Source: Polyangiales bacterium (GTDB lineage Bacteria; Myxococcota_A; Polyangia; Polyangiales; Polyangiaceae). From it: a stretch of 64,000 bases of DNA. Positions within the stretch are counted from its first letter, which is position 1. The number at the start of each line of letters is the position of its first letter. Shown in pieces: positions 1 through 64,000 of this stretch. The notes beneath the pieces are model-generated. The model was given only the letters and a program-made list of their open reading frames with translations. It was not told the DNA's origin and ran no database searches. A program made the position numbers and the translations under genes. The stretch spans positions 703,307-767,306 of the forward strand of contig JBBRLQ010000001.1 in assembly GCA_038231275.1 (NCBI GenBank). The letters run 5' to 3'.

Positions 1-260
1 GCGGCGCGGTGAACAAGCTCGCCGTGGCGCTGCACGGCGCGTCGAAGGCGTGCCCCGACCTCGCGAGCCTCGGCACCGACAAGACGCTGCAGGTGCGCAT
101 CGGCGTCGTCGCGGGGAAGCTGAAGGGGCCGGACAACAAGCCGGAGAACAAGCTCGCCGCGTGCGTGGTCGACGCGCTCTCGGGCAAAGAGGTGCTCCCC
201 GCGACCGAGAGCCTCGAGCTCCTCGCCGAGTTCCGCCTCCACACGGCGAAGGGCACGTGA
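1..260 (+). CDS. Hypothetical protein, 3' part only (runs off the window)
   Basis: GC3-biased open frame ending TGA at 258-260, overlapping the next ATG (TGATG coupling). Confidence 0.6.
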   Translation, partial: GAVNKLAVALHGASKACPDLASLGTDKTLQVRIGVVAGKLKGPDNKPENKLAACVVDALSGKEVLPATESLELLAEFRLHTAKGT

Positions 261-979
261 TGCGCCGCACCGGCTTCGCTGCGCTTCTCGTCGCGGCAAC
301 CTTCGCGTTTCCAATGCGAGCGCTCGCCGACGAGCCGGCGCCGACTCCGAATCCGACTCCAAGTCCGACGCCGATGCCGACGCCGACGCCGATGCCGACG
401 CCGACGCCGACGCCGACTCCGACTCCGACTCCGACGCCGACGCCGACTCCGACTCCGACTCCGATGACCGATGCGGCACCGGTCGCCGAGCCTCCGGTCA
501 TTCCGGAGGGCCCGCGGAAGCCGCGTCGCAAGATCTACGGCAGCGGGCCTGACGATCTCGGCGAGCGCGCGACCACGTGGGATCTGAACATCGAGGGCGC
601 CTACGGCCGCGCGTACGCCGATGTCGACAAGCCGGCTGGTTTTGCGCGCATCCGCGGGGGCATCCTTCGCATTCGTGAGCCGCTCTTCTTTGCGCTCGGC
701 GCGACGTACGAGTGGTCACCGTTCACACCTGCGACGTTCGGCGTGCAGGGCGAGGTGATGCATCTGTCGACGGGCCTGTGGCTCCAGGTCGGTGGCCTCA
801 TCGACGTCCAGCCGCACCCGGGCTTCATGGCGAGCCTCGGCTGGAGCCTCTTCGGCGCGGAGCTGCAGGTGCGCGACTACGACAAGTTCAACATGGGAAC
901 GACGACGGCGATCTACGCCAAGATTCGCATCCCGATCAGCATCATCTCTTGGGCGTTCCGAGAGCACCCTACGGAGTGA
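260..979 (+). CDS. Exported protein with Pro-Thr stalk and probable small beta-barrel C-terminal domain
   Basis: Signal peptide MRRTGFAALLVAATFAFPMRALA, (PT)n run, then alternating hydrophobic strands (LGATYEW, FGVQGEV, LWLQVGG). Confidence 0.7.
   Translation: MRRTGFAALLVAATFAFPMRALADEPAPTPNPTPSPTPMPTPTPMPTPTPTPTPTPTPTPTPTPTPTPMTDAAPVAEPPVIPEGPRKPRRKIYGSGPDDLGERATTWDLNIEGAYGRAYADVDKPAGFARIRGGILRIREPLFFALGATYEWSPFTPATFGVQGEVMHLSTGLWLQVGGLIDVQPHPGFMASLGWSLFGAELQVRDYDKFNMGTTTAIYAKIRIPISIISWAFREHPTE
340..468 (+). repeat. Coding hexamer tandem repeat CCGAC(G/T) encoding (Pro-Thr)n
   Basis: Seen directly in sequence. Confidence 0.9.
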
Positions 980-1073
980 CGAGGACCACCCGCGGCGGAT
1001 CGGGCGGGAGCCAGGCCTGGACCTCGGTTGGACCACGAAGCGCCGACTAGTGCTTGATATGCCATAGGAAAAT

Positions 1074-1098
1074 CAGTGTAGGACGATATCCTACACTG
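1074..1098. terminator. Perfect 10-bp inverted repeat between convergent genes (bidirectional terminator or REP-like hairpin)
   Basis: CAGTGTAGGA-CGATA-TCCTACACTG; no clear U-tract. Confidence 0.5.
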
Positions 1099-1158
1099 GT
1101 GCGGTTCACCCGGCGACGATCGAGCCCCACGCGCGCACGCGGCGAGCTTCGCTAGGCG

Positions 1159-2217
1159 TCAGAACGAACGCGAGAAGAGCGGGATCTCCGTCGTGCGCGG
1201 CGCGCCGAGCGCAGCGGGGGTCGGCGCGTTCCACGTCGGCGAGCGGGCCCACGTGCGGTCGTCGCGCGGGCGATCGAGCGACGCGCGCGCAGTGCCCTTC
1301 GGGACCTGCAGCTCCTGCGTCTGGCCAGTCTTCCAGTTGATGATGGCGATGATCCCGCCGATCGCCATCGCCGCGACGCCGCCGAGCGTGATGACGAGCC
1401 CGACACCCACGCCGCCGCTCTTCGAGGAGCAACTGCCGGTGCTGGTGGTCGTCGTGGCGCAGTCGATGTTGTTCACGGCGGCCGCCGTCGCGAGCACCTC
1501 GAGGCCGACGATGGTGACGAGGAGGCCGACGCCCGCGACGATGAGGCCACCCGTGAGGCCCGCGGTCGAGCCGACGTTCGCGGTGATGACGACACGCTGC
1601 CCGGGCTTTCCTTCGAGCTCGAACTCGCCGGACTGCGTCACGCCGCTGCCGGCGAGGCGGTACTCGTTGTTCAGGGGGAGCTGCTGATCGCAGGGGCTCT
1701 CGCACGCCGTGATCCACTCGCCGTTGTCCGGCTCGCGACGCATGAGCGACACTCTCCGTGACGCCTCGACGTGCACGAGGATGAGCGGCCCGCTCGGCGG
1801 TTTGGGCGGCGGTGACGACGGCAAGGGCTGCGGCGCGGTCGGCGACACTGGGGTCGGCGCGGGCCCAGCAGCGCGCTCGATGTGATGGATCTCCGCCCAC
1901 TGGACGATCGCGCTTTGCCCGTTGGGCATCTGAATCGTGGCGTGGTCGTTGGGCAGGAGCTCGATCAACGTGCCGCGGATCATCCCGCCGTTCTTGAGGA
2001 CCACCGTGTCGCCGCCGGCGCCGACGGCCGTGGGCGCGGTGTACGTTGGCGGCTGCGCGGGCGGAGGCGGCGTGGTCGGCGCGGCGCCGTAGGGCACCGG
2101 CTGGCTCGTCGAATACGGAACCGGCTGCACCGGCGCCTGCTGCGCGCGCGCCGGCACGCTCACGAGGACGAGGTGCATGCACGCGGCCCAACCAGTCACG
2201 AGGGAGACGCTCCGCAT
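1159..2217 (-). CDS. Hypothetical exported/membrane protein (paralogue of 2297..3331)
   Basis: Signal peptide ..PARAQ, DTVVLKNGGMIRG, WITACESPCD, two C-terminal Gly-rich TM segments; start could be 2235. Confidence 0.8.
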   Translation of the reverse strand: MRSVSLVTGWAACMHLVLVSVPARAQQAPVQPVPYSTSQPVPYGAAPTTPPPPAQPPTYTAPTAVGAGGDTVVLKNGGMIRGTLIELLPNDHATIQMPNGQSAIVQWAEIHHIERAAGPAPTPVSPTAPQPLPSSPPPKPPSGPLILVHVEASRRVSLMRREPDNGEWITACESPCDQQLPLNNEYRLAGSGVTQSGEFELEGKPGQRVVITANVGSTAGLTGGLIVAGVGLLVTIVGLEVLATAAAVNNIDCATTTTSTGSCSSKSGGVGVGLVITLGGVAAMAIGGIIAIINWKTGQTQELQVPKGTARASLDRPRDDRTWARSPTWNAPTPAALGAPRTTEIPLFSRSF

Positions 2218-2296
2218 CGATTCTCCAGGCCTCACAGGAGGAAGAGGGAAGTCGCGAGTCTACAACGGAAGCGGCGCGATTTGCGCGCGCGCGCGA

Positions 2297-3331
2297 TCAG
2301 AAGCTGCCCGAGAGAATGGGAAGCGAGAGCGCGGGCGCGCTGCCATGGCCCGCGACGGGGGTGCTTGCGGTGGCCCACATGGGGTCGCGCCGGTACGCGT
2401 CGATCGGCCTTGCGGAGCCGGTCTTCGCTGTGGACTCGTTTTGCGAGACGCCGGTGCTGCCGTTCGCGATCATGATGATCACGCCGCCGACGATCGCCGC
2501 GGTGCCGCCGGCAAGCATCGCAAGGCCGACCGCCGTCGTGCCCTTGCCGTCGTTGCTGCACGAGCCGCTTTGGTAGCTGCCACTGTAGTAGCCCGAGGAG
2601 CAAGAGGACTGCGCGGCGCCCGCGAGGAGCACCCACAGCGAGATGTAGTCGACGATGCCGCCGACCGCGGCGAGGACGCCGCCCAGGAGCATGCCGTTGC
2701 GCGTCCCCGGATCGATGTTGAGGACGACTTGGCTGCCGGGCGCGCCTTCGAGGCGAAAATCGCTGCTCTGGAAGATACCTGCGCCCGCGATGCGGTAGTC
2801 GTCGCCGATCGGCATGTCCTCGTCGCACGGAGAGGTGCACGCCTCGACCCATCCGCTGCCGCCGGTCGCCGGTTGGCGATAGAGCTGCACGCCGCGTTTC
2901 GACTGGATGTGCACGCGCACGAGTGGGCCGACCTTCGCGGGCTTCGCCGCCGCGAGGGGCGCGGTGGCAGGTAGGGGAACGGCCGCCGGGGCCGCCGGTC
3001 CGAGCGCTCCAGGGGTCGGATCGGCGAAGACGACGCGCTCGACGTCCGCCCAGCGGACGACCTTCGCCGCGCCGTTGAAGTCGAGGAGGCCGACGTGATC
3101 GTTCGGCGCCATCTCGTAGACGGAGCCGCGGATCATGCCGCCGCCCCTCAAGTACACCGTGTCGGGCACCGCGCCGGGGCGGACGATGCGAACGGGACCC
3201 TGCGTCACCACGGCGGGCGGGGGAGCCGTCGCGGCGGTCGCCTCGTCCTGCGCGCGCGCCTCGCCGACGCTCACGCACACGAGCGCCGCGCCGAGCGCCC
3301 CGCCAAGTTTCGATGTCCAACTGCGCTTCAT
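2297..3331 (-). CDS. Hypothetical exported/membrane protein (paralogue of 1159..2217)
   Basis: GGAGG RBS before ATG 3331; DTVYLRGGGMIRG, WVEACTSPCD, two TM segments. Confidence 0.8.
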   Translation of the reverse strand: MKRSWTSKLGGALGAALVCVSVGEARAQDEATAATAPPPAVVTQGPVRIVRPGAVPDTVYLRGGGMIRGSVYEMAPNDHVGLLDFNGAAKVVRWADVERVVFADPTPGALGPAAPAAVPLPATAPLAAAKPAKVGPLVRVHIQSKRGVQLYRQPATGGSGWVEACTSPCDEDMPIGDDYRIAGAGIFQSSDFRLEGAPGSQVVLNIDPGTRNGMLLGGVLAAVGGIVDYISLWVLLAGAAQSSCSSGYYSGSYQSGSCSNDGKGTTAVGLAMLAGGTAAIVGGVIIMIANGSTGVSQNESTAKTGSARPIDAYRRDPMWATASTPVAGHGSAPALSLPILSGSF

Positions 3332-3411
3332 AAGGAATCCTCCGGAGACCTCGCCTCTCTGCACGTCCCGCTCCATCGTGAGCAGGGGATCGCCGCTCGG
3401 GCGGACCCCCG

Positions 3412-3452
3412 CCGAACCCCTACCGAACCCCTACCGAACCCCTACCGAACCC
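3412..3452. repeat. Intergenic 11-bp tandem repeat CCGAACCCCTA, about 3.7 copies
   Basis: Seen directly, upstream of the 3331 start. Confidence 0.9.
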
Positions 3453-3552
3453 TTGCAGCGTTCGCGCGTCTCTACCCGACGTCAAGTCGGGTTCGCGGGG
3501 GACTGTGGCACTTCGTTCACAGTCGAAGCGCCACAGGCGCCTCGATTTCGAT

Positions 3553-4404
3553 TCAATTCAACGACGAATGGCGGTCGCGGAGCTTCAGGAGCTGCCTGCG
3601 AACCGCGGCGGCGTCGGCGGCGTCCGGCTCCAGCTCCAACGCGCGCGCCAGGTCGGCCCGGGCCACCTCGTGGGCGCCCAACTTGGTCGCCAAGAGCGCC
3701 CGCCCCTTCAGCGCGGCGGCCGACGTCGGAGTGAGTGACACGATGCGATCGAGCATCAAGAGCGCCCGCGCGTCGTCCCCGCGCGACACGTGGATCGATT
3801 TGAGGTTCACGAGCATGCGCACGAGGATCGCGCGCGCGGAGGCCGGCGCGGTGTGCTCCGGTCGCAGGCCCCCTTCGCGCTCGCCGGGGATGCGCTGGAT
3901 CATCCGCACGAGGTCCTCTTCCGCGAGCACGCGGCCCGCGTAGAACGGATCGACCAAGATCGCCCCCGGCTCTTCGCCCGCGCGCGCGCTCCTTTCGATG
4001 CGCACCAAGAAATGCCCGGGGAAGCACACGCCGGTCGCGTCGACGTCGGCGCGCTTCGCGATCTCCGTGTAGACGAGCGCCAGCGATATCGGGATGCCGA
4101 CACGCCGCTCGATCACGTCCGGCAGGAGGCTGTTCTTCGGATCGTAATAGTCGGCCTCGTTGCCCTTGAACCCGAGCTCCTCGAAGATGTGCCGCGCGAG
4201 GTGCTTCGCCTGCTCGGTCGCCGGCAAAGGCCCGAGTCCCGCGCCGACCAGCGGTGCCGCGAGCTCGTCCAGCTTCGCGACGAGGCTCGCCGGCTCGAGC
4301 GTCGGATACTCGTCCCTCGCGATGAGCGCCGCGCCGAGGACGAGGTCGAGCGACGCATCCGGCCGCCGCGCGAGCTCGTCGAAGCTGTTCGCTCCCTGCA
4401 CCAT
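3553..4404 (-). CDS. SirB1-family protein (transglutaminase-like core + TPR)
   Basis: GFKGNEADYYDPKNSLL, RRVGIPISLA, FPGHFLVR, VDPF, RMLVNLK, C-terminal TPR. Confidence 0.9.
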   Translation of the reverse strand: MVQGANSFDELARRPDASLDLVLGAALIARDEYPTLEPASLVAKLDELAAPLVGAGLGPLPATEQAKHLARHIFEELGFKGNEADYYDPKNSLLPDVIERRVGIPISLALVYTEIAKRADVDATGVCFPGHFLVRIERSARAGEEPGAILVDPFYAGRVLAEEDLVRMIQRIPGEREGGLRPEHTAPASARAILVRMLVNLKSIHVSRGDDARALLMLDRIVSLTPTSAAALKGRALLATKLGAHEVARADLARALELEPDAADAAAVRRQLLKLRDRHSSLN

Positions 4405-4493
4405 GGATCTCCTCTGCCAGGGTGGGGGCCGTCGCGCAAGGACTTGCAAGGTGTTGATGGGGCGACCCAGGCATGAGAAAAGCGCGGGTCCCC

Positions 4494-5705
4494 ATGCCGA
4501 AGACCCCGCAATCCTCCCCGCCCGAGAAGTCGCTCCGCAAGGACTTCGAGCGCGCGCGCCGTGTCCATCCCATCGGCATCACCGGGCGCGAGAGCCCGAC
4601 CGACATCATCGCCAACATGTTCAGCGCGTACGTCGGCCGTCAGGAGCGCACCGCCTTCGAGCTGATGCGCAGGAGCTCGAAGGGCGACACCTGCACCTTC
4701 TTGACGATGAGCGGCGCGATGACGCCGGCGGGCCTCCACCAGTCGTGCATCATCCCGCTCATCGAGCGCGGCCTCGTCGACTGCCTCACGACGACGGGCG
4801 CGAACCTCTACCACGACGCGCACCGCATCATCGGCCACCGCATCCGCGAGATCGACCCGAACGCCGGCGACCTCCAGTACCGCCTCGCGCGCATCATCCG
4901 CATCTACGATCTCGGCTTTTGGGAGGAGACACTCCTCGAGACCGACAAGCTCTTCAGCGCGATCCTCCGCGCGCCCGAGTTTCAGAAACGAATGACGACG
5001 GTGGAGCTCCACTACCTCCTCGGCAAAGCGGTCGCCGACATCGAAGAGGCGCTCGGCATCGAATCGCCCTCCTTGCTCGCCACCGCGTACCGCTACGGCG
5101 TGCCGATCTTCGTCGGCGCGGTGCAGGACGGCTCGATCTTTCTCAACATCGTCAAGTTGAAGCGTCTCCTCGGCGACAAGTTCAAGCTCGAGATCGACGT
5201 GAACGACGACGTCTTCGAGATGGGCGCGATGCAGCACCACTGCTTCGGCACGCTGAAGCAGAAGATGGCGATCTGGATCCTCGGCGGCGGCGTCCCCAAG
5301 AACTACACGCTGCAAGGCGAGCCGCTCCTCGACCAGATCCTCGGCGTGCCGACGCACGGGTTCGACTACGACGTTCAGTTCTGCGTCGATCCGGTCGACA
5401 ACGGCGCGCTCTCGTCGTGCCCGGCCGGCGAGGGGCACACATGGGGCAAGGTCAGCGCGGAGAGCGTCCAGTACGGCTCGATGTACGTGCACTGCGACGT
5501 CACCGCCGTCTTCCCGTGGCTGACGTACGCGCTGCTCAGCGATCCCGGCATCCACCGAAAGCCCCGAAGGTTGTATGATGCACGTACCCTCGCGGTGAAG
5601 ACCCTGCAGGCCGAGGTCGACAAGCGCCGCAAGAAGCTCGTGCCGACGATCGAGTACGATCTGCCGAAGCCAAAGAAGCAGCCCAAGAAGAAGGGCAAGC
5701 GGTAG
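4494..5705 (+). CDS. Deoxyhypusine synthase family protein (possible homospermidine synthase)
   Basis: SGAMTPAGL, TTTGANLYHD, RIYD, DGSI, LGGGVPKN, EGHTWGKV with the catalytic Lys. Confidence 0.9.
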   Translation: MPKTPQSSPPEKSLRKDFERARRVHPIGITGRESPTDIIANMFSAYVGRQERTAFELMRRSSKGDTCTFLTMSGAMTPAGLHQSCIIPLIERGLVDCLTTTGANLYHDAHRIIGHRIREIDPNAGDLQYRLARIIRIYDLGFWEETLLETDKLFSAILRAPEFQKRMTTVELHYLLGKAVADIEEALGIESPSLLATAYRYGVPIFVGAVQDGSIFLNIVKLKRLLGDKFKLEIDVNDDVFEMGAMQHHCFGTLKQKMAIWILGGGVPKNYTLQGEPLLDQILGVPTHGFDYDVQFCVDPVDNGALSSCPAGEGHTWGKVSAESVQYGSMYVHCDVTAVFPWLTYALLSDPGIHRKPRRLYDARTLAVKTLQAEVDKRRKKLVPTIEYDLPKPKKQPKKKGKR

Positions 5706-5733
5706 GTGACGGACGGCGACAGGACGTGAGGAC

Positions 5734-7044
5734 GTGAGCCTCTTCGATCTCACCGTCGAGCAGTGCCGGCGCACGATCCGCGAGAAGAACGCGGAGTATG
5801 CGGCGGTGCTCCATGTCGTCGACGCGCCGGCGGTGGACGAGGAAGCTCCGGACGACGCGCCGCTCCGAGGGGTGCCATTCGTCCTCAAGGACACGTGGGA
5901 GGTGACCGGCCTGCCGACGACCGGCGGCTCGTGGAGACACCGCCGGAGAATCAGCACGCGGTCGTCGCGCGTGTACGTCGCGCTGCGAAAATGCGGCGCG
6001 GTGTTCCTCGGAAAGTCGAGCTGCCCGGACATGGCGTTCTCGGCGGAGTGCGACAACCACTTGATCGGCGCGGCCAAGAACCCGTTCGATCGCACGCGCA
6101 CGTCGGGGGGGAGCACCGGCGGAGGCGCGGTCGCGGTGGCGCTCGGCATGGCGGCGTTCGATTGGGGCGGCGATTTCGGCGGCTCGATCCGGATGCCCGC
6201 GGGGTTTTGTGGCGTGACCGGCGTGCGCCTCTCGTGCGAGGCGTGGCCGACGACGGGCGAGCACTTCCCGTTCATGCCGCCGTTCTTCACGCACCTCCTC
6301 GGGTGGGGACCGGTGGCGAAGACGGCCTCGGATTGCCGCGACGTGATCCGCGCGATGAGGCCGCACTTGCGCGCGCACGTGATGGCGCCGCGCGTCGAGA
6401 AGGACGACGTGGTCGTGTACGCGCCCGACGCCGCGTCGGCAGGGGAGTGGCCGACGTTCTACGGCGACGCGGCGCGCGCGCTCATGGCCGCCGGTGTGCG
6501 CTTCGAGCCGGAGCGGCGTTTGCCCTCCGCGACCAAAGCGAACGCGATCTACAACGCGTACGTGTGCGCGAACTTCGATCACTTCGTCGCGGGCGGCGAG
6601 TTGCCCGTCGCGAAGGCGTTGCCCGCGGTGCTCCTCGGCCTCATGACCGGCGGTCGACTCGACAAGCGCGTGCACCCGAACACGGGCATCCTCCTCGCGG
6701 GCACTCATCTCGCGGGTGCGCTTCGTTACGACGATCCTGCCCGTGTCGGGCGCTCGCTCCAGCGACTCGTCGACGCCGCGCGCGCGATCTGGGCCGAGGG
6801 TCGGCTCATCGTCGCGCCGATGGCGACCGTCCCGGCGCCGCGCCACGGACGCGCCGCGTTCGACTACGACCTGCAGGCGTTCTGCAAGCTCGGGAACCTC
6901 ATCGACGCCACAGCCGCCGCGATCCCCTTCGGCACGTTCGAAGACGGCTTGCCGCGCTCGCTCCAAATCCTCGGGCCGCCCGGCTCGGAGGAGTCCGTCC
7001 TGGCGCTCGCGGCGCGCCTCGAAGCGGTCGCGGGCGCCGCCTAG
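5734..7044 (+). CDS. Amidase signature family protein
   Basis: PLRGVPFVLKD, NPFD..RTSGGSTGG, GGDFGGSIRMPAGFCG. Confidence 0.9.
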   Translation: MSLFDLTVEQCRRTIREKNAEYAAVLHVVDAPAVDEEAPDDAPLRGVPFVLKDTWEVTGLPTTGGSWRHRRRISTRSSRVYVALRKCGAVFLGKSSCPDMAFSAECDNHLIGAAKNPFDRTRTSGGSTGGGAVAVALGMAAFDWGGDFGGSIRMPAGFCGVTGVRLSCEAWPTTGEHFPFMPPFFTHLLGWGPVAKTASDCRDVIRAMRPHLRAHVMAPRVEKDDVVVYAPDAASAGEWPTFYGDAARALMAAGVRFEPERRLPSATKANAIYNAYVCANFDHFVAGGELPVAKALPAVLLGLMTGGRLDKRVHPNTGILLAGTHLAGALRYDDPARVGRSLQRLVDAARAIWAEGRLIVAPMATVPAPRHGRAAFDYDLQAFCKLGNLIDATAAAIPFGTFEDGLPRSLQILGPPGSEESVLALAARLEAVAGAA

Positions 7045-7060
7045 GGTTCCCCCAGGGTCG

Positions 7061-7429
7061 TCACTCGAAGGCGAGCGTGCCCACGAGCTCGAAGAGCGCC
7101 AAGATCGCCACGTCGCCCACGTGATCGAAGGCCACGCCGGCGCGCGCCTGTTCGAGCCCGCGGCCCGGCTGCAGCCACGCGATCCGCGCGGGGATGAGGA
7201 GAGGATCCCAGAGGGACGGCGCCACGAACCCGATGCTCACGCGGTCCCCCTCGGCGAGCGGCTCGCTGGCACTTATGCAAGCGCCGCCAAGACCGATGTC
7301 GAAGACGTCGGCGTCGCGCTCCCAGCCCGAGCGTGGATGCGACACCGTGGCCTTGAGACGCACAGGGCGCCGCGCATGGGCTCGAAAATGCGGCCCGTCA
7401 GGGGCCTTCAGGCGCACGGTACCGGGCAC
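7061..7429 (-). CDS. Stand-alone PilZ domain protein
   Basis: RAHARRPV (RxxxR), DIGLGGACI (D-x-x-x-x-G), ARIAW...GVAF; start uncertain. Confidence 0.8.
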   Translation of the reverse strand: MPGTVRLKAPDGPHFRAHARRPVRLKATVSHPRSGWERDADVFDIGLGGACISASEPLAEGDRVSIGFVAPSLWDPLLIPARIAWLQPGRGLEQARAGVAFDHVGDVAILALFELVGTLAFE

Positions 7430-7546
7430 GGTTCCCTCGAAACCACGAGCGTAGCACCGGGTCGCGCGCCACTCGTTGGCGTTTGTGAGGCGGCCTTTGG
7501 TACCATCAGGCAAGCTAGATGTTGCTTAGGTACGGAGAGCCCTGAG

Positions 7547-9067
7547 ATGAGCCAAGATACGCGCAAGGACAAGCGGGCGAAGATCGTCAGCTTGAACGTC
7601 CGGTACAAGAGCGCGACGGTCGACGAGTTCATCGAGAACCACTCGCACGACGTGAGCAAGGGCGGCATCTTCATCAAGACGCCCACGCCGTTTCCGCCGG
7701 GCACGCTGCTCAAATTCGAGATCCGGATCGCGGGCGACAAGGCCGTCATCGCAGGGGTCGGACGCGTCGTGTGGAAGCGCGAGCCTACGCAGGCGGCGGG
7801 CGAGCGGCCCGCCGGCATGGGCGTCAAGTTCATCAAGATCGACGACAGCTCGCGGGTCGTCATCGACAAGCTGATCGGGACGAAGCCGGCGGATGCGGGG
7901 AGCATGTACGACGAAGCGGAGCCCACGCTCGTCGGCAACTCGGCGGAGCTGGCGGCATCGATGGTCGATCCGCCGAGGCCCGCCGCTGGCGCAGGACCCG
8001 CCGCTGGCGCGGCACCGGCGGCGAGCGCGGCGCCGCGGCCGGAGCTCAAACAGAAAGCGACGATGATGGGGCTCGCGCCGGCGTCGACGCCGCCTCCGCC
8101 GATGGCGAAGACGGCAGGGATGTTCGGCGCGGCGAGCGCGGCGCGTGGCTACGAGGACCCGGTCCACGAGCCGACCATCATGAAGCAGACGGCGGAGCTC
8201 CTCGAGGAGGCGCTCAAAGAGGCCGGCGGATCGTTCGACGAGATCGGGCAGAACCCGCTCTTCGAGAAGCCGGCCGCCCCGACCTCGAAGAAGGAGGAGG
8301 AGCCCGCGGCCACGGTGCCCGCCGCGCCGACCACGCTCAAGGGGTTGCCGGTCGCCGCGCCGATCGACGATTTCGGGGCCACGCTCCGTCAGGAAATATC
8401 GCCGGCGTCGCACCCCGTGCAGACGTCGCGTGAGTCGCCCGTCGCGAAGGCCACGCCGGTGCCTCCGATGCCTGCGCCGGCAACGCAGGGGCTGCGTCGC
8501 ACCGATCCTCCGGCGCGCGCGATGCCGCAGGCTGCTGCGCCCGCGCGCTCGATCACCGACGAGCCGAAGAAGGGGGGCTCGGCCGGGCTCCTCGTTGGGT
8601 TGCTGCTCGCGCTCGTCGTGGCCGGCGGTGTGGTCGTCGCGCTGAAGCCCGAGCTCGTGGGGCTTGGCAACCCAGGGCCGTCGCCCACGAGCACCGTGCC
8701 GCCGCCGGCGAGCACACCGGTCATGATTACGCCGAGCGCGACGACGTCGGCGAGCGCGATGCCGAGCGCGAGCACGACCGCGGCGGTGGACGCGGCGGCT
8801 CCGACGACGGCGAAGGATGCGGGGACGACCGCGGCGGCGACCACGACGGCGACCGCGACCACACGACCGGTTCCCACGACGCGACCGACGGCGCGACCGA
8901 CGGCGACGGCCACGGCCACGACGGAGCCGACGGCGACGGCGACCGCGACGGCGACGGCGACCGCGACGGCGACGGCGACCGCGACGGCGACGGCGACCGC
9001 GACCGCGACCGATACGCCGCCGCCGCCGAAGCCCAAGCCGGCCGATACGAGCGACAATCCCTACTGA
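7547..9067 (+). CDS. TIGR02266-type PilZ-domain membrane protein with Pro/Ala linker, one TM and Thr-Ala tail
   Basis: RKDKR, HSHDVSKGGIFIKT, GRVVWKR..GMGVKF; TM near 8590-8645. Confidence 0.85.
   Translation: MSQDTRKDKRAKIVSLNVRYKSATVDEFIENHSHDVSKGGIFIKTPTPFPPGTLLKFEIRIAGDKAVIAGVGRVVWKREPTQAAGERPAGMGVKFIKIDDSSRVVIDKLIGTKPADAGSMYDEAEPTLVGNSAELAASMVDPPRPAAGAGPAAGAAPAASAAPRPELKQKATMMGLAPASTPPPPMAKTAGMFGAASAARGYEDPVHEPTIMKQTAELLEEALKEAGGSFDEIGQNPLFEKPAAPTSKKEEEPAATVPAAPTTLKGLPVAAPIDDFGATLRQEISPASHPVQTSRESPVAKATPVPPMPAPATQGLRRTDPPARAMPQAAAPARSITDEPKKGGSAGLLVGLLLALVVAGGVVVALKPELVGLGNPGPSPTSTVPPPASTPVMITPSATTSASAMPSASTTAAVDAAAPTTAKDAGTTAAATTTATATTRPVPTTRPTARPTATATATTEPTATATATATATATATATATATATATATDTPPPPKPKPADTSDNPY
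8884..9010 (+). repeat. Coding (Thr-Ala)n repeat
   Basis: ACGGCG/ACCGCG tandem run. Confidence 0.9.
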
Positions 9068-9074
9068 GCCGGCG

Positions 9075-10049
9075 GTGAAGGTCACGCTGGACGAGGTTCG
9101 GGACGCGGCGGTGCGCCTTCGGCCGCATCTCTCCGCGACCGCTCTCCGGAGCTACCCGACGCTCGACGCGGCGGTTGGCCACGGGGTTCGCGTCTTCGTG
9201 AAACACGAGAACCACCTGCCCACGGGCGCGTTCAAGGCGCGGAACGCGATGAGCGCGCTGACGCGGCTCGGCGAGGACGCGCGAGGTCGCGGCGTGATCG
9301 CGGCGACGCGTGGAAATCACGGGCAGGGGCTCGCGTGGGCAGGGGCGCGGCTCGGGATTCCGGTGACCATCTGCGTCCCGCTCGGGAACAACCCCGAGAA
9401 GAACGACGCGATCCGCGGCTTCGGTGCGCGCCTCGTCGAAGAGGGGCGTGACTACGACGAGTCGGCGGTCGTCGCGGCGCGCATCGTCGGCGAGCAGGGG
9501 CTCACCCTCGTCCACTCCACGAACAACCACGACGTCATCGCCGGCGCCGGCACGCTGGCCCTCGAGATGCTCGAAGAGCGACCGAGCCTCGACGCCATCG
9601 TCGTCGCGGTCGGCGGTGGCTCGCAGGCCGTCGGCTGCATCACCGTCGCGCGAGAGCTCGCGCCACGCGTGGGCGTCTTCGGCGTGCAGGCGGAGAAGGC
9701 GTCGGCGATCTTCCAATCGTGGACGCGCGGAGAGTCCGTGACGACCGCGAGCGCCGACACGTTCGCCGATGGGCTCGCGACGCGCTCGACCTACGAAGCG
9801 ACGTTCGGCGCGCTGCGTGAGGGGCTGGCGGGATTCGTCACGGCCACCGAGCGCGAGATCGCCTCGGCGATTCGCCTCCTGTTGGGTACGACGCACAACC
9901 TGGTGGAGGGCGCGGGGGCCGCGGGTCTCGCAGGCCTCGTGAAGCTCGCGCCGTCGCTCGCGGGGAAAGAGGTCGCGATCGTCTTGAGCGGCGGCAACAT
10001 CGATCAGGCGACGCTGGTGCGCGTGCTCACCGGCGATCTCTCGACGTAA
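9075..10049 (+). CDS. Threonine/serine dehydratase family PLP enzyme (no ACT domain)
   Basis: KHENHLPTGAFKARNA, ATRGNHG, AVGGG, EGAGAA, LSGGNID. Confidence 0.9.
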   Translation: MKVTLDEVRDAAVRLRPHLSATALRSYPTLDAAVGHGVRVFVKHENHLPTGAFKARNAMSALTRLGEDARGRGVIAATRGNHGQGLAWAGARLGIPVTICVPLGNNPEKNDAIRGFGARLVEEGRDYDESAVVAARIVGEQGLTLVHSTNNHDVIAGAGTLALEMLEERPSLDAIVVAVGGGSQAVGCITVARELAPRVGVFGVQAEKASAIFQSWTRGESVTTASADTFADGLATRSTYEATFGALREGLAGFVTATEREIASAIRLLLGTTHNLVEGAGAAGLAGLVKLAPSLAGKEVAIVLSGGNIDQATLVRVLTGDLST

Positions 10050-10080
10050 CGAGATTCGCGGAGGCGCGTTCGGTTCGCCC

Positions 10081-10716
10081 CTACGGACGGCAGACGCCGA
10101 TCGTCGGGTGACCGACGTTGATGCAGTCGGCGATCGCGCCGCAGTTGTACGTCCCGAGCTGGCAGAAGTTGGTGCAGGTGCCGGCGTAGCATTCGAAGAG
10201 GATGTCGCAGTCTTTGCCCGTCGTGCACGCCGCCTTCAAGTTGCCGCAGCCGCCTTGGTCGCACGACTCGCAGCGACCGCCGGTCGGCGACGCGAGACGG
10301 CACACGCTCAGCTGCGGGCAGCCGATCTCGGAGGCGAGCCCGGGCACGCACGGAACGCCGTTCGGATCCGGGAGGCTGAGGAGCGGGTCCATCCACCCGG
10401 CGTCGTTCGGGGGAGGCGCGCCGTCGTGCCCGGCGTCGGTGGCGCTGGAGGCATCGCCTCCGCCGTTCCCGCCGTCGCCTCCGCCGTTCCCGCTGCTACT
10501 GCCACCGTTCCCGCTGCTGCTGCCGCCGTTCCCGCTGGTTCCGCCGCTGGTTCCGCCGCTGGTTCCGCCGCTGCTCGTCGCTCCGCCGCCGTCACCTTGC
10601 GCCGCGGCGCCGACGCCGGGCAATGCGTAGCCGGGCTCGCCGACGTAGTCGCTCTGGCCTCGCGCGCACGCGGCGGCGAAGAGCGTGGCGAGGAGGACGA
10701 AAGAGAGCGGGCGCAT
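10081..10716 (-). CDS. Putative lipoprotein with Gly/Ser linker and Cys-rich domain
   Basis: Lipobox FAAAC; many Cys in the C-terminal third. Confidence 0.8.
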   Translation of the reverse strand: MRPLSFVLLATLFAAACARGQSDYVGEPGYALPGVGAAAQGDGGGATSSGGTSGGTSGGTSGNGGSSSGNGGSSSGNGGGDGGNGGGDASSATDAGHDGAPPPNDAGWMDPLLSLPDPNGVPCVPGLASEIGCPQLSVCRLASPTGGRCESCDQGGCGNLKAACTTGKDCDILFECYAGTCTNFCQLGTYNCGAIADCINVGHPTIGVCRP

Positions 10717-10775
10717 CGCGACGGAACGTCATACGCATCTGCGCAACGAACCTTCCCCACGCCGCCGCGAACCGC

Positions 10776-11564
10776 TCAGCGCGGCTGGCTCTGGCTCACG
10801 AGCATGGCGGCGAGCAGCCCGCCCACGAGGAGAAGCAGCAGCAACGTCACGAGCCACCCGTTGCGGCGTCGGCGTCGTGCGCCATCGAGCATGCCGGGCA
10901 AATCGGTGTAAAGCCCGACAGTGTCGAAGACGAGCTCCGGCGCCTGCGGCGCGATCGAGACGTGAATTGGCGGCCCGGAGGATGGCATCACGCGCGGCAC
11001 GGTCGGCGTCGTCACGAGCTCCGCGACCACGGAGGGGGCAGGGGTCGACGTCACGGCGACCGACGGAGGTGGCGGCGTCGGTGGGAGCGGCGCTGCGACG
11101 AGCGCAGCGGCGGCGGGCGCTTCGGCGACCCCCGGCAGCGTGGTCTTCTTCGCGACCGCCGCGGCCGATTGGATCGCGCGCGCGTCTCCCTCCGCGCGCT
11201 CACGCTTCTCGCGCTCGAGCGCGGAGGTCAGCTCGCGGATCTCTTTCACGAGAGGAGCCAGCGCCTCTTCGACGGCGACGCGCGCGATGGCCCGCGCCTC
11301 GCCGCGCATCTCCTCAGTCAGGCGGTGCGGGCGATGCTCGGCGGTGGTCGCGTCGGTCCAGCCGTCTTCGGGCGGCGGCCGATCGCTCGGGCGGCGCGGC
11401 ACGACAGGGGGAAGCGGCGGTGAGGCGCCGCCCGGTCCAGGCGGTGGCGGCCGCGACGCGGGACGCGCGAGAGGGACCGGCGGCGCGGCGCGAACCGGGC
11501 TCACCGCTTGGGTGGCGGGCGGTCGCGGCTGTTGCGGCCGGGGTCCTCGCGTCGGTTCGCTCAC
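10776..11564 (-). CDS. Hypothetical Pro-rich protein with coiled coil and C-terminal TM anchor
   Basis: RRRRRNGWLVTLLLLLLVGGLL; GC3 bias. Confidence 0.7.
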   Translation of the reverse strand: MSEPTRGPRPQQPRPPATQAVSPVRAAPPVPLARPASRPPPPGPGGASPPLPPVVPRRPSDRPPPEDGWTDATTAEHRPHRLTEEMRGEARAIARVAVEEALAPLVKEIRELTSALEREKRERAEGDARAIQSAAAVAKKTTLPGVAEAPAAAALVAAPLPPTPPPPSVAVTSTPAPSVVAELVTTPTVPRVMPSSGPPIHVSIAPQAPELVFDTVGLYTDLPGMLDGARRRRRNGWLVTLLLLLLVGGLLAAMLVSQSQPR

Positions 11565-11657
11565 GAGAACCAGGGTGCACCATTCGGCGCCGTCGGTCGA
11601 GCGGCATGATGCCGAGCCGCGGTGAGGTCAGGCGCGTTACCTGTCGGGTGATCGCGC

Positions 11658-14600
11658 TCAGATTTTCGGGGGCTCTTCCGGCTCGGGTGGGCCCTGAGGC
11701 GGAGCGGCTTGCGGCGGCGCTTGGGGCGGCGCCGGCGGACCATGCGGCGGTCCGTAAGGAGGCGGCCCATACGGCGGCGGCGGCCCGTAGCCCGCGACCG
11801 GCGCCATCGGCGGGCGGGGAGGCGGCTTCGGCAGAGCCTTCCATGCGCCGTCGGTCGTGAACGCGGTCCACCCCCAGCGCAGCCACCGGAGCACCGCGAG
11901 CGCCACCCACAGCGCCCACAACAGCATCACGCCGCGGTAGACGAGGATCGGCACCGACACGACCCACGCGGCCTGCGGCACGTTCCCCGCGCGATCTTGG
12001 TACCAGGCGAGGTGGCTGCCCGAGCACCCGTTGCCCTGGATCTGCATCTCCGGCGCGCCCAGCAGTCCCTGGTGCACCGAGATGACGAGCACGACCAGCG
12101 CGACCGCCGTCCAGAGCACGAGCCCGACCTGGCGGAGATCGAACGTGAGCGCGCCGCCCGGCAGGGTCGTCTTCTTCTCCCGCCATCCGAGCGCGAGCAG
12201 CCACCCCACGACGATCGCGCCGGCCGCCACGTCCACCTGCGACAGACCGATCGCCAAGAGCATCCAGTGCCACGTCTTCAGCGGCGTCCATGTCACCCGC
12301 CCGAGCGCCGCGGCGACGACGAGCAGCACCAAGAGCAAGCTCCAGAAGAGGACCGCCGGGCCCATGCGCGGCCCCCCGAGGAGCAAGATCCATCGGCCGC
12401 CCTGCGGCGCGATCGTCGTCTCCACGTTGACGCTCGGCGCGCCGAGATCGAGCTCGGGCGCGCGGAACATCGGCGCGATGCCGTCGGGCTGTCGCCACGC
12501 GAGGCGGATCGTCTGCGTGCCGGGCACGATCGGCACGGTCACCTTGCGGCCTTCTTGCCGTATCGGCTGCACCGCGCCGTTGATCGCGAGCGACTCGAGC
12601 TGCGCGCCGTCCGGCAAGGTGACGGTGTGAGGGAGACCGCGGCTCGCCCGGATCGTCAACGTCGCGCTCGCGTCGGTCGCGCGGAGGCCGGGGCTGACGT
12701 CGTAGGCGACGTGATCGATCGTGAGCGATTGCCCGGCGACGCCTTCGGGGCGCGAGATCTCGACGACCGCCTCCTCGCCGGGCCACGGCCTCCACTCCGG
12801 CAGCGCCGTCGCCGCCGTGTGCACGAACGGGATCCCCTTCGGGCTCGCGTGCCAGATCGGACCCACGTCGATGCGCCACGACTCGGTTGCCGCGAGCGAC
12901 TTGGGGGCGACGAGCTTGATCGGCGATTTTTGCTCGAGGACCGAGCGCCACGACACGTCCGTCGCGCTCGGCGCCATGTTGACGAGCGCCTTGCCCCCGA
13001 CGACGCGCACGTCCGCCGTGGTCACCGACTCGCCGGGCAGAAGCGGGACCTCGAGGACGATGGCGGCGCCCAGCGGCGTCGCCCGCACCACGCGCGTCTC
13101 CACCTGCCAGTTGAGCCCCAGGCGCAGGGTCCGCTCGATCCGCACGAACGGCGGGAGCACGCCCGGCTGCAGCGACGCGCCTGCGCCCGCCGCGCCCGCG
13201 CCATGAATGCGTGTAAACTGCAAGTTGTCGTCGGAGAGGCCGTCTTCGTGCAGACCCGCGACGGTCCATCCTTCGGCGATCGCCTCTACGCGATGTGGCT
13301 TCGTCGTCAGGGCGAGCTGGACGATCTCGCGGTCGGGCATCGGGCCTTCGACGAGGACCTGGTGGCTCCCGGCGTCGACCGCCAGCCACAGCTTCCCGCC
13401 GTCGGTGCGGAGGAGCGCCTTGGCCGGTTGTCCGTCGAGGGTGACGGAGTCCGGCGTCCACTGCTCGGGGCTCCCAGGGAGGACGAACGCGGTGCGCGCT
13501 AGCGCGTCGACGTCCATGCGCGCGCGCAGCGTCTTGCCGCGCACCTCGAGGAGCATGCGGCCGCTCGACACGCACGTCGGCTGGCAGGTCGGCGGCGCGA
13601 GCGTTCGATCGCGCAGATCGTCGAGCAGATCTTTAGGCGGGAAGCCCTGGGCGCCGGCGATGCGCGGCGCGAGCAACACCACGAGCGCGACGGCGACGGT
13701 CGCGCCGATCGCGACGCCCCTGCGGCGAAGCGCCGGCGGCAAGAAGCGATCGACGAACGGGAACATCCGCAGCACGAGCAGAACGACGAGCGCCGCGCGC
13801 AGGAAGGCGAGCGCGAGGTTCACGGCAGGCGAGAGGAGCATGAGCTTGATGCGCTGCGTGCTCTCGACCGGTCCGCTCCACTTCAGCGACACGGTCGTCC
13901 AGTTCCACTTCGGCAGGCCAGGCCCCGTCTGGACGATCGCGTTCGGATCGTAGGTCTCGGCGTTCAGCTGGAGGTAGCCGTAGGACGATCCGCGGCCGCC
14001 CTTCGACTTCTGCGCGTCAGAGCCCTGCCCTTGCGCCCACGCCTGGCGGGTCGGCGCGAGCTGCGCGGCCTGCGCGGGGACATCGCCAGCTTTCGCGGCC
14101 GGCGGCGCCGCGGGCTCGTCGTTCGCTTCGGCCTCGGCGGCCTTTGCACCGAGGTCCGCCTTCTTCGCGAGCTCGATGGGCGCCGGCTCGTTCTTGCCGT
14201 CCTGGTCGATGCTGCTTCGCGTCGCGGACACGTCGCCCACGGCGAGCGCGTCCACGGTCGTCATCATCGCGCCGGGGTTGGCGAGGGCGGGGTACATCCC
14301 CTCACGCACGTGGTGGACGAGGAAGGGGAGGCTCACGATCACGAGCACGGCCAACGCGCCGATGCGCCCGACGCGCAGCAGCTTCGACACGGCGCCGTTT
14401 GGGAGCACACGCACCAGCGCCTCGAACGCGAGCACGGCGACCCACGCCCACTTCGGCGCGTTCGCCTCGGGGAAGGTGAGCCCGAGCATCACGAGCGCGA
14501 GGCCGCCCCACGCGACGCCGTACAGACGCCCGATCGCGAGCGCGAGGACCAGCGCGAGGAACAGCTCGAACAGCGACCAGTGGCGCACCCACGTGCCGGG

Positions 14601-16016
14601 GACGTCGTCGACGCCCGAAGCGTGCAAGAGGCGCCAGCCCGGCGGCAAATGCAGCTCGCCGCTGACCTGATGGAAGTCGTGCTTCCACCCGACCGCCGGC
14701 ACGTCGCTCGGATCTCCGGTGAGCCGGCTGTCCGCGCTCACGTCGAGCGCGCCCTGGCGGATCTCGACGCCGCGAAAATTCGCGTCGCCGAGGTGCGTGA
14801 TGAACTGGTTCGCGTTCCGCGTGGATACGCGTCCGAGGACCGTGGGCGGCGCCATCTCGAGGCGCGAGTCGCGCGTGAGGGAGCCGTGGACGCTGTCCGA
14901 GATCGTGTAGCCGGAGCCGTCGAAATCGAGCCAGAGGTTTCGGACGAGCGTGAGCTGGTTCGGCGGAGGATCGGCGTCGCCACGCCGCCTCTCGACGAAG
15001 CGCATCACGTCGCCGAGCTTCATAGGGTACGCGGGCAGGCGCTTCCAGTCCGCGGGCAACGTCGTCTGCTGGGGATCGATCGCCGGCACGCCCTCGACGT
15101 CGACCACGCGCAGATCGTTCTTCGCCTCGAAGACCCACACCTCGTCGCCCTCGCGCCACGGGCCTTCGGGCTTGGGCCGTGCGAGCTCCTTCTTCACGCC
15201 CTCGCCGCGGGCGATCAGCATGATCTGCCACGTCCCCGGCCGGAGCTGCACGCGCAAGCGACCGTCCGCCTCGACGCGCGCGGGCAGCGGCGTCTCGAGC
15301 GACATCGGCACGAAGCCGTCGGGGAGCGTCTTGCCGAGGAGGACCTCGCGGCTCTTGCCGGCCACGTCGACCTCGATGCGCGTCGTAAGGACGAGCGGGA
15401 TCTCGTCGGTCACCTTGCGGTGCACGGTGATCTCGAGCTTCTCGCCCTCCTCTTTCTCTGCGCTCTTGTGAAGCCACACGACGCCGCTCGCGTCGCGGCT
15501 CGGTGCGTCGACGCGCGCGCCGCGCAGGGTGAGCGCGAGGAGGCCGGTGCTCGGGGGGATCTGGAGCGACTCGGGAGGCGAGTCCCAGAGGAACGATCCG
15601 GTGACGGTCTGATCGCCCTTGTCGAGCTCGACCTGCGGCACACCGTCACGCGCGACGACCACGCCGCGCGCGGCGCCGATCTTCACGTCGAGCGGCCAGC
15701 GCTTCTCGTCACCGGGGAGGCGCACGAGCTGCTTCGCCTCGACGTGCCACGTCTGCGTGAAGCGCCCGCCCTTCGCGTCGATGGCGAGCGCGAGCTTGCC
15801 GGGCCACGCGCACTCGCGCGCGTTCGCGTCGCCGGAGCGGAACGCGGTGCACGACTCTGCTTCGTGACCGCGCATCGCCCATGGCAACCACGGCTTGAGC
15901 TCGCCGGGTACGTCCTTGGCGTCGAGCGGCGCGGCTTCCGCGATTTGCGGAGCGCAGAAAAAAGTGAACAGCAGCGCGACCACGAGCGCGCACCATGTCT
16001 GAGTCGGGATCCGCAT
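11658..16016 (-). CDS. Very large (1452 aa) exported/multi-pass membrane protein of unknown function
   Basis: GGAGG RBS, signal peptide, alternating beta-rich and TM blocks, Pro-rich tail. Confidence 0.9.
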   Translation of the reverse strand: MRIPTQTWCALVVALLFTFFCAPQIAEAAPLDAKDVPGELKPWLPWAMRGHEAESCTAFRSGDANARECAWPGKLALAIDAKGGRFTQTWHVEAKQLVRLPGDEKRWPLDVKIGAARGVVVARDGVPQVELDKGDQTVTGSFLWDSPPESLQIPPSTGLLALTLRGARVDAPSRDASGVVWLHKSAEKEEGEKLEITVHRKVTDEIPLVLTTRIEVDVAGKSREVLLGKTLPDGFVPMSLETPLPARVEADGRLRVQLRPGTWQIMLIARGEGVKKELARPKPEGPWREGDEVWVFEAKNDLRVVDVEGVPAIDPQQTTLPADWKRLPAYPMKLGDVMRFVERRRGDADPPPNQLTLVRNLWLDFDGSGYTISDSVHGSLTRDSRLEMAPPTVLGRVSTRNANQFITHLGDANFRGVEIRQGALDVSADSRLTGDPSDVPAVGWKHDFHQVSGELHLPPGWRLLHASGVDDVPGTWVRHWSLFELFLALVLALAIGRLYGVAWGGLALVMLGLTFPEANAPKWAWVAVLAFEALVRVLPNGAVSKLLRVGRIGALAVLVIVSLPFLVHHVREGMYPALANPGAMMTTVDALAVGDVSATRSSIDQDGKNEPAPIELAKKADLGAKAAEAEANDEPAAPPAAKAGDVPAQAAQLAPTRQAWAQGQGSDAQKSKGGRGSSYGYLQLNAETYDPNAIVQTGPGLPKWNWTTVSLKWSGPVESTQRIKLMLLSPAVNLALAFLRAALVVLLVLRMFPFVDRFLPPALRRRGVAIGATVAVALVVLLAPRIAGAQGFPPKDLLDDLRDRTLAPPTCQPTCVSSGRMLLEVRGKTLRARMDVDALARTAFVLPGSPEQWTPDSVTLDGQPAKALLRTDGGKLWLAVDAGSHQVLVEGPMPDREIVQLALTTKPHRVEAIAEGWTVAGLHEDGLSDDNLQFTRIHGAGAAGAGASLQPGVLPPFVRIERTLRLGLNWQVETRVVRATPLGAAIVLEVPLLPGESVTTADVRVVGGKALVNMAPSATDVSWRSVLEQKSPIKLVAPKSLAATESWRIDVGPIWHASPKGIPFVHTAATALPEWRPWPGEEAVVEISRPEGVAGQSLTIDHVAYDVSPGLRATDASATLTIRASRGLPHTVTLPDGAQLESLAINGAVQPIRQEGRKVTVPIVPGTQTIRLAWRQPDGIAPMFRAPELDLGAPSVNVETTIAPQGGRWILLLGGPRMGPAVLFWSLLLVLLVVAAALGRVTWTPLKTWHWMLLAIGLSQVDVAAGAIVVGWLLALGWREKKTTLPGGALTFDLRQVGLVLWTAVALVVLVISVHQGLLGAPEMQIQGNGCSGSHLAWYQDRAGNVPQAAWVVSVPILVYRGVMLLWALWVALAVLRWLRWGWTAFTTDGAWKALPKPPPRPPMAPVAGYGPPPPYGPPPYGPPHGPPAPPQAPPQAAPPQGPPEPEEPPKI

Positions 16017-16188
16017 GGCTCCTCCGCGCTGTGGGACGGCCGGAGGCTAGCTTGGATCTCGAGAGCGCATCCTTTTTCCCCAGAATCGTGCTGCGCAGCT
16101 CGAGCAGATTGTTCCTTCGCGTTGCTCAACCTGCGCAATCCATGGCGCGTTGGCGACGCGAACCGCGCCGTTAGCGACCGCCGCGGGA

Positions 16189-16205
16189 TGGCACGCCTCG
16201 TGTAG
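16189..16205 (+). promoter_or_regulatory. Possible sigma54-type promoter (imperfect -12)
   Basis: TGGCAC-GCCTC-GTGTA about 55 nt upstream of the small ORF at 16258. Confidence 0.3.
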
Positions 16206-16257
16206 ATAGGATGTACAAGCGCGCTCGTTGCGCCCCCTTTGTCCCACGGAGACCGAC

Positions 16258-16371
16258 ATGGCCCTGCGATTCGATGCACCGTTCTGGGGAGTTCTGATCG
16301 CCTGCGTCTTCGCGGGCGCCTGCGCTGCGCTCATCGGCGTCGCGGCGCACGCCGCGGGCATGGGAGGCTGA
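16258..16371 (+). CDS. 37-aa single-TM small protein (not in the ORF track)
   Basis: GGAG RBS; MALRFDAPFWGVLIACVFAGACAALIGVAAHAAGMGG. Confidence 0.5.
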   Translation: MALRFDAPFWGVLIACVFAGACAALIGVAAHAAGMGG

Positions 16372-16412
16372 GGTCGGGGCTGAGGTCGTGGCTGAGGTCG
16401 GGCTGAGGTCGG
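16366..16412. repeat. Tandem repeat GGCTGAGGTCG(N), 4 copies
   Basis: Seen directly between convergent stops. Confidence 0.85.
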
Positions 16413-16417
16413 ACGAG

Positions 16418-17821
16418 TCAGCGACGCCGCACGACGCCGCGCGAGAGGAGCCGCGTCGCGATCGGCATCAGCTGCGCGGACGGGATCTTCAGCGCCTCGG
16501 CGATCGCCGCCAGGGTCGCGAAGCCATCGATGCGCGACAGTACGATGCCCTCGCGGGCTTCGAGCTTGAGCGTCGCGAGGTGGGCCTTGTTGACGGTGAT
16601 CTCGAGAACCGAGTCGATCCCAAGCGCGCCCAATCGCCCTCGCGGCGCCGGCGCGGGGGCGGGCGCAGCGGGACGGACGCTCGCGGGGCGGCGCGGCGCG
16701 TCGAGCGACTCGCTTCGCGGTGGCTCCGCACCGTCCTCCACCCGAGGATCGCGGCGCTTCGCAAGCGGCCTCTCCGAGACGCGTCCGCGCGGAGGTGATG
16801 AGATCGGCGCGGGCCGCGCCTTTTCTGCCGCCTTTCGCCTCGCCGTCGCGGCGGCCGGCATCGTCGAGCGCCTGGACCTCGGAACGGCCTCCGGCGGCGC
16901 GGGTGGTGGATGGGACGTGGGCGCGCGCGCCCTCAGCAGGAGCGGCGGCGGGATCGCCCGAACGATCGACGACACGTAGCGCCGCTCCGCTGTGTCCACC
17001 TCGGCGAGGTCGAGGCGTCGGCCCGCGTTGGTGCCGCTGAGGACGATCACCCGAGGGCGTAGCGGCTCCTTCGCGTTGGCGCGAACGACGAGCGCCGGGT
17101 CGCGGCTCGAGAGCTCCACGGTCGTCCCCGGCGGGAACACGCCGAGCGCCCGCATGAACCTCGCGACCAGGCCGACCTCGAAATATTTGCCCTCGAGCGA
17201 CAGCGCGGTCGCCAGCACCTGCTCGGGCTCGTCGCAGCGCCCGTCGATCGACGCTCGCTTGCGATCCACGAAGCTCGCAAGCGAGACGAGCCGCACCAGC
17301 GACGTCGGCGCCTCGTTCGACGCGAGCTCGGGATAACCCTTTCCGTCGACGCCGCGATGATGCTCGAGGGCCGTCGCGATCCACAGCGGCGGGCAACTCG
17401 CGGCGAGCAGGCCTCGCGCGCCGAGGACGGAGTGCTGGCGAAACACCGCCCGACCCGCCTCGTCGAGGAGAGGCTCCGGCACACCGGACAGCTCCTTGGG
17501 AAGGAGGAGATGCCCGACGTCGTGGAGCAAGGCAGCGGCGGTGATCTCGACGCAGATCTCTTGCGCGTGCTCGGCCTCGAGGGCGAGCGCCGCGGTCACG
17601 AACGCGGTGTTCGTCGCGTGCGCGGCGTGGTCGGGGAGGCCCTTCGCGTAGCTGCGGGGGTCGAGCGTGAAGGAGCGCGCGGCGACGCGGGCGACGATCT
17701 CACGGGCCTGCGCGCGCACCGTATTTTGGTTCACCTCGGCGCCGCGCTCGATCGCGCGCCCGGCGTCGGCGAGGAGCTCGTCGACCTGAGGGACGAGGAA
17801 TGTCGCGGCGTCGCCCGTCAC
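16418..17821 (-). CDS. HD-GYP domain protein (partly degenerate) with C-terminal winged-helix-like tail
   Basis: AALLHDVGH, EHHRGVDGKGYP, LGVFPPGTTVELS; GTG start overlaps the upstream stop (GTGA). Confidence 0.85.
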   Translation of the reverse strand: MTGDAATFLVPQVDELLADAGRAIERGAEVNQNTVRAQAREIVARVAARSFTLDPRSYAKGLPDHAAHATNTAFVTAALALEAEHAQEICVEITAAALLHDVGHLLLPKELSGVPEPLLDEAGRAVFRQHSVLGARGLLAASCPPLWIATALEHHRGVDGKGYPELASNEAPTSLVRLVSLASFVDRKRASIDGRCDEPEQVLATALSLEGKYFEVGLVARFMRALGVFPPGTTVELSSRDPALVVRANAKEPLRPRVIVLSGTNAGRRLDLAEVDTAERRYVSSIVRAIPPPLLLRARAPTSHPPPAPPEAVPRSRRSTMPAAATARRKAAEKARPAPISSPPRGRVSERPLAKRRDPRVEDGAEPPRSESLDAPRRPASVRPAAPAPAPAPRGRLGALGIDSVLEITVNKAHLATLKLEAREGIVLSRIDGFATLAAIAEALKIPSAQLMPIATRLLSRGVVRRR

Positions 17822-19950
17822 GAGCCCCCCTCCGCGCGCTCGCACGAGCGCCGGACGCGCCGCACGGACGACGCGAGGCCCTCGGCGAACAGACGCTTCC
17901 CTGCCTCGCTCGGCGACGCGTACAGCGCGGCCGCCGCGACGTCGCGCATCGCCGTGACGGCGTTCGACTCGATGAGCTTCCCCGGCTGCATGAAGCGAAA
18001 GAGGGCCTCGGCGGCTTCGTCGATCGTGCCCTGCCCCAGCGCTCCGAGCGCCGCGTGCCGGAGATTGTCGTCCTGCTTCTCGTCCTTCGCGATCCGCTCG
18101 AGGCGCGGGACGGCGGCGCTCCCGACGACCAGATCGGTCCCGTCCAGCATCGCGCGCGCGAGCGGTCGCACCTCGAGCGACGGATCGTTCAGGTATCCGA
18201 TGACGATGTCGAGCGTGACCTCGTCGGCGGGCATCGTGCGGAGCGCGCGGAGGATCTCTGCGCGAATGCGCTCGTCGGCGTGACGCGCGATCGGCATCAG
18301 ATCGCGCGGCGTCGCGCCCACCCGCGCGGCGAGCTGGACGAAGCTCCGCACCACCTCCCACTTGGTCGACTTGAGGCGCGGCCGCACGAGCGGGACGACC
18401 GCTGGCCCGACGGCGGGAAGCGCGTTCGAGAGGAGGAGGCGGAGCTTGCGGTTCTCCGTCTCCTCCATGAGCGTGCACGCCGCTTCGGCGTTCTGGCGCA
18501 CCAGGCACTGCGCCAGCGCCCCGAGCTCGGCGAGCGCGCGCTCGTCGGCGTTGGCCACCGCGACGTCGAGCGCAGGGAGGAGCCGCGCGCCCGACTCGCC
18601 CTGCGCGATCGCCTCGAGCGCGCGCACCGCGTACGGCTCGGACGGCCCACCGACCGCGCCGAGACCGCGCAAGAGCCCCAGCGTCGCCGCCGCACCTCCC
18701 TGCTCCTCGATCGCGCGCGCGGCCGCCGGCAGTCGCTCGCACAGCTCCGGGAATCCCGGCACCGCGGCGCTCGCGGTCACGAGATCGGTCATTACGCGCC
18801 CATAGTCGGGCTCCCCTTTGGTGACCGGGCTCGCCGTCGCTCCGCCACGAAGCGCAAATAACGGCCTCCGTGTCACGAGCGCCCGTCGCGCCGCGTCCCC
18901 CAGCAGCTCGCGCTCGGCGCGGAACGAGTCGAAGTCCGGCGCGGGGGCGCCGAGGTCCCCGAGCACGCGCGGCGCCTCGTCGTCCGGCACGTCGTAGAGG
19001 TGGAGGGCCATGCGCCGCACGATCGCGAGGCGCGCGCGCGGACGCGGCACGACGAGGCTGAGCGCATAGAGCACCGCGGTCGGCTCCGTCGCCTCCGCGC
19101 GAATCGCCGGAAACGCGAACGACGCGAGCTGGTCCTCGGTGAGCGCGCCGAGCGCCCACATGAGAGCTCCGCGCAGCTCGAACGCGAGCGCGGGGAAGCC
19201 GAGCAACACGCGCGACTTCGATTCGGGCGAAAGCGCGCGAAGCACGTCGCCCATCGCATCGGACGGCTCGCGTCGCCGCCGGCTCCCATGGTTCTGCGCC
19301 AGCTGCGCGAGCGCCGCTGCTCCTTCGGCGACGCCGCCTCGCGACTCGTCCTCGACGATGCTCGCCGCGACGTCTGCGCGTTCGAGCAGCTCGCCGAGCT
19401 TTCCCACGTCCACGTCGATCGGGAGCTGCGCGATGATCGCGCGCGAGGAGTCGGCGAAGAATCGCTTCAGCTCTTCGCGATCGCGTCCCTCCTGTCGCTC
19501 GTCATCCGCCAGCGCGCCGTCCACCTCCTCGACCTCGACCCGTGAGACACCCCGCTCGCGCGCGATCTGCGCGAGGCCGCCCGCTTCGGCGATCTTGTGC
19601 GGCAGGGGGAGGAGGAGATCGACGAACGTCGCCAGCTCGGCCCGAGAGATCCCGGGGGCGAAGCGCACGAGGCGCGCGCCGCGCGCGTAGAGGAACGGCG
19701 CCATGCGCGTGCGCACCGTCGGATGCACCGCCGGCACGCCGCCCACGAAGGCGTCGTCCCGCGTGATCGCGTACTCCACCGGTGTGCCGTGCACCAGCGC
19801 GCGCGCCAGACTCTTGTGCGTCTCGTCCGCCAGCGCCGCGCAGCTCGGGTGGCCCGCCGAATACTGCCGCGCGCGCGCGAGCCAGCGAGCAAGGTCCAGG
19901 AGAACCTGCTCCTGAACGCTCACGCTCAGGCTGCTCGACTTGTCGCTCAC
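17818..19950 (-). CDS. HEAT-repeat domain protein
   Basis: N-terminal QYSAGHP; C-terminal HEAT-like repeats (WEVVRS, DERIRAEILRAL, DPSLEVR). Confidence 0.85.
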   Translation of the reverse strand: MSDKSSSLSVSVQEQVLLDLARWLARARQYSAGHPSCAALADETHKSLARALVHGTPVEYAITRDDAFVGGVPAVHPTVRTRMAPFLYARGARLVRFAPGISRAELATFVDLLLPLPHKIAEAGGLAQIARERGVSRVEVEEVDGALADDERQEGRDREELKRFFADSSRAIIAQLPIDVDVGKLGELLERADVAASIVEDESRGGVAEGAAALAQLAQNHGSRRRREPSDAMGDVLRALSPESKSRVLLGFPALAFELRGALMWALGALTEDQLASFAFPAIRAEATEPTAVLYALSLVVPRPRARLAIVRRMALHLYDVPDDEAPRVLGDLGAPAPDFDSFRAERELLGDAARRALVTRRPLFALRGGATASPVTKGEPDYGRVMTDLVTASAAVPGFPELCERLPAAARAIEEQGGAAATLGLLRGLGAVGGPSEPYAVRALEAIAQGESGARLLPALDVAVANADERALAELGALAQCLVRQNAEAACTLMEETENRKLRLLLSNALPAVGPAVVPLVRPRLKSTKWEVVRSFVQLAARVGATPRDLMPIARHADERIRAEILRALRTMPADEVTLDIVIGYLNDPSLEVRPLARAMLDGTDLVVGSAAVPRLERIAKDEKQDDNLRHAALGALGQGTIDEAAEALFRFMQPGKLIESNAVTAMRDVAAAALYASPSEAGKRLFAEGLASSVRRVRRSCERAEGGS

Positions 19951-20037
19951 CCCGTCAGGATACTAATGCAGAAGGCGGACCGGCAGCTTCGATGCATTTA
20001 CCAGCTGCCAGGGCGGGCGGCGCCTCACGGGCCTCGG

Positions 20038-20108
20038 TTCCAGCGCATGGATTCGAACCATGATAAGCGGAATCAAAATCCGCTGTCCTGCCATTAGACG
20101 ACGCCGGA
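20038..20108 (-). tRNA. tRNA-Gln(TTG)
   Basis: TCCGGCG acceptor, anticodon arm GCGGA-TTTTGAT-TCCGC, T-arm GGTTCGAATCC; CCA not fully encoded. Confidence 0.95.
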
Positions 20109-20173
20109 GGGACGCATCAAACGGTAGCCGCTGGGCCCCCCCCTTCGCAAGCCCCCGCCGGCGCGTCCGCGCC

Positions 20174-20530
20174 TCACTTGCACTTGCTCGTGGCCGTGAG
20201 GCAGTCGCCCGAGCAGCACTGCGTGCTCGATTGGCAACCCTGCCCGCTCTTGCCGCAGCCGAGCGCGTCGCCGTTGGCGTCCGCTGGCGGAGGCGCGGCG
20301 TCGATGGCGCCGTCGCCCAGGCTCGTGTCGGCGAGCGCGTCGGACGAAAACCCATCACCTGCACCGTCGGTTGTCACGACCGCATCCTGTCCGGCGTCGA
20401 AAGACGTGGGCGCGTCCGTGACCGCAGCCGCGTCGCGCGGGGGATAGTCGCTCGGCCCTTCGAACAGGACGCACGCCGAGGCGGGGCCGAGCGCGATCGC
20501 CGCCACCATTCCGGCTCGCCACCCCCGCAT
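20174..20530 (-). CDS. Small putative lipoprotein with Cys-rich (knottin-like) C-terminus
   Basis: PASAC lipobox-like, DA-rich linker, CGKSGQGCQSSTQCCSGDC. Confidence 0.7.
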   Translation of the reverse strand: MRGWRAGMVAAIALGPASACVLFEGPSDYPPRDAAAVTDAPTSFDAGQDAVVTTDGAGDGFSSDALADTSLGDGAIDAAPPPADANGDALGCGKSGQGCQSSTQCCSGDCLTATSKCK

Positions 20531-20766
20531 TCCTCCAAAGTACCACGCTTTGCGCGGCAGTTACGCGGCGTTCCGAGGATGCGCGCGCCGCGGGAACTTC
20601 TCGAACGCGCCCCTGTCCCTTCTGCGAGATGGCGCGACGGTCGGCGTTGATCGGAGGCGCGCCCGAAGGAGACGCAGAAAAAGACGCAGAAGAATCGCAC
20701 GACGAAACGGACGACGACGAAGACGAGTTTGCTCTCCGTGTCCATAGTTTGGCACCATGGCGCGAC

Positions 20767-21372
20767 GTGGCGCTCCCCGAAGAGATCGAAGCAAAGCTGA
20801 TCGAGCGCCTCATCGCGCGGGACGAGCGCGCATTCAACGAGCTCGTACGCGCGTACGAGCGCCGCGTGTTCGCGCTCGTCCTCCGCATGCTCGGCAATCG
20901 CGCGGAGGCAGAGGATCTCGCGCAAGAGGTCTTCGTCCAGGTCTTCAAGGCCATCGGCACGTTTCGCGGCGAGTCGAAGCTCTCCACGTGGGTCTACCGA
21001 ATCGCCATCAACCTCTGCAAAAATAGGGCGAAATACCTCCGCGTCCGCCACACCGACGATCAGCAGGAGCTCGAGCTCGTCGCGGAGCGCGTGCCTCTCG
21101 GCGAGGCGCGGCGCGCCAACGTCGGCCAGGTCGAGCGCCCCGACGAGGCGCTCGCCGGTCGCCAGGTCGAGTACATCGTGCAGCAAGCCATCCTCGAGAT
21201 CGACGAGAGCTTCCGCGAGTGCCTCGTCCTGCGCGACGTCGAGGAGATGAGCTACGAGGAGATCGAGGAGATCACAGGCCTCGCGGCGGGTACAGTGAAG
21301 AGCAGAATCCACCGTGCGCGCGCGATGCTCCGCGAGATCGTCGAGAAGCGGCTGGGGGAGAAGATCGGATGA
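20767..21372 (+). CDS. ECF RNA polymerase sigma-70 factor
   Basis: AEDLAQEVF, STWVYRIAINL, MSYEEI..GTVKSRIHRAR; start uncertain (frame open from 20629). Confidence 0.92.
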   Translation: MALPEEIEAKLIERLIARDERAFNELVRAYERRVFALVLRMLGNRAEAEDLAQEVFVQVFKAIGTFRGESKLSTWVYRIAINLCKNRAKYLRVRHTDDQQELELVAERVPLGEARRANVGQVERPDEALAGRQVEYIVQQAILEIDESFRECLVLRDVEEMSYEEIEEITGLAAGTVKSRIHRARAMLREIVEKRLGEKIG

Positions 21373-21662
21373 GCGCCGAAGAGGAAAAGACCGACGAGCA
21401 GGATCGCGACTCCAAGGACGACGACGCGATCCGCGCGCTCCTCAAGCGGTCCTCCGACGCGGGGCCTGCCGGGGCGCCGCAGCCGGATCTTCTCCGCGGC
21501 GTGCAGAAGAAGATTCGCACGCGCTCGAAGGGGAAGTTCTACGCGGACGGCTGGAGCACCTCGCAGTCGCGCATCAACTACGGCCTCGTCGCGGTCGCGA
21601 TGCTCGTCGTGATCGCGATCGCCTATTTCGCGCTCGGCCCGATGGGGATCACCGCACACTGA
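21369..21662 (+). CDS. Small single-TM protein, probable anti-sigma factor
   Basis: ATGA overlap with the sigma stop, C-terminal TM. Confidence 0.75.
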   Translation: MSAEEEKTDEQDRDSKDDDAIRALLKRSSDAGPAGAPQPDLLRGVQKKIRTRSKGKFYADGWSTSQSRINYGLVAVAMLVVIAIAYFALGPMGITAH

Positions 21663-21711
21663 GTTGACCCATTCGAAGGACTCGTGGTGCCTGCAGGTTG
21701 CGTGCGAAGCG

Positions 21712-23013
21712 TCAGCCCACGCGCGCGCTGGCAGGAGGGGGCGTCGAGATCGTTCGGCCGACCGCGCTGGCGCCTTCGTTGCGGACGCTGGTGTCGTACG
21801 CCGGCAGGCCCATCCGCGCGGTGAGCGCCGCGGCGCAGAGCGCAAAGAGGGCGAAGATCGTCACGGTGCTCGCCACACCCGCCGACGTCGCGATCGATCC
21901 GGCCACCGTCGCGCCGATCGACCACGCCCCGAGAAACGCGACCTGGTAGAGCGCGAGGACCCGTGACTTTACCCACGCGCCGGCGTTCAGCTGGACGAGC
22001 GCGTTCATCGTCGTGAACGAAGAGAGCCACCCGACGCCCGCGGGGACCAGGAGCAGCGCGGCGACGGCGAGCGAGTGCGTGCGGCTGAACGCGAGGAGGC
22101 ACACGCCGTACGTCGCCATCGCGCAGGCCACGAGCGTTCGCGCATGAACGGTCGCACGCAAGCGCTTGAGCACGAACGCCGCGAGGACCGCGCCCGCGCC
22201 GAGGCCTCCGACGACGACACCGTACCCACGCGCGTCGGTGCCGAGTTCGTGCTTCGCGAAGCTGGGGAGGAGCGCCGTCACGCCCGACGTCGCGAAGCCG
22301 AACGCCGCGACCGCGATGTAGCACCGCGACAGCTCGCGCGACCGACGCACCTCACGAAATGCCGCGAGCACCGCTTGGCGGAGTGGCTCGCGTCGACGGA
22401 CGGTCTCGGCGCGCTCCGACGCTTGCCGGATGTGCGTGAACCCGTGGAGGACGGCGATGACGGCGAGGAAGCTCACCGCGTTCAAAAAGAACGCGACACC
22501 CGCGCCGAGGGCGCCAAGCAGCACGCCGCCCAGCGCCGGCCCGACCGCGCGCGCGAGGTTGAACGCGACGGAGTTGAGCGTGACCGCTTCGCCGGTCTGC
22601 GCGCGCGGAACCATGTCGGGGATGAGGGTCTGCCACGGCGGCGACGTCAGCGCCGAGCCAACGCCGAGCGCCGCGCTCGCGACGAGGAGCGCCTCCGGCG
22701 TGGCCCAGCCCGCCCACGTCCACACCGCCAGGCCGAGCGCCACCAGCGCCAGCCACGCCTGCGCCACGATGAGCAAGCGCCGCCGGTCCACGCGATCCGC
22801 GAGAACACCCGCTGGCAGGGTCAACGCAAACGCGGGCAGCGTCATGCACGTCGACAGGAGCGCGACCGGCAGCGGGCTCTGCGTCAAGGACAGCATGAGC
22901 CAGCTCTCGCCGACGTCTTGAACCCACGTGCCGACGTACGAGAAAATCGAGGCGATCCAGAGAGCCCGGAACGCAGGGTGATTCAGCGGGGAACCGGACG
23001 TACTTGGTGGCAA
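21712..23013 (-). CDS. MFS transporter (MFS_3 / transmembrane secretion effector type)
   Basis: FRALWIASIFSYVGTW, GVLADRVDRRR, about 12 TMs. Confidence 0.92.
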   Translation of the reverse strand: MPPSTSGSPLNHPAFRALWIASIFSYVGTWVQDVGESWLMLSLTQSPLPVALLSTCMTLPAFALTLPAGVLADRVDRRRLLIVAQAWLALVALGLAVWTWAGWATPEALLVASAALGVGSALTSPPWQTLIPDMVPRAQTGEAVTLNSVAFNLARAVGPALGGVLLGALGAGVAFFLNAVSFLAVIAVLHGFTHIRQASERAETVRRREPLRQAVLAAFREVRRSRELSRCYIAVAAFGFATSGVTALLPSFAKHELGTDARGYGVVVGGLGAGAVLAAFVLKRLRATVHARTLVACAMATYGVCLLAFSRTHSLAVAALLLVPAGVGWLSSFTTMNALVQLNAGAWVKSRVLALYQVAFLGAWSIGATVAGSIATSAGVASTVTIFALFALCAAALTARMGLPAYDTSVRNEGASAVGRTISTPPPASARVG

Positions 23014-23080
23014 AGCAAAAGCTCCTCCGAGCTTTACTCTAGGGTCGTACGGCCGCTTCGCAAGAGCGCATAAGGGTCGC

Positions 23081-23116
23081 GCAGGTGGGCAGCAGGTGGC
23101 CAGCAGGTGGGGCAGG
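23081..23116. repeat. Imperfect 11-bp tandem repeat GCAGGTGG(G/C)CA, 3 copies
   Basis: Seen directly between the PP2C and MFS genes. Confidence 0.7.
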
Positions 23117-23142
23117 AGCGCCCTCGCGCACCGCTCGCAGCT

Positions 23143-23910
23143 CTACTGGACCCAGCGCGCCAGGACGACCGTGATGTTGTCGGGTCCACCGGCCTTGTTC
23201 GCCTGCTCGATCATCCGCGACGCCGCGCCCTTGAGGTCGGGCACGCTCGTCGTGATCTGGAGCATCTCGTCGTCGGTGACCGGCCCCGAGAGACCGTCCG
23301 AGCACAAGAGGTACACGTCGCCCGCGCGCGGCTGCTCGTAGCGCGTGTCGACCTTGACCGTGTCCTTCATCCCGAGCGCGCGCACGATGACGTTCTTGTG
23401 CGGGAAGTTCGCGATCTCTTCCGCCGTGAGGCGCTTCATCTTGATGTAGTCGTTCAGCAGCGAGTGGTCCTCGGTGAGCTGCTCGATCTTGCCGTCGCGG
23501 ACGCGGTAGACGCGGCTGTCTCCGACGTGGGCGACGTACACGCCGTCCTCGACGGCGAACATCGACACGATCGTCGTGCCCATTCCGCGCTGCCGGGCGT
23601 CGCGCTGCGCGCTCTCGTAGATGCGGAGGTTAGCGAGCTTGATGCCGGTGATGAGGCGGTTCTCTTCGTAGCCCTTGGAGCGATCCATCTTGTACGGCCA
23701 GGTGCGCTCGGGATCTTGCGCCGTTGCGGCGAAGAAGTCCTTGAGCGCGTCGACCGCCATCTTGCTCGCGACCTCACCGGACGCGTGACCGCCCATGCCG
23801 TCCGCGACGATGTAGAGGCCGCTCTCCTCGAGGATCGAGAAGTTGTCCTCGTTGTGATTGCGCTTCATGCCGACGTTGGTTTCGCCGGCAACCTCGATTC
23901 GTAGCGCCAC
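23143..23910 (-). CDS. PP2C-family Ser/Thr phosphatase (Stp1/PrpC type)
   Basis: RNHNED, VADGMGGH, GMGTT, HVGDSR, CSDGL, GGPDNIT. Confidence 0.95.
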   Translation of the reverse strand: MALRIEVAGETNVGMKRNHNEDNFSILEESGLYIVADGMGGHASGEVASKMAVDALKDFFAATAQDPERTWPYKMDRSKGYEENRLITGIKLANLRIYESAQRDARQRGMGTTIVSMFAVEDGVYVAHVGDSRVYRVRDGKIEQLTEDHSLLNDYIKMKRLTAEEIANFPHKNVIVRALGMKDTVKVDTRYEQPRAGDVYLLCSDGLSGPVTDDEMLQITTSVPDLKGAASRMIEQANKAGGPDNITVVLARWVQ

Positions 23911-23997
23911 GGAGCTCCTTCGGTCCCGCGCAAACGTCGCGCAAGTACGGATAATCTTCTCGGTACCGTAACCGAAGTCAACGAGGAAAGGGAGGGG

Positions 23998-25053
23998 TTA
24001 CGGCGCGGCGCGAAGGACGACCGTGAGCTCGCGAAATTTGTCGTTTCCGAAGACAAGGAGCTTCACGCTCTCGCCCACAGCGTGCTTTCCGATGACGTCG
24101 GCGAGGCTTTCGGGGGAGTCGACGGGCTGGCCGTCGACGGCGGCGATGAGGTCGGACAGGACGCGCTCGTTGCTCGTCTTGAGGCCGCCTTTTTCGGCGG
24201 GGCTCTGCGGGGCGACGGCCATCACGCGCACGCCGCGGACGTTGCCGGACGTATCGGGCGCGCCCACGATGCCGAGCCACGGAGCAGGCGCGACGGCGTT
24301 GAGCGGCGTGCGCACCAAGAAATTCCGGAGCGCGGCGACAGGGGCGCCCATCATCGTGGGCACGCAGGTCGACGCGTCGGTGGTCTTGCACGCGTGGATG
24401 ACGACGCCCACGACGCTGCCCGCCGCGTCGACGATTGGAGCGCCGACGAGGGCACCCTTCGCGTCGATGTCGAGCGCGCCTTCGAGCGGATCGCCCGTCT
24501 TGGAGTGCGCGTCGGTGCGGCCTTTCAGGGTGGCGCTCAGGGCTCCCTTTGGTGCGCGCGGGGACATGACGCGCAGCTCGAGGCCGGCCGGATCGGCTTC
24601 GCTGGCCATGAGCCCCTCGACCCAGCGCCCCGAGAGCGGGACGAGGAGCGCGAGGTCCCACGCGCTGTCGCGATGACCGACGCGCGCGCGAACGACGTGG
24701 CCGTCGGCGTAGCGGATGTCGGCCAGATCGCTCGCGCCGAGCGGGGAGAGCGCCGTGAGGACGCGCCCGTCGTTGGCGAGGACGGTTCCGACGCCGAGCC
24801 CCTTTCCGTCGCGCTCGACGCCGACGACGCCGCGCTTCGTGCGATCGGCGAGGGCACCTGCGTCACCAGTTGGCCCGGCGCCGCTCGAGTACGCGCCAGG
24901 TGGTCCTTGCGGCCCTCCGTTCGCGCCGGGCAGCGAAGGGAGTGGAGGGGTGGATGGAGCGCCATTGCCGGCAGCGCCTGCGAAGGCGGCGGTGAACCCG
25001 ATGGTGAAAAAGAGCGCGGCGAGGCTGCCGCGAAGAAGCGTCGTGGACGTCAC
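23998..25053 (-). CDS. HtrA/S1C-like trypsin domain + PDZ protein, catalytic His and Ser apparently lost
   Basis: GVGTVLANDGRVLTALSP, DLALL, GALVGAPIV, PDZ PWLGI..SPAEKGGL. Confidence 0.85.
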   Translation of the reverse strand: MTSTTLLRGSLAALFFTIGFTAAFAGAAGNGAPSTPPLPSLPGANGGPQGPPGAYSSGAGPTGDAGALADRTKRGVVGVERDGKGLGVGTVLANDGRVLTALSPLGASDLADIRYADGHVVRARVGHRDSAWDLALLVPLSGRWVEGLMASEADPAGLELRVMSPRAPKGALSATLKGRTDAHSKTGDPLEGALDIDAKGALVGAPIVDAAGSVVGVVIHACKTTDASTCVPTMMGAPVAALRNFLVRTPLNAVAPAPWLGIVGAPDTSGNVRGVRVMAVAPQSPAEKGGLKTSNERVLSDLIAAVDGQPVDSPESLADVIGKHAVGESVKLLVFGNDKFRELTVVLRAAP

Positions 25054-25138
25054 ACCAGGATGATAGCGCGTCTTCGCGAGAAGGCCGCTTGACAGCGCGG
25101 CCGTTTTTCAGGCCTTATCCGCGAAGAGCGCGCTTGCC

Positions 25139-25345
25139 ATGACCGACCACACCCCCCCGCCGGATGAGCCGAAGACGCCGATGTGGCTTCCTGCCCTCGG
25201 CGCGGCGCTCTTCTTGATCGTTGGAATCTGGTTCGCCACGCGCCCGACCGAGGCGCCGAAGGCCGACGCCGCGCCCGTCCCCAGCGCGAGCGCCCCACCG
25301 GCGACCTCTGCCGCGATCGTCCGCCCGGCGATTCCCGGGCACTGA
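25139..25345 (+). CDS. Small single-TM protein
   Basis: TPMWLPALGAALFLIVGIWF; GC3 bias. Confidence 0.65.
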   Translation: MTDHTPPPDEPKTPMWLPALGAALFLIVGIWFATRPTEAPKADAAPVPSASAPPATSAAIVRPAIPGH

Positions 25346-25351
25346 CCGAGT

Positions 25352-25387
25352 GGAGCGAAGCGCAGCGGAGCGAAGCGCAGCGGAACG
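25352..25387. repeat. 15-bp tandem repeat GGAGCGAAGCGCAGC, 2+ copies (REP-like intergenic element)
   Basis: Seen directly between convergent genes. Confidence 0.7.
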
Positions 25388-25399
25388 CTCCTGAGGTTT

Positions 25400-26359
25400 T
25401 CAGTAGCCCGGGGGCGGGCCGTATCCACCGCCACCGCCGGCGCCGCCACCGCCGCCACCTGCCGGAGGTCCATATCCGCCGCCACCTGCCGGAGGCCCAT
25501 ATCCGCCACCGCCTGCCGGAGGCCCATACCCGCCACCGCCTGCCGGAGGTCCGTATCCTCCGCCACCAGGCGGACCGTAGCCGCCCGCGGGAGGTCCGTA
25601 TCCGCCCGGCGGTCCGTACGAGGCTCCCATTCCAGTGCCCCATTGTCCGGAGAGGCGCAGGTAAATTGTGGCCATGCCCACCGTGAAGACCGGGAGCGCC
25701 ACGAAGATGCCGACGTAGCACGCGACGCAGCCGCCGATGATGAGCAATCCGCCGACGAGCCCATAGAGGAAGAGACCGCCCTTGTGCCCGGTCGTCGCCG
25801 CCCAGCTCGCCTGCATCGCCTGGATCGGGCCCATGTTCTGATCGACGACGAAGTACGCCGTGAGCGACAGGCCGAGCATGAGGATGACGCCGGGTACGAT
25901 GAAGAGCAGCACGCCGAAGAACGCCGCGAGCGTCAAGAGGAGCGTCGCGCCGAGCAGCGAGAAGTAGCGGCTCCCGCCCCCGAAGAGATCGCCGAACTGC
26001 GCCGATTGCTGGCGCGCGGCGGCGAGCGCGATCTTCGTCAGACCGACCTGGAAGAAGGTGCTCACGATGATTCCGGCGATGAGGCAGACCGAATAGATGA
26101 TCCAATACTCCGCCGACGCGTTCTCGATCGCCCGCGTCGCGACGAGGACCGACGGGATGTAATTGGGAATGCTGCCGAGAATGAGCGCCAAGAGCTGCGA
26201 GAAGACCAGCGTGGCCCAGTTGGCCTTGAAGCCGGTCCACGCGTGGCCGAGGACCTCGCCGATTTCCCAGGGTTGAGGGCCGGACCCTCCCGGGCCAGGC
26301 GCGCCCGGGAGCATGGGGGGACCGGCTTGAGGTGCAGCGTAGGGGTTGTACTGGCTCAT
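25400..26359 (-). CDS. Integral membrane protein with NPYAAP N-terminus and (GYGPPAGGG)n tail
   Basis: 5-6 TMs, LLFIVPGVIL, SWAATTGHKG; 27-bp repeats at the 3' end. Confidence 0.85.
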   Translation of the reverse strand: MSQYNPYAAPQAGPPMLPGAPGPGGSGPQPWEIGEVLGHAWTGFKANWATLVFSQLLALILGSIPNYIPSVLVATRAIENASAEYWIIYSVCLIAGIIVSTFFQVGLTKIALAAARQQSAQFGDLFGGGSRYFSLLGATLLLTLAAFFGVLLFIVPGVILMLGLSLTAYFVVDQNMGPIQAMQASWAATTGHKGGLFLYGLVGGLLIIGGCVACYVGIFVALPVFTVGMATIYLRLSGQWGTGMGASYGPPGGYGPPAGGYGPPGGGGYGPPAGGGGYGPPAGGGGYGPPAGGGGYGPPAGGGGGGAGGGGGYGPPPGY

Positions 26360-26451
26360 GGCGGGGTCGCAGTCTTGCACGGCACGACTGGCGCCAGGGA
26401 AATACGTGGCCTAGAACCTTTTCCTACCTGCTTCCCGGGGAGGAACCTCAC

Positions 26452-28509
26452 ATGAGCCCGATTCGAACGCTCGCATGTCTTTCGCTTTTCGTCGCCGCGT
26501 GTGGCGACGCGCCGCCGCCCAAAGTACCGAACGCCAAACCCGTCGAGACGAACGCTGCAAAACCGGAGGTCACGCGGGGCGCCACGACGCCCGAGCCGGG
26601 CGCCACCACGATCGCGACGCCGCCCGCGGCCGAGCCCACCGTCCTCTCCGAGGACGACAAGAAGCGCGATCAAGCGCTCGTCGCGAAGCTCGCGCCGTAC
26701 GTCGACGCGTACTCGAACGTCGACGCGCAGCTCTCGAAGGACAAGAAGAAGCTCCTCTTCCGCTCCAATCGCGACGGCCTGTGGAAGCCGTACGTCGGCG
26801 AGACCGGCAAGCCGGGGGCCGAGCCGAAGAAGCTCGTCGAGAGCAATGAGCGCGTGAGCTACGCCGCGTTCACGCCGGACTCCAAGTTCGTGCTCTTCAC
26901 GAGCGACACTGGCGCCGACGAGCAGTTCGCGCTCTTCAAGGTGGCGCCCGACGGCACGGGCCTCACGAACCTCACACCGGGCGAGAAGCTTCGCCGCGAT
27001 CCGCCGGTGTTCCCGCGCACGCGGCCGAACCTCGTCACCTACAGCGCGCGCGCGCTCAAGGAGAGCGGCTCGCGCGTGTACACGCAGGACATCGCCACCA
27101 CCGAGCCGAAGCTAGTCTACAAAGACGACGGTCAGGTCTTCGCGGTGAGCGCGTCGCCCGACGGGCAGCACGTGCTGCTCCTCCGCCAGAAGTCGGCGTC
27201 GGAGACGGCGCTGCTCCGCCTCGACGTCGACAGCGGCAAGACGGCGCGCCTCTACCCGCGCGACGGTGGCAAACCGGTCGCGATCGCGTCCGCCGTGTAC
27301 TCGGCGGACGGCAAGCGCGTGTACGTGTCGACCGACGACGGCGGGGAGGGCTCGAGCGTCGTTCTCATCGAGCCGGGCTCCGGCGTCATCTCGGGGCGCT
27401 ACAAGGAGGAGGTCGCGCCGACCGCCGAGATCGACAACATGGTCGTGTCGCCGAAGGACGACCGCCTCGCGATCGCGGTCAACGCCGGCAACCACAGCGA
27501 GGTGCGCATCCTCGACGCCAAGTCGCTCAAGCTCCAGCGCACCGTGAAGACGCCGGTGGGGTTCATCCAGGTTGGCGAGTACGCCGACGACGGCGCGAGC
27601 TTCACGATTCGCATGGGCACGCCCGACAAGCCGAACGACGTGTACGACGTCGACGCCGCGTCCGGCACGCTGAAGCCCCTTCGCGCGGACGTGAGGCCGG
27701 GCCTGAAGGACGCGATCGCGATCGACGCCTCCATCGACAAGGTCGCCGCGTTCGACGGCCTCTCGATCCCGCTCAACGTGTATCTGCCCAAAAATCGCGG
27801 CAAATCGCAACTCCCCGTCATCGTCGACGTCCACGGCGGCCCGAGCGCGAGCTCCGTCGCGGGGTGGAACCCGATCGCCGCGTTCTTCGCGTCGCAGGGG
27901 TACGCGTGGATTCAGCCGAACATCCGCGGCTCGACCGGCTTCGGGCGCGCGTACGAGATGGCCGACAACAAGGACAAGCGCGGCGACGCGATGAAGGACT
28001 TGGAGTCGGTCAACACGTGGGTGAAGGCCCAGACGTGGTGCGACGACAACCGCGTCTTCATCGAGGGCGGCAGCTACGGCGGCTACATCGTGCTCATGGC
28101 CCTCACGCGGCAGCCCACGCTCTGGCGCGCGGGCATCGACTACGTCGGCGTGTCGAGCCTCACGACGTTGATGCAGAACACCAGCGGCATCATCCGCGCC
28201 GTCCTCACCGACGAGTTCGGCGATCTCGACAAGGAGCGCGAGCTTCTCGACAAGTGGAGCCCGCTGAAGGACATCGAGAAGATCAGCGCGCCGCTCTTCG
28301 TCTACCAGGGGCAGAACGATCCGCGCGTTCCCCGCAGCGAGGCCGACCAGGTCGTCAACGCGCTGCGCACGCGGAAGGTGCCCGTCGAGTACATGGTGGC
28401 GATGAACGAGGGGCACTCGATCGATCGCCGCGAGAACAAGCTCGAGCTTTACACGCGCATCGTGCGATTCATCGGCGACCAGACGAAGACGGCGCCCGCC
28501 CCCAAGTGA
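26452..28509 (+). CDS. S9 family peptidase (prolyl oligopeptidase/acylaminoacyl peptidase), lipoprotein
   Basis: Lipobox FVAAC, beta-propeller, VHGGP, GGSYGG, NDPRVP, EGH. Confidence 0.95.
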   Translation: MSPIRTLACLSLFVAACGDAPPPKVPNAKPVETNAAKPEVTRGATTPEPGATTIATPPAAEPTVLSEDDKKRDQALVAKLAPYVDAYSNVDAQLSKDKKKLLFRSNRDGLWKPYVGETGKPGAEPKKLVESNERVSYAAFTPDSKFVLFTSDTGADEQFALFKVAPDGTGLTNLTPGEKLRRDPPVFPRTRPNLVTYSARALKESGSRVYTQDIATTEPKLVYKDDGQVFAVSASPDGQHVLLLRQKSASETALLRLDVDSGKTARLYPRDGGKPVAIASAVYSADGKRVYVSTDDGGEGSSVVLIEPGSGVISGRYKEEVAPTAEIDNMVVSPKDDRLAIAVNAGNHSEVRILDAKSLKLQRTVKTPVGFIQVGEYADDGASFTIRMGTPDKPNDVYDVDAASGTLKPLRADVRPGLKDAIAIDASIDKVAAFDGLSIPLNVYLPKNRGKSQLPVIVDVHGGPSASSVAGWNPIAAFFASQGYAWIQPNIRGSTGFGRAYEMADNKDKRGDAMKDLESVNTWVKAQTWCDDNRVFIEGGSYGGYIVLMALTRQPTLWRAGIDYVGVSSLTTLMQNTSGIIRAVLTDEFGDLDKERELLDKWSPLKDIEKISAPLFVYQGQNDPRVPRSEADQVVNALRTRKVPVEYMVAMNEGHSIDRRENKLELYTRIVRFIGDQTKTAPAPK

Positions 28510-28519
28510 AGGGCCGCGG

Positions 28520-29413
28520 GTGAGGACTCGCTTCGCGCCATCTCCCACGGGAGATCTTCACGTCGGCGGCGCCTGGACCGCGCTGGCGTCGTGGGAGGTG
28601 GCACGTCGCGCGGGCGGCGCACTCGTCGTGCGCGTGGAGGACATCGATCCTCCGCGCGTCGTGCGGGGCGCGGCAAAGACGATCCTCGAGGATTTGCAGT
28701 GGCTCGGCCTGTCATGGGACGAAGGGCCCGACGTCGGCGGTTCGTGTGCGCCCTACACGCAATCGGCGCGGGCGCCGCTGTACGAGGCGACGCTGGAGTG
28801 GCTGGAGGCGCGGGGCCTCACCTACCCGTGCGACTGCTCCCGCGCCGAGATCGCGCGCGTCGCCAGCGCCCCGCACGCGGGAGAGGAGCTGGTCTATCCA
28901 GGGACCTGCCGCGACGCCGATCCTTCGCGCGAGATGAAGCGCGCGCCGGCGATCCGTCTGCGGGTGCCGCCGGGCGTCGTCGGGTTCGAGGACGGCGTGA
29001 TCGGGCCGTACGCGCACGACGTCCACGAGGTCGTCGGCGATTTCGTGCTCCGGCGCGGCGACGGCGTCTTCGCGTACCAGCTCGCGGTGACCGTCGACGA
29101 CGTCGCGATGCGCATCACCGACGTCGTGCGCGGCGCCGACTTGCTCGCGTCGACGCCGCGTCAGATCTTGCTCGCGCGCCTCCTCGGTGCCGATGCGCCG
29201 CGTTACTGGCACGTGCCGCTCGTGGTGGCGACCGACGGCGCGCGCCTCGCCAAGCGGACGCCGGGCGGGACGATCAAGGAGCTCAGAGAAGCGGGCTTCG
29301 CCCCAGAAGAGATCGTCCGGACCCTGCGCGGAGGCCTCGGCGCAGACGGGCGGTGGCGGACCGATCCGTGGCCGATCCCGGCGGCGTGGTGTCGAACTCC
29401 CAGCCAACGATGA
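28520..29413 (+). CDS. gluQ: Glutamyl-Q tRNA(Asp) synthetase
   Basis: RFAPSPTGDLHVG, YPCDCSR..YPGTC, YQLAVTVDD, VRGADLL, LAKR; no anticodon-binding domain. Confidence 0.92.
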   Translation: MRTRFAPSPTGDLHVGGAWTALASWEVARRAGGALVVRVEDIDPPRVVRGAAKTILEDLQWLGLSWDEGPDVGGSCAPYTQSARAPLYEATLEWLEARGLTYPCDCSRAEIARVASAPHAGEELVYPGTCRDADPSREMKRAPAIRLRVPPGVVGFEDGVIGPYAHDVHEVVGDFVLRRGDGVFAYQLAVTVDDVAMRITDVVRGADLLASTPRQILLARLLGADAPRYWHVPLVVATDGARLAKRTPGGTIKELREAGFAPEEIVRTLRGGLGADGRWRTDPWPIPAAWCRTPSQR

Positions 29414-30176
29414 GCTTCAAGACGATCTTGTTGCTTCCCGACGTGAGCCCCTCGCCGACGCCGACGTTGAGCTCCAGCGCGTCGACGGCGAGCAAGTTCG
29501 CGACCTCGTACAGGTAGTGCTCCTGCGCCGCGACCGGCGAGAAGCTCGAGAACGGGCCGAGGCCGCTGTAGTACTCGACGCCGACGCCGACGACGTCCGC
29601 GAGCTTCGCGATCGCCATCGCCGCCGGCTCGAACGCAGGACCGTGCCGGAAGCCGTCGCCCCCCAGCGGCGTCGACACGTTCGCGTTGAGCGCGAAGAGC
29701 CACGACGCGTTCTCCCACGCGACGATCGGACGCACCTCGGTGCTCCACCTGTCGCCGTCGAAGCGCTCGGGGATGAGCGCGATCTCGACGTTCGCGCCGA
29801 GGCGCAGGTTCGGGTGCCATTTCGGCGGCGTCACGAACTTCGAGCGCAGCTTCGCGCCGGCGTACTCGAAGCCGGCGCCGGGCACGATCGCGTTTTGGAA
29901 ATACGCGCCGAGCTCCCACCACGGCGTGAGGCCCAACGACGGCTCGAGCGTCATGTGCGACTCGTGGTGCTTTGCCACCGTGACGCCCTCGGCCTCCTTG
30001 AGCCCGTTGACCACGGTGTTGAGGTGGAGCTCGAGCCCCGGCTGCATCGGCGCGTTGGCGGTGCCGTCGTAGACCTGAATCTCGAACGGATCGGTCGCGC
30101 GCGCGGGACGCGTCACGACGAGGGTCGCGGTCGCAGCGAACAGGGTCGCAAGAAGCTGCAGCCGGCCGCGTCGCAT
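29283..30176 (-). CDS. Conserved-type hypothetical exported protein (probable outer-membrane barrel)
   Basis: Signal peptide, DPFEIQVYD, amphipathic strands ending LIVGWEF plus an extension overlapping gluQ. Confidence 0.8.
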   Translation of the reverse strand: MRRGRLQLLATLFAATATLVVTRPARATDPFEIQVYDGTANAPMQPGLELHLNTVVNGLKEAEGVTVAKHHESHMTLEPSLGLTPWWELGAYFQNAIVPGAGFEYAGAKLRSKFVTPPKWHPNLRLGANVEIALIPERFDGDRWSTEVRPIVAWENASWLFALNANVSTPLGGDGFRHGPAFEPAAMAIAKLADVVGVGVEYYSGLGPFSSFSPVAAQEHYLYEVANLLAVDALELNVGVGEGLTSGSNKIVLKLIVGWEFDTTPPGSATDRSATARLRRGLRAGSGRSLLGRSPLL

Positions 30177-30180
30177 GGCG

Positions 30181-31347
30181 TCAGTTGCCGAGGCCGAGCA
30201 GCGAGAGCACGACGCCGAGCCCGATGCTCACGACGGCGACCGCCGCGATGAGGAGCCACATCCGCGCGCCCGACGGAGCTGCGGGCGGGATCGTTGCCAT
30301 TTGGCTCTGCTTCGGCGGCGGGCTCGACCCTGGATGGGCCGGCGGCGCGGGCGTCGGGAACGGAGCGGGGATCGTCGCGGCGTGCGCGTCTTCGTTCTCG
30401 GTGTTTCCGGCGGGCGAGAAGGTCGCCGGCCGGACGGCGTCGGCGTCGTCGGGCGCCGCGCGCGCGTGCACGAGCGCGGCGGAGAGCGCGGCGGCGCTCG
30501 CGTAGCGATCCCCCGGATCCTTGGCGATGGCGTGCAGCACGACGGCCTCGAGCGCGGGCGTGATGCCCCGCTCGTTCGCGCGCGCGCGCGGGGGCTCCGG
30601 TACCGACGTGAGGTGCGCCGTGAGCACGTTCAGCGGCGACGGCCCCGCGAAAGGAACCTCGCCCGTCAGGAGCTCGTAAAGGATGACCCCGGCGGCGTAC
30701 ACGTCGCACCGCGCGTCGAGCTCGTCGCCGCGCGCCTGCTCGGGCGACATGTACTCCGGCGTTCCGAACACCATGTTGTGCGTCGTCAGCGCGGTCGTGC
30801 CGCTGCCGCCGCCGGTGACGATCTTCGCCATCCCGAAGTCGACGACGATCGCGTGCGTCTCACCGCGCATGATCACGTTGGCGGGCTTCAAATCCCGGTG
30901 GATCACGCCCTGGATGTGCGCCGACTTCAGGCCCGTCAGGATCTGGTGCATCACGTCGAGCGCGCGCTCGAGCGGGAGCGGCCCGTCGCGCTTCAGGAGG
31001 ACGTCGAGCGCCGGCCCGTCGATCTTGGGGAGCGCCATGTAGAGGAGGCCCATCCCCGGATGGCGCGGATCGGGCAGCTCGCCGAACTCCAGGATCGCCG
31101 ACAGGTGCGGCCCCTCGAGGCGACGCAAAATCGCCGCCTCGCGCGTGAAGCGCCCGCGGATCTGAGTGTCGGTCAAGAGGTGGTTGTGGATGACTTTGAG
31201 CGCCACCGGCTCGCGCTCCGGGAGCGTGCGCGCGTCGTAGACCACGCCGGTCCCGCCCTCGCCGAGGACGCCCGCGATCTCGAACTTGTCGCCGATGACG
31301 CGGCCCGCGCTGATCGGCGGCGTCGATGGGATCGGGTGGCGCGTCAT
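30181..31347 (-). CDS. Ser/Thr protein kinase with C-terminal TM
   Basis: LGEGGTG, VALK, HRDLKPAN, DFG, GTPEYMSPEQ. Confidence 0.95.
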   Translation of the reverse strand: MTRHPIPSTPPISAGRVIGDKFEIAGVLGEGGTGVVYDARTLPEREPVALKVIHNHLLTDTQIRGRFTREAAILRRLEGPHLSAILEFGELPDPRHPGMGLLYMALPKIDGPALDVLLKRDGPLPLERALDVMHQILTGLKSAHIQGVIHRDLKPANVIMRGETHAIVVDFGMAKIVTGGGSGTTALTTHNMVFGTPEYMSPEQARGDELDARCDVYAAGVILYELLTGEVPFAGPSPLNVLTAHLTSVPEPPRARANERGITPALEAVVLHAIAKDPGDRYASAAALSAALVHARAAPDDADAVRPATFSPAGNTENEDAHAATIPAPFPTPAPPAHPGSSPPPKQSQMATIPPAAPSGARMWLLIAAVAVVSIGLGVVLSLLGLGN

Positions 31348-31365
31348 CCGCCCGTCAGCGTACCG

Positions 31366-32289
31366 TCACTTCGCACCGCACGCCGCGCGGATCTTCGGCG
31401 AGACCGTTCGCGCGTCGAGTTTCACGTCGGCGGTGTTCGCCCGCCACGCCGCGCACGCGCCGGCTGCCGCGCCGGGAGCATCGAGTGCGACGTAGGCCTC
31501 GACGAGCGCGCGATGCACGAGCGCGAGCTGCGGGCGCGTCAGCTCGCCGGCGCCGAGGAGGCGGCTCCCGAGCGTGACGGCGTCCACGTACCTCCCCGCG
31601 GCGACGTGCCCTAGGAGCAGGGGAATCTCCGCGTCGGCGTGCCGCTGCGCTTCGTGTGCCGCGCCCGCGCCCTCCGTCACCGCGCGATCGCGTGCGCGCC
31701 GTGCCTCCTGCTTGCCGAGCTCCGTCAGAGTGAGATCGACCAGCGGCACCAGGATGACCTCGCCGCGCCGCAGCGTCCCCGGCTTGCGCGCGTTGTACTG
31801 ATCGAGCTCCCACGAGCGGTTCGCGTCCGAGTAATAGCGGCGCGCGAGCGACGTCGTCGACTCGCCGTCGTTCGCGATGTGCGCGATGACGGCCGGCAGC
31901 ACCACCTCTTGTCCGGGCACCGGCGGCACCCACGACACCGCGCCGTTCGCGCGCGCGAGGACGTCCTGACGCTTCGTGTCGCCGAGCCACGATAGCGAGA
32001 GCGCCGCCCACGTCTCCTTCTCTTCGACGCGATGGTGGCCGGGCGCGGGGATCTCGATGCGCATCCCCGGCACGATTGGGCTGCCTCCCTGCACGTCCAG
32101 CGCGTTTGCGCCGACGAGCACCGTCTCGAGACGCGCGTCGCCGTACGTCACGTGCGCGATCTGCGCGAGCGTCTCTCCAGGAAGGACGATGTGCGTGTAC
32201 GCGCGCGCGTACGGCGCGACACCGACGACGCCGAGGAGCGTCGACAGCGCGAGAGTCATGGTGCGCGCGCGGCTCACGAGGGGCGTCAC
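31366..32289 (-). CDS. Exported LysM-domain protein with TPR-like C-terminus
   Basis: HIVLPGETLAQIA and two more LysM-like units; GTG start coupled to the upstream stop. Confidence 0.85.
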   Translation of the reverse strand: MTPLVSRARTMTLALSTLLGVVGVAPYARAYTHIVLPGETLAQIAHVTYGDARLETVLVGANALDVQGGSPIVPGMRIEIPAPGHHRVEEKETWAALSLSWLGDTKRQDVLARANGAVSWVPPVPGQEVVLPAVIAHIANDGESTTSLARRYYSDANRSWELDQYNARKPGTLRRGEVILVPLVDLTLTELGKQEARRARDRAVTEGAGAAHEAQRHADAEIPLLLGHVAAGRYVDAVTLGSRLLGAGELTRPQLALVHRALVEAYVALDAPGAAAGACAAWRANTADVKLDARTVSPKIRAACGAK

Positions 32290-33638
32290 GAGCCGCCTCC
32301 GTCGAGGCGCATCGTCACGTCGAGAAGGATCGTCTCGCCGGCCACGATCGCAACCTCGCGCTGCTCCTTGGGCGCCTCGGGGTGCGTGAGGGTGACCCAG
32401 TGCTTGCCGGCGGCGAGCGGGATCGCGCGTGCGAAGGGCGTCGTGTCGACGTGCTGTCCGTCGACGCGGACCTCCGCCCACGGGCTCGCGACGACGCGGA
32501 GACTGCCGCCCTTCTCGGGCGCGAGCGGCAACGGCGCAGCCCCAACCTGCGCGCTCGCTCCGCGCGACGGCGACGACAGCTGCACCGCGGCGCCCCCGAT
32601 CGCGAACGCCGCGCCGATCGCCGCGAGCACCGCCACGCTGCTGCGAAGGTTGTCGCGCGCCGAGAGCGCCAGGAGTGGAGCCGGCGCGGCGCCGCGCTTC
32701 GCAGGGACCAGGCCCGCGTCCCCGAGCGCGCGTGCCACGACGGCCGGCAAGCTCTCGCGCGTGCGCCCGTGGACGATCTCCGACAGCGTGTCGGCCACCT
32801 CCTCGGCCGACGCGGCGCGATCGTCGGGGAGCTTCTCCAGCAGGCGCATCGTGATCTTCTCGAGCGCGCGCGGTACGTCTGGAGCCCGCGCGCGCATCGG
32901 CGGCGGCGGATCGCGCCGGGTGCGCTGCGACGTCGCGCGCTTGTCTTTCGTCGCCGGTCCGTCGAAGGGGCGCACGCCGGTGAGGAGCTGGTAGAGGACC
33001 ACGCCGAGCGAGAAGAGATCGCTCCGCGCGTCCACGTCCTCGCCGAGGATCTGCTCGGGCGACATGTACGCCGGAGTCCCGAACGCCGCGTTCTCGCTGG
33101 ACGGCGGCCCGTCGCTCGGGAGCGGCGCGAGCGGGATGTCGGCGCTCGGGAGCCGCTCGCGCTGCGCGATGCCGAAGTCGCAGAGCTTGATCTCGCCGCG
33201 ACGCGACACGAGGAGGTTCGCGGGCTTCAAATCGCGGTGCACGACGCCGCGCTCGTGCACGTGCCCGAGCCCCCGCGCCGTCTGCGCGCCGATCGCCGCG
33301 ACCGCCTCGTACGGTAGCCTCAGCTTGCGCGCCTCTTGCTTCTTCAAGAGATCGCCGAGGCTGAAGCCGTCGACGTGCTCGAGCACGAGATACATCTCGC
33401 GCTCGTTCTTCACGAAGTCGAACAAGAGGACGACGTTCGGGTGCCCGAGCTCGGCGAGCACGCGCGCCTCCCGTTCGAGCTGGGCCGCGAACGGCGAGCT
33501 GGGCCCGACCGTGGATTTCAGCGCCTTGATCGCGACGACGCGGCCCAGCGGCTCCTGCACGGCCTTGTACACCGTCGCCAGCGCGCCCGAGCCGAGCTGT
33601 TCCTGCGCGCGGTAGGCGCCGAACGTCGGCAGGCTCAC
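32286..33638 (-). CDS. Ser/Thr protein kinase with TM and PEGA-like C-terminal domain
   Basis: LGSGALA, VAIK, HRDLKPAN, DFG, GTPAYMSPEQ, PWAEVRVDG..TTP. Confidence 0.93.
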   Translation of the reverse strand: MSLPTFGAYRAQEQLGSGALATVYKAVQEPLGRVVAIKALKSTVGPSSPFAAQLEREARVLAELGHPNVVLLFDFVKNEREMYLVLEHVDGFSLGDLLKKQEARKLRLPYEAVAAIGAQTARGLGHVHERGVVHRDLKPANLLVSRRGEIKLCDFGIAQRERLPSADIPLAPLPSDGPPSSENAAFGTPAYMSPEQILGEDVDARSDLFSLGVVLYQLLTGVRPFDGPATKDKRATSQRTRRDPPPPMRARAPDVPRALEKITMRLLEKLPDDRAASAEEVADTLSEIVHGRTRESLPAVVARALGDAGLVPAKRGAAPAPLLALSARDNLRSSVAVLAAIGAAFAIGGAAVQLSSPSRGASAQVGAAPLPLAPEKGGSLRVVASPWAEVRVDGQHVDTTPFARAIPLAAGKHWVTLTHPEAPKEQREVAIVAGETILLDVTMRLDGGGS

Positions 33639-35179
33639 GGCGACGGCGGCGCGAAGAGCGAGAGTCCGGTCATCACCTGTGGCCTCGCGATGCCGAGCAG
33701 CTCCAGCATCGTCGGCGCGACGTCGCAAATGCGCCCGTGGCCTCGCAGCGCGCGCCCGCGATCCGCCTCGTTGACGTACACGAGGGGGACGGGATTGGTC
33801 GTGTGCGCGGTGTGCGGCGCGCCGGTGGCTGGGTCCTTCATCAGCTCGCAATTCCCGTGGTCGGCGGTGATGAAGACGCAGCCGCCTCGCTTGGTGGCGG
33901 CGTCGACGATCCGCCCGATGCCCTCGTCCACCGCTTCCACGGCGTGGATCGCCGCGTCGAGGACGCCCGTGTGGCCGACCATGTCGGGGTTGGCGAAGTT
34001 GACGAGCACGAAGTCGAAGGTGCCGCCCTCGATCGCGCGAACCGTCTCGTCGGCGACGCCGCGCGCGCTCATTTCGGGCTTCTGGTCGTAGGTCGCGACC
34101 TCCTTGGGGCTCGGCACCATCTTGCGCTCTTCGCCGGTGAACGCCTCCTCGCGCCCGCCGTTGAAGAAATACGTGACGTGCGCGTACTTCTCCGTCTCCG
34201 CGCAACGGAACTGCGTAAGCCCATGCTTCGCGAGGACCTCGGGGAAAATGTCGCCGAAGCGCTCTTTGGGGAACGCGATGGGGAGGCGGAGCTTCGTGTC
34301 GTAGAGCGTCATGCACGCGTAGTGCGTGAACGGAGGGCCGCCGGCGCGCGCGAAGTCGGTGAACTCCGCGGCGGTGAGGGCGCGTGAGAGCTCGCGCGCG
34401 CGGTCGGGGCGGAAATTGAAATGGAGCGCCGCGTCCTTCTTCGGATCGACGCCAGCGTACCCTTCGATGACGAACGGCTCGACGAACTCGTCGGTCTTCT
34501 TCGCGGCGTAGCTCGCCTCGATGCCCGCGAGCGCCGTCTTCGCGGGCGCCTCGTGCGGCGCGTCGGCGTGCACGATCGCTTTGAATGCCTTCTCGACGCG
34601 ATCCCATCGGTTGTCGCGGTCCATCGCCCAGTAGCGACCGCTCACCGTTCCGATCGTGCCTTTGCCCGCGAGCTTCTCCTCTAGTGCGTGCACGTAGCCG
34701 ACGGCGGTGCCTGGCTGCACGTCGCGCCCGTCGAGGAACGCGTGCACGACCACGGCCACGCCGGCCGCGTGCGCGGCGTCGACGAGCGCGTAGAGGTGCG
34801 TGTTCATGCTGTGCACACCGCCGTCCGAGAGGAGACCGAGGAGGTGCAGTCGCCCGCCGCTCTTCTTCGCGTGCGAGACGACGTCGCCGATGACGGCGTT
34901 GGTGCCGAGGGAGCCGTCGTGCATGGCGTTGTCGATGCGCGAGATGTCCATCATCGCGATCCGCCCCGCGCCGAAATTCAGATGACCGACCTCGCTGTTG
35001 CCCATCTGCCCGGGCGGCAGCCCGACGTCGGGCCCGCTCGTCCCGATGAGCGTGTGCGGGTAGCGCGCGACGATCTCCGTGTAGCGCGGCATCTTCGCGA
35101 GGCGGATCGCGTTGTCCTCTCGCTCGGCGCGCTCGCCGAAACCGTCGAGAATCATGAGCACGATGGGCTTGGGACGCAT
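33635..35179 (-). CDS. gpmI: 2,3-bisphosphoglycerate-independent phosphoglycerate mutase
   Basis: LMILDGFG, GQMGNSEVGH, SDGGVHS, AMDRD, AETEKYAH, NPDMVGHTG, TADHGN. Confidence 0.97.
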   Translation of the reverse strand: MRPKPIVLMILDGFGERAEREDNAIRLAKMPRYTEIVARYPHTLIGTSGPDVGLPPGQMGNSEVGHLNFGAGRIAMMDISRIDNAMHDGSLGTNAVIGDVVSHAKKSGGRLHLLGLLSDGGVHSMNTHLYALVDAAHAAGVAVVVHAFLDGRDVQPGTAVGYVHALEEKLAGKGTIGTVSGRYWAMDRDNRWDRVEKAFKAIVHADAPHEAPAKTALAGIEASYAAKKTDEFVEPFVIEGYAGVDPKKDAALHFNFRPDRARELSRALTAAEFTDFARAGGPPFTHYACMTLYDTKLRLPIAFPKERFGDIFPEVLAKHGLTQFRCAETEKYAHVTYFFNGGREEAFTGEERKMVPSPKEVATYDQKPEMSARGVADETVRAIEGGTFDFVLVNFANPDMVGHTGVLDAAIHAVEAVDEGIGRIVDAATKRGGCVFITADHGNCELMKDPATGAPHTAHTTNPVPLVYVNEADRGRALRGHGRICDVAPTMLELLGIARPQVMTGLSLFAPPSP

Positions 35180-35255
35180 GGCAGCGGAACGATAGCGCAA
35201 AAAACACGCTTCCGCGGCGGCGTCGCGAGGAGCGATCACCGTGAAGGTTTGCGTT

Positions 35256-36209
35256 TCAGAAGACGCCGCCGAGCGTCGCGCCTCGCGGGCCGAGCGACGC
35301 GTGCAGCGTGGCGTGCGGCGCCGTTAGATACAGGATCGCGCCCGTCAGCACCATCGCCGCGCCGGCGCCGAAGCCGATCGTCGAGACGAGCCCGTACTTC
35401 TGCGCGTCGTCGTGCGCCTGAGCACCCGTCGCGTCGCACGCGCTGCCCGCGCAGTGCGTGGACTGGTCGTCGCGCTTCTGGAGCGTCAGCACGCCGAACA
35501 CCACACCGGCGGCGATCCCTGCGATGCCGACGCCGCCGACGACGAGGCCCACCGTTCGCTGCGTCGCGCCCGCCGCGGGAGCGTCCGTGACCGGCGCCCG
35601 CGCCTTTTGTGACGGGAGCTCGGAGAGCGGCGCGTCCTGGAGCGTCGGGATCGGAATGAGCTGCGCGCTCGGCTCGCGCGGCACCACGACCTTGACCGTC
35701 CGCCGCTGCTTTCCCGGCGCGGACACGGCGATCGCGTGCTCTCCCGGATCGAGGTAGAGCGGCAAATACCAGCGCGGCTCGGGCAGCGGCTCGCCGTCGA
35801 TCTCGACGCTCGAGAGCTCGCGCGCAGGCGGAAGCTGGAGGAGCATCCGCGAGAGCTGGCCTTCGAGCGTCAGCGCGTGGCCGTTGGCGAACTCGCGGCG
35901 ATCCTTCTGCCCGTTCTGCGTCGCCCACGCGGCGCCGGTGTTGTACTCGAGCCACGCCGTCGCGATCTTGCCCTGCTTCTCGTGGCAGAGCGCGAGGTTC
36001 AAGAGCGTCCCGAGCTTCGGATCGAGGCGCAGGCTCTCGGTGAACGCCGCGCACCCTGCGGCGACCTGACCGGTGTCGAACTTCTGCATCCCGTCGCGGA
36101 AGAGCGCCTCGGCGCGCACCTCGTCGGCCGTGGCGGCGCCGGCGAGACGCGAGCACGTGAGCGCGGCGGCGAGGGCCACGCAGCCGAGGGCGGAGCGAGC
36201 TCGGGTCAC
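35256..36209 (-). CDS. Exported TPR + PEGA-like domain protein
   Basis: AEALFRDG, GTLLNLALCHE, LDPGEHAI, C-terminal Gly-rich helices. Confidence 0.85.
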   Translation of the reverse strand: MTRARSALGCVALAAALTCSRLAGAATADEVRAEALFRDGMQKFDTGQVAAGCAAFTESLRLDPKLGTLLNLALCHEKQGKIATAWLEYNTGAAWATQNGQKDRREFANGHALTLEGQLSRMLLQLPPARELSSVEIDGEPLPEPRWYLPLYLDPGEHAIAVSAPGKQRRTVKVVVPREPSAQLIPIPTLQDAPLSELPSQKARAPVTDAPAAGATQRTVGLVVGGVGIAGIAAGVVFGVLTLQKRDDQSTHCAGSACDATGAQAHDDAQKYGLVSTIGFGAGAAMVLTGAILYLTAPHATLHASLGPRGATLGGVF

Positions 36210-36225
36210 TACTCTCGAATGTACC

Positions 36226-37725
36226 TCACTCGCGCGAGTTCAAGAACTCCGGCCTTCCGGACGTCGCGCCCTTGGGCGGCGGAGCGCCGGGACGTCGCTT
36301 GCCGGCAGCCGGGCTGGAGGGCCCGCTCGTGGCCGCGGCGGTGGCGGTTTTCGCGCCCCCGTCCGTGACGGCGCTCGGCACAGGAGCCGCCATCGGAGTC
36401 GTCACGGTCGGCGCGAACGCGGTCTCGGCAGGCGCGGGATCGGCCATCACCGGCGTCGCGGCGATCGCAGGCGTCGCGATCCTGGGCCGGAGCAATCCGC
36501 GCATCGCGACGCCGGCGCCGCCGACGATGACGAGCGCGGTCGCGACGATGAGGAGCCCGCTGCGGCTTCGCTTCGGCGGCACCGAGTCGAGCGTCAGCTC
36601 GCGCCCGCGCAGGCTCGACGTCGGCGGGAACTCTCCGGTCCGCGTGAAGGCGACCTTGGCCGACGGCGGCGAGCTAGCCTCGTCGAGCGCCGGGCGCACG
36701 AGCATTCGGTTGCTCGACGGCGACGAGATCGCGACCGGCCGCATTTCCGGCGGCGTCTGCATGCTCCGCAGCTGCTGAGAGCGCGCGAGGGTCGAGCCGA
36801 TCGCCTCGGTGAGCTGTGACCATTTCCCGCTCCCGAACGGCGCGAGCGCCAGCGCGAAATCGGAGACGTCTGCCCAGCGATCCTCGGCCTTGCGCTCGAG
36901 GCACTTGAAGATCACGGCCTCGAGCTCGGGCGGAACGTCAGGGCGCTTCTCACGGATGGAAGTCGGATCCTTCTCGAGAATGGCGGCGAAGATTTCTCCC
37001 ACCCCCTCGGCGTCGAACGGCGTCACACCGGTCAGCATCTCGTAGAGGACGATGCCGAGCGCCCAGATGTCCGCGCGGAAGTCGACGGACTTGGCGTTGC
37101 GCAGCTGCTCCGGCGGCATGTACGCCGGCGAGCCGAGGACAGCCCGTCCGGTGAGCGCCTTCTCGCGCCCCGCCGACGCCGTCTGCTTCGAGATGCCGAA
37201 GTCGAGGATCTTGATCACGTTCGAACCGTCGGGACGGAGCGCGAGGAACAAGTTCGCCGGCTTCAGATCGCGATGGATGATCCCGACGGCGTGCGCCTGC
37301 GCGATCGCGGCGAGCGCTTGCAGGACGTAGTCGCACGCGTCGGCGACGGCGAGAGGCCCATTCAGCTTGAGGAGCTCCTCGAGGTCGCACCCTTCGAGGT
37401 ACTCCATGACGAGGAACGGCACATGGTTCTCGAGCGAGCCCGCGTCGAACACGCGCGCGACGTGCTCGCTCTGGAGGCGGGCGGCGGCCTGCGCCTCGCG
37501 AACGAACCGCTCGATGACGCCCTCGCCCTTTGCGGCATCCGCGAGGAGCACCTTCACGGCGACCAGCTGGTCGAGCGCCTCGTGACGGGCCGCAAAGACG
37601 ACGCCCATGCCGCCCTCACCGACCTGTTTTTCGATGCGGTACTTCCCGACGAGGAGGTCCCCGATCTTGGGGAGCGCCGCCGCCTGCTCAGTCGCTAGGT
37701 TGTCCCCCGCGGCTTCTTCCCGCAT
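36226..37725 (-). CDS. Ser/Thr protein kinase with TM and Thr/Ala/Pro-rich tail
   Basis: GEGGMG, VAVK, HRDLKPAN, DFG, GSPAYMPPEQ. Confidence 0.96.
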   Translation of the reverse strand: MREEAAGDNLATEQAAALPKIGDLLVGKYRIEKQVGEGGMGVVFAARHEALDQLVAVKVLLADAAKGEGVIERFVREAQAAARLQSEHVARVFDAGSLENHVPFLVMEYLEGCDLEELLKLNGPLAVADACDYVLQALAAIAQAHAVGIIHRDLKPANLFLALRPDGSNVIKILDFGISKQTASAGREKALTGRAVLGSPAYMPPEQLRNAKSVDFRADIWALGIVLYEMLTGVTPFDAEGVGEIFAAILEKDPTSIREKRPDVPPELEAVIFKCLERKAEDRWADVSDFALALAPFGSGKWSQLTEAIGSTLARSQQLRSMQTPPEMRPVAISSPSSNRMLVRPALDEASSPPSAKVAFTRTGEFPPTSSLRGRELTLDSVPPKRSRSGLLIVATALVIVGGAGVAMRGLLRPRIATPAIAATPVMADPAPAETAFAPTVTTPMAAPVPSAVTDGGAKTATAAATSGPSSPAAGKRRPGAPPPKGATSGRPEFLNSRE

Positions 37726-37754
37726 TCGTGCAGAACTAGTCTATCACATGGCCC

Positions 37755-38480
37755 ATGCCCTGGACCTACGCCATCCTTCGGGGAAATCGTGTGTTTGCGC
37801 GTGTAAGAGAGGATGGCACCTTTGACGCGAAAGAGGGCCGCGTCGAGGTTCGGTACAAGGCAAACGACGGAAAAGCTTACTTTGCGGCGGCCCCCAACCT
37901 GACGCGCGAAGCCGGCGCCGAGCTGCTGGACGATGCGACATGTGGGGGTGCGGACCCGGTCGCCAAAGAGTCCGGATCCAAGGATGCCTCCGCCGCCTCT
38001 GGCAAGGCAGGCACGAAGAGCAAGACGAAGGCGCCGATGACGCCGGCCGCCGCGCGCGCAGGCGAATGGATCGCGTACACGGACGGCGCGTGCTCGGGCA
38101 ACCCCGGACCGGCGGGGCTCGGCGTCGTCGTGATCTCGCCCGACGGAAAGATGCGCGAGGGGTACGAGTACCTCGGCACCGGGACGAACAACATCGCCGA
38201 GCTCACCGCGGTCCTTCGCGCCGTCGAGCAGACGCCGGCGGAGGCGCCCGGCATCTTGATCCACACCGACAGCCAGTACGCGATCGGCGTGCTCACGAAG
38301 GGATGGAAGGCGAAGGCGAACCAGGAGCTGATCGCGAAGATCAAGCTCGCGCTGAAAGAGCGCGCCGGCATCCGCCTCTCCTACGTACCGGGACACGCTG
38401 GCGTCCCGATGAACGAGCGCGCCGACGCCCTCGCGCGCGAGGCCATCAAGACGGGCAAAACCGTCGCGATTCACTCTTGA
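37755..38480 (+). CDS. rnhA: Ribonuclease HI with N-terminal extension
   Basis: YTDGACSGNPG, TNNIAEL, TDSQY, GHAG..NERADALA. Confidence 0.93.
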   Translation: MPWTYAILRGNRVFARVREDGTFDAKEGRVEVRYKANDGKAYFAAAPNLTREAGAELLDDATCGGADPVAKESGSKDASAASGKAGTKSKTKAPMTPAAARAGEWIAYTDGACSGNPGPAGLGVVVISPDGKMREGYEYLGTGTNNIAELTAVLRAVEQTPAEAPGILIHTDSQYAIGVLTKGWKAKANQELIAKIKLALKERAGIRLSYVPGHAGVPMNERADALAREAIKTGKTVAIHS

Positions 38481-38501
38481 AGTGCTAATCTCGCGCGTCG
38501 C

Positions 38502-39335
38502 ATGGCGAGCATTTTCAAGCCAGGATTGTTCGAAGGGCACACCGCCCTCATCACCGGCGGCGGAAGCGGCATCGGCCTCGCGACGGCGTTCACGATGGGC
38601 GAGCTCGGCGCGAAGGTCGCGATCTGCGGACGCAAGCAGGAGCGCCTCGACGACGCCGTGAAGGCGCTCGCCGATCGCAAGATCGCTGCGTTCGCGACGA
38701 CGTGCGACATCCGCGAGCCCGAGCAGATCGCCGCGATGGTCGACGCGGTCGTCGCGAAGCTCGGGCCCATCTCGGTCCTCGTCAACAACGCGGGCGGTCA
38801 GTTCCCGACGACCGCCGAGCAAGTCTCGACGCGCGGGTGGGAAGCGGTCATCCGCAACAACCTGAACGGGACGTTCTTCGTCACGCAGGCGGTCGGCACG
38901 AAATGCATGATCCCGCAGAAACGCGGGCGGATCGTGAACGTCATCGCCAACATCGCACGCGGCTTTCCCGGCATGGTGCACACCGGCGCCGCGCGCGCGG
39001 GCGTCGACAACCTCACCAAGACACTCGCCGTCGAGTGGGCGCAGTTCAACGTGCAGGTGAACGCGATCGCGCCGGGCATCATCAAGTCGACCGGCACCGA
39101 GCAGTACCCGCCGCACCTCGTCGAGATGAGCCGCCAGCGCACGCCGATGAAGCGCCTCGGCACGCCGGCCGAGTGCGCCGAGCTCATCGCGTACATGGCG
39201 AGCGACGCGGCGTACTTCGTCACCGGCGAGACCTGGTACATCGACGGTGGCGCGCACCTCTGGGGCGACACATGGACGATGCCGGACGACGCGCTCGCCG
39301 TGCCGCCCATCATCGCGAAGCTCGCGGAGAGGTAG
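38502..39335 (+). CDS. SDR oxidoreductase (2,4-dienoyl-CoA / trans-2-enoyl-CoA reductase-like)
   Basis: TGGGSGIG, NNAGGQF, HTGAARAG, VNAIAPG. Confidence 0.9.
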   Translation: MASIFKPGLFEGHTALITGGGSGIGLATAFTMGELGAKVAICGRKQERLDDAVKALADRKIAAFATTCDIREPEQIAAMVDAVVAKLGPISVLVNNAGGQFPTTAEQVSTRGWEAVIRNNLNGTFFVTQAVGTKCMIPQKRGRIVNVIANIARGFPGMVHTGAARAGVDNLTKTLAVEWAQFNVQVNAIAPGIIKSTGTEQYPPHLVEMSRQRTPMKRLGTPAECAELIAYMASDAAYFVTGETWYIDGGAHLWGDTWTMPDDALAVPPIIAKLAER

Positions 39336-39338
39336 GCC

Positions 39339-41333
39339 TTGGATCCGGCCTCGCCGACGAGCGCGCACGAGGGCGGCGCGATGCCTGGGGCAACGAGCCC
39401 GACGGACGCCGTCGTGCCCGACCTGGGCTACGACGAGCGGCTGCTCGCGCGCCCCTCCATCTTCGGCCAGCTGCGCGGGTGGCTTCGGGATTACTTCGTC
39501 GGTGAGGAGCCGACGTTCGGCATCGCGCTCGTGCCGATGTGCTTCTTGTCGATGATCCTCTTCACGCGGCACCCGCTGAAGACGAACTTCATCTTCGACG
39601 AGCAAGAGGCGCTCCTCGCCAACCCTTTCGTGCGCAGCGTCGCCGATCCGACGAGCAAGCTGCGCTGGATCGATGCATTTTACAGGGATTTTTGGGGCCT
39701 CACTGCCGAACGCAGCATTGGCTCGTACCGCCCGATTCCTGATCTCGTGTGGCGCGCGCTGTGGGCGATCGGCGCGCGCGAGTCGCCGTTCCTTCATCAC
39801 TGGGTCAACGTCCTCCTCCACGGCGTGAACGGCGCGCTCGTGGTCGTGCTCGTCGTGAAGCTCACGCAGAACCGTCGCGCGTCGTGGCTGTGCGGGACGC
39901 TCTTCGTCGCGAGCGCGATCGTGACCGAGGCGGTGAGCGGCGTCGTCGGGATCGCAGACGTCCTCGGCGGCCTCGGCGCTCTCCTCGCGCTGCTCGCCTT
40001 GCGCCTTCCGCTGTGGGGGATGCCCGTCGCGGTCTTCGCGGCGACGCTCTTCGGTTTGTATTCGAAGGAGAGCGCGCTCTGCTGCGTTCCGCTCGTCCCG
40101 ATGGCCGCGCTCTTGGCCGCGCCGAGCCTTCACCCCGAGCGGCCGCTCCGATGGCTCCGCGCGACGGTGGCCCTCGTGGCGACGTCGGCGGCGTTCGTCT
40201 TCTACGTCGAGGCGCGTCGACGCTGCTTCCCCGCGCCGCTCGCCGCCGAGCTCAGCATCCAAGCGAACGCCAACAAGCCCCTCATGGCGCGCACGTTCGC
40301 GGCGATGCTGCGCTGGTACGCGCAGCCGTCGTTGCCGAAGGACCCGCTCAACAACCCGCTGATCGACGCGACGCCGATGCTCCGCGTCGCTGGAGGCCTT
40401 CGCGTGTACGCGCGCGGCCTCGCCCAGGTCGTCTTCCCGTGGACGCTCTCGGGCGACTACTCGTCGCCGCAGGAGCCGATCCCGTCGCGCGTGTGGTTCC
40501 CGGAGAGCGTCCTCGGGCTCGCCGCGATGATCGTCCCTCCCATCGCCGCCGCCGTGCTCGGCGTGCGCGCGTGGCTGCGTGCCTACCGATTTCCCTACCC
40601 GCGCGTCGACGCGTCGCTCCTCGTCGCGATAGGCCTCGTGTGGGTGTGCGTCTCGTACTTTCCCGTGTCGAACATCCCGGTGGTGCTGCCGACGGTGCGC
40701 GCCGAGCGCTTCTGGTACTTCCCGGTCATCGGCACCTGCGTGTTCCTAGGCCTCGCGTTCGACAAGCTCATCACGCGCGCGCGCGGCGTCGGCATCGCGC
40801 TATTTCTCGCGTACCTCGCGCTGCAAGGCGTGAGCGCGCGACGGCACGCCAACGACTACACCGACGATCTCGTCTTCTGGGACGCGACGCGCAAGGCCGT
40901 CCCGAACAGCGCGAAGGCGCACCTCAACTACTCGGTCATGCAGGGCGCGCGCGGTCACCTCGACATCCGCCTCGCGTCGAACGAGCGCGCGCTCCAGCTC
41001 GCGCCGGAGTGGCCGATGGCGAGCGTCTACCTCGGCGACACGCTCTGCCGCCTCGGGCGGACGAGCGAGGCGTGGCCGCACTACGCGAAGGGCTTCGGCC
41101 TCGCGCCGAACGACATCAACCTCATCGCTCTCGGCGTGCAGTGCTTGTGGGATCAGCAGGGCCTCGTCGAAGGCTCGCCGCTGCGGGATACCCTGAAAAA
41201 CGCGGGCGAGGCGCACCCCGGGTCGTGGCTCGAGTACATCGCCCACGACACGCTCGACAACGGCGAGGAGCACAAGGGCGTCGATCCGAAGTACCGTCCA
41301 CGCGGGTACAACGAGGGGCCGAAGCAGGAGTAA
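39339..41333 (+). CDS. TMTC-like GT-C membrane glycosyltransferase with C-terminal TPRs
   Basis: FIFDEQEALLANP, DFWG, SYRP, HHWVNVLLH, EAVSGVVG.AD, SKE, PWTLSGDYS, AERFWYFP, AKAHLN. Confidence 0.85.
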   Translation: MDPASPTSAHEGGAMPGATSPTDAVVPDLGYDERLLARPSIFGQLRGWLRDYFVGEEPTFGIALVPMCFLSMILFTRHPLKTNFIFDEQEALLANPFVRSVADPTSKLRWIDAFYRDFWGLTAERSIGSYRPIPDLVWRALWAIGARESPFLHHWVNVLLHGVNGALVVVLVVKLTQNRRASWLCGTLFVASAIVTEAVSGVVGIADVLGGLGALLALLALRLPLWGMPVAVFAATLFGLYSKESALCCVPLVPMAALLAAPSLHPERPLRWLRATVALVATSAAFVFYVEARRRCFPAPLAAELSIQANANKPLMARTFAAMLRWYAQPSLPKDPLNNPLIDATPMLRVAGGLRVYARGLAQVVFPWTLSGDYSSPQEPIPSRVWFPESVLGLAAMIVPPIAAAVLGVRAWLRAYRFPYPRVDASLLVAIGLVWVCVSYFPVSNIPVVLPTVRAERFWYFPVIGTCVFLGLAFDKLITRARGVGIALFLAYLALQGVSARRHANDYTDDLVFWDATRKAVPNSAKAHLNYSVMQGARGHLDIRLASNERALQLAPEWPMASVYLGDTLCRLGRTSEAWPHYAKGFGLAPNDINLIALGVQCLWDQQGLVEGSPLRDTLKNAGEAHPGSWLEYIAHDTLDNGEEHKGVDPKYRPRGYNEGPKQE

Positions 41334-41339
41334 CGGCGC

Positions 41340-43295
41340 GTGCAATCTCCGTACACCTACGCTCCTTTGGACGCGATCATGGCCGCGCAGTCGGCCGTCG
41401 GCGCGACCTTGACCGCCGTGGCGCTCCATCGCCCGCGTCGCCCCGCGGTCGCGACGGCGGCGCTCATCGTGGCGATCTGGCTCGCGGTGCTCGTGCTGAT
41501 GCTCGGCGATTTCATTCGATCGTTCGGGATCACGCTCGAGACGACGTTCGACATCACGGTGCTCCATACGTCGTGCGTCCTCGCGGCGCTGTCGATGTTC
41601 ACCATTCGCCGGAAGATCTTCCTCCTCTACGTGGGCACGGGCGCGGCGGCCGTGTACCGCCTGACCGGGTACATCGAGCAGAGCCCGAGCGAGCTCGCTG
41701 CGCTTCACTTGCTCTTCTGCGGGGGTCTCCTCGGGCTCGAATGGGCCGCCGAAGACCGAGGTGCTTCCGGATCGCCCGACGTCGACGTCGTCGATCTCGG
41801 GAGCCGTCGCTTCGTCGTGCACGATCTGCTCCTCGCCGCGCTCGCGATAGCGATGGCCGCGCTCGTGAGCACGATCGTCCTCGAGCGCGCCGTCGATAGC
41901 GCGGACGAGTGGGGGTACACGTACCAAGCCGCCGTCATGGCGAAGGGGCATGCCTACGGCCGCGTGCCGCGGTGCGATCGCGCGTTCCAGAATTTCTGGG
42001 TGTTCTGGGCCGAGGGGCGCGAGTTCTCGCAGTACACGCCGGGCTGGCCGTATTTCATGGTGCCGTTCGTGTGGATTCGCGCGATTTGGCTGGCGGGGCC
42101 GTTCAGCTTCGGGCTCCTCGTGGCGGGCGTCGCGCGCGTGACGCGTCGTGCGTTCGCGGCAGGAGGTGCGCGCGGTGTCGGGGCGGCCGGCGTCTTTGGC
42201 GCGCTCTCGCTCATCGGAAGCTCCACGATGCTCATCAACGGCGGCTCTCGCTTCCCCCACATCTTCGTCGCCGCGATGCTCGCGTGGTCGATCGAGGCGG
42301 TGTGCGTCGTCACGGAGAAGGATCTCCTCGTCGAGCGGCAATGGCGCTGGGGGGTCATCCTCGGCTGCGCGACCGGCCTCGCCGTCTCCGCGCGTCCGCC
42401 CGACGGCGCGTTGCTCGGCCTCGGCCCGTTCCTCTTCCTCGCGTTCTCTCTCATCATCCGCCGTCGCGTCGGCTGGCGCGCGCTCGCCGGCGCCGCGCTC
42501 GGGTTTCTCTTCTGGACCGGCCTCACGACCGTGATCCTGCGTCTCCAGCTCGGCGTCTGGTTCAAGACGGGCTACGCGCTCACGACCGAGTTCCATCCAT
42601 GGAACATCTTCGGCTTCAGCATGCCCGGCCCGCACGAGCTTCGCTGGTCGTTCCCCCTCGGGACGGGCGCGTTTTGTTGGTGGCCGTGCGCGCCGGCGCT
42701 CGGTCTGCTCGGGCTCCTCGCCATCCCGGCGCGCGGCCGCCACATCGCCTTCATGCTCTTCGCGAGCTCGGGACCGCTCGTCCTCTTCTACATGGTCTCG
42801 GAGATCGGCCGGAACGTCGACTTCGGCTACGGCCCGCGTTACCAGCTCCACACGATCGTCCCGATGGCGATCGGCGGCGGGCTCCTCTTCGGGAAAATGT
42901 GGAAGGACGCGACCGCCCGCTTCTCGTCGCTCCGGCCGGTCGTCCGCGCCGGCCCGATCGCGGTCGCGATCGCCGCGGCCCTATGCGGCGTCGTCCGAAT
43001 CGCACCGCTCGTGTATCCGTTCAACCACCAGGACGTCGACAACCGGAACGTCATCTTCCGCGCGGCGAAGCGCGATCAGCTGCACCACGCGGTGGTGTTC
43101 ATCGCGCCTGGCGTGGGGATGGCGAGTCATTTGGACATGACGCAGAACATGCCGCTCGAGCTCTACCCGGCCGACGTGCTCTACGCGGTGGAGTACGGGC
43201 CGCAGGACGCGAAGTGCGTGCGTGCCAGCCACCCCGGATGGGATCTCTACCGCGCGCAGGGGCGGAGCGAGATCACGTTCGCGCGGGTGCCGTGA
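41340..43295 (+). CDS. GT-C (ArnT/PMT-like) multi-pass glycosyltransferase
   Basis: SADEWGYTYQA, FSQYTPGWP, ARPPD, YGPRY; more than 10 TMs. Confidence 0.75.
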   Translation: MQSPYTYAPLDAIMAAQSAVGATLTAVALHRPRRPAVATAALIVAIWLAVLVLMLGDFIRSFGITLETTFDITVLHTSCVLAALSMFTIRRKIFLLYVGTGAAAVYRLTGYIEQSPSELAALHLLFCGGLLGLEWAAEDRGASGSPDVDVVDLGSRRFVVHDLLLAALAIAMAALVSTIVLERAVDSADEWGYTYQAAVMAKGHAYGRVPRCDRAFQNFWVFWAEGREFSQYTPGWPYFMVPFVWIRAIWLAGPFSFGLLVAGVARVTRRAFAAGGARGVGAAGVFGALSLIGSSTMLINGGSRFPHIFVAAMLAWSIEAVCVVTEKDLLVERQWRWGVILGCATGLAVSARPPDGALLGLGPFLFLAFSLIIRRRVGWRALAGAALGFLFWTGLTTVILRLQLGVWFKTGYALTTEFHPWNIFGFSMPGPHELRWSFPLGTGAFCWWPCAPALGLLGLLAIPARGRHIAFMLFASSGPLVLFYMVSEIGRNVDFGYGPRYQLHTIVPMAIGGGLLFGKMWKDATARFSSLRPVVRAGPIAVAIAAALCGVVRIAPLVYPFNHQDVDNRNVIFRAAKRDQLHHAVVFIAPGVGMASHLDMTQNMPLELYPADVLYAVEYGPQDAKCVRASHPGWDLYRAQGRSEITFARVP

Positions 43296-45001
43296 CCGGG
43301 ATGACGGAGCGCGGAACGCCGTGGTATGTGCAGGCGACGATGGCTCCCTGGCGGCTCGTTCGTGAGCGCACCGCGGCTGTGAGATCTAGCCTCGCCGTCG
43401 TGGCGGCGCTCGTGTCGTCCACATTCCGGGCCGCGGGAGCGTCGCCGCCCGTGCGGCGCACGGTTTCGCTGTTGACGCTCGGCCTCACGCTCGGCCTATC
43501 GGCATACGTCTTCCTGCTCTTCAACGATCGGTTTTTGCACGGCGGCGTGGACTTCGACGAAAGCCACTTCGTTTGGGGCGGCTGGTGCATCACGAAAGGG
43601 CTCGTCCCCTACAAGGAGTTCCTCGAGTTCAAGCCGCCGTTCGTCTTCCTGACCCACGCGCTCGCGATCAAGCTCCATGGGTACGACGCCTTCGGCTACC
43701 GAAAGCTCTTCGCGTACCTGCCCCTCAGCTCCTTGCTCGCGCTGCAGCTCTCGATGATCTCACGGGGGATCGACAAGTGGCTCGCGCTCGGCGTCGTCCT
43801 CGCAATCATCCAGCTCTGGGTGAACCCCGTCTACCACGACGTATCGCTCGGCGACTCAGAGTCGATCGGCCTCACGTATTACTTCTTCGCCGTCGCGTGC
43901 CTCCTCGCGAAGACACGCATGCGCAACGTGATGACCGCCGTCGGTGGTGCGTTCATCGTCGCCTGCATCCAATCCAAAGAGCCCTTCTTGCCGTGCGCCG
44001 GCCTGACGTGGATCAGCTGCTTTCTGCTCGGCGAGCGCACGTCGACGTTTCGCAAGGACGCGCTCCGTTACCTGAAGTGGTGCGCGGTCGGTGGTGGCGC
44101 CGTCGTCGTTGCGCTCGTGATCTATATGGTTCCGACCGGATCCATGCGCGCCTATCTCGGGATGATGCGCGGCTATTTTCACTTCTACCGCGATCCGATG
44201 CAGTCCTACTGCGTCGTGCTCGGCCGCTTCCACCCGACGACGCCGCTCAACGATCTGCTCGTCCAGTTCAAGCAAGCGCGCCGCGAGTTCCTGAATAGGA
44301 CCATGCTGGGATTCCTGGTCCCGTTCGGCGCGATCTCGCTCGTCTTCATCGGTCGCACGTCGCGCGCGCTCCTGGCGCTCACGGTCGCGGGTTGCTTCTT
44401 CGCGCTCATGGCGGTGACGGCCAGCAACTGCCAGTGGCTGCACTACTACAACATGACGATGAGCGGCCTCTTCTTCTTCCTCGTGGTCGGGCTCGATGCG
44501 GTCACGCCGTCATTCAAGAAGCTCGAGCCCGCGATGCGCGTGTTCGTTCGCGTCGCGCTCCTGGCGAGCGTCCTCGTGCACATCTGGCCGCGCATCGAGG
44601 TCGAGCGTGAGGCGTACGGAACGCGGACGTACCCGAATGCCTACGCCGAGCCGATTCCCGGCATCCTGAGCTTCATCGAGGCGCACACCGGGCCCGCGGA
44701 TCGAATCTTCACCACCGGCCAGCCGGCGCTCTACGTCCAGTCGAACCGCATCAGCGCGATACGAGAGAGTGCGATCATCGACGAGGCGCTCGGATACTAC
44801 GAGGGCGACACGGACGAGAAGAAGCTCGCCGGGCTGCGCGCCGAGCTCGAAGAGCATCGACCGAAGGTCGTGATCCTCGATCCGGTCTACGGCAATCGCA
44901 AAGGCCGGACGAACCGTGCCCTCATGTTCCCGTTTCTCGAGGCGAACGGCTATCGCAAGGTGACCGAGTACGCGTGGCTGAGGCCGGACGTGACGCCGTG
45001 A
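43292..45001 (+). CDS. GT-C multi-pass glycosyltransferase
   Basis: DFDESHFVWGG..KGLVPYKEFLEFKPP, SKEP, WLHYY, periplasmic C-terminal domain; GTG start coupled to the upstream stop. Confidence 0.78.
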   Translation: MTGMTERGTPWYVQATMAPWRLVRERTAAVRSSLAVVAALVSSTFRAAGASPPVRRTVSLLTLGLTLGLSAYVFLLFNDRFLHGGVDFDESHFVWGGWCITKGLVPYKEFLEFKPPFVFLTHALAIKLHGYDAFGYRKLFAYLPLSSLLALQLSMISRGIDKWLALGVVLAIIQLWVNPVYHDVSLGDSESIGLTYYFFAVACLLAKTRMRNVMTAVGGAFIVACIQSKEPFLPCAGLTWISCFLLGERTSTFRKDALRYLKWCAVGGGAVVVALVIYMVPTGSMRAYLGMMRGYFHFYRDPMQSYCVVLGRFHPTTPLNDLLVQFKQARREFLNRTMLGFLVPFGAISLVFIGRTSRALLALTVAGCFFALMAVTASNCQWLHYYNMTMSGLFFFLVVGLDAVTPSFKKLEPAMRVFVRVALLASVLVHIWPRIEVEREAYGTRTYPNAYAEPIPGILSFIEAHTGPADRIFTTGQPALYVQSNRISAIRESAIIDEALGYYEGDTDEKKLAGLRAELEEHRPKVVILDPVYGNRKGRTNRALMFPFLEANGYRKVTEYAWLRPDVTP

Positions 45002-45014
45002 TGCGGGCGCATCG

Positions 45015-46139
45015 ATGAGCGAGGGCGGCGCGGCGCCTGCGAGCGTGAGGCTCGCGTCACTTGACGGACTTCGCGGCCTCGCGGCGCTGGGGGTGGCGTT
45101 TTTCCACTTTCAGCATTTCGGCGGGGACGCCAAGAGCTACCCCGGGGCCACCGTCGAGCCGGCGACCTGGCTCTACACGCGCGGCTGGATGCTCGTCGAC
45201 TTCTTCTTCCTCCTGAGCGGCGTCGTCTTCACTTACAAGTACCTGGAGCCGATCGCCGCGCGACGTCTGGGAGCTCGCGAGTTCTTCTTCCTGCGTCTTT
45301 CGCGCATCTATCCCCTTCACGTCGCGACGCTCCTCGTCTGCGCGATGATTCAGTGGCGACTCCTTCTGAAGGGCGAAGCGCCGCTCATCTACCCGCACGC
45401 GGATCTCTATCACTTCGTCCTGAATCTCTTCTTCTTCCAAAACGGAGCGTTCGAGGAGGGGTACTCGTACAACGGCGCGTCGTGGAGCATCGCCACGGAG
45501 GTCTACGCGTACGTCGTCTTCTTCGCGCTCGCGTCGCGTCTGCGCGGGCGGTATGTCGTCGGCGCGGTCGGCGCGGTGGCGGCGGCGCTGGCGGTGTACA
45601 AGGCGCGGCTCGCGCTGCCCTTCTTGAACGAGACGGTCGCGCGCGCGATCGTCGGGTTCTTCGTCGGATCGCTGCTTTTCTCGGGCGTTTCGCACGCCCA
45701 GCGCCTGGGACGCGCGCGCGCCGTCGGTCTCGCGGCGCTCGTCGCGCTCGCGTTCGTCGCGGCCATGGCGAGCGTCATCGGGTACGACGCATTCATCGGA
45801 GGGACGGGATACCGCACCGCCGTGCCCCACGTGCTCGGCGTCTTCCCGCTCGTGATCGCCGTCGCGCTCTCTGTCACGCCGGTCGCGCGAATCCTCGGAG
45901 CGAGGCCGCTGACGTACCTCGGCGAGATCTCGTACGCCGTGTACATGCTGCACGTCCCGCTCCAGATGATCGTCCTCAGCTTCGTGCGTGCGCGCAACAT
46001 CACGTTGCCAACCGGCCATCCGGCGATGCTCGCGATGTTCCTCGGCGCGCTGCTCCTGCTGTCCGCGCTGGTGCACCGAACGTTCGAGGTTCCCGCACGC
46101 TCCTGGCTTCGGCGGCGCCTCTTGCCGCCCGCCGCCTAG
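45015..46139 (+). CDS. Acyltransferase family 3 (OafA-like O-acyltransferase)
   Basis: LDGLRGLAA, VDFFFLLSG, RLSRIYP, WSIATE, LGEISYAVYMLH. Confidence 0.92.
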   Translation: MSEGGAAPASVRLASLDGLRGLAALGVAFFHFQHFGGDAKSYPGATVEPATWLYTRGWMLVDFFFLLSGVVFTYKYLEPIAARRLGAREFFFLRLSRIYPLHVATLLVCAMIQWRLLLKGEAPLIYPHADLYHFVLNLFFFQNGAFEEGYSYNGASWSIATEVYAYVVFFALASRLRGRYVVGAVGAVAAALAVYKARLALPFLNETVARAIVGFFVGSLLFSGVSHAQRLGRARAVGLAALVALAFVAAMASVIGYDAFIGGTGYRTAVPHVLGVFPLVIAVALSVTPVARILGARPLTYLGEISYAVYMLHVPLQMIVLSFVRARNITLPTGHPAMLAMFLGALLLLSALVHRTFEVPARSWLRRRLLPPAA

Positions 46140-46157
46140 GCTACCAAGCCCCTTCGC

Positions 46158-47591
46158 TCAGCTCTTGCGGGTGGCGACGGCGATGGCTTGCACGTAGAGG
46201 TCCTTCGGGCCGAAGTAGTACGACGAGAGATCGAAGCCTCCCGCCTCGAGCAGCTCGCGTGCCTCCTTCGAGGAGTGCACGAGCGAATACTCCGGCGGGT
46301 GCAGGCGGACACCCTTGTGCATCACGTCGTTCAGAACGTAGTGCACCGAGTTCAGCACCATCACGCTCGTCGCGTATGCGTGCGGCCAGAAGATGACGTA
46401 CTTCCCCCCGGGCTTCAGGACGCGCCGGATCTCGGTGAACGCCTTGACCAGCTCGTCGTGGTGGAAATGCTCGACTACGCCGAGGTTGTACGCTCCATCG
46501 AACGTGCCGTCCGCGAAGGGGAGCTCGAAGATGCTGGCGTGGCGGACCTCGTGCGCGCGCGGGTTCTCCCGCTGGTAGATCTGCAAGGCCGAAGGCGAGA
46601 TGTCCGCGGCGGTGATCTTCAGGTGATCGTGCAGACCCACGTCGACCTGGCCGCTCCCGCACCCGGCGTGGAGGACGTTCGCGCCCTCACCGAACTCGCG
46701 CGTGAGCGTCGCCTCGAGGCGCCGGCGGATGACGGCGTTGCGGTAGACGGTCGCGATGATGTCGTACGCGGCAGCGGTCTTCTTCTGCTTCTTGTCCCAG
46801 TACTCGTTCCAGTTCTGGGGATCGACGAGGTCGGGGTCCAGGTTCGCCGCGCTCTTCGGGAGCCGAAACCGTGCGGGGTTGGTCTGCTGCGCGACGAAGA
46901 GGGAGCCCAACGTCTGCACGCTGCGCTGCACTTCGCCGAAGCTCATCTTCGAGCTTCCGTAGGTGCGCGCCGGCAGCGTGATCGGGACCTCGGCGATGCG
47001 GAAGCCGTTCTTGCTGAGGACGAGCAGGCTCTCGAAAAAAAACGCGTAGCCGCGCGACTGCACGAGATCGAATGCGGCGCGCGGGATCTTCTGGAGGTCG
47101 TAGACGCGGAACGCGCCGGTCGCATCCTCGGAGATGCCGAGCATCGTCTCGGTCAAGAGGTGTCCGAGCTTGGTCAGCGACTTGCGGAGGAGCGTCCACC
47201 CGGGGAGGCTTCCCTGCTCCAGGTAACGGGAGCCGACGACGACGGGCGCGCGCGCTCCCGCCTCGAGAAACGTCGGGATGAGCGATGGTGAGTGCGTGAA
47301 GTCACAGTCCATCGTGACGAGGCGCTCGTAGCCCTTGTCGTAGGCGTACGCGATCCCGTCGAGGTGAGCGCTTCCGATGCCCGACTTGCCGGCGCGGTGG
47401 ATGACGGAGACGCGCGAGCTCTTGGCGGCGAGATCGTCCAGGACTCGGCCGGTTCCGTCCGGCGAGTTGTCGTCCATGAAGACGAGATCCGCGTCGAGGC
47501 CGAGCGCGAGGATCTCTGCGCAGATCGGGCCGACGTTCTCGCGCTCGTCGTAGGTCGGGATGAAAATGAGGGTTTTGGGCACGGCGCTCAT
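46158..47591 (-). CDS. Polyprenol-phosphate-mannose synthase-like GT2 fused to a class I SAM methyltransferase
   Basis: IPTYDERENV, DDNSPDGT, MDCDFTH, GSRY, DATGAFR, GYAF; then LHAGCGSG, LPFADGTFD, GVVEHF, LKPGG. Confidence 0.9.
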   Translation of the reverse strand: MSAVPKTLIFIPTYDERENVGPICAEILALGLDADLVFMDDNSPDGTGRVLDDLAAKSSRVSVIHRAGKSGIGSAHLDGIAYAYDKGYERLVTMDCDFTHSPSLIPTFLEAGARAPVVVGSRYLEQGSLPGWTLLRKSLTKLGHLLTETMLGISEDATGAFRVYDLQKIPRAAFDLVQSRGYAFFFESLLVLSKNGFRIAEVPITLPARTYGSSKMSFGEVQRSVQTLGSLFVAQQTNPARFRLPKSAANLDPDLVDPQNWNEYWDKKQKKTAAAYDIIATVYRNAVIRRRLEATLTREFGEGANVLHAGCGSGQVDVGLHDHLKITAADISPSALQIYQRENPRAHEVRHASIFELPFADGTFDGAYNLGVVEHFHHDELVKAFTEIRRVLKPGGKYVIFWPHAYATSVMVLNSVHYVLNDVMHKGVRLHPPEYSLVHSSKEARELLEAGGFDLSSYYFGPKDLYVQAIAVATRKS

Positions 47592-47595
47592 GCTT

Positions 47596-48528
47596 CTAGT
47601 CGGACGCTTCGACCAGAACTCTTACCATTTGTTCGAAGCCGACCGAAGGCTTCCATCCCGTCGCCTCCCGGACCTTGCTCGCGTCGCCGATCAGCGTGAT
47701 TTTCTCGCCCTTTACGAGCTTCGGGTCTTCCGTCACGAACGCGCGCCAGTCGAGACCCAGGTGTCCGAACGCCGCGCGCGCGAAATCCTCCACGGTGTGA
47801 GGCTCGCCGGTCGCGATGATGTAATCGTCCGGCGTCGGATGCCGAACGATGCGGATCATCGCATCCACGTAGTCGGGAGCCCACCCCCAGTCGACGACGG
47901 CGTCAAGCGCGCCGAGGGTGAGTCGATGAGTCGCGTCCGCCGCCGCCGCGCGCGCGCCTCGCACGATGCGCTGCGGGACGAACTGCGGCCCGCGGCGCGG
48001 TGACTCGTGGTTGTAGAGGATGCCGACCGAGACATGCATCCTCGCGCGCTGGCGGTAGAGCGCGCAAGTGTGCGCGCCGGCGACCTTCGTGATCGCGTAC
48101 GGGTTGCGCGGCGAGAACGGCGTCGCCTCGCTCTGCACCTCGGTCGTCGCGCCGCCGAACATGTGCGATGACCCTGCATAGAAGACGCGGCACGTGGGCG
48201 CGTGCGCCTTGAGCGCGTCGAGCACGTGGACGAGGCCGATCACGTTCACCGCGAGGCACGCCTCGAGCTCGGTGCCGTCGTCGGGGCGCTGCTCCGCGGA
48301 GTGATGGTGCGCGGCGAGGTAGTAGAGCTCGTCGGGGAGCGCTGCTGCGACGAAGCGCGCGACGGCGTCGCGATCGCCGAGATCCACCGCGTCGGGCAGC
48401 GCGAGATCGACGCCGTGCGTCTCGACGAGCCCACGATCGAGCCCGATGACTGCGCGATCCTGCGCGAGTCGCTCGACGAGGTACGACCCGTCCTGGCCGC
48501 GGCACCCCACCACGACCGTGCGTTTCAT
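47596..48528 (-). CDS. GMD-like extended SDR (divergent GDP-sugar dehydratase/reductase)
   Basis: [40 protein letters not shown]. Confidence 0.85.
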   Translation of the reverse strand: MKRTVVVGCRGQDGSYLVERLAQDRAVIGLDRGLVETHGVDLALPDAVDLGDRDAVARFVAAALPDELYYLAAHHHSAEQRPDDGTELEACLAVNVIGLVHVLDALKAHAPTCRVFYAGSSHMFGGATTEVQSEATPFSPRNPYAITKVAGAHTCALYRQRARMHVSVGILYNHESPRRGPQFVPQRIVRGARAAAADATHRLTLGALDAVVDWGWAPDYVDAMIRIVRHPTPDDYIIATGEPHTVEDFARAAFGHLGLDWRAFVTEDPKLVKGEKITLIGDASKVREATGWKPSVGFEQMVRVLVEASD

Positions 48529-49799
48529 CCCGACCCGGGCGCGCCGACGAGCTCGATCTTGGGGAGCGGGAAGAGGAGCTTGGCCCCCTTGTCGAAGATC
48601 GGCGTCGCGCGCTTCAGGATGTTCGCGCGGAAGTGCCACGGCAGCACCAAGAACACGTCGGGGCCGCGCGACAGCGCCTCTTGCTCGGAGACGATGGGGA
48701 TCTCCGTCCCCGGCGTGAAGCAGCCGAACTTGTCTTCGTTCACTTCGGCGACGCAGCCGAGGAGGCGCGCGTCGATGCCGCAGAACTGGAGCATGACGTT
48801 GCCCTTCGTCGACGCGCCGTAGCCGAAGACCTTCTTGCCGTCCTTGGCGAGCTTCTCGAGGAGCGCGACGAGATCCGTTTTGTGCGCGCGGACGGCGGCG
48901 TCGAAGCGCGCGTAGGGGGCGAGCGTGTGGTAGCCCTCCGCGCGCTCCTTCGCGAGCATGTCGAGGGCGACCTTGGCGTGGTCCTTCGCGCTCGCGCTGG
49001 CCTTCTTGGCGGTGACCGCGAAGCTGCCGCCGTTAATGTCGTTGAGCGACACGTCGACGACGCGGAAGCCTGCTTTTTCGGCCATCCAGACGATTTGCTC
49101 GAGCGCGTAGTACTCGATGTGCTCGTGGCAGATCGTGTCGTACGACGTGGCCGCGAGCATCGACGGGAGGTAGCTCTGCTCGAAGTGCCACACGCCGTCG
49201 TCGGCGAGCGCAGCGTGCACCTGGCGCACGAAGTCGAGCGGGCGCTCGAGATCGTAGAACATCGAGATCGAGGTGATGATCTTCGCCTTCTGGCCGCCGC
49301 TCATCTTCAAGAACGCGTCGGCCGAGAAGAAGTCGGCGACGACCTTGATGTGGCTCTTGTAGTACTTGGCGAATTTCGACGCCGTCGGATCGATGCCGAT
49401 GAGCGTCGCGCTCTCCGGGTAGAAGCCGAGGGTGGTGCCGTCGTTGCTGCCGATGTCGAGGACGACGTCTCCCGCGCCGATCGGCGTGTCGGCGAGGAGC
49501 GACTTCACCTTGGCGCCGAGGTGCTCGACCATCGAGCGGTTCAGGCCCGAGCGGTAGCCGTAGTTGTCGCCGTACATTTCGGTCGGCTCGTAGGTGTGCC
49601 GGAGCTGCACGAGTCCGCACGGATCCTTGGCGGAGGTGCACTTGACGATCTCGAGCGGGCCGACCGTCACGTCGGCGCCGCGCGTCGCCGGGAAGACTCC
49701 GGTCAGCGCTTGACGCCCGAGGTCGACGACGCTCGTGAGCTCCGCGCCTCCGCAGATGCGGCACACCTTCGTCTCGCGAAACGGAACGGGACGGCTCAC
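48525..49799 (-). CDS. NDP-sugar C-methyltransferase (Zn-binding, TcaB9/EryBIII-like)
   Basis: [42 protein letters not shown]. Confidence 0.9.
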
Positions 49800-50803
49800 T
49801 GCTTGATTTCCCCTTCGTCGGGATGCCACTGGCCGCTCTTCAGCGACGCGATGTCTGCGTCGACCATGAGCTTCACGAGCTCCTCGTACCGTGTCGTCGG
49901 CTCCCATCCGAGGATGCGCTTGGCCTTGCTCGCGTCGCCGAGGAGCAGATCGACCTCGGTTGGACGGAAGTACTTCGGATCGACGACGACGTGCTGCTTC
50001 CAGTCGAGCCCGGCATGCCCGAACGCGACCTCGCAGAACTCACGGACGGTGTGCGTCTCGCCCGTCGCCACGACGTAGTCGTCGGGCGTGTCGACCTGGA
50101 GCATCTTCCACATCGCGACGACGTAGTCCTTGGCGAAGCCCCAGTCGCGCTTCGCGTCCAGGTTGCCGAGCGCGAGCTGCTTGGCGAACCCGAGCTTGAT
50201 CGCGGCGACGCCGCGGCTGATTTTGCGGGAGACGAAGTTCTCTCCCCGGCGCGGCGACTCGTGGTTGAAGAGGATGCCATTGCAGATGAACATGCCGTAC
50301 GCCTCGCGGTAGTTCACCGCGAGCCAGTGGGCGTAGACCTTCGCGGCCGCGTAGGGCGAGCGCGGGTAGAAGGGCGTCGTCTCGGTCTGCGGCGTCTCGC
50401 GCACCAAGCCGAACATCTCCGATGAGCCGGCCTGGTAGAAGCGCGGCTTCGCGCCGGCCTCGCGGATGCCTTCGAGGATGCGCAGCGTGCCGACGCCCGC
50501 CGTCTCCGCGGTGTACTCGGGGATGTCGAAGCTCACCTTGACGTGGCTCTGCGCGCCGAGGTTGTAGATCTCCTCGGGCTTCGTCTCTCGCAAGATGCGG
50601 TTGATCGACGACGCGTCGGTCAAATCTCCGTAGTGGAGAAAGATCGGCATGTGCTCGGCGCGCAGGTGGTCGATGCGCGCGCGGTTGAGCGAGCTCGAGC
50701 GACGGACGACGCCGTGGACCTCGTAGCCCTTCTCGAGGAGAAGCTCCGCAAGGTAGGAGCCGTCTTGGCCCGTGATGCCGGTGATGAGGGCCCGCTTTGC
50801 CAT
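49796..50803 (-). CDS. gmd: GDP-mannose (or GDP-heptose) 4,6-dehydratase
   Basis: [46 protein letters not shown]. Confidence 0.95.
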
Positions 50804-50874
50804 CGCGAAGAGCGCGGACTGTAGGGCGAAAACCGGCGTCTCGCAAGCCGAGTCGGTGCTACGTTTCGGCCGAA

Positions 50875-51834
50875 ATGCGAGCATTCGTCATCGGCGGAGC
50901 GGGCTTCATCGGCAGCCACCTGGTCGACCTCCTCGTCGAGCGCGGGCCGGTGACGGTTTACGACAACATGACGGTCGGCAAGCGCGAGTTCATCGGCGGC
51001 CACCTCGACGCCGGCAAGGTCACGCTGGTGCAGAAGGACGCGCTCGATCTCGACGCGCTCGGCGCCGCGATGAAGGGGCACGACGTCGTCTTCCACCTCG
51101 CTGCGAACCCAGAGGCGCGCTGGGGCCTCGAGCGCACGCGCCTCGATCTCGAGCAAGGCACGATCGCGACGTACAACGCGCTCGAGGCCGCGCGCCTCGC
51201 CGGCATCACGAAGTTCGTCTTCGCGTCGAGCGGGACGGTGTACGGCAACCTCGCAACGGCGTGCAAAGAGGGCGATCTCGGGCATCTCCCGATTTCGTTG
51301 TATGGTGCAAGCAAGTTCGCCGGCGAATCCTTGCTGAGCGCGTACTGCGAGTGCTTCGGCTTCTCGGGATGGATCACGCGCTTCGGCAACGTCGTCGGCA
51401 AGCGCGGCACGCACGGCGCCATCCTCGACTTTTGCAAGAAGCTGAAGGCGCATCCCGAATACCTCGACGTGCTCGGCGACGGTCGGCAAGCGAAGCCCTA
51501 CCTGCACGTGACGGAGTGCGCGAAGGGCATCCTCTTCGTCTTCGACAACGCCAAGGGCGAGAAACCGAACGTCTACAACCTCGCGCCCGAGGGGTACACG
51601 TCGGTGAAGAAGATCGCCGAGTGGGTCGTGGCCGCGTCGCCGCACAAGGCCGCGCGTGTCGAGTTCGGCGCGGGCGCGCAGGGGTGGCCGGGCGATGTGC
51701 CGCTGTCGCTGCTCGACTCGGGGAAGTTGAACGCGCTCGGGTACAAGTTGGAGCGAAGCTCGGACGAGGCGGTGCAGCAGGCGATCCGCGAGGTGGCGAG
51801 CGAGGTGTTCGGCGCCGCGGCCTCGGGCGGGTGA
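50875..51834 (+). CDS. NAD-dependent sugar epimerase/dehydratase
   Basis: [34 protein letters not shown]. Confidence 0.9.
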
Positions 51835-51898
51835 GGCTGCGAGGTTTGCGGTCAGCGTCGCGCCACTTCGCGCCACTGCCGGCACACGACCGGTCTGC

Positions 51899-51966
51899 CA
51901 TATGAGTCGGCGATCATATGAGTCGGCGATCATATGAGTCGGCGATCATATGAGTCGGCGATCATA
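51899..51966. repeat. Perfect 16-bp tandem repeat CATATGAGTCGGCGAT, 4.25 copies
   Basis: Seen directly; no spacers. Confidence 0.95.
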
Positions 51967-52049
51967 GTCTCCTCGATGATGCGTCTTCTCTGCGTTGCTC
52001 GTTGCCTGCCGGCGCTTGGCCCATCAAGATGTCTGCCGGGCTTTCTTCT

Positions 52050-52271
52050 ATGGCGGACGACGAGTGCTGGGCGATTCGTGCGCAGGCGGAGGAGCTGCGC
52101 TCGGAAGTGTCGATGCTTCGCGGCGTCGTCGCGGCGTTGCGCGCGCGCGCGTCCACGTCGTCCAATGGTGTCGCCCGTCCGGCCTGGCACCTCCATCTGG
52201 CCGCGTTCGGTCTTGGCGTGGCTCTGACGATGTTGGCCGCGCTGGCTTGTCGTGCGGTGCTGTGCCCGTGA
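52050..52271 (+). CDS. Small hypothetical protein (coiled coil + TM)
   Basis: AEELRSEVSMLRGVVAAL, then LAAFGLGVALTMLAAL. Confidence 0.4.
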   Translation: MADDECWAIRAQAEELRSEVSMLRGVVAALRARASTSSNGVARPAWHLHLAAFGLGVALTMLAALACRAVLCP

Positions 52272-52365
52272 GCGCCAAGCCGCTCGAGCGCCGGCCCAAC
52301 GGCGTGTTCGCGTCCCCCGTTCGGGCGACTTGTTTCGGCGCAGCACGTTGCTAAATTGGAATGCG

Positions 52366-53145
52366 ATGAACCCGTCCCGCGCGCTCGGTGCCGTCCTCTT
52401 GGCCGGCTGCGTTTCCACCAGCGCAACACCGACGGCGTCGTCGCTCGACGGCGGTCCTGGTGTCGATTCGTCCGTCCCGCACGACGCGTCGACGGGCGAC
52501 GTCGTTGTGGACGCGGTCGCCGACGTCGCCGCTGCGGATGTCGCCGATGTCGTCGACGCGGCGGCGGCGTGTCCGTTCCCGCTCGACAGCACCCTCGCTG
52601 CGACGATTCGCTTCAGCGCGGACAACGAGCGCCTCGTCTATCTGAACGGCGTCTTGGTCGAAGACAACTCGGCGCTCGGATGGCAGTCGGTGTCCTCGCT
52701 GCCGGTGAATCTTCATCGCAACCCGACGGTCGCGAACGTCATCGCCATTCGCGGCCGCAACACGTCGTCCCAACCCGGCGCCGATCGCGGGATCATCGTC
52801 GAGCTGTCCGGCGACCCCAGCGACGCGGGCGCAGGCGATGGCGGCACCGCCGTGCTGCTCGTGTCGGACGCGAAGTGGCGCGTCTCGAGCGCTGCGCAGG
52901 CAGACCTCGCGTGGACGGGCATCGCCTACGCCGACGCTTCGTGGGGTGCCGCCACCGATCAAGGCGGAAACGGCATCGCGCCGTGGGGCGCGCTCCTCGG
53001 GACGTCGACGGCGCCGCGCTGGCTCTGGTTTTACGACTCGGCCGCGACGAGCACGAAGCCGGACCTGGAAGACGCCTACTTCCGCCGCACGTTCTACCTG
53101 TCGATGGACGGGCAAGCCGTCGACGCGCCGGGCGCCTGCCCCTGA
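52366..53145 (+). CDS. Lipoprotein with galactose-binding/lectin-like beta-sandwich
   Basis: Lipobox LLAGC; ADNERLVYLNG, NVIAIRGRN, VSDAKWR, PWG, WLW, YFRRTF. Confidence 0.75.
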   Translation: MNPSRALGAVLLAGCVSTSATPTASSLDGGPGVDSSVPHDASTGDVVVDAVADVAAADVADVVDAAAACPFPLDSTLAATIRFSADNERLVYLNGVLVEDNSALGWQSVSSLPVNLHRNPTVANVIAIRGRNTSSQPGADRGIIVELSGDPSDAGAGDGGTAVLLVSDAKWRVSSAAQADLAWTGIAYADASWGAATDQGGNGIAPWGALLGTSTAPRWLWFYDSAATSTKPDLEDAYFRRTFYLSMDGQAVDAPGACP

Positions 53146-53161
53146 GCGGTGCGCGCGCGGC

Positions 53162-53935
53162 TCACTTCTTTGTCGCGATCACCACGTACCCCAGCGTCTC
53201 CGTCGGCACGTTCGCCGCGCGGTCGAGCACGCGCGCCATCGCGCCGATCCCGAACATCGCCGGCGCCACGAACGGGAGCGTCCAAAGCCGCGTCTTCCCC
53301 GCCTCGCTCTTCTCCTGACGCCCCGATCCCGCGTCCATCGCCGCCGCCCGCGCGCCCGCGACGTCGTACGCGAGGAACGTGTTCAGCTTGTGCCCGATGA
53401 GGCTCCACAAGCTCCCGCGCGCCGTCACCGTGCGCACGTCGTAGCCGACCTTCTCGCAGAGGAACCGCAGGCCGTGCGGCGTGAAGCGGAAGTAGTCGTG
53501 CGGCTCTTCGTGGAGCCGAAACGAGAACGGCGCCGTCAAGATGAGGAGGCCGCCCTTCTTCGACACGCGCGCCATCTCGCGCAGCAGCCCTTCGGGATCC
53601 GGCGTGTGCTCGAGCACCTGGAAGCTCACGACCGTGTCGAACGCGCCGTCCTCGAACGGCATGCGTTTGCCGTCGTAGTAGTGATCAGGGCCCTTGCCGT
53701 TCGTGGTCGTCGTCGACGCCGCGGTCTCCGCGAACGTGTCGCGGTACTCGACGCCCACGTACTCGGTCACGTGCGCGCGAAAAATTTCTTCGTACGGCTT
53801 CTCGCCGCAGCCGACGTCGAGCAGGCGTCCATGCGCCATCGGCGCCACCTCACGCAGGGCATCTCGGAGGAGCGCCGACTCGAGATCGACCCAGCCCGCC
53901 GCGGCGGTCTTCAGCCGGGCGAGGGTCGTGCTCAT
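53162..53935 (-). CDS. Class I SAM-dependent methyltransferase
   Basis: LLDVGCGEKPY, MPFEDGAFD, QVLEH, HEEPHDYFRFT. Confidence 0.9.
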   Translation of the reverse strand: MSTTLARLKTAAAGWVDLESALLRDALREVAPMAHGRLLDVGCGEKPYEEIFRAHVTEYVGVEYRDTFAETAASTTTTNGKGPDHYYDGKRMPFEDGAFDTVVSFQVLEHTPDPEGLLREMARVSKKGGLLILTAPFSFRLHEEPHDYFRFTPHGLRFLCEKVGYDVRTVTARGSLWSLIGHKLNTFLAYDVAGARAAAMDAGSGRQEKSEAGKTRLWTLPFVAPAMFGIGAMARVLDRAANVPTETLGYVVIATKK

Positions 53936-55041
53936 GCGTCGAGGTGCGTGTAGTGGTCGCGCCCGTGCACGCGCTCGCCTTGGCCTACGCATCCGGCGAG
54001 GCGGATGAACGTCCACACCGTGCCGCGCACCTTTGCGAGCTTCGACACGCCGAGGCGCTCGAGGTACTCGATCGGGAGCTCCACGACGTTGTAGTTGGAG
54101 CGCGCCGGCAGGACGAGCGTGTCGATCGGCAGCGCGTCGCCCTCGCCGCTGAAATCGAACGCGCGCGTCATCGACGATCGGTACGCGCGCATGCCGCTGT
54201 GCACGTCGGTCGTCGGCACGCCGTGCATCGCGTGGCACGTCGCCGCGAAGAAGCGGTTCGCGAGGAAATTCGGGACCGGCATGGTCTTCGGGTAGTGGTG
54301 CGTGCGCGACGCGTTGACGAGATCCGCGCCGTCCTCGAGCAGCGCGCGCAGGCGCGGGATCATGTGCGCGGGGTAGGTGCCGTCGCAGTCGAGGTAGATG
54401 AGCGCGTCGGTCTGCTTGGCCGCCGCGTACATGAGCGCCTCCATCGCGGGGCCGTGGCCGCGCGGCGGGAGCTGGCGGATGACCGTCGCCCCTTTGGCGC
54501 GCGCCATGTCCGGCGTGCGATCGCTGGAGCTGTCGACGACGAGGATCTGCGCGTCGGGCGCGTACTTCCGGATCTCGTCCATCATCGAGTCGACGCTCGG
54601 CTCCTCGTTCATCGAGAGCATGCCGACGGTGAGCGACAGCTTGCCCTTCTTGGGCGCGACGCGCGCGACGACCGCGAAGCCGCGCGTGGTCTCGTCGATG
54701 CGCATCACGTCGAGACCGGCGCCGCGTAGCACTCCCTCGGCGCGCGCGATCGCTCCGAAGTCGGGCACCGGCACGATCACGTGACCGCCATCCGACAGCT
54801 GGTCTTTGATCGCCGCAAACATCTGCGCCGAGTCGCCCTGGACGTTCCCGGCGATCGCGAGATCGAACTTCTTCCCCGCTGCGGCGCTTCGGATGCCGTC
54901 CGCGCCTTTCGCGGGATCCGCCAAGACGAGCTCCGCGCCGCGCTCGGTCGCCGATGAGCCGTACGCGCCGTCGCCGATCTCGAGAACGTTTCGCGGCCGC
55001 CCGAGCTTGATCGACTTCGGGCTGATCATGGAGAGGAGCAT
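53932..55041 (-). CDS. DPM/DPG-synthase-like GT2 with degenerate N-terminal methyltransferase-like domain
   Basis: N-terminal VLEIGDG..FDLAI..LSDGG; GT2 NEEPSV, VVDSSSDRT, YLDCDGTYP, DVHSGMRAY; start uncertain. Confidence 0.85.
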   Translation of the reverse strand: MLLSMISPKSIKLGRPRNVLEIGDGAYGSSATERGAELVLADPAKGADGIRSAAAGKKFDLAIAGNVQGDSAQMFAAIKDQLSDGGHVIVPVPDFGAIARAEGVLRGAGLDVMRIDETTRGFAVVARVAPKKGKLSLTVGMLSMNEEPSVDSMMDEIRKYAPDAQILVVDSSSDRTPDMARAKGATVIRQLPPRGHGPAMEALMYAAAKQTDALIYLDCDGTYPAHMIPRLRALLEDGADLVNASRTHHYPKTMPVPNFLANRFFAATCHAMHGVPTTDVHSGMRAYRSSMTRAFDFSGEGDALPIDTLVLPARSNYNVVELPIEYLERLGVSKLAKVRGTVWTFIRLAGCVGQGERVHGRDHYTHLDA

Positions 55042-55130
55042 GTCCGCGGGGATATACACCGTGACCTCGGGGTCGTCATTTCGTCATTTGCCTTGCCGGG
55101 CACGAGGCAGGGTGGAATATCAGCGTAGAA

Positions 55131-55775
55131 ATGAGCCAAAACCAGGGGACGGGGACGGGCACGGACCGCGACCACGCCTACGGGCAAGGGCACGAGCTCA
55201 CCTTCGCCGACAAATTCGGCAACTGGCTCTCCGCCGTGCAGATGCGCCGCGCCATCGGCCGCTTCGACGGGAAAGACGTCGCGAATTTCGGCTGCGGCTA
55301 CAACGCGACGTTCGAGCGCTCGATCAAGGACCAGGTCCGCTCGCTCACGCTCGTCGACATCGCGCTGGCCGACGACTTGAAGCGCGATCCGAAGATCCGC
55401 GCCGTCGAGGGCGTCTTGCCGGACGTCATCGAGCAGGTGGCGGACAAGAGCCTCGACATCGTCTTGTGCGTGAACGTGCTCGAGCACCTCTGGGAGCCGC
55501 GCCGCGCGCTCGAGGGCTTCCGCCGCGTTCTCCGTCCCGGTGGCCTGTGCTTTTTGAACGTCCCGTCGTGGAGCGGCAAGGTGGTGCTCGAGACGCTCGC
55601 CTTCCGCATGAACCTCGCGCCCAAGGCCGAGATGGACGACCACAAGGACTACTACGACCGCAAAGACCTCTGGCGCCTCGTCGTCGCGAGCGGCTTCAAG
55701 CCGAGCAACATCGTGTGCCGCCGCCACAAGTTCGGGCTGAACACGTTCGCGGTCTGCCGAAACGAGGCGACGTGA
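55131..55775 (+). CDS. Class I SAM-dependent methyltransferase
   Basis: NFGCG, VDI, NVLEHL, RVLRPGG. Confidence 0.88.
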   Translation: MSQNQGTGTGTDRDHAYGQGHELTFADKFGNWLSAVQMRRAIGRFDGKDVANFGCGYNATFERSIKDQVRSLTLVDIALADDLKRDPKIRAVEGVLPDVIEQVADKSLDIVLCVNVLEHLWEPRRALEGFRRVLRPGGLCFLNVPSWSGKVVLETLAFRMNLAPKAEMDDHKDYYDRKDLWRLVVASGFKPSNIVCRRHKFGLNTFAVCRNEAT

Positions 55776-55778
55776 GCG

Positions 55779-56438
55779 CTACTTCTTCTTGCCACGGTTG
55801 CGCCACGCGGAGTTGAACTCCTCGATCGTGGTCTCGGTGCGCGGGTTCCAGACCATCTTGCGCAGGATCGGCGGCGTGATCGTCGGGACGTGCGCGCCGC
55901 ACTCGAGGGCTTCGTTGACGTCCATGATGTGGCGCATCGAGCCGACGATGATCTTGGACGGAAGGTTCTCGCGATCGAGGACGTCGCGCGTCGCGGCGAT
56001 GACCGGCTTTACGTCGTAGCCCATGTCGCGCACGCGGCCGGAGAAGATGCTCACGTACGTCGCGCCGGCGAGCGCGGCCAGGTAGGCCTGGTTCATCGCC
56101 ATGAGGCACGTCACGTTCGTCTTCACGTTCTTCTTCGTGAGCTGGTGCACGACGCGGAGGCCGTGCTCGCTCATCGGCACCTTGATGCAGATGCGCGCCG
56201 GATCCCACGCGTGGTAGACGGCGGCCTCCTCGAGCATCTCCTTCTCGGTCTCGGTCGTCAGCTCGACCGACACGTCGCCCCAGCTGACCGCGATGATCTC
56301 TTTGATGCGCTCGCCGAGGTCCGCGTCGGGGGCCTCCTTCGCGATGATCAGCGGGTTCGTGGTGACGCCGGAGAGGACGCCCCAGCCGAAGAGATCCTTG
56401 ATTTCCTTGGGGTCCGAGCTGTCGATGAAGATGGCCAT
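55779..56438 (-). CDS. tal: Transaldolase (short TalC/FSA-fold, transaldolase-type residues)
   Basis: IFIDS, GVTTNP, VSVE, IKVP (Schiff-base Lys), NVT, YVSIFSGR. Confidence 0.9.
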   Translation of the reverse strand: MAIFIDSSDPKEIKDLFGWGVLSGVTTNPLIIAKEAPDADLGERIKEIIAVSWGDVSVELTTETEKEMLEEAAVYHAWDPARICIKVPMSEHGLRVVHQLTKKNVKTNVTCLMAMNQAYLAALAGATYVSIFSGRVRDMGYDVKPVIAATRDVLDRENLPSKIIVGSMRHIMDVNEALECGAHVPTITPPILRKMVWNPRTETTIEEFNSAWRNRGKKK

Positions 56439-56474
56439 TTCGCCCAGTGAATAGCACGGATCTCCGCGCGTTGC

Positions 56475-57098
56475 TCAGCCTGCGGCGAGGACCGCGGCGG
56501 CCACTTCGCCGAACGATTTACCGACCACGTCGGGCGCCCCGGCGGGGCCGCCGCGAAGCGGACAAAGCTCGCAGCGATCGGTTCGGAACACGAGCGCCGT
56601 GCGCATTTTTGCGGCGCGTCCGGCGTCGAGGTCCGCGCGCGCGTCGCCGATCATCCAGCTCTTACTGCGGTCGGCGTCGAAGGCCTTCACGATCGCGTCG
56701 AGCATCCCCGGCGCGGGCTTTCGGCAATCGCACGGGCCGACCGACGGGTGGTGCATGCACACCTCCACGCGCGCGATCGTGATCCCCTCGGCAGCGAGCA
56801 TCGCGACGAGCGCGTCGTTGGTGCGCGTCACCGCCGCCGCCGTGAGCTGCCCCTTCGCCGGGCCCGGTTGGTTCGTCGCCATCGCCAGGATGAAACCTGC
56901 ACTCTGCAATGATTTGAGGCCAGAAATCACGCCGTCCAGGAGCTTCAGCTGGCTTGGATGGAACGCCGTCGAGACCGTGCCGGTCTCTTCGTCGCGGTAG
57001 ACGTCGATGAGGGTGCCGTCGCGATCGAGGATCGCCACACGCGCGGCCCCGGCCCCGCCGCCGACACCACCACCAGAAACTATTTCACGCTCTCCCAC
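56475..57098 (-). CDS. gmhB: D,D-heptose 1,7-bisphosphate phosphatase (HAD IIIA)
   Basis: LDRDGTL, TNQPG, CMHHP..CDCRKPAPGM, MIGD. Confidence 0.9.
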   Translation of the reverse strand: MGEREIVSGGGVGGGAGAARVAILDRDGTLIDVYRDEETGTVSTAFHPSQLKLLDGVISGLKSLQSAGFILAMATNQPGPAKGQLTAAAVTRTNDALVAMLAAEGITIARVEVCMHHPSVGPCDCRKPAPGMLDAIVKAFDADRSKSWMIGDARADLDAGRAAKMRTALVFRTDRCELCPLRGGPAGAPDVVGKSFGEVAAAVLAAG

Positions 57099-57679
57099 TT
57101 CGTCTTCGCCTTCTGGAGCTTGGGGTGGCTCACGAGCAAGTGCCAGATGACCGCGCAGAAGCCCTCGGTGTGCGGCGTGACGCGCGCGTCGTTCACGGTC
57201 GGGATGACCACGCAGGCGTCGCCTTCCTTCTTGGTGAAGCCGCCGTCGCGCCCGACGATGCCGAACACCTTCGCGCCGACCTCCTTCGCGAGCTCGATGG
57301 AGCGCACGAGGTTCACGCTCACGTTCTTCTCGCGGTTGCCGCCGCCGACGGAGAAGACGAGGATCGCGTCGCCCGACCGCAAGCGCGACACCTTAAGCCA
57401 CTCGCTGAAGCATGTGTCCCACCCTTCGTCGTTCACGCGCGCGGTGAGTTCGCTCACGTTGTCGGTCGGCGCGTACGCCTCGAAGCCGCAGATTTTCCGA
57501 AAATCGTTCACCGCGTGCCCGGCGTGCCCGGCCGATCCGCCGACGCCGAGGAGAAACAGCCGGCCGCCGTGATCGCGCACGTCGGCGAGGCCGGTGGCGA
57601 GCTTCTCGATTTCGGCGACGTCGAGCGCGTGAATGAGCTTGATGGATTCGTCGAGGAAGGTCTTGGCGAAGTCGGTCAT
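57080..57679 (-). CDS. gmhA: Phosphoheptose isomerase (SIS domain)
   Basis: GVGGSAGHAGHAVNDF, LTARVND, FSVGGG, GRDGG, HTE. Confidence 0.9.
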   Translation of the reverse strand: MTDFAKTFLDESIKLIHALDVAEIEKLATGLADVRDHGGRLFLLGVGGSAGHAGHAVNDFRKICGFEAYAPTDNVSELTARVNDEGWDTCFSEWLKVSRLRSGDAILVFSVGGGNREKNVSVNLVRSIELAKEVGAKVFGIVGRDGGFTKKEGDACVVIPTVNDARVTPHTEGFCAVIWHLLVSHPKLQKAKTKWESVK

Positions 57680-57706
57680 CGGGGGGAAGGGAGTGTAGCG
57701 GAAAGG

Positions 57707-57784
57707 CTACGCGTTGTCGGTCAGCTCTTGCAGCGCGACGCGAAGGAGCGCCCCGAGATCTCGACGGGCCGCTACCTCGGCCAA
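57707..57784 (-). pseudogene. Possible internally deleted remnant of a nucleotidyltransferase toxin gene
   Basis: TTG start overlapping the upstream ORF end; LAEVAARRDLGALLRVALQELTDNA*; family assignment from memory only. Confidence 0.3.
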
Positions 57785-57978
57785 GGCACGACCTTCAGAT
57801 CGCGGTCGGTTGGCGGAGGACCCTCGATCCAGGCCGCGAGTCGCGCGACGATCTCCTCCCCGCTCTCGTTCGGAAAGCGCTTCCGCAGGTTCTCGCGCAT
57901 CAGCGCGATTCCGAAGTCGGCCATCTGAAACGCCAGCAAAAACCGGCCGGCGGGCGTGCTATTCGGTTCAACGTCCAC
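57772..57978 (-). CDS. 68-aa hypothetical protein, possibly antitoxin-like
   Basis: RFLLAFQMADFGIALMRENLRKRFPNESGEEIVARLAAWI. Confidence 0.6.
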   Translation of the reverse strand: MDVEPNSTPAGRFLLAFQMADFGIALMRENLRKRFPNESGEEIVARLAAWIEGPPPTDRDLKVVPWPR

Positions 57979-58037
57979 GCGTCCATTCTAGCGCACTACG
58001 CCGTGCCTTGCCGCGAGGCGAGCGCCCATTGGAGCGC

Positions 58038-59033
58038 CTACGACCGATGAAAGTTCGCCACGATGCGCGCGCCGTCGAGATCGAAGCGGAAGCGCAAGGG
58101 CTTGAGGCCGCGCGAAATCATCGCGTCGTACAGCCGCCGCTTGTCGGTCGGGCGCGCGTAGAACATGAAGAAGCCGCCGCCGCCTGCGCCCATCAGCTTG
58201 CCGCCGATCGCGCCGGCGTTGCGCGCGGCGTCGTAGTGCTCGTCGATCGAGCTGTCGGTCATGTTGCTCGCGAGCTTGCGCTTGTTCGTCCAGTGCTCGT
58301 GGAGGAGCTCGCCGTATTTGTCGATCTCGCCGGACAGGAGAATGCGGCGCGTCTCGTAGCCGAGCTCTTTGATGCGGTGCATCTTCTGGACGGCGTCGTC
58401 TTTGTTGGCGGCGATGGTCTTGCCTTGCTCTTTGAGGACGCTCGACGCCGCGCGCTCGACGCCCGAATAAAAGATGAGGAGGTTCGACTCGAGCTCGTCG
58501 CGGACCTCCGCCTTCATCGGGACCGGCTCCACCGTGACTGTGCCGTCGGTGTTAAACGTGAACGCCGTCACGCCGCCGTACGCCGCGATGTACTGGTCCT
58601 GCTTGCCGATCGGCTCCTTGAGGACGTCGATCTCGATTTTGCACGCGGTCCGCGCGAGCTCCTCGGTCGAGACGTACTGGCGGCGGTAGGCGTGGAGGCC
58701 GTTCAAGAGCGCGACGCTGAAGGTGCTCGACGAGCCGAGACCGGAATTCGCTGGCACGTCGGCCATGCTGAAGAGCTCGACGCCCTTGTTCACGCCGACC
58801 TCGCGCATGCACTCGCGGAAGAGGCGGTGCTGCACCTCGTCGACCGTGTCGACCAGCTCGGTGTGCGAGTAGCCGAGGCGGATCTTGTCGTCGAAGCGCT
58901 CGTGGATGGCGATGAAGATGTACTTGTCGACCGCGGCCGCGACGAGGAAGCCGCCGTGCGCGTTCGCGTAGCTCGGCAAGTCGGTGCCGCCTCCGCCGAG
59001 GGAGAAGCGAACGGGAGCGCGGGAGAGGATCAC
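58038..59033 (-). CDS. hddA: D-glycero-alpha-D-manno-heptose-7-phosphate kinase (GHMP)
   Basis: SRAPVRFSLGGGGTD, PANSGLGSSS, IGKQDQY, GGKLMGAGGGGF. Confidence 0.92.
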   Translation of the reverse strand: MILSRAPVRFSLGGGGTDLPSYANAHGGFLVAAAVDKYIFIAIHERFDDKIRLGYSHTELVDTVDEVQHRLFRECMREVGVNKGVELFSMADVPANSGLGSSSTFSVALLNGLHAYRRQYVSTEELARTACKIEIDVLKEPIGKQDQYIAAYGGVTAFTFNTDGTVTVEPVPMKAEVRDELESNLLIFYSGVERAASSVLKEQGKTIAANKDDAVQKMHRIKELGYETRRILLSGEIDKYGELLHEHWTNKRKLASNMTDSSIDEHYDAARNAGAIGGKLMGAGGGGFFMFYARPTDKRRLYDAMISRGLKPLRFRFDLDGARIVANFHRS

Positions 59034-59034
59034 A

Positions 59035-59212
59035 TCAAGCCTTCGTCAGGTGCCATTCGAGTGCAGGGAGCCGGCCGCCATGGCCGAGCGGGAGCCCACC
59101 TCGAAGAACCTGTCATGGGCCAAATGGGCTCGCAAGCGCTTCTTTTCGGCGACGGCGCGCGGATCCACTTCCCGTCGTTCTCGAAGACGCTCATGACGCC
59201 GCCGCGGTCGTG
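59035..59212 (-). pseudogene. Decayed, internally deleted duplicate of the hddC 3' end
   Basis: Matches 60417-60535 and 60691-60743, including 27 identical nt TGGGCCAAATGGGCTCGCAAGCGCTTC. Confidence 0.85.
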
Positions 59213-59238
59213 ACTATTTGCCGCGGCCGCTCGGGCGG

Positions 59239-60324
59239 TTACTTGGGCGCGCGGACGATCGCGGACGTGTATGCGACGTAGACGCAGGAGGCGTCGAACG
59301 CGATGTCCGCCACTTGCCCGTACGCCGGGACGAGACCCATCGACGGTCCCGGGTGCATTCCGTCGTCGTGGGTCGTGCTGTCGATGACGGTCGAGCGCGA
59401 TCCGTCGGGCGCGACCTTCACGATCGAGAAACCATCGTCGTCGAAGTAGACGGCGCCGTCGGCGACGCCGAGGACCCATCCTCGAACGTTGCTGGCGAGC
59501 GTGGTGGGCGCGTCGCCTCCGGCAAGAAGTGCGCGCTGGATGGTGTGCTCCGACTTCGTCGCGTCGAGCCAGTACGCGCTCGCGTCGTCGGCGACGATCA
59601 CCCATGGCGAGACGCCGCGCGCGAGCACGTTCGTCGTCCCGTCGGCGAGCGAGGCGGTGGCGACGGTGTCGGTGGTCGCGAGCACGAGCGACGAGCCGTT
59701 GAACGCCGTCCGGCTTCGGCTGAGCGGCTTGTCGCCGGTGACACCAACGATGGGGACCGCCTGAACGGTGCCGTCCGCCGCGCGCCGCTGGAGACCGTAC
59801 GAGTACGGCCCGCTCCCGCCCGCCGCAGGCGTCGACGTGACCCACGCGAGCGCGCCGCCTGCCGCCGAGAGGAGGACGGGGCTATCGAGCTTCTGGAGGA
59901 GAACCGACGGCGCGCCTCCCGGCGTGACGGCGCGAATCCAGCCGCCCTTGCCGCCGGACCAATCGAAGCTTTGCGCGTCGCCGGACCAGAGGACGTCTCC
60001 GTCGCGAAAGAGGACGCGACCGTCGAAGCCGGGATCGTCCGGCCCGGTGCCGATCTTCCGCGCGTCGCCGCCGGTCAGCGGCGCGGTGTAGAGCGCGCCG
60101 TCGATGGAGTTCCACCAGGACGCGTGCGTCGCGCCGATCGCGAGGTTCCCCCAGAGGACGAAGTTGGCGCGGGCGAGGACGGTGGGCGGATCGCCCGGTC
60201 GACAGAGGAGCGGCTGGCCGTTCGCGGCGACGCGCTCGGCCGGAAGATCATCGACACCCAAGTTGGAGCGGGAGCACGCCATGACCGCGCCAAGCGCGAT
60301 ACACACGATCACCGAAGCCTTCAT
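59239..60324 (-). CDS. Putative lipoprotein with beta-propeller repeats
   Basis: Lipobox VMAC; repeats such as IVADDASAYW, GVADGAVYF, AFDASCVYV. Confidence 0.8.
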   Translation of the reverse strand: MKASVIVCIALGAVMACSRSNLGVDDLPAERVAANGQPLLCRPGDPPTVLARANFVLWGNLAIGATHASWWNSIDGALYTAPLTGGDARKIGTGPDDPGFDGRVLFRDGDVLWSGDAQSFDWSGGKGGWIRAVTPGGAPSVLLQKLDSPVLLSAAGGALAWVTSTPAAGGSGPYSYGLQRRAADGTVQAVPIVGVTGDKPLSRSRTAFNGSSLVLATTDTVATASLADGTTNVLARGVSPWVIVADDASAYWLDATKSEHTIQRALLAGGDAPTTLASNVRGWVLGVADGAVYFDDDGFSIVKVAPDGSRSTVIDSTTHDDGMHPGPSMGLVPAYGQVADIAFDASCVYVAYTSAIVRAPK

Positions 60325-60416
60325 CTTGGAACCCCTTCCGAGCGGCGAGCCTAGAACAACCGTCCTTCGGAGGGAACGATCGTCCCGGTGAGGAGTGGTG
60401 ACGCGCGACGAGCCCA

Positions 60417-61115
60417 TCAAGGAGCCTTGGTCAGGTGCCGTTCGAGCGTCGCCAGGCCCTCGGGGGAGCCGACCTCGAAGAACCGGTCGTGGGCCAAATG
60501 GGCTCGCAAGCGCTTCCTTTCGGCGAGGTCGCGCTGGACGGCGTCGAAGCCGAGCGCCTTGCCCTCCGGGAGCGCGGCGATGACGCTACGACGGATCGCG
60601 ACCGCGCCGTAGTCGATGTGATCGAACGCGGGATCCTTGGTCCCCTTCTCGTACGCGAGGAGCCACGCGCCGTCGGTGCGCACGTTCGACGGATCCCACT
60701 TTCCCTCGTTCTTGAAGACGCTCATCACGCCGTCGCAGTCGTCATGCACGCCCAGCTCGCGGAGCGGCGCGGCGTAGTCGAAGGGGAGGTAGCTGTCGCC
60801 GTACGTCACGAGGAACGTCGGCGCGAGGAGCGCGAGGGCGAGGCGGATCGCGCCGGCGGTGCCGAGGAGGTTCGGTCCCTCGCTCGAATACCGCACGCGC
60901 AGGTCGAAGCGCGCGCCGTCGCCGACGTGCTCCTCGATCTGCTCGCCGAGGTGCGCGATGCACATCACCACGTCGTCGTAACCGCACGCGGCGAGCTTCT
61001 CGAGCTGCCAGTCGACGAACGGCCGCCCCGCGACCGGGAGCATCGACTTCGGCGTGGTCAATGTGCGCGGCCGCATCCGCGTCGCGAGCCCGCCTGCGAG
61101 AATAACGGCCTGCAT
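60417..61115 (-). CDS. hddC: Sugar-1-phosphate nucleotidyltransferase (heptose-1-P guanylyltransferase)
   Basis: ILAGGLATRMRP..PKSML, LGTAGA, YGDSY, FFEVGSPE; hdd/gmh context. Confidence 0.85.
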   Translation of the reverse strand: MQAVILAGGLATRMRPRTLTTPKSMLPVAGRPFVDWQLEKLAACGYDDVVMCIAHLGEQIEEHVGDGARFDLRVRYSSEGPNLLGTAGAIRLALALLAPTFLVTYGDSYLPFDYAAPLRELGVHDDCDGVMSVFKNEGKWDPSNVRTDGAWLLAYEKGTKDPAFDHIDYGAVAIRRSVIAALPEGKALGFDAVQRDLAERKRLRAHLAHDRFFEVGSPEGLATLERHLTKAP

Positions 61116-61138
61116 TCGGGGGGCTACGTTACTCCACC

Positions 61139-61167
61139 TTGACACGCGGAGCGGTACCCACTAAGTC
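61139..61167 (+). promoter_or_regulatory. Sigma70-type promoter for tRNA-Lys
   Basis: TTGACA-17 nt-TAAGTC just upstream of the tRNA. Confidence 0.5.
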
Positions 61168-61180
61168 CCGGCTCCGCTCT

Positions 61181-61253
61181 GGGCCAATAGCTCAATTGGT
61201 AGAGCAGCGGACTCTTAATCCGTTGGCTGACAGTTCAAGTCTGTCTTGGCCCA
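61181..61253 (+). tRNA. tRNA-Lys(CTT)
   Basis: GGGCCAA/TTGGCCC acceptor, GCGGA-CTCTTAA-TCCGT anticodon arm, GTTCAAGTC T-loop; CCA not encoded. Confidence 0.95.
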
Positions 61254-61296
61254 CAAATCGCCGGAGAAAACGCACCGTGGCTTCTTTACGGTGCGT

Positions 61297-61746
61297 TGCT
61301 CTCCGTCCTCCTTGGCGGCGCAGCAGATCGTCGAGACCATCGGCCTCGACCCGCCACCCGCCCGCATGATTCGCGACCGCGACGGCATCTTCGGCAAGCT
61401 GTTCGACGCACGTGTCGAGAATCTGGGCATCGAGCCGCTGCGGATCGCGCCGCGCTCTCCCTGGCAGAACGGGTACGCGGAGCGATTCGTGGGAACGCTG
61501 CGTCGCGAGCTGCTCGACCACGTCATCGTGATCGGCGAGCGTCATCTGCTCCGGCTGCTGCGCGAGTACATCGCCTACTGCAACGGTGACCGACCTCATC
61601 TTTTACTCGACGCGGACACTCCCGCCGGGCGCGGCGTCGAACCACCCACGCTCGGCAAGGTCGTCGCTCTTCCCCGCGCCGGAGGACTCCATCATCGATA
61701 CGCGAGGGCGGCCTGAGCTCGCCCGCACGAGTTTTTCGCCACCACA
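61297..61746 (+). mobile_element. Truncated IS remnant: C-terminal integrase-core (rve) transposase fragment plus probable right end
   Basis: IRDRDGIF, PRSPWQNGYAERFVGTLRRELLDH, RPH, GGLHHRY (stop 61716); end-like GTTTTTCGCCACCACA. Confidence 0.8.
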
Positions 61747-61807
61747 GGCGCTCCTCACCAACGCGAATTGGAGCGCGCTGATGATCACGCGCCGACGAGA
61801 CCGGCAC

Positions 61808-62152
61808 TCATTCGTGCGCCGCGCGGCTGTCCGCGGGCGCTTCGTCGCGGTCGTTCATCCCGTAGTCGCGCACGACCGTCGCGATCCGCAGACGATAGTC
61901 GGCGAAGATCCGCGCGCGTCCCACGCTCTGAGCGTGGCGATGCGCTTCGACCGAGCGCCATGACTTCACGGCTTCCTCGTCGCGCCAGAACGACAACGAG
62001 AGAATCTTCTCCGGATCGCTCATGCTCTGGAACCGCTCGATTGACACGAACCCGTCGATCGCTTCGAGTCGCGTCCTCAGAGCCGCTGCGATGTCGAGAT
62101 ATTCCTGGCGTCCCCCGGGGTGGGGCTGCACCTCGAACACGACCGCGATCAC
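61808..62152 (-). CDS. Antibiotic biosynthesis monooxygenase family protein
   Basis: [31 protein letters not shown]...H..AQ. Confidence 0.92.
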
Positions 62153-62490
62153 GACGCTTCCTTCACCGCGGGGAGTCCGAACGTGCCCTCCGCGACTTCG
62201 ACGAAGGTGCGTTCTTCGCGGAAGATGAAGCGACCGCTTGCCGCGGCCGCGAAGTTTCGGCGGCCCTCGTCATCGGCGCGAAGACGCGCGCGGTACGACT
62301 CGTAGGCCGCGAGGCTCTCGAACGCGATCACGCCCCACGCCACGTCGTTCGTCCCTTCGTGCGGCAGGAAGTAGCCGACGAGGTGCCCTCCACACCGCGG
62401 GATGACGCGGCCCCACGTTTCGGCGTAGCGCGCGAACGCCTCGCGCTGGCACGGATCGATCTGGTAGCGAATGAAGACGGCGATGGTCAT
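62149..62490 (-). CDS. NIPSNAP family protein
   Basis: [27 protein letters not shown]. Confidence 0.9.
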
Positions 62491-62574
62491 GAGCAAACCT
62501 TAGCGCCGCAGATGCCCGCGATGCTTTTGCGCGGGCTTGAGCGTCATCGCCTGAAGGTCGCTACACTTCACCGC

Positions 62575-63273
62575 ATGACGAAGTACGCCATCGCCGATGC
62601 CGCCGCGCTCGTCGGCGAGCCGACGCGTGCCGCCATCCTCCTCGCGCTGCTCGACGGAAGGGCGCTTCCCGCCGGCGAGCTCGCGGGCGCAGCGAATCTG
62701 TCGCTGGCGGCGACCAGTCTTCACCTTGGCAAGCTCACGCGCGGCGGGCTCCTCGTCGTTCGTCAGCAGGGTCGACATCGGTACTATCGGCTCGCGAGCG
62801 AAGACGTCGCGCACGCGCTCGAAGCGCTCGGCGTGATCGCGTCGCAACGTCCGCGCGCGCCGCCAGCGCTTTCGCACTCGCCGCTGCCCGAGAGAGCGGC
62901 CTTGCGTGCGGCGCGCACTTGCTACGATCACGTGGCGGGAGCTCTTGGCGTTGCGCTCGCGACGAAGATGGAGCGCGAGGGAGCCCTGCGCGTCGAGGAC
63001 GACCGCACGTACGCTATTACCCAGCACGGCTCGACATGGTTGTCAGACGTGCTCGGCGTCGACGTCGCGTTGATCGTCGCCGGCCGGCGGCCAATTGCGC
63101 GTCGATGTCTCGATTGGACGGAGCGGCGCGCGCACGTCGCAGGCGCACTCGGTGCCGCGGTACTCGAGCGCCTCTTGGCGATGCGGTGGGTCGCAAAAAC
63201 CTCCTCGCGTGCACTGCGTATTACGACGCGGGGCCGCGAATCGTTCGCGCGGCTCGCCGTCGACGGATGCTGA
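62575..63273 (+). CDS. ArsR-family transcriptional regulator
   Basis: VGEPTRAAILLALLDGRALPAGELA, QGRHRYYRL, ARTCYDHVAG, CLDWTERR.H. Confidence 0.92.
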   Translation: MTKYAIADAAALVGEPTRAAILLALLDGRALPAGELAGAANLSLAATSLHLGKLTRGGLLVVRQQGRHRYYRLASEDVAHALEALGVIASQRPRAPPALSHSPLPERAALRAARTCYDHVAGALGVALATKMEREGALRVEDDRTYAITQHGSTWLSDVLGVDVALIVAGRRPIARRCLDWTERRAHVAGALGAAVLERLLAMRWVAKTSSRALRITTRGRESFARLAVDGC

Positions 63274-63389
63274 GCGTGGCACGAGGCGAGGGTTCATATT
63301 CGTCGGCGATGACCATCATGGACGGCGTAGGACAGCGGCCCTCTGCAAGCGTCGATGTCGGCTATGGCGACGGCAGCGAGGACGGCGGC

Positions 63390-63560
63390 GACTTCATCGC
63401 GCCGTCGGCGGACCACGCCGCCATCCGCTGGTACGAGAAGTTGCTCGGCCGCGTTCGATGATCGGGGAATGAACGAGGCCGCCGAGTGGAGGCGCCCCGG
63501 CGGCGGAGGAACTCAACTCGTCCTCGACGCGACGCGCGCGGGCCACTCGATGTGGGGACC
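63390..63560 (+). pseudogene. Frameshifted VOC/glyoxalase-family fragment
   Basis: DHAAIRWYEKLLGR in one frame continues as FDDRGMNEAAEW..QLVLDATRAGHS in another. Confidence 0.5.
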
Positions 63561-64000
63561 CAATTTGGTCCACCGACATCCACTCGACCCGAGCTCCCGC
63601 CTTGTCGCGTGTAACGGGTTTTAGGTAAACCCCGCCGTTACCGCCCGCATGGCTTTGCATTTCCTACCCCCCCAGGAGGGCCACGAGGAGCAGGCGCCGG
63701 AACGCCGCGGCGCGCGCGCCGGAGACGCGCCCCGATCGATCGGTGCGCGCGTGTGGGGTCGGGTCGAAAGCCACGTCGGCCACGTACCCTTTCCCGACGC
63801 CGTTCGCATTCGTACGGGCGCCAGTGTGCAAGCTCTCGCCCGACAGCCCACGAGCCGAGGGGGCCGCATCGCCGACGACGAGGCTCACCGAAACGCCCAG
63901 CCCACCCAGAAACGCGCACGCGGACGCAAGCCCGGGCCCTGCGAGATCGCCCAGCCATAGGGCATCCCGCCGTCGTCGATCCTCCCGATGATGGGCGCCC

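Follow-up and report, generated by a model that had tools for sequence, protein, structure and literature searches.

The gene island described here occupies positions 39339-61145, on both strands, of a 64,000-nt stretch of DNA (the window) from a Gram-negative soil myxobacterium. Its genes were called by GC3 frame analysis together with Pfam and NCBIfam scans, with GDP-mannose 4,6-dehydratase (GMD) as the only island enzyme assignment to pass the curated NCBIfam equivalog cut-offs. The island encodes three polytopic membrane proteins (M1 to M3), an AT3 acyltransferase, two GT2s, two GMD paralogues, a 3-C-methyltransferase, an SDR epimerase, three methyltransferase domains and the set fsa-gmhB-gmhA-hddA-hddC, in agreement with the inventory drawn up in the original prediction. 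The window ends with the contig, leaving 2.9 kb beyond the locus. The genes for M1, M2, M3 and AT3 follow each other on the + strand at a spacing of 5-13 bp and look co-transcribed. As predicted, the three consecutive polytopic proteins each carry an early Asp-Glu pair (D87-E88, D189-E190 and D86-E87, respectively).

Membrane proteins of three families unrelated by profile comparison

M1 (39339..41333, + strand; 664 aa) ends in a C-terminal TPR domain (residues 520-627). Its membrane part has no Pfam family match, and PF08409 is absent even at E 10. When compared alone, this part matched seven distant relatives with E values of 4e-18 to 7e-26, four of which contain PF08409, and the Atlas neighbours of M1 are PMT_2/TMTC_DUF1736 clusters. 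The membrane domain is homologous to that of bacterial TPR proteins bearing TMTC_DUF1736 and retains the acidic pair, located 11 residues past the first hydrophobic helix, as well as an SKE and an NPL...LSxDYS motif. Transitive sequence homology thus supports the assignment of M1 as a TMTC/PMT_2-like protein. In the features covered by the relevant parts of Eisenhaber et al. (2021; PMC7801869), M1 resembles TMTC1-4 (GT105) in its N-terminal polytopic domain, the acidic pair after TM1, its C-terminal TPR region and a DUF1736-like loop region, which aligns to the DUF1736 match of a relative. Unlike TMTC1-4, it is bacterial, has few TPR repeats and lacks a PF08409 match.

M2 (41340..43295; 651 aa, including an extra N-terminal region of ~150 aa) and M3 (43301..45001; 566 aa) are likewise encoded on the + strand. 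Pfam, NCBIfam and PDB sequence searches gave no match for M2, and neither Pfam nor NCBIfam gave one for M3. AF2 models of the two proteins (pLDDT 95.3 and 93.5, respectively) matched the GT-C fold. In a VIA comparison, all 50 matches listed for each model were GT-C-fold membrane proteins, including ALG12, with Z scores of 21.3 for STT3, 21.0 for AglB and 19.2 for ArnT in the case of M2, and of 20.7 for Pmt2, 20.3 for Pmt4 and 18.5 for ArnT in the case of M3. Foldseek returned ArnT as the top match for M2 (E 2e-8) and STT3, DPY19, AftA and ArnT as matches for M3. In both models, the first core helix of the GT-C fold is directly followed by a helix that begins with the Asp-Glu pair. The pair is invariant among 114 aligned sequences for M2 and 115 for M3, and this constancy at the same core position places it far beyond a chance dipeptide. 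The models therefore support M2 and M3 as predicted GT-C-fold glycosyltransferases of two separate unannotated families, with a transferase activity predicted from the fold. A GT-C fold had been proposed for all three membrane proteins; it is upheld by the AF2 models for M2 and M3, and for M1 transitive sequence homology points to a TMTC/PMT_2-like protein. By profile comparison, the three families are mutually unrelated.

Glycosyltransferases, methyltransferases and sugar-pathway genes

The AT3 gene (45015..46139, + strand; PF01757, 88 bits) encodes an integral-membrane acyltransferase that probably O-acetylates a sugar or glycan, and homologues with 49-50% identity adjoin M3 in two related loci. 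It is followed on the - strand by a GT2-methyltransferase fusion (GT2MT; 46158..47591; PF00535 plus PF08241), whose best PDB matches are the Dol-P-Man synthase of P. furiosus (5mlz, E 2e-20) and then ArnC (9hwj). The second GT2, GT2b (53932..55059, - strand), is Dol-P-hexose-transferase-like, with a 140-aa N-terminal extension; it scores 147 bits against NF041391, a haloarchaeal model, 74 bits against AglJ and E 3e-4 against ArnC. Neither protein contains a transmembrane segment. The closest NCBIfam and PDB relatives of both are polyprenyl-phosphate-sugar synthases, as the original prediction had it, and GT2MT is a candidate synthase paired with M3. Apart from the domain fused to GT2MT, class I SAM methyltransferases are encoded at 53162..53929 (- strand; PF08241, 68 bits), with a GC3 frame change at ~53930, and at 55131..55775 (+ strand; PF13489/PF08241), all three domains being intact, as anticipated. 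Homologues of the latter protein occur in ten related loci, where they usually adjoin a GT2 and a GT-C of the M3 or M2 type.

One group of sugar genes comprises GMD itself (49796..50884, - strand; TIGR01472, 522 bits vs a cut-off of 415), an NDP-sugar 3-C-methyltransferase of the TylC3/TcaB9 type (48525..49907, - strand, start probably near 49790; PF08421, PF13489 and PF08484) and a GMD paralogue (47596..48639, - strand, start probably near 48520; PF16363, 237 bits; TIGR01472, 195 bits, under the cut-off). The methyltransferase has D-mycarose 3-C-methyltransferase as its top PDB match (E 7e-54) and also matches TcaB9. The GMD paralogue is 39% identical to the true GMD; it matches GMDs of known structure at E 1e-60 and Rmd reductases at only E 1e-18. 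No clear 4-keto reductase was identified for the C-methyl branch. The GalE-like SDR epimerase (50797..51834, + strand, start probably near 50875; PF01370) has 3ehe (GalE-1) as its top PDB match (E 7e-72), and homologues with 66-75% identity adjoin M2 in metagenome loci.

The second group, on the - strand, consists of a short transaldolase/fructose-6-P aldolase family protein (fsa/tal; 55779..56438; PF00923; TIGR00875, 161 bits), which may supply sedoheptulose-7-P and has homologues with 85-98% identity in related loci, a gmhB-like heptose 1,7-bisphosphate phosphatase (56475..57098; NF006506, 113 bits), a gmhA-like sedoheptulose-7-P isomerase with a SIS domain (57080..57679; PF13580; TIGR00441, 47 bits), an hddA-like D-glycero-D-manno-heptose-7-P kinase of the GHMP type (58038..59033; NF049969, 179 bits) and an hddC-like sugar-1-P nucleotidyltransferase (HddC/ManC/MurU-like; 60417..61145; PF00483). 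All NCBIfam scores in this group lie under their cut-offs, including those of the nucleotidyltransferase against MurU (128 bits), Man-1-P guanylyltransferase (105 bits) and HddC (68 bits). The proposed tal-gmhA-hddA-gmhB-hddC pathway is thus present as an enzyme set at sub-cut-off scores, but not in that order, since the coding strand reads hddC, lipoprotein, hddA, small ORF, gmhA, gmhB, fsa.

Island edge and signs of rearrangement

Two lipoproteins are encoded within the island. The first (52366..53145, + strand) combines a signal peptide and lipobox with a rhamnosidase-N-like beta-sandwich stretch (weak match to NF041573, E 5e-6). The second (59239..60420, - strand) has a lipobox and no Pfam match and lies between hddC and hddA. 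Neither is conserved in related loci. In a same-genus genome, hddC sits directly beside hddA; in the island, the second lipoprotein gene is an insertion between the two, and a 29-aa copy of the hddC C-terminus is found at 59073-59159 (72% identity, E 2.5e-6). The right edge of the island is marked by a tRNA-Lys(CTT) gene (61181..61254, + strand; ARAGORN) and a frame with a truncated rve_3 integrase core, a transposase remnant (61231..61713, + strand; PF13683, 54 bits, residues 66-131). An antitoxin-like ORF is also present.

These traces of insertion and rearrangement, together with the lack of transmembrane segments in the GT2s, their family scores below cut-offs and the location of M2 and the heptose module on separate contigs in the same-genus genome, could be taken to indicate a mosaic without common function, in which the GT2s act in the cytoplasm on sugars for a natural product or the LPS core and the GT-C proteins are mere neighbours. 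We consider this improbable, because the linkage of GT2, GT-C and sugar genes recurs in many assemblies and a second phylum, GT2MT homologues lie close to M3 in seven of the related loci, and both GT2s are most closely related to synthases of lipid-phosphate sugars.

Conservation of the M2 and M3 modules and of M1

Among 31 other M3 loci, 24 contain at least one further cluster gene and seven contain none; a GT2MT or GT2b homologue is found in 17, heptose genes in 11 and GMD, C-methyltransferase or GMD-paralogue genes in 10. The set includes a locus from Melainabacteria. The 78 M2 loci, many of them shorter than 8 kb, contain the epimerase in 14 cases, hddA in seven and GT2b in five, and most of the short ones carry no cluster gene. 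These associations suggest that M3 may be partnered by GT2MT and the GMD/C-methyl module, and M2 by the epimerase, the heptose module and GT2b. Within the family, both proteins have a patchy, accessory distribution, with M2 in 6/40 and M3 in 2/40 other genomes. Related loci also carry further GT2s, DUF2079 and PMT_2 proteins, large polytopic proteins and a fusion of a polytopic protein with a carbohydrate-binding module (NPCBM). The expected synteny with GT2s and sugar genes therefore holds for M2 and M3 across many Polyangia assemblies, but not for M1, which was found at a distance of up to 10 kb in only two of the 78 M2 loci, both from metagenomes, and in none of the 31 other M3 loci.

M1 belongs to the core genes of this bacterial family and has been inherited vertically: it was found in 19/23 other genomes of the family and in 0/277 sampled genomes outside it. 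M2/M3 clusters also occur outside the family, so M2 and M3 do not need M1. Pfam scans of the flanks of M1 in six other family genomes identified variable cassettes of sugar, GT2 and polytopic-protein genes in three and no such cassette in the other three.

These data bear on the proposal of a protein O-glycosylation system in which M1 adds the first lipid-carried sugar to Ser/Thr residues of secreted proteins or lipoproteins and M2 and M3 extend it in the periplasm, on the model of O-mannosylation in eukaryotes or actinobacteria. The homology and retained motifs of M1, its apparent co-transcription with M2, M3 and AT3, its position beside variable cassettes and, in two metagenome loci, beside M2, the lack of polysaccharide assembly genes nearby and the two island lipoproteins are all consistent with this idea. 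However, M1 is near none of the other M3 loci and few of the M2 loci, neither lipoprotein is conserved in related loci, the NPCBM fusion points rather to glycan acceptors, and the portions of the literature covered by our search contained no characterised bacterial TMTC-like enzyme. We therefore regard protein O-glycosylation as rather unlikely.

Absence of assembly genes from the window and possible acceptors

The predicted lack of polysaccharide assembly genes was confirmed within the window: Pfam identified no Wzx, Wzy, Wzz, ABC, WaaL, PGT or GT4 families in any called gene, and no Wzx, Wzy or ABC families among 57 proteins scanned from five related loci. Only 2.9 kb of the contig remain after the locus, however, and such genes may be located past position 64000. 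The locus also contains no flippase gene (GtrA, SMR, MATE or Wzx); three GtrA-family genes are located elsewhere in the genome.

AT3 acyltransferases typically go with glycan modification, related loci encode membrane proteins with carbohydrate-binding modules, and the patchy spread of M2 and M3, the tRNA-Lys gene and the integrase remnant would fit a serotype-converting island. The island may thus decorate a glycan assembled elsewhere (LPS O-antigen or core, EPS or capsule) by classical side-chain addition, in the manner of two or three copies of a Gtr/Arn/GT136-type three-component system. Consistent with this idea, the characterised Gram-negative systems described in the pertinent sections of Kelly et al. 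(2024; PMC11127046) all modify pre-formed glycans or lipid A. On the other hand, there is no flippase gene, each locus has several GT-C proteins, the donors would be GDP-derived and the synthases lack membrane anchors; moreover, the many large polytopic proteins and GT2s in related loci, without primary assembly genes, look more like de novo stepwise assembly. Post-assembly decoration is a serious contender, although we would not bet on it at even odds.

Discussion

Our results favour a modular accessory system of the Gtr/Arn/Ppm1 kind, in which extracytoplasmic GT-C enzymes would use polyprenyl-phosphate sugars made from GDP-derived donors (probability about 0.65). Judging from their families, Fsa, GmhA, HddA, GmhB and HddC would produce GDP-D-glycero-D-manno-heptose in the cytoplasm, and GMD, the C-methyltransferase and the GMD paralogue a 3-C-methylated GDP-4-keto-6-deoxy sugar, with further tailoring by the epimerase and the separate methyltransferases. 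The two soluble DPM1/ArnC-like GT2s would move single sugars from GDP to polyprenyl phosphate, a protein encoded outside the locus would flip the products, and M2 and M3 would transfer them to the acceptor in the periplasm, with acetylation by AT3. M1 is located at the conserved edge of this variable cassette and may share a target with M2 and M3. An envelope glycan or glycolipid is the leading, if tentative, candidate for the acceptor; secreted proteins or lipoproteins are doubtful and other molecules slightly more so. Several observations count against this modular reading, namely the missing flippase gene, the unanchored GT2s, the sub-cut-off family scores of all enzymes except GMD, a nucleotidyltransferase nearer to MurU/ManC than to HddC, the lack of a clear 4-keto reductase, the absence of co-conservation between M1 and M2/M3, the nearby contig end and the M3 and M2 loci without cluster genes.

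As far as the systems treated in the relevant parts of PMC11127046 are concerned, the island resembles GtrA/GtrB/GtrC, ArnC/ArnEF/ArnT and the GT136 system of C. youngae in combining a predicted GT2 polyprenyl-monophosphate-sugar synthase with an outer-face GT-C and in forming an accessory cassette of patchy distribution. Unlike them, it has neither a flippase gene nor a glycan assembly locus nearby, it encodes three GT-Cs of families unrelated by profile comparison, and GDP-heptose and a GDP-6-deoxy-C-methyl sugar would take the place of UDP-hexoses, UDP-Ara4FN or PRPP as the source of its donors. Its GT2s, one of them fused to a methyltransferase, also differ from GtrB, ArnC and archaeal DPMS in lacking a transmembrane anchor.

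In Ppm1/DPM1 systems, a DPM1-type GT2 that can do without its own transmembrane anchor moves the sugar from its GDP donor to polyprenyl or dolichyl phosphate, and several GT-Cs then transfer it stepwise. Actinobacterial Ppm1 serves PMT, PimE and MptA-C, and eukaryotic DPM1 serves PMT, TMTC and ALG3/9/12. The island shares with these systems a DPM1-type GT2, several GT-Cs and synthases that lack an anchor of their own. It differs in its likely sugars, heptose and C-/O-methyl deoxy sugars instead of mannose, in M2 and M3, which belong to no described family, and in its Gram-negative myxobacterial host. With GDP-heptose capsule loci, it has in common the GmhA, HddA, GmhB and HddC set and the types of enzyme by which GDP-heptoses are diversified, namely dehydratases of the GMD type, epimerases and methyltransferases; those loci, however, employ cytoplasmic Leloir glycosyltransferases and depend on ABC transporters, neither of which the island encodes, its partners being lipid-phosphate synthase-like GT2s and GT-Cs.

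Collectively, the GT-C fold of M2 and M3, the type of the GT2s and the co-conservation of M2 and M3 with GT2 and sugar genes proposed in the original prediction are supported, whereas the three membrane proteins do not form one conserved unit. A literature search for lipid-linked heptose gave nothing. The operating principle is already known from three-component systems and from Ppm1 and its GT-C partners; the chemistry of the donors and the families to which the GT-C proteins belong look undescribed.

Gene organization of the locus

The G+C content of the window ranges from 65 to 73%, and genes were therefore called by third-position G+C and then checked with Pfam and NCBIfam. The three consecutive polytopic membrane proteins M1 (39339-41333; 664 aa), M2 (41340-43295; 651 aa) and M3 (43301-45001; 566 aa) are encoded within a run of six plus-strand genes, spaced by 3-21 bp, which starts with an RNase H gene (37755-38480), continues with an SDR gene (38502-39335) directly upstream of M1 and ends with the gene for an AT3 acyltransferase (45015-46139). 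Convergent with this run lies a minus-strand gene (46158-47591) whose product combines a GT2 with a class I methyltransferase. This gene is separated by genes for a GMD paralogue and a sugar C-methyltransferase, both on the minus strand, from a bona fide GDP-mannose 4,6-dehydratase (GMD; 49796-50884, minus strand; TIGR01472, 522 bits with a cut-off of 415). The adjoining segment encodes a GalE-like SDR (plus strand, ending at 51834), a lipoprotein (52366-53145, plus strand), a methyltransferase and a second GT2, GT2b (together 53162-55059, minus strand), and a third methyltransferase (55131-55775, plus strand). It is followed by a minus-strand heptose operon that reads from an hddC-like gene (60417-61145) through an inserted lipoprotein gene, hddA, a small ORF, gmhA and gmhB to a short transaldolase/FSA gene, down to position 55779. 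The original prediction had listed these genes correctly, except for their order within the heptose operon. Apart from that of GMD, all enzyme names are based on scores under the NCBIfam equivalog cut-offs.

As stated in the original prediction, the called genes of the window contain no match to Wzx, Wzy, Wzz, ABC-transporter, WaaL, phosphoglycosyltransferase or GT4 families. The 17 genes upstream of the region are unrelated housekeeping genes, likewise without polysaccharide-assembly families in Pfam, and the sequence visible past hddC is limited to 2.9 kb because the 767-kb contig stops at window position 64000. The absence of glycan assembly genes favors a protein as the acceptor of the sugars, whereas the presence of AT3 speaks for a glycan or glycolipid. 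No GtrA, SMR or MATE flippase gene was found among the called genes of the locus or the ORFs in its gaps, and a dedicated search of the intergenic gaps for a small GtrA-like ORF was also negative. Three GtrA-family (PF04138) genes are present at other sites of the genome, the closest of them at a distance of about 83 kb. One of the three (G000:C7:544-876) is located 0.5 kb from a contig start, and the contig containing the window stops just after the island.

Several features suggest an accessory island. The G+C content decreases to 65-67% at 44-52 kb, compared with 69-73% in parts of the upstream region. At the right edge, a tRNA-Lys(CTT) gene (61181-61254) directly follows hddC and is succeeded by a truncated rve_3 integrase frame (to 61713), which may together represent the integration edge of the sugar island. 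Within the heptose operon, the segment 59073-60420 contains a family-less lipoprotein ORF of 393 codons that has been inserted between hddC and hddA, leaving behind a 29-residue copy of the C-terminal end of hddC (72% identity, E 2.5e-6); in a genome of the same genus (L128), hddC directly adjoins hddA. The small ORF between gmhA and hddA (57775-57987, minus strand) matches the Pfam family of Rv0078B-related antitoxins (41.5 bits). The lipoprotein encoded at 52366-53145 has a linker rich in Ser, Thr, Asp and Val together with a stretch that weakly resembles the N-domain of alpha-L-rhamnosidases. It lacks counterparts in related loci and may bind glycans or serve as an acceptor. Two further regions outside the cluster stand out: a plus-strand ORF of 501 codons (61768-63273) with an ArsR HTH at residues 276-350, which is probably over-extended and contains a NIPSNAP-family ORF with high GC3 on the opposite strand (62149-62496), and a 1452-aa minus-strand ORF with high GC3 (11658-16016) that has no Pfam match at E 1e-4.

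Predicted GT-C fold of M2 and M3

The membrane parts of M1-M3 gave no sequence match in Pfam (E up to 10), NCBIfam or the PDB, and the A3 profile retrieved TPR proteins only when compared with the PDB. Unannotated homologues are numerous (260 for M2, 129 for M3 and >1568 for M1) and derive mainly from metagenomes and from assemblies labelled Polyangiaceae, Polyangia or Myxococcales. Structure models based on alignments of 114-115 homologues reached a pLDDT of 95.3 and a pTM of 0.94 for M2, and of 93.5 and 0.91, respectively, for M3. When compared with the PDB by Foldseek, M2 was most similar to ArnT (E 2e-8), followed by ALG12, ALG9, PglB and STT3, while M3 retrieved STT3, AglB, PglB, DPY19, AftA and ArnT, with E values starting from 9e-6. 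VIA comparisons of M2 yielded Z scores of 21.3 for STT3 (419 aligned residues, rmsd 5.5), 21.0 for AglB, 20.3 for ALG12, 20.1 for Pmt4 and 19.2 for ArnT (5f15; 401 aligned residues, rmsd 4.5). For M3, the values were 20.7 for Pmt2 (6p25_B; 346 aligned residues, rmsd 4.2), 20.3 for Pmt4, 19.3 for ALG12, 18.5 for ArnT (429 aligned residues) and 18.2 for STT3. All of these scores exceed the level that helical models may attain by chance, which is up to roughly 13-14 according to the tool's note, and among the best 50 entries listed per model, 50 of 50 were GT-C-fold membrane proteins for M2 and M3 alike. The models thus superpose on solved GT-C enzymes, in agreement with the GT-C assignment made from sequence, and by their predicted fold M2 and M3 belong to the GT-C superfamily.

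The catalytic acidic residues of GT-C enzymes reside after the first core helix, as seen in the structures of ArnT, PglB and Pmt1. In M2, D189-E190 is invariant across 114 sequences, and the same is true of D86-E87 across 115 sequences of M3; in both models, this Asp-Glu pair marks the beginning of the short helix that directly succeeds core helix 1. In M2, the GT-C core starts near residue 151. Residues 1-150 (window 41340-41790) form about five additional N-terminal helices, which are found family-wide and not covered by any structural match. The resemblance of M2 and M3 to Pmt2 and Pmt4 is at fold level only, and none of the three membrane proteins gave a match to the PMT domain (PF02366) or the MIR domain with E values up to 10. 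A common origin of the three membrane proteins was rejected at the sequence level (hhalign probabilities of 0.2-5%), the sole shared stretch in these alignments being the region of a Ser-Lys-Glu motif between M1 and M3. M2 and M3 are candidates for two new GT-C families that lie outside all Pfam and NCBIfam models.

Relationship of M1 to TMTC and PMT_2 proteins

The description of M1 as TMTC-like is consistent with its distant relatives. In a search of 1.8 billion representatives, M1 gave 145 matches at E <= 1e-30. While M1 itself, with E values up to 10 allowed, has no match to PF08409 (DUF1736, the loop linking TM7 with TM8), TMTC_DUF1736 was detected in 6 of 39 aligned full-length relatives, two of which scored above the cut-off (P0510, 39.8 bits; P0513, 31.2 bits). 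With the membrane part alone (residues 40-480) as the query, seven distant relatives were identified at E values between 4e-18 and 7e-26, and DUF1736 is present in four. Residues at about 339-400 of M1 align with the DUF1736 segment of P0510, D87-E88 is aligned with an Asp-Asp pair of the distant relatives, and both the Ser-Lys-Glu motif and an NPL...LSxDYS stretch align with the relatives' DUF1736 segment. At its C-terminus, M1 carries TPR matches (residues 520-627), which favor a protein acceptor. A simple hydropathy scan detected 7 strong segments in M1, compared with 11 TM helices in the TMTC/GT105 reference. Language-model neighbors of the membrane part, which serve as a lead only, were PMT_2 clusters in 24 of 30 named matches and included one eukaryotic DUF1736 cluster. 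Given its DUF1736-bearing relatives, the aligned motifs and the TPR-containing C-terminus, we regard M1, on the basis of sequence, as a homologue within the TMTC/PMT_2 clan. The TMTC features used for this comparison are those given in PMC7801869. In the literature searched, we found no example of a characterised bacterial TMTC/PMT_2-TPR protein.

Sugar-modifying enzymes and GT2 proteins

The closest relatives of both GT2 proteins are all polyprenyl-phosphate sugar synthases, with scores under the curated cut-offs. The GT2 domain of the GT2-methyltransferase fusion is closest to the dolichol-phosphate-mannose synthase of Pyrococcus furiosus (5mlz, E 2e-20) and also related to ArnC, and its NCBIfam neighbors are PgfS, AglJ, PpgS and ArnC. 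GT2b (53932-55059, minus strand) matches best to a haloarchaeal dolichyl-phosphate hexose transferase (NF041391, 147 bits with a cut-off of 375) and also resembles AglJ and ArnC. No hydrophobic or TM segment was detected in either of the two proteins. The N-terminal 140 aa of GT2b (54640-55059) have no family match and, judged by eye, may correspond to a degenerate half methyltransferase fold.

The nearest relatives of the C-methyltransferase are D-mycarose 3-C-methyltransferase and TcaB9 (E 7e-54), whose substrates are NDP-4-keto-6-deoxy sugars. The GMD paralogue was considered as an Rmd-type reductase, but its similarity to dehydratases (E 1e-60) is much greater than that to Rmd reductases (E 1e-18), so that the 4-keto reduction step lacks a clear candidate. 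The epimerase SDR is GalE-like. Among the heptose enzymes, NCBIfam scores amounted to 179 bits (cut-off 600) for HddA, 113 (178) for GmhB, 47 (209) for GmhA and 68 (300) for HddC, with the MurU model scoring higher for the latter (128 bits); the GmhA/HddA/GmhB/HddC set is syntenic in many relatives. The pathway would accordingly yield a GDP-6-deoxy-3-C-methyl sugar as well as a GDP-heptose that may be epimerised and O-methylated.

Recurrent association of M2 and M3 with sugar and GT2 genes

A scan for M3 relatives, which covered one genome per species, identified 41 loci, nearly all of them in Polyangia or Myxococcales assemblies. Synteny was assessed by tblastn for the 31 loci with full-length M3, considering genes within 10 kb. 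At least one other cluster gene was present in 24 of them, a homologue of either GT2 in 17, heptose genes in 11, and GMD, the C-methyltransferase or the GMD paralogue in 10; M2 was found in two loci and M1 in none, and cluster genes near M3 were absent from the remaining seven (L006, L007, L013, L014, L019, L022, L029). The nearest M3 relatives (54-58% identical) are part of a block comprising GMD, the C-methyltransferase, the GMD paralogue, M3 and the GT2-methyltransferase fusion, while remoter ones (33-53%) lie in a block with hddC, gmhB, fsa, gmhA, the epimerase, a GT2 and a methyltransferase. This second block also occurs in a Melainabacteria assembly (L034; M3 identity 23%), which belongs to a different phylum. 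As a whole, this locus encodes heptose enzymes, SDRs, two GT2s, a methyltransferase and a 699-aa M3-family protein as well as three more large polytopic proteins and a pair of amine-oxidase-like flavoproteins. A Chthoniobacterales locus (L033) contains an M3 relative and further polytopic ORFs, with no homologue of a window gene above the synteny threshold. For M2, 79 metagenome loci were analyzed, 78 with a full-length match and many under 8 kb. They contained homologues of the epimerase (14 loci), hddA (7), a methyltransferase (7 or 6), GT2b (5), gmhA, gmhB and fsa (4 each), hddC (3), M1 (2) and M3 (1).

When 57 additional proteins encoded in five related loci were scanned with Pfam, they were found to include further GT2s, GT2-methyltransferase fusions, membrane proteins of the DUF2079 and PMT_2 families, BacA, family-less large polytopic proteins and amine-oxidase-like flavoproteins, but no match to Wzx, Wzy or ABC families. 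The same scan identified a polytopic protein that ends in an NPCBM carbohydrate-binding module (L028:16729-18630) and single-pass membrane proteins carrying F5/8-type C (discoidin) domains on the periplasmic side (L028:56-931, L028:4142-5137, L051:3861-4847, L129:3507-4436), whose presence argues for a glycan or glycolipid acceptor. These single-pass proteins were examined as possible Ser/Thr/Pro-rich acceptors and dismissed, with an S+T+P fraction of at most 0.33 in any 40 residues. Only 2 of the 16 other large polytopic proteins tested from related loci belong to the M1-M3 families, and the counts of polytopic ORFs in these loci, being unfiltered for coding frame, are indicative only. Based on the synteny of M3 and M2 and the content of related loci, the linkage between sugar pathways, GT2s and GT-C proteins is real and recurrent. 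Co-conservation with these genes is thus seen for M2 and M3 across many Polyangia assemblies, but does not extend to M1.

M1 follows a different distribution. In a sample of 300 genomes of the phylum (membrane domain, E <= 1e-40), it was detected in 19 of the 23 further genomes sampled from the window's family and in none of the 277 from outside it. An even sample of the class yielded M1 in 2 of 81 genomes, and a role as a universal myxobacterial gene was rejected; M3 was likewise found in 2 of 81. Within the family, M3 is present in 2 of 40 other genomes and M2 in at least six of 40, a floor set by a stricter filter. The upstream SDR adjoins M1 in eight of nine M1-bearing family loci, which identifies the SDR and M1 as a pair that is old and has been inherited vertically. 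The gene content that follows M1 varies. A genome of the same genus has M2 (72% identical), followed by a different set of genes that includes a methyltransferase, part of a transketolase, SDRs and a GT2. Its heptose module (82-98% identical), two methyltransferases and GT2b are located on another contig, where hddC and hddA adjoin each other, together with a different M3-type GT-C protein (32% identical). In G206, M1 is followed by two methyltransferase genes, fsa, genes for a polytopic protein of 661 aa and an F5/8C protein, and the heptose genes; in G279, it is followed by genes for a hexapeptide acyltransferase, a UDP-GlcNAc 2-epimerase, a GT2 and a polytopic protein of 684 aa. In L132, L133 and L135, Pfam identified unrelated genes; this flank scan did not include L131, L134 and L136. 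M1 is thus a conserved enzyme located beside a variable glycosylation cassette, an arrangement compatible with a functional tie. Such a position favors a protein acceptor, whereas the independence of M2 and M3 from M1 points to a glycan or glycolipid, given that M2/M3 systems clearly operate in M1-less lineages.

Proposed pathway and acceptor

The best-supported reading is a stepwise pathway. It builds on the predicted GT-C fold, the invariance of the acidic pair, the synteny and the similarity of the GT2s to known families, whereas its donor chemistry, enzyme pairing, flipping step and acceptor are inferred. GDP-sugars would be synthesized and tailored in the cytoplasm and then transferred onto polyprenyl phosphate by the two DPM1/ArnC-like GT2s. 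After translocation by a flippase encoded outside the locus, the lipid-linked sugars would be passed on by M2 and M3 to an extracytoplasmic acceptor, with AT3 mediating acetylation. M3 may act with the GT2-methyltransferase fusion and the C-methyl branch, and M2 with the epimerase, the heptose enzymes and GT2b.

Among the candidate acceptors, a glycan or glycolipid is slightly preferred, with a probability of roughly 0.45, and would also agree with all characterised Gram-negative precedents. O-glycosylation of a protein, as put forward in the original prediction, is somewhat less probable. A more elaborate version is less probable still: soluble DPM1-like GT2 fusions would generate polyprenyl-phosphate-linked heptose, a donor not described before, and its C-methyl-deoxy counterpart, the conserved TMTC-like M1 of this myxobacterial family would start the O-glycosylation of envelope proteins, and variable cassettes of the new GT-C families M2 and M3 would extend the chains by one sugar at a time in the periplasm, giving rise to a bacterial counterpart of glycosylation in the ER lumen with strain-variable glycans.

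Irrespective of the acceptor, the system can be placed among known ones. Actinobacteria (Ppm1) and the ER (DPM1) combine one lipid-phosphate-sugar synthase with multiple GT-C enzymes, a logic that the locus resembles more closely than that of the three-component systems. The latter, which include GtrABC, ArnC/EF/T and the recently defined GT136 system as described in PMC11127046, follow the same principle. Compared with both groups, the locus differs in its putative GDP-heptose and C-methyl-deoxy donors, in synthases that lack a TM anchor and are fused to methyltransferase domains, in its missing flippase gene and lack of an adjoining assembly locus, and in the presence of several GT-C proteins from unrelated, unannotated families. 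Full-text searches, with subscription journals and about 1.7 million PMC articles outside their coverage, returned no account of lipid-linked heptose, and the articles listed for GT-C proteins with heptose or for myxobacterial protein glycosylation contained none of a locus of this type. The system thus varies a known principle, with two candidate new GT-C families and a plausibly new class of lipid-linked donors. Overall, the observation underlying the original prediction was confirmed and its interpretation partly supported.

Collectively, if this model is right, it would establish heptose and C-methyl deoxy sugars on polyprenyl phosphate as a new class of lipid-linked donors, add two GT-C families beyond the coverage of Pfam and NCBIfam, and show stepwise, Leloir-independent assembly of extracytoplasmic glycans to be modular and widespread beyond Actinobacteria. 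The pairing of heptose genes, GT2s and GT-C proteins recurs in Polyangia assemblies and one Melainabacteria locus. Moreover, the location of M1 beside variable sugar cassettes would offer a concrete starting point for testing what bacterial TMTC/PMT_2-TPR proteins do.
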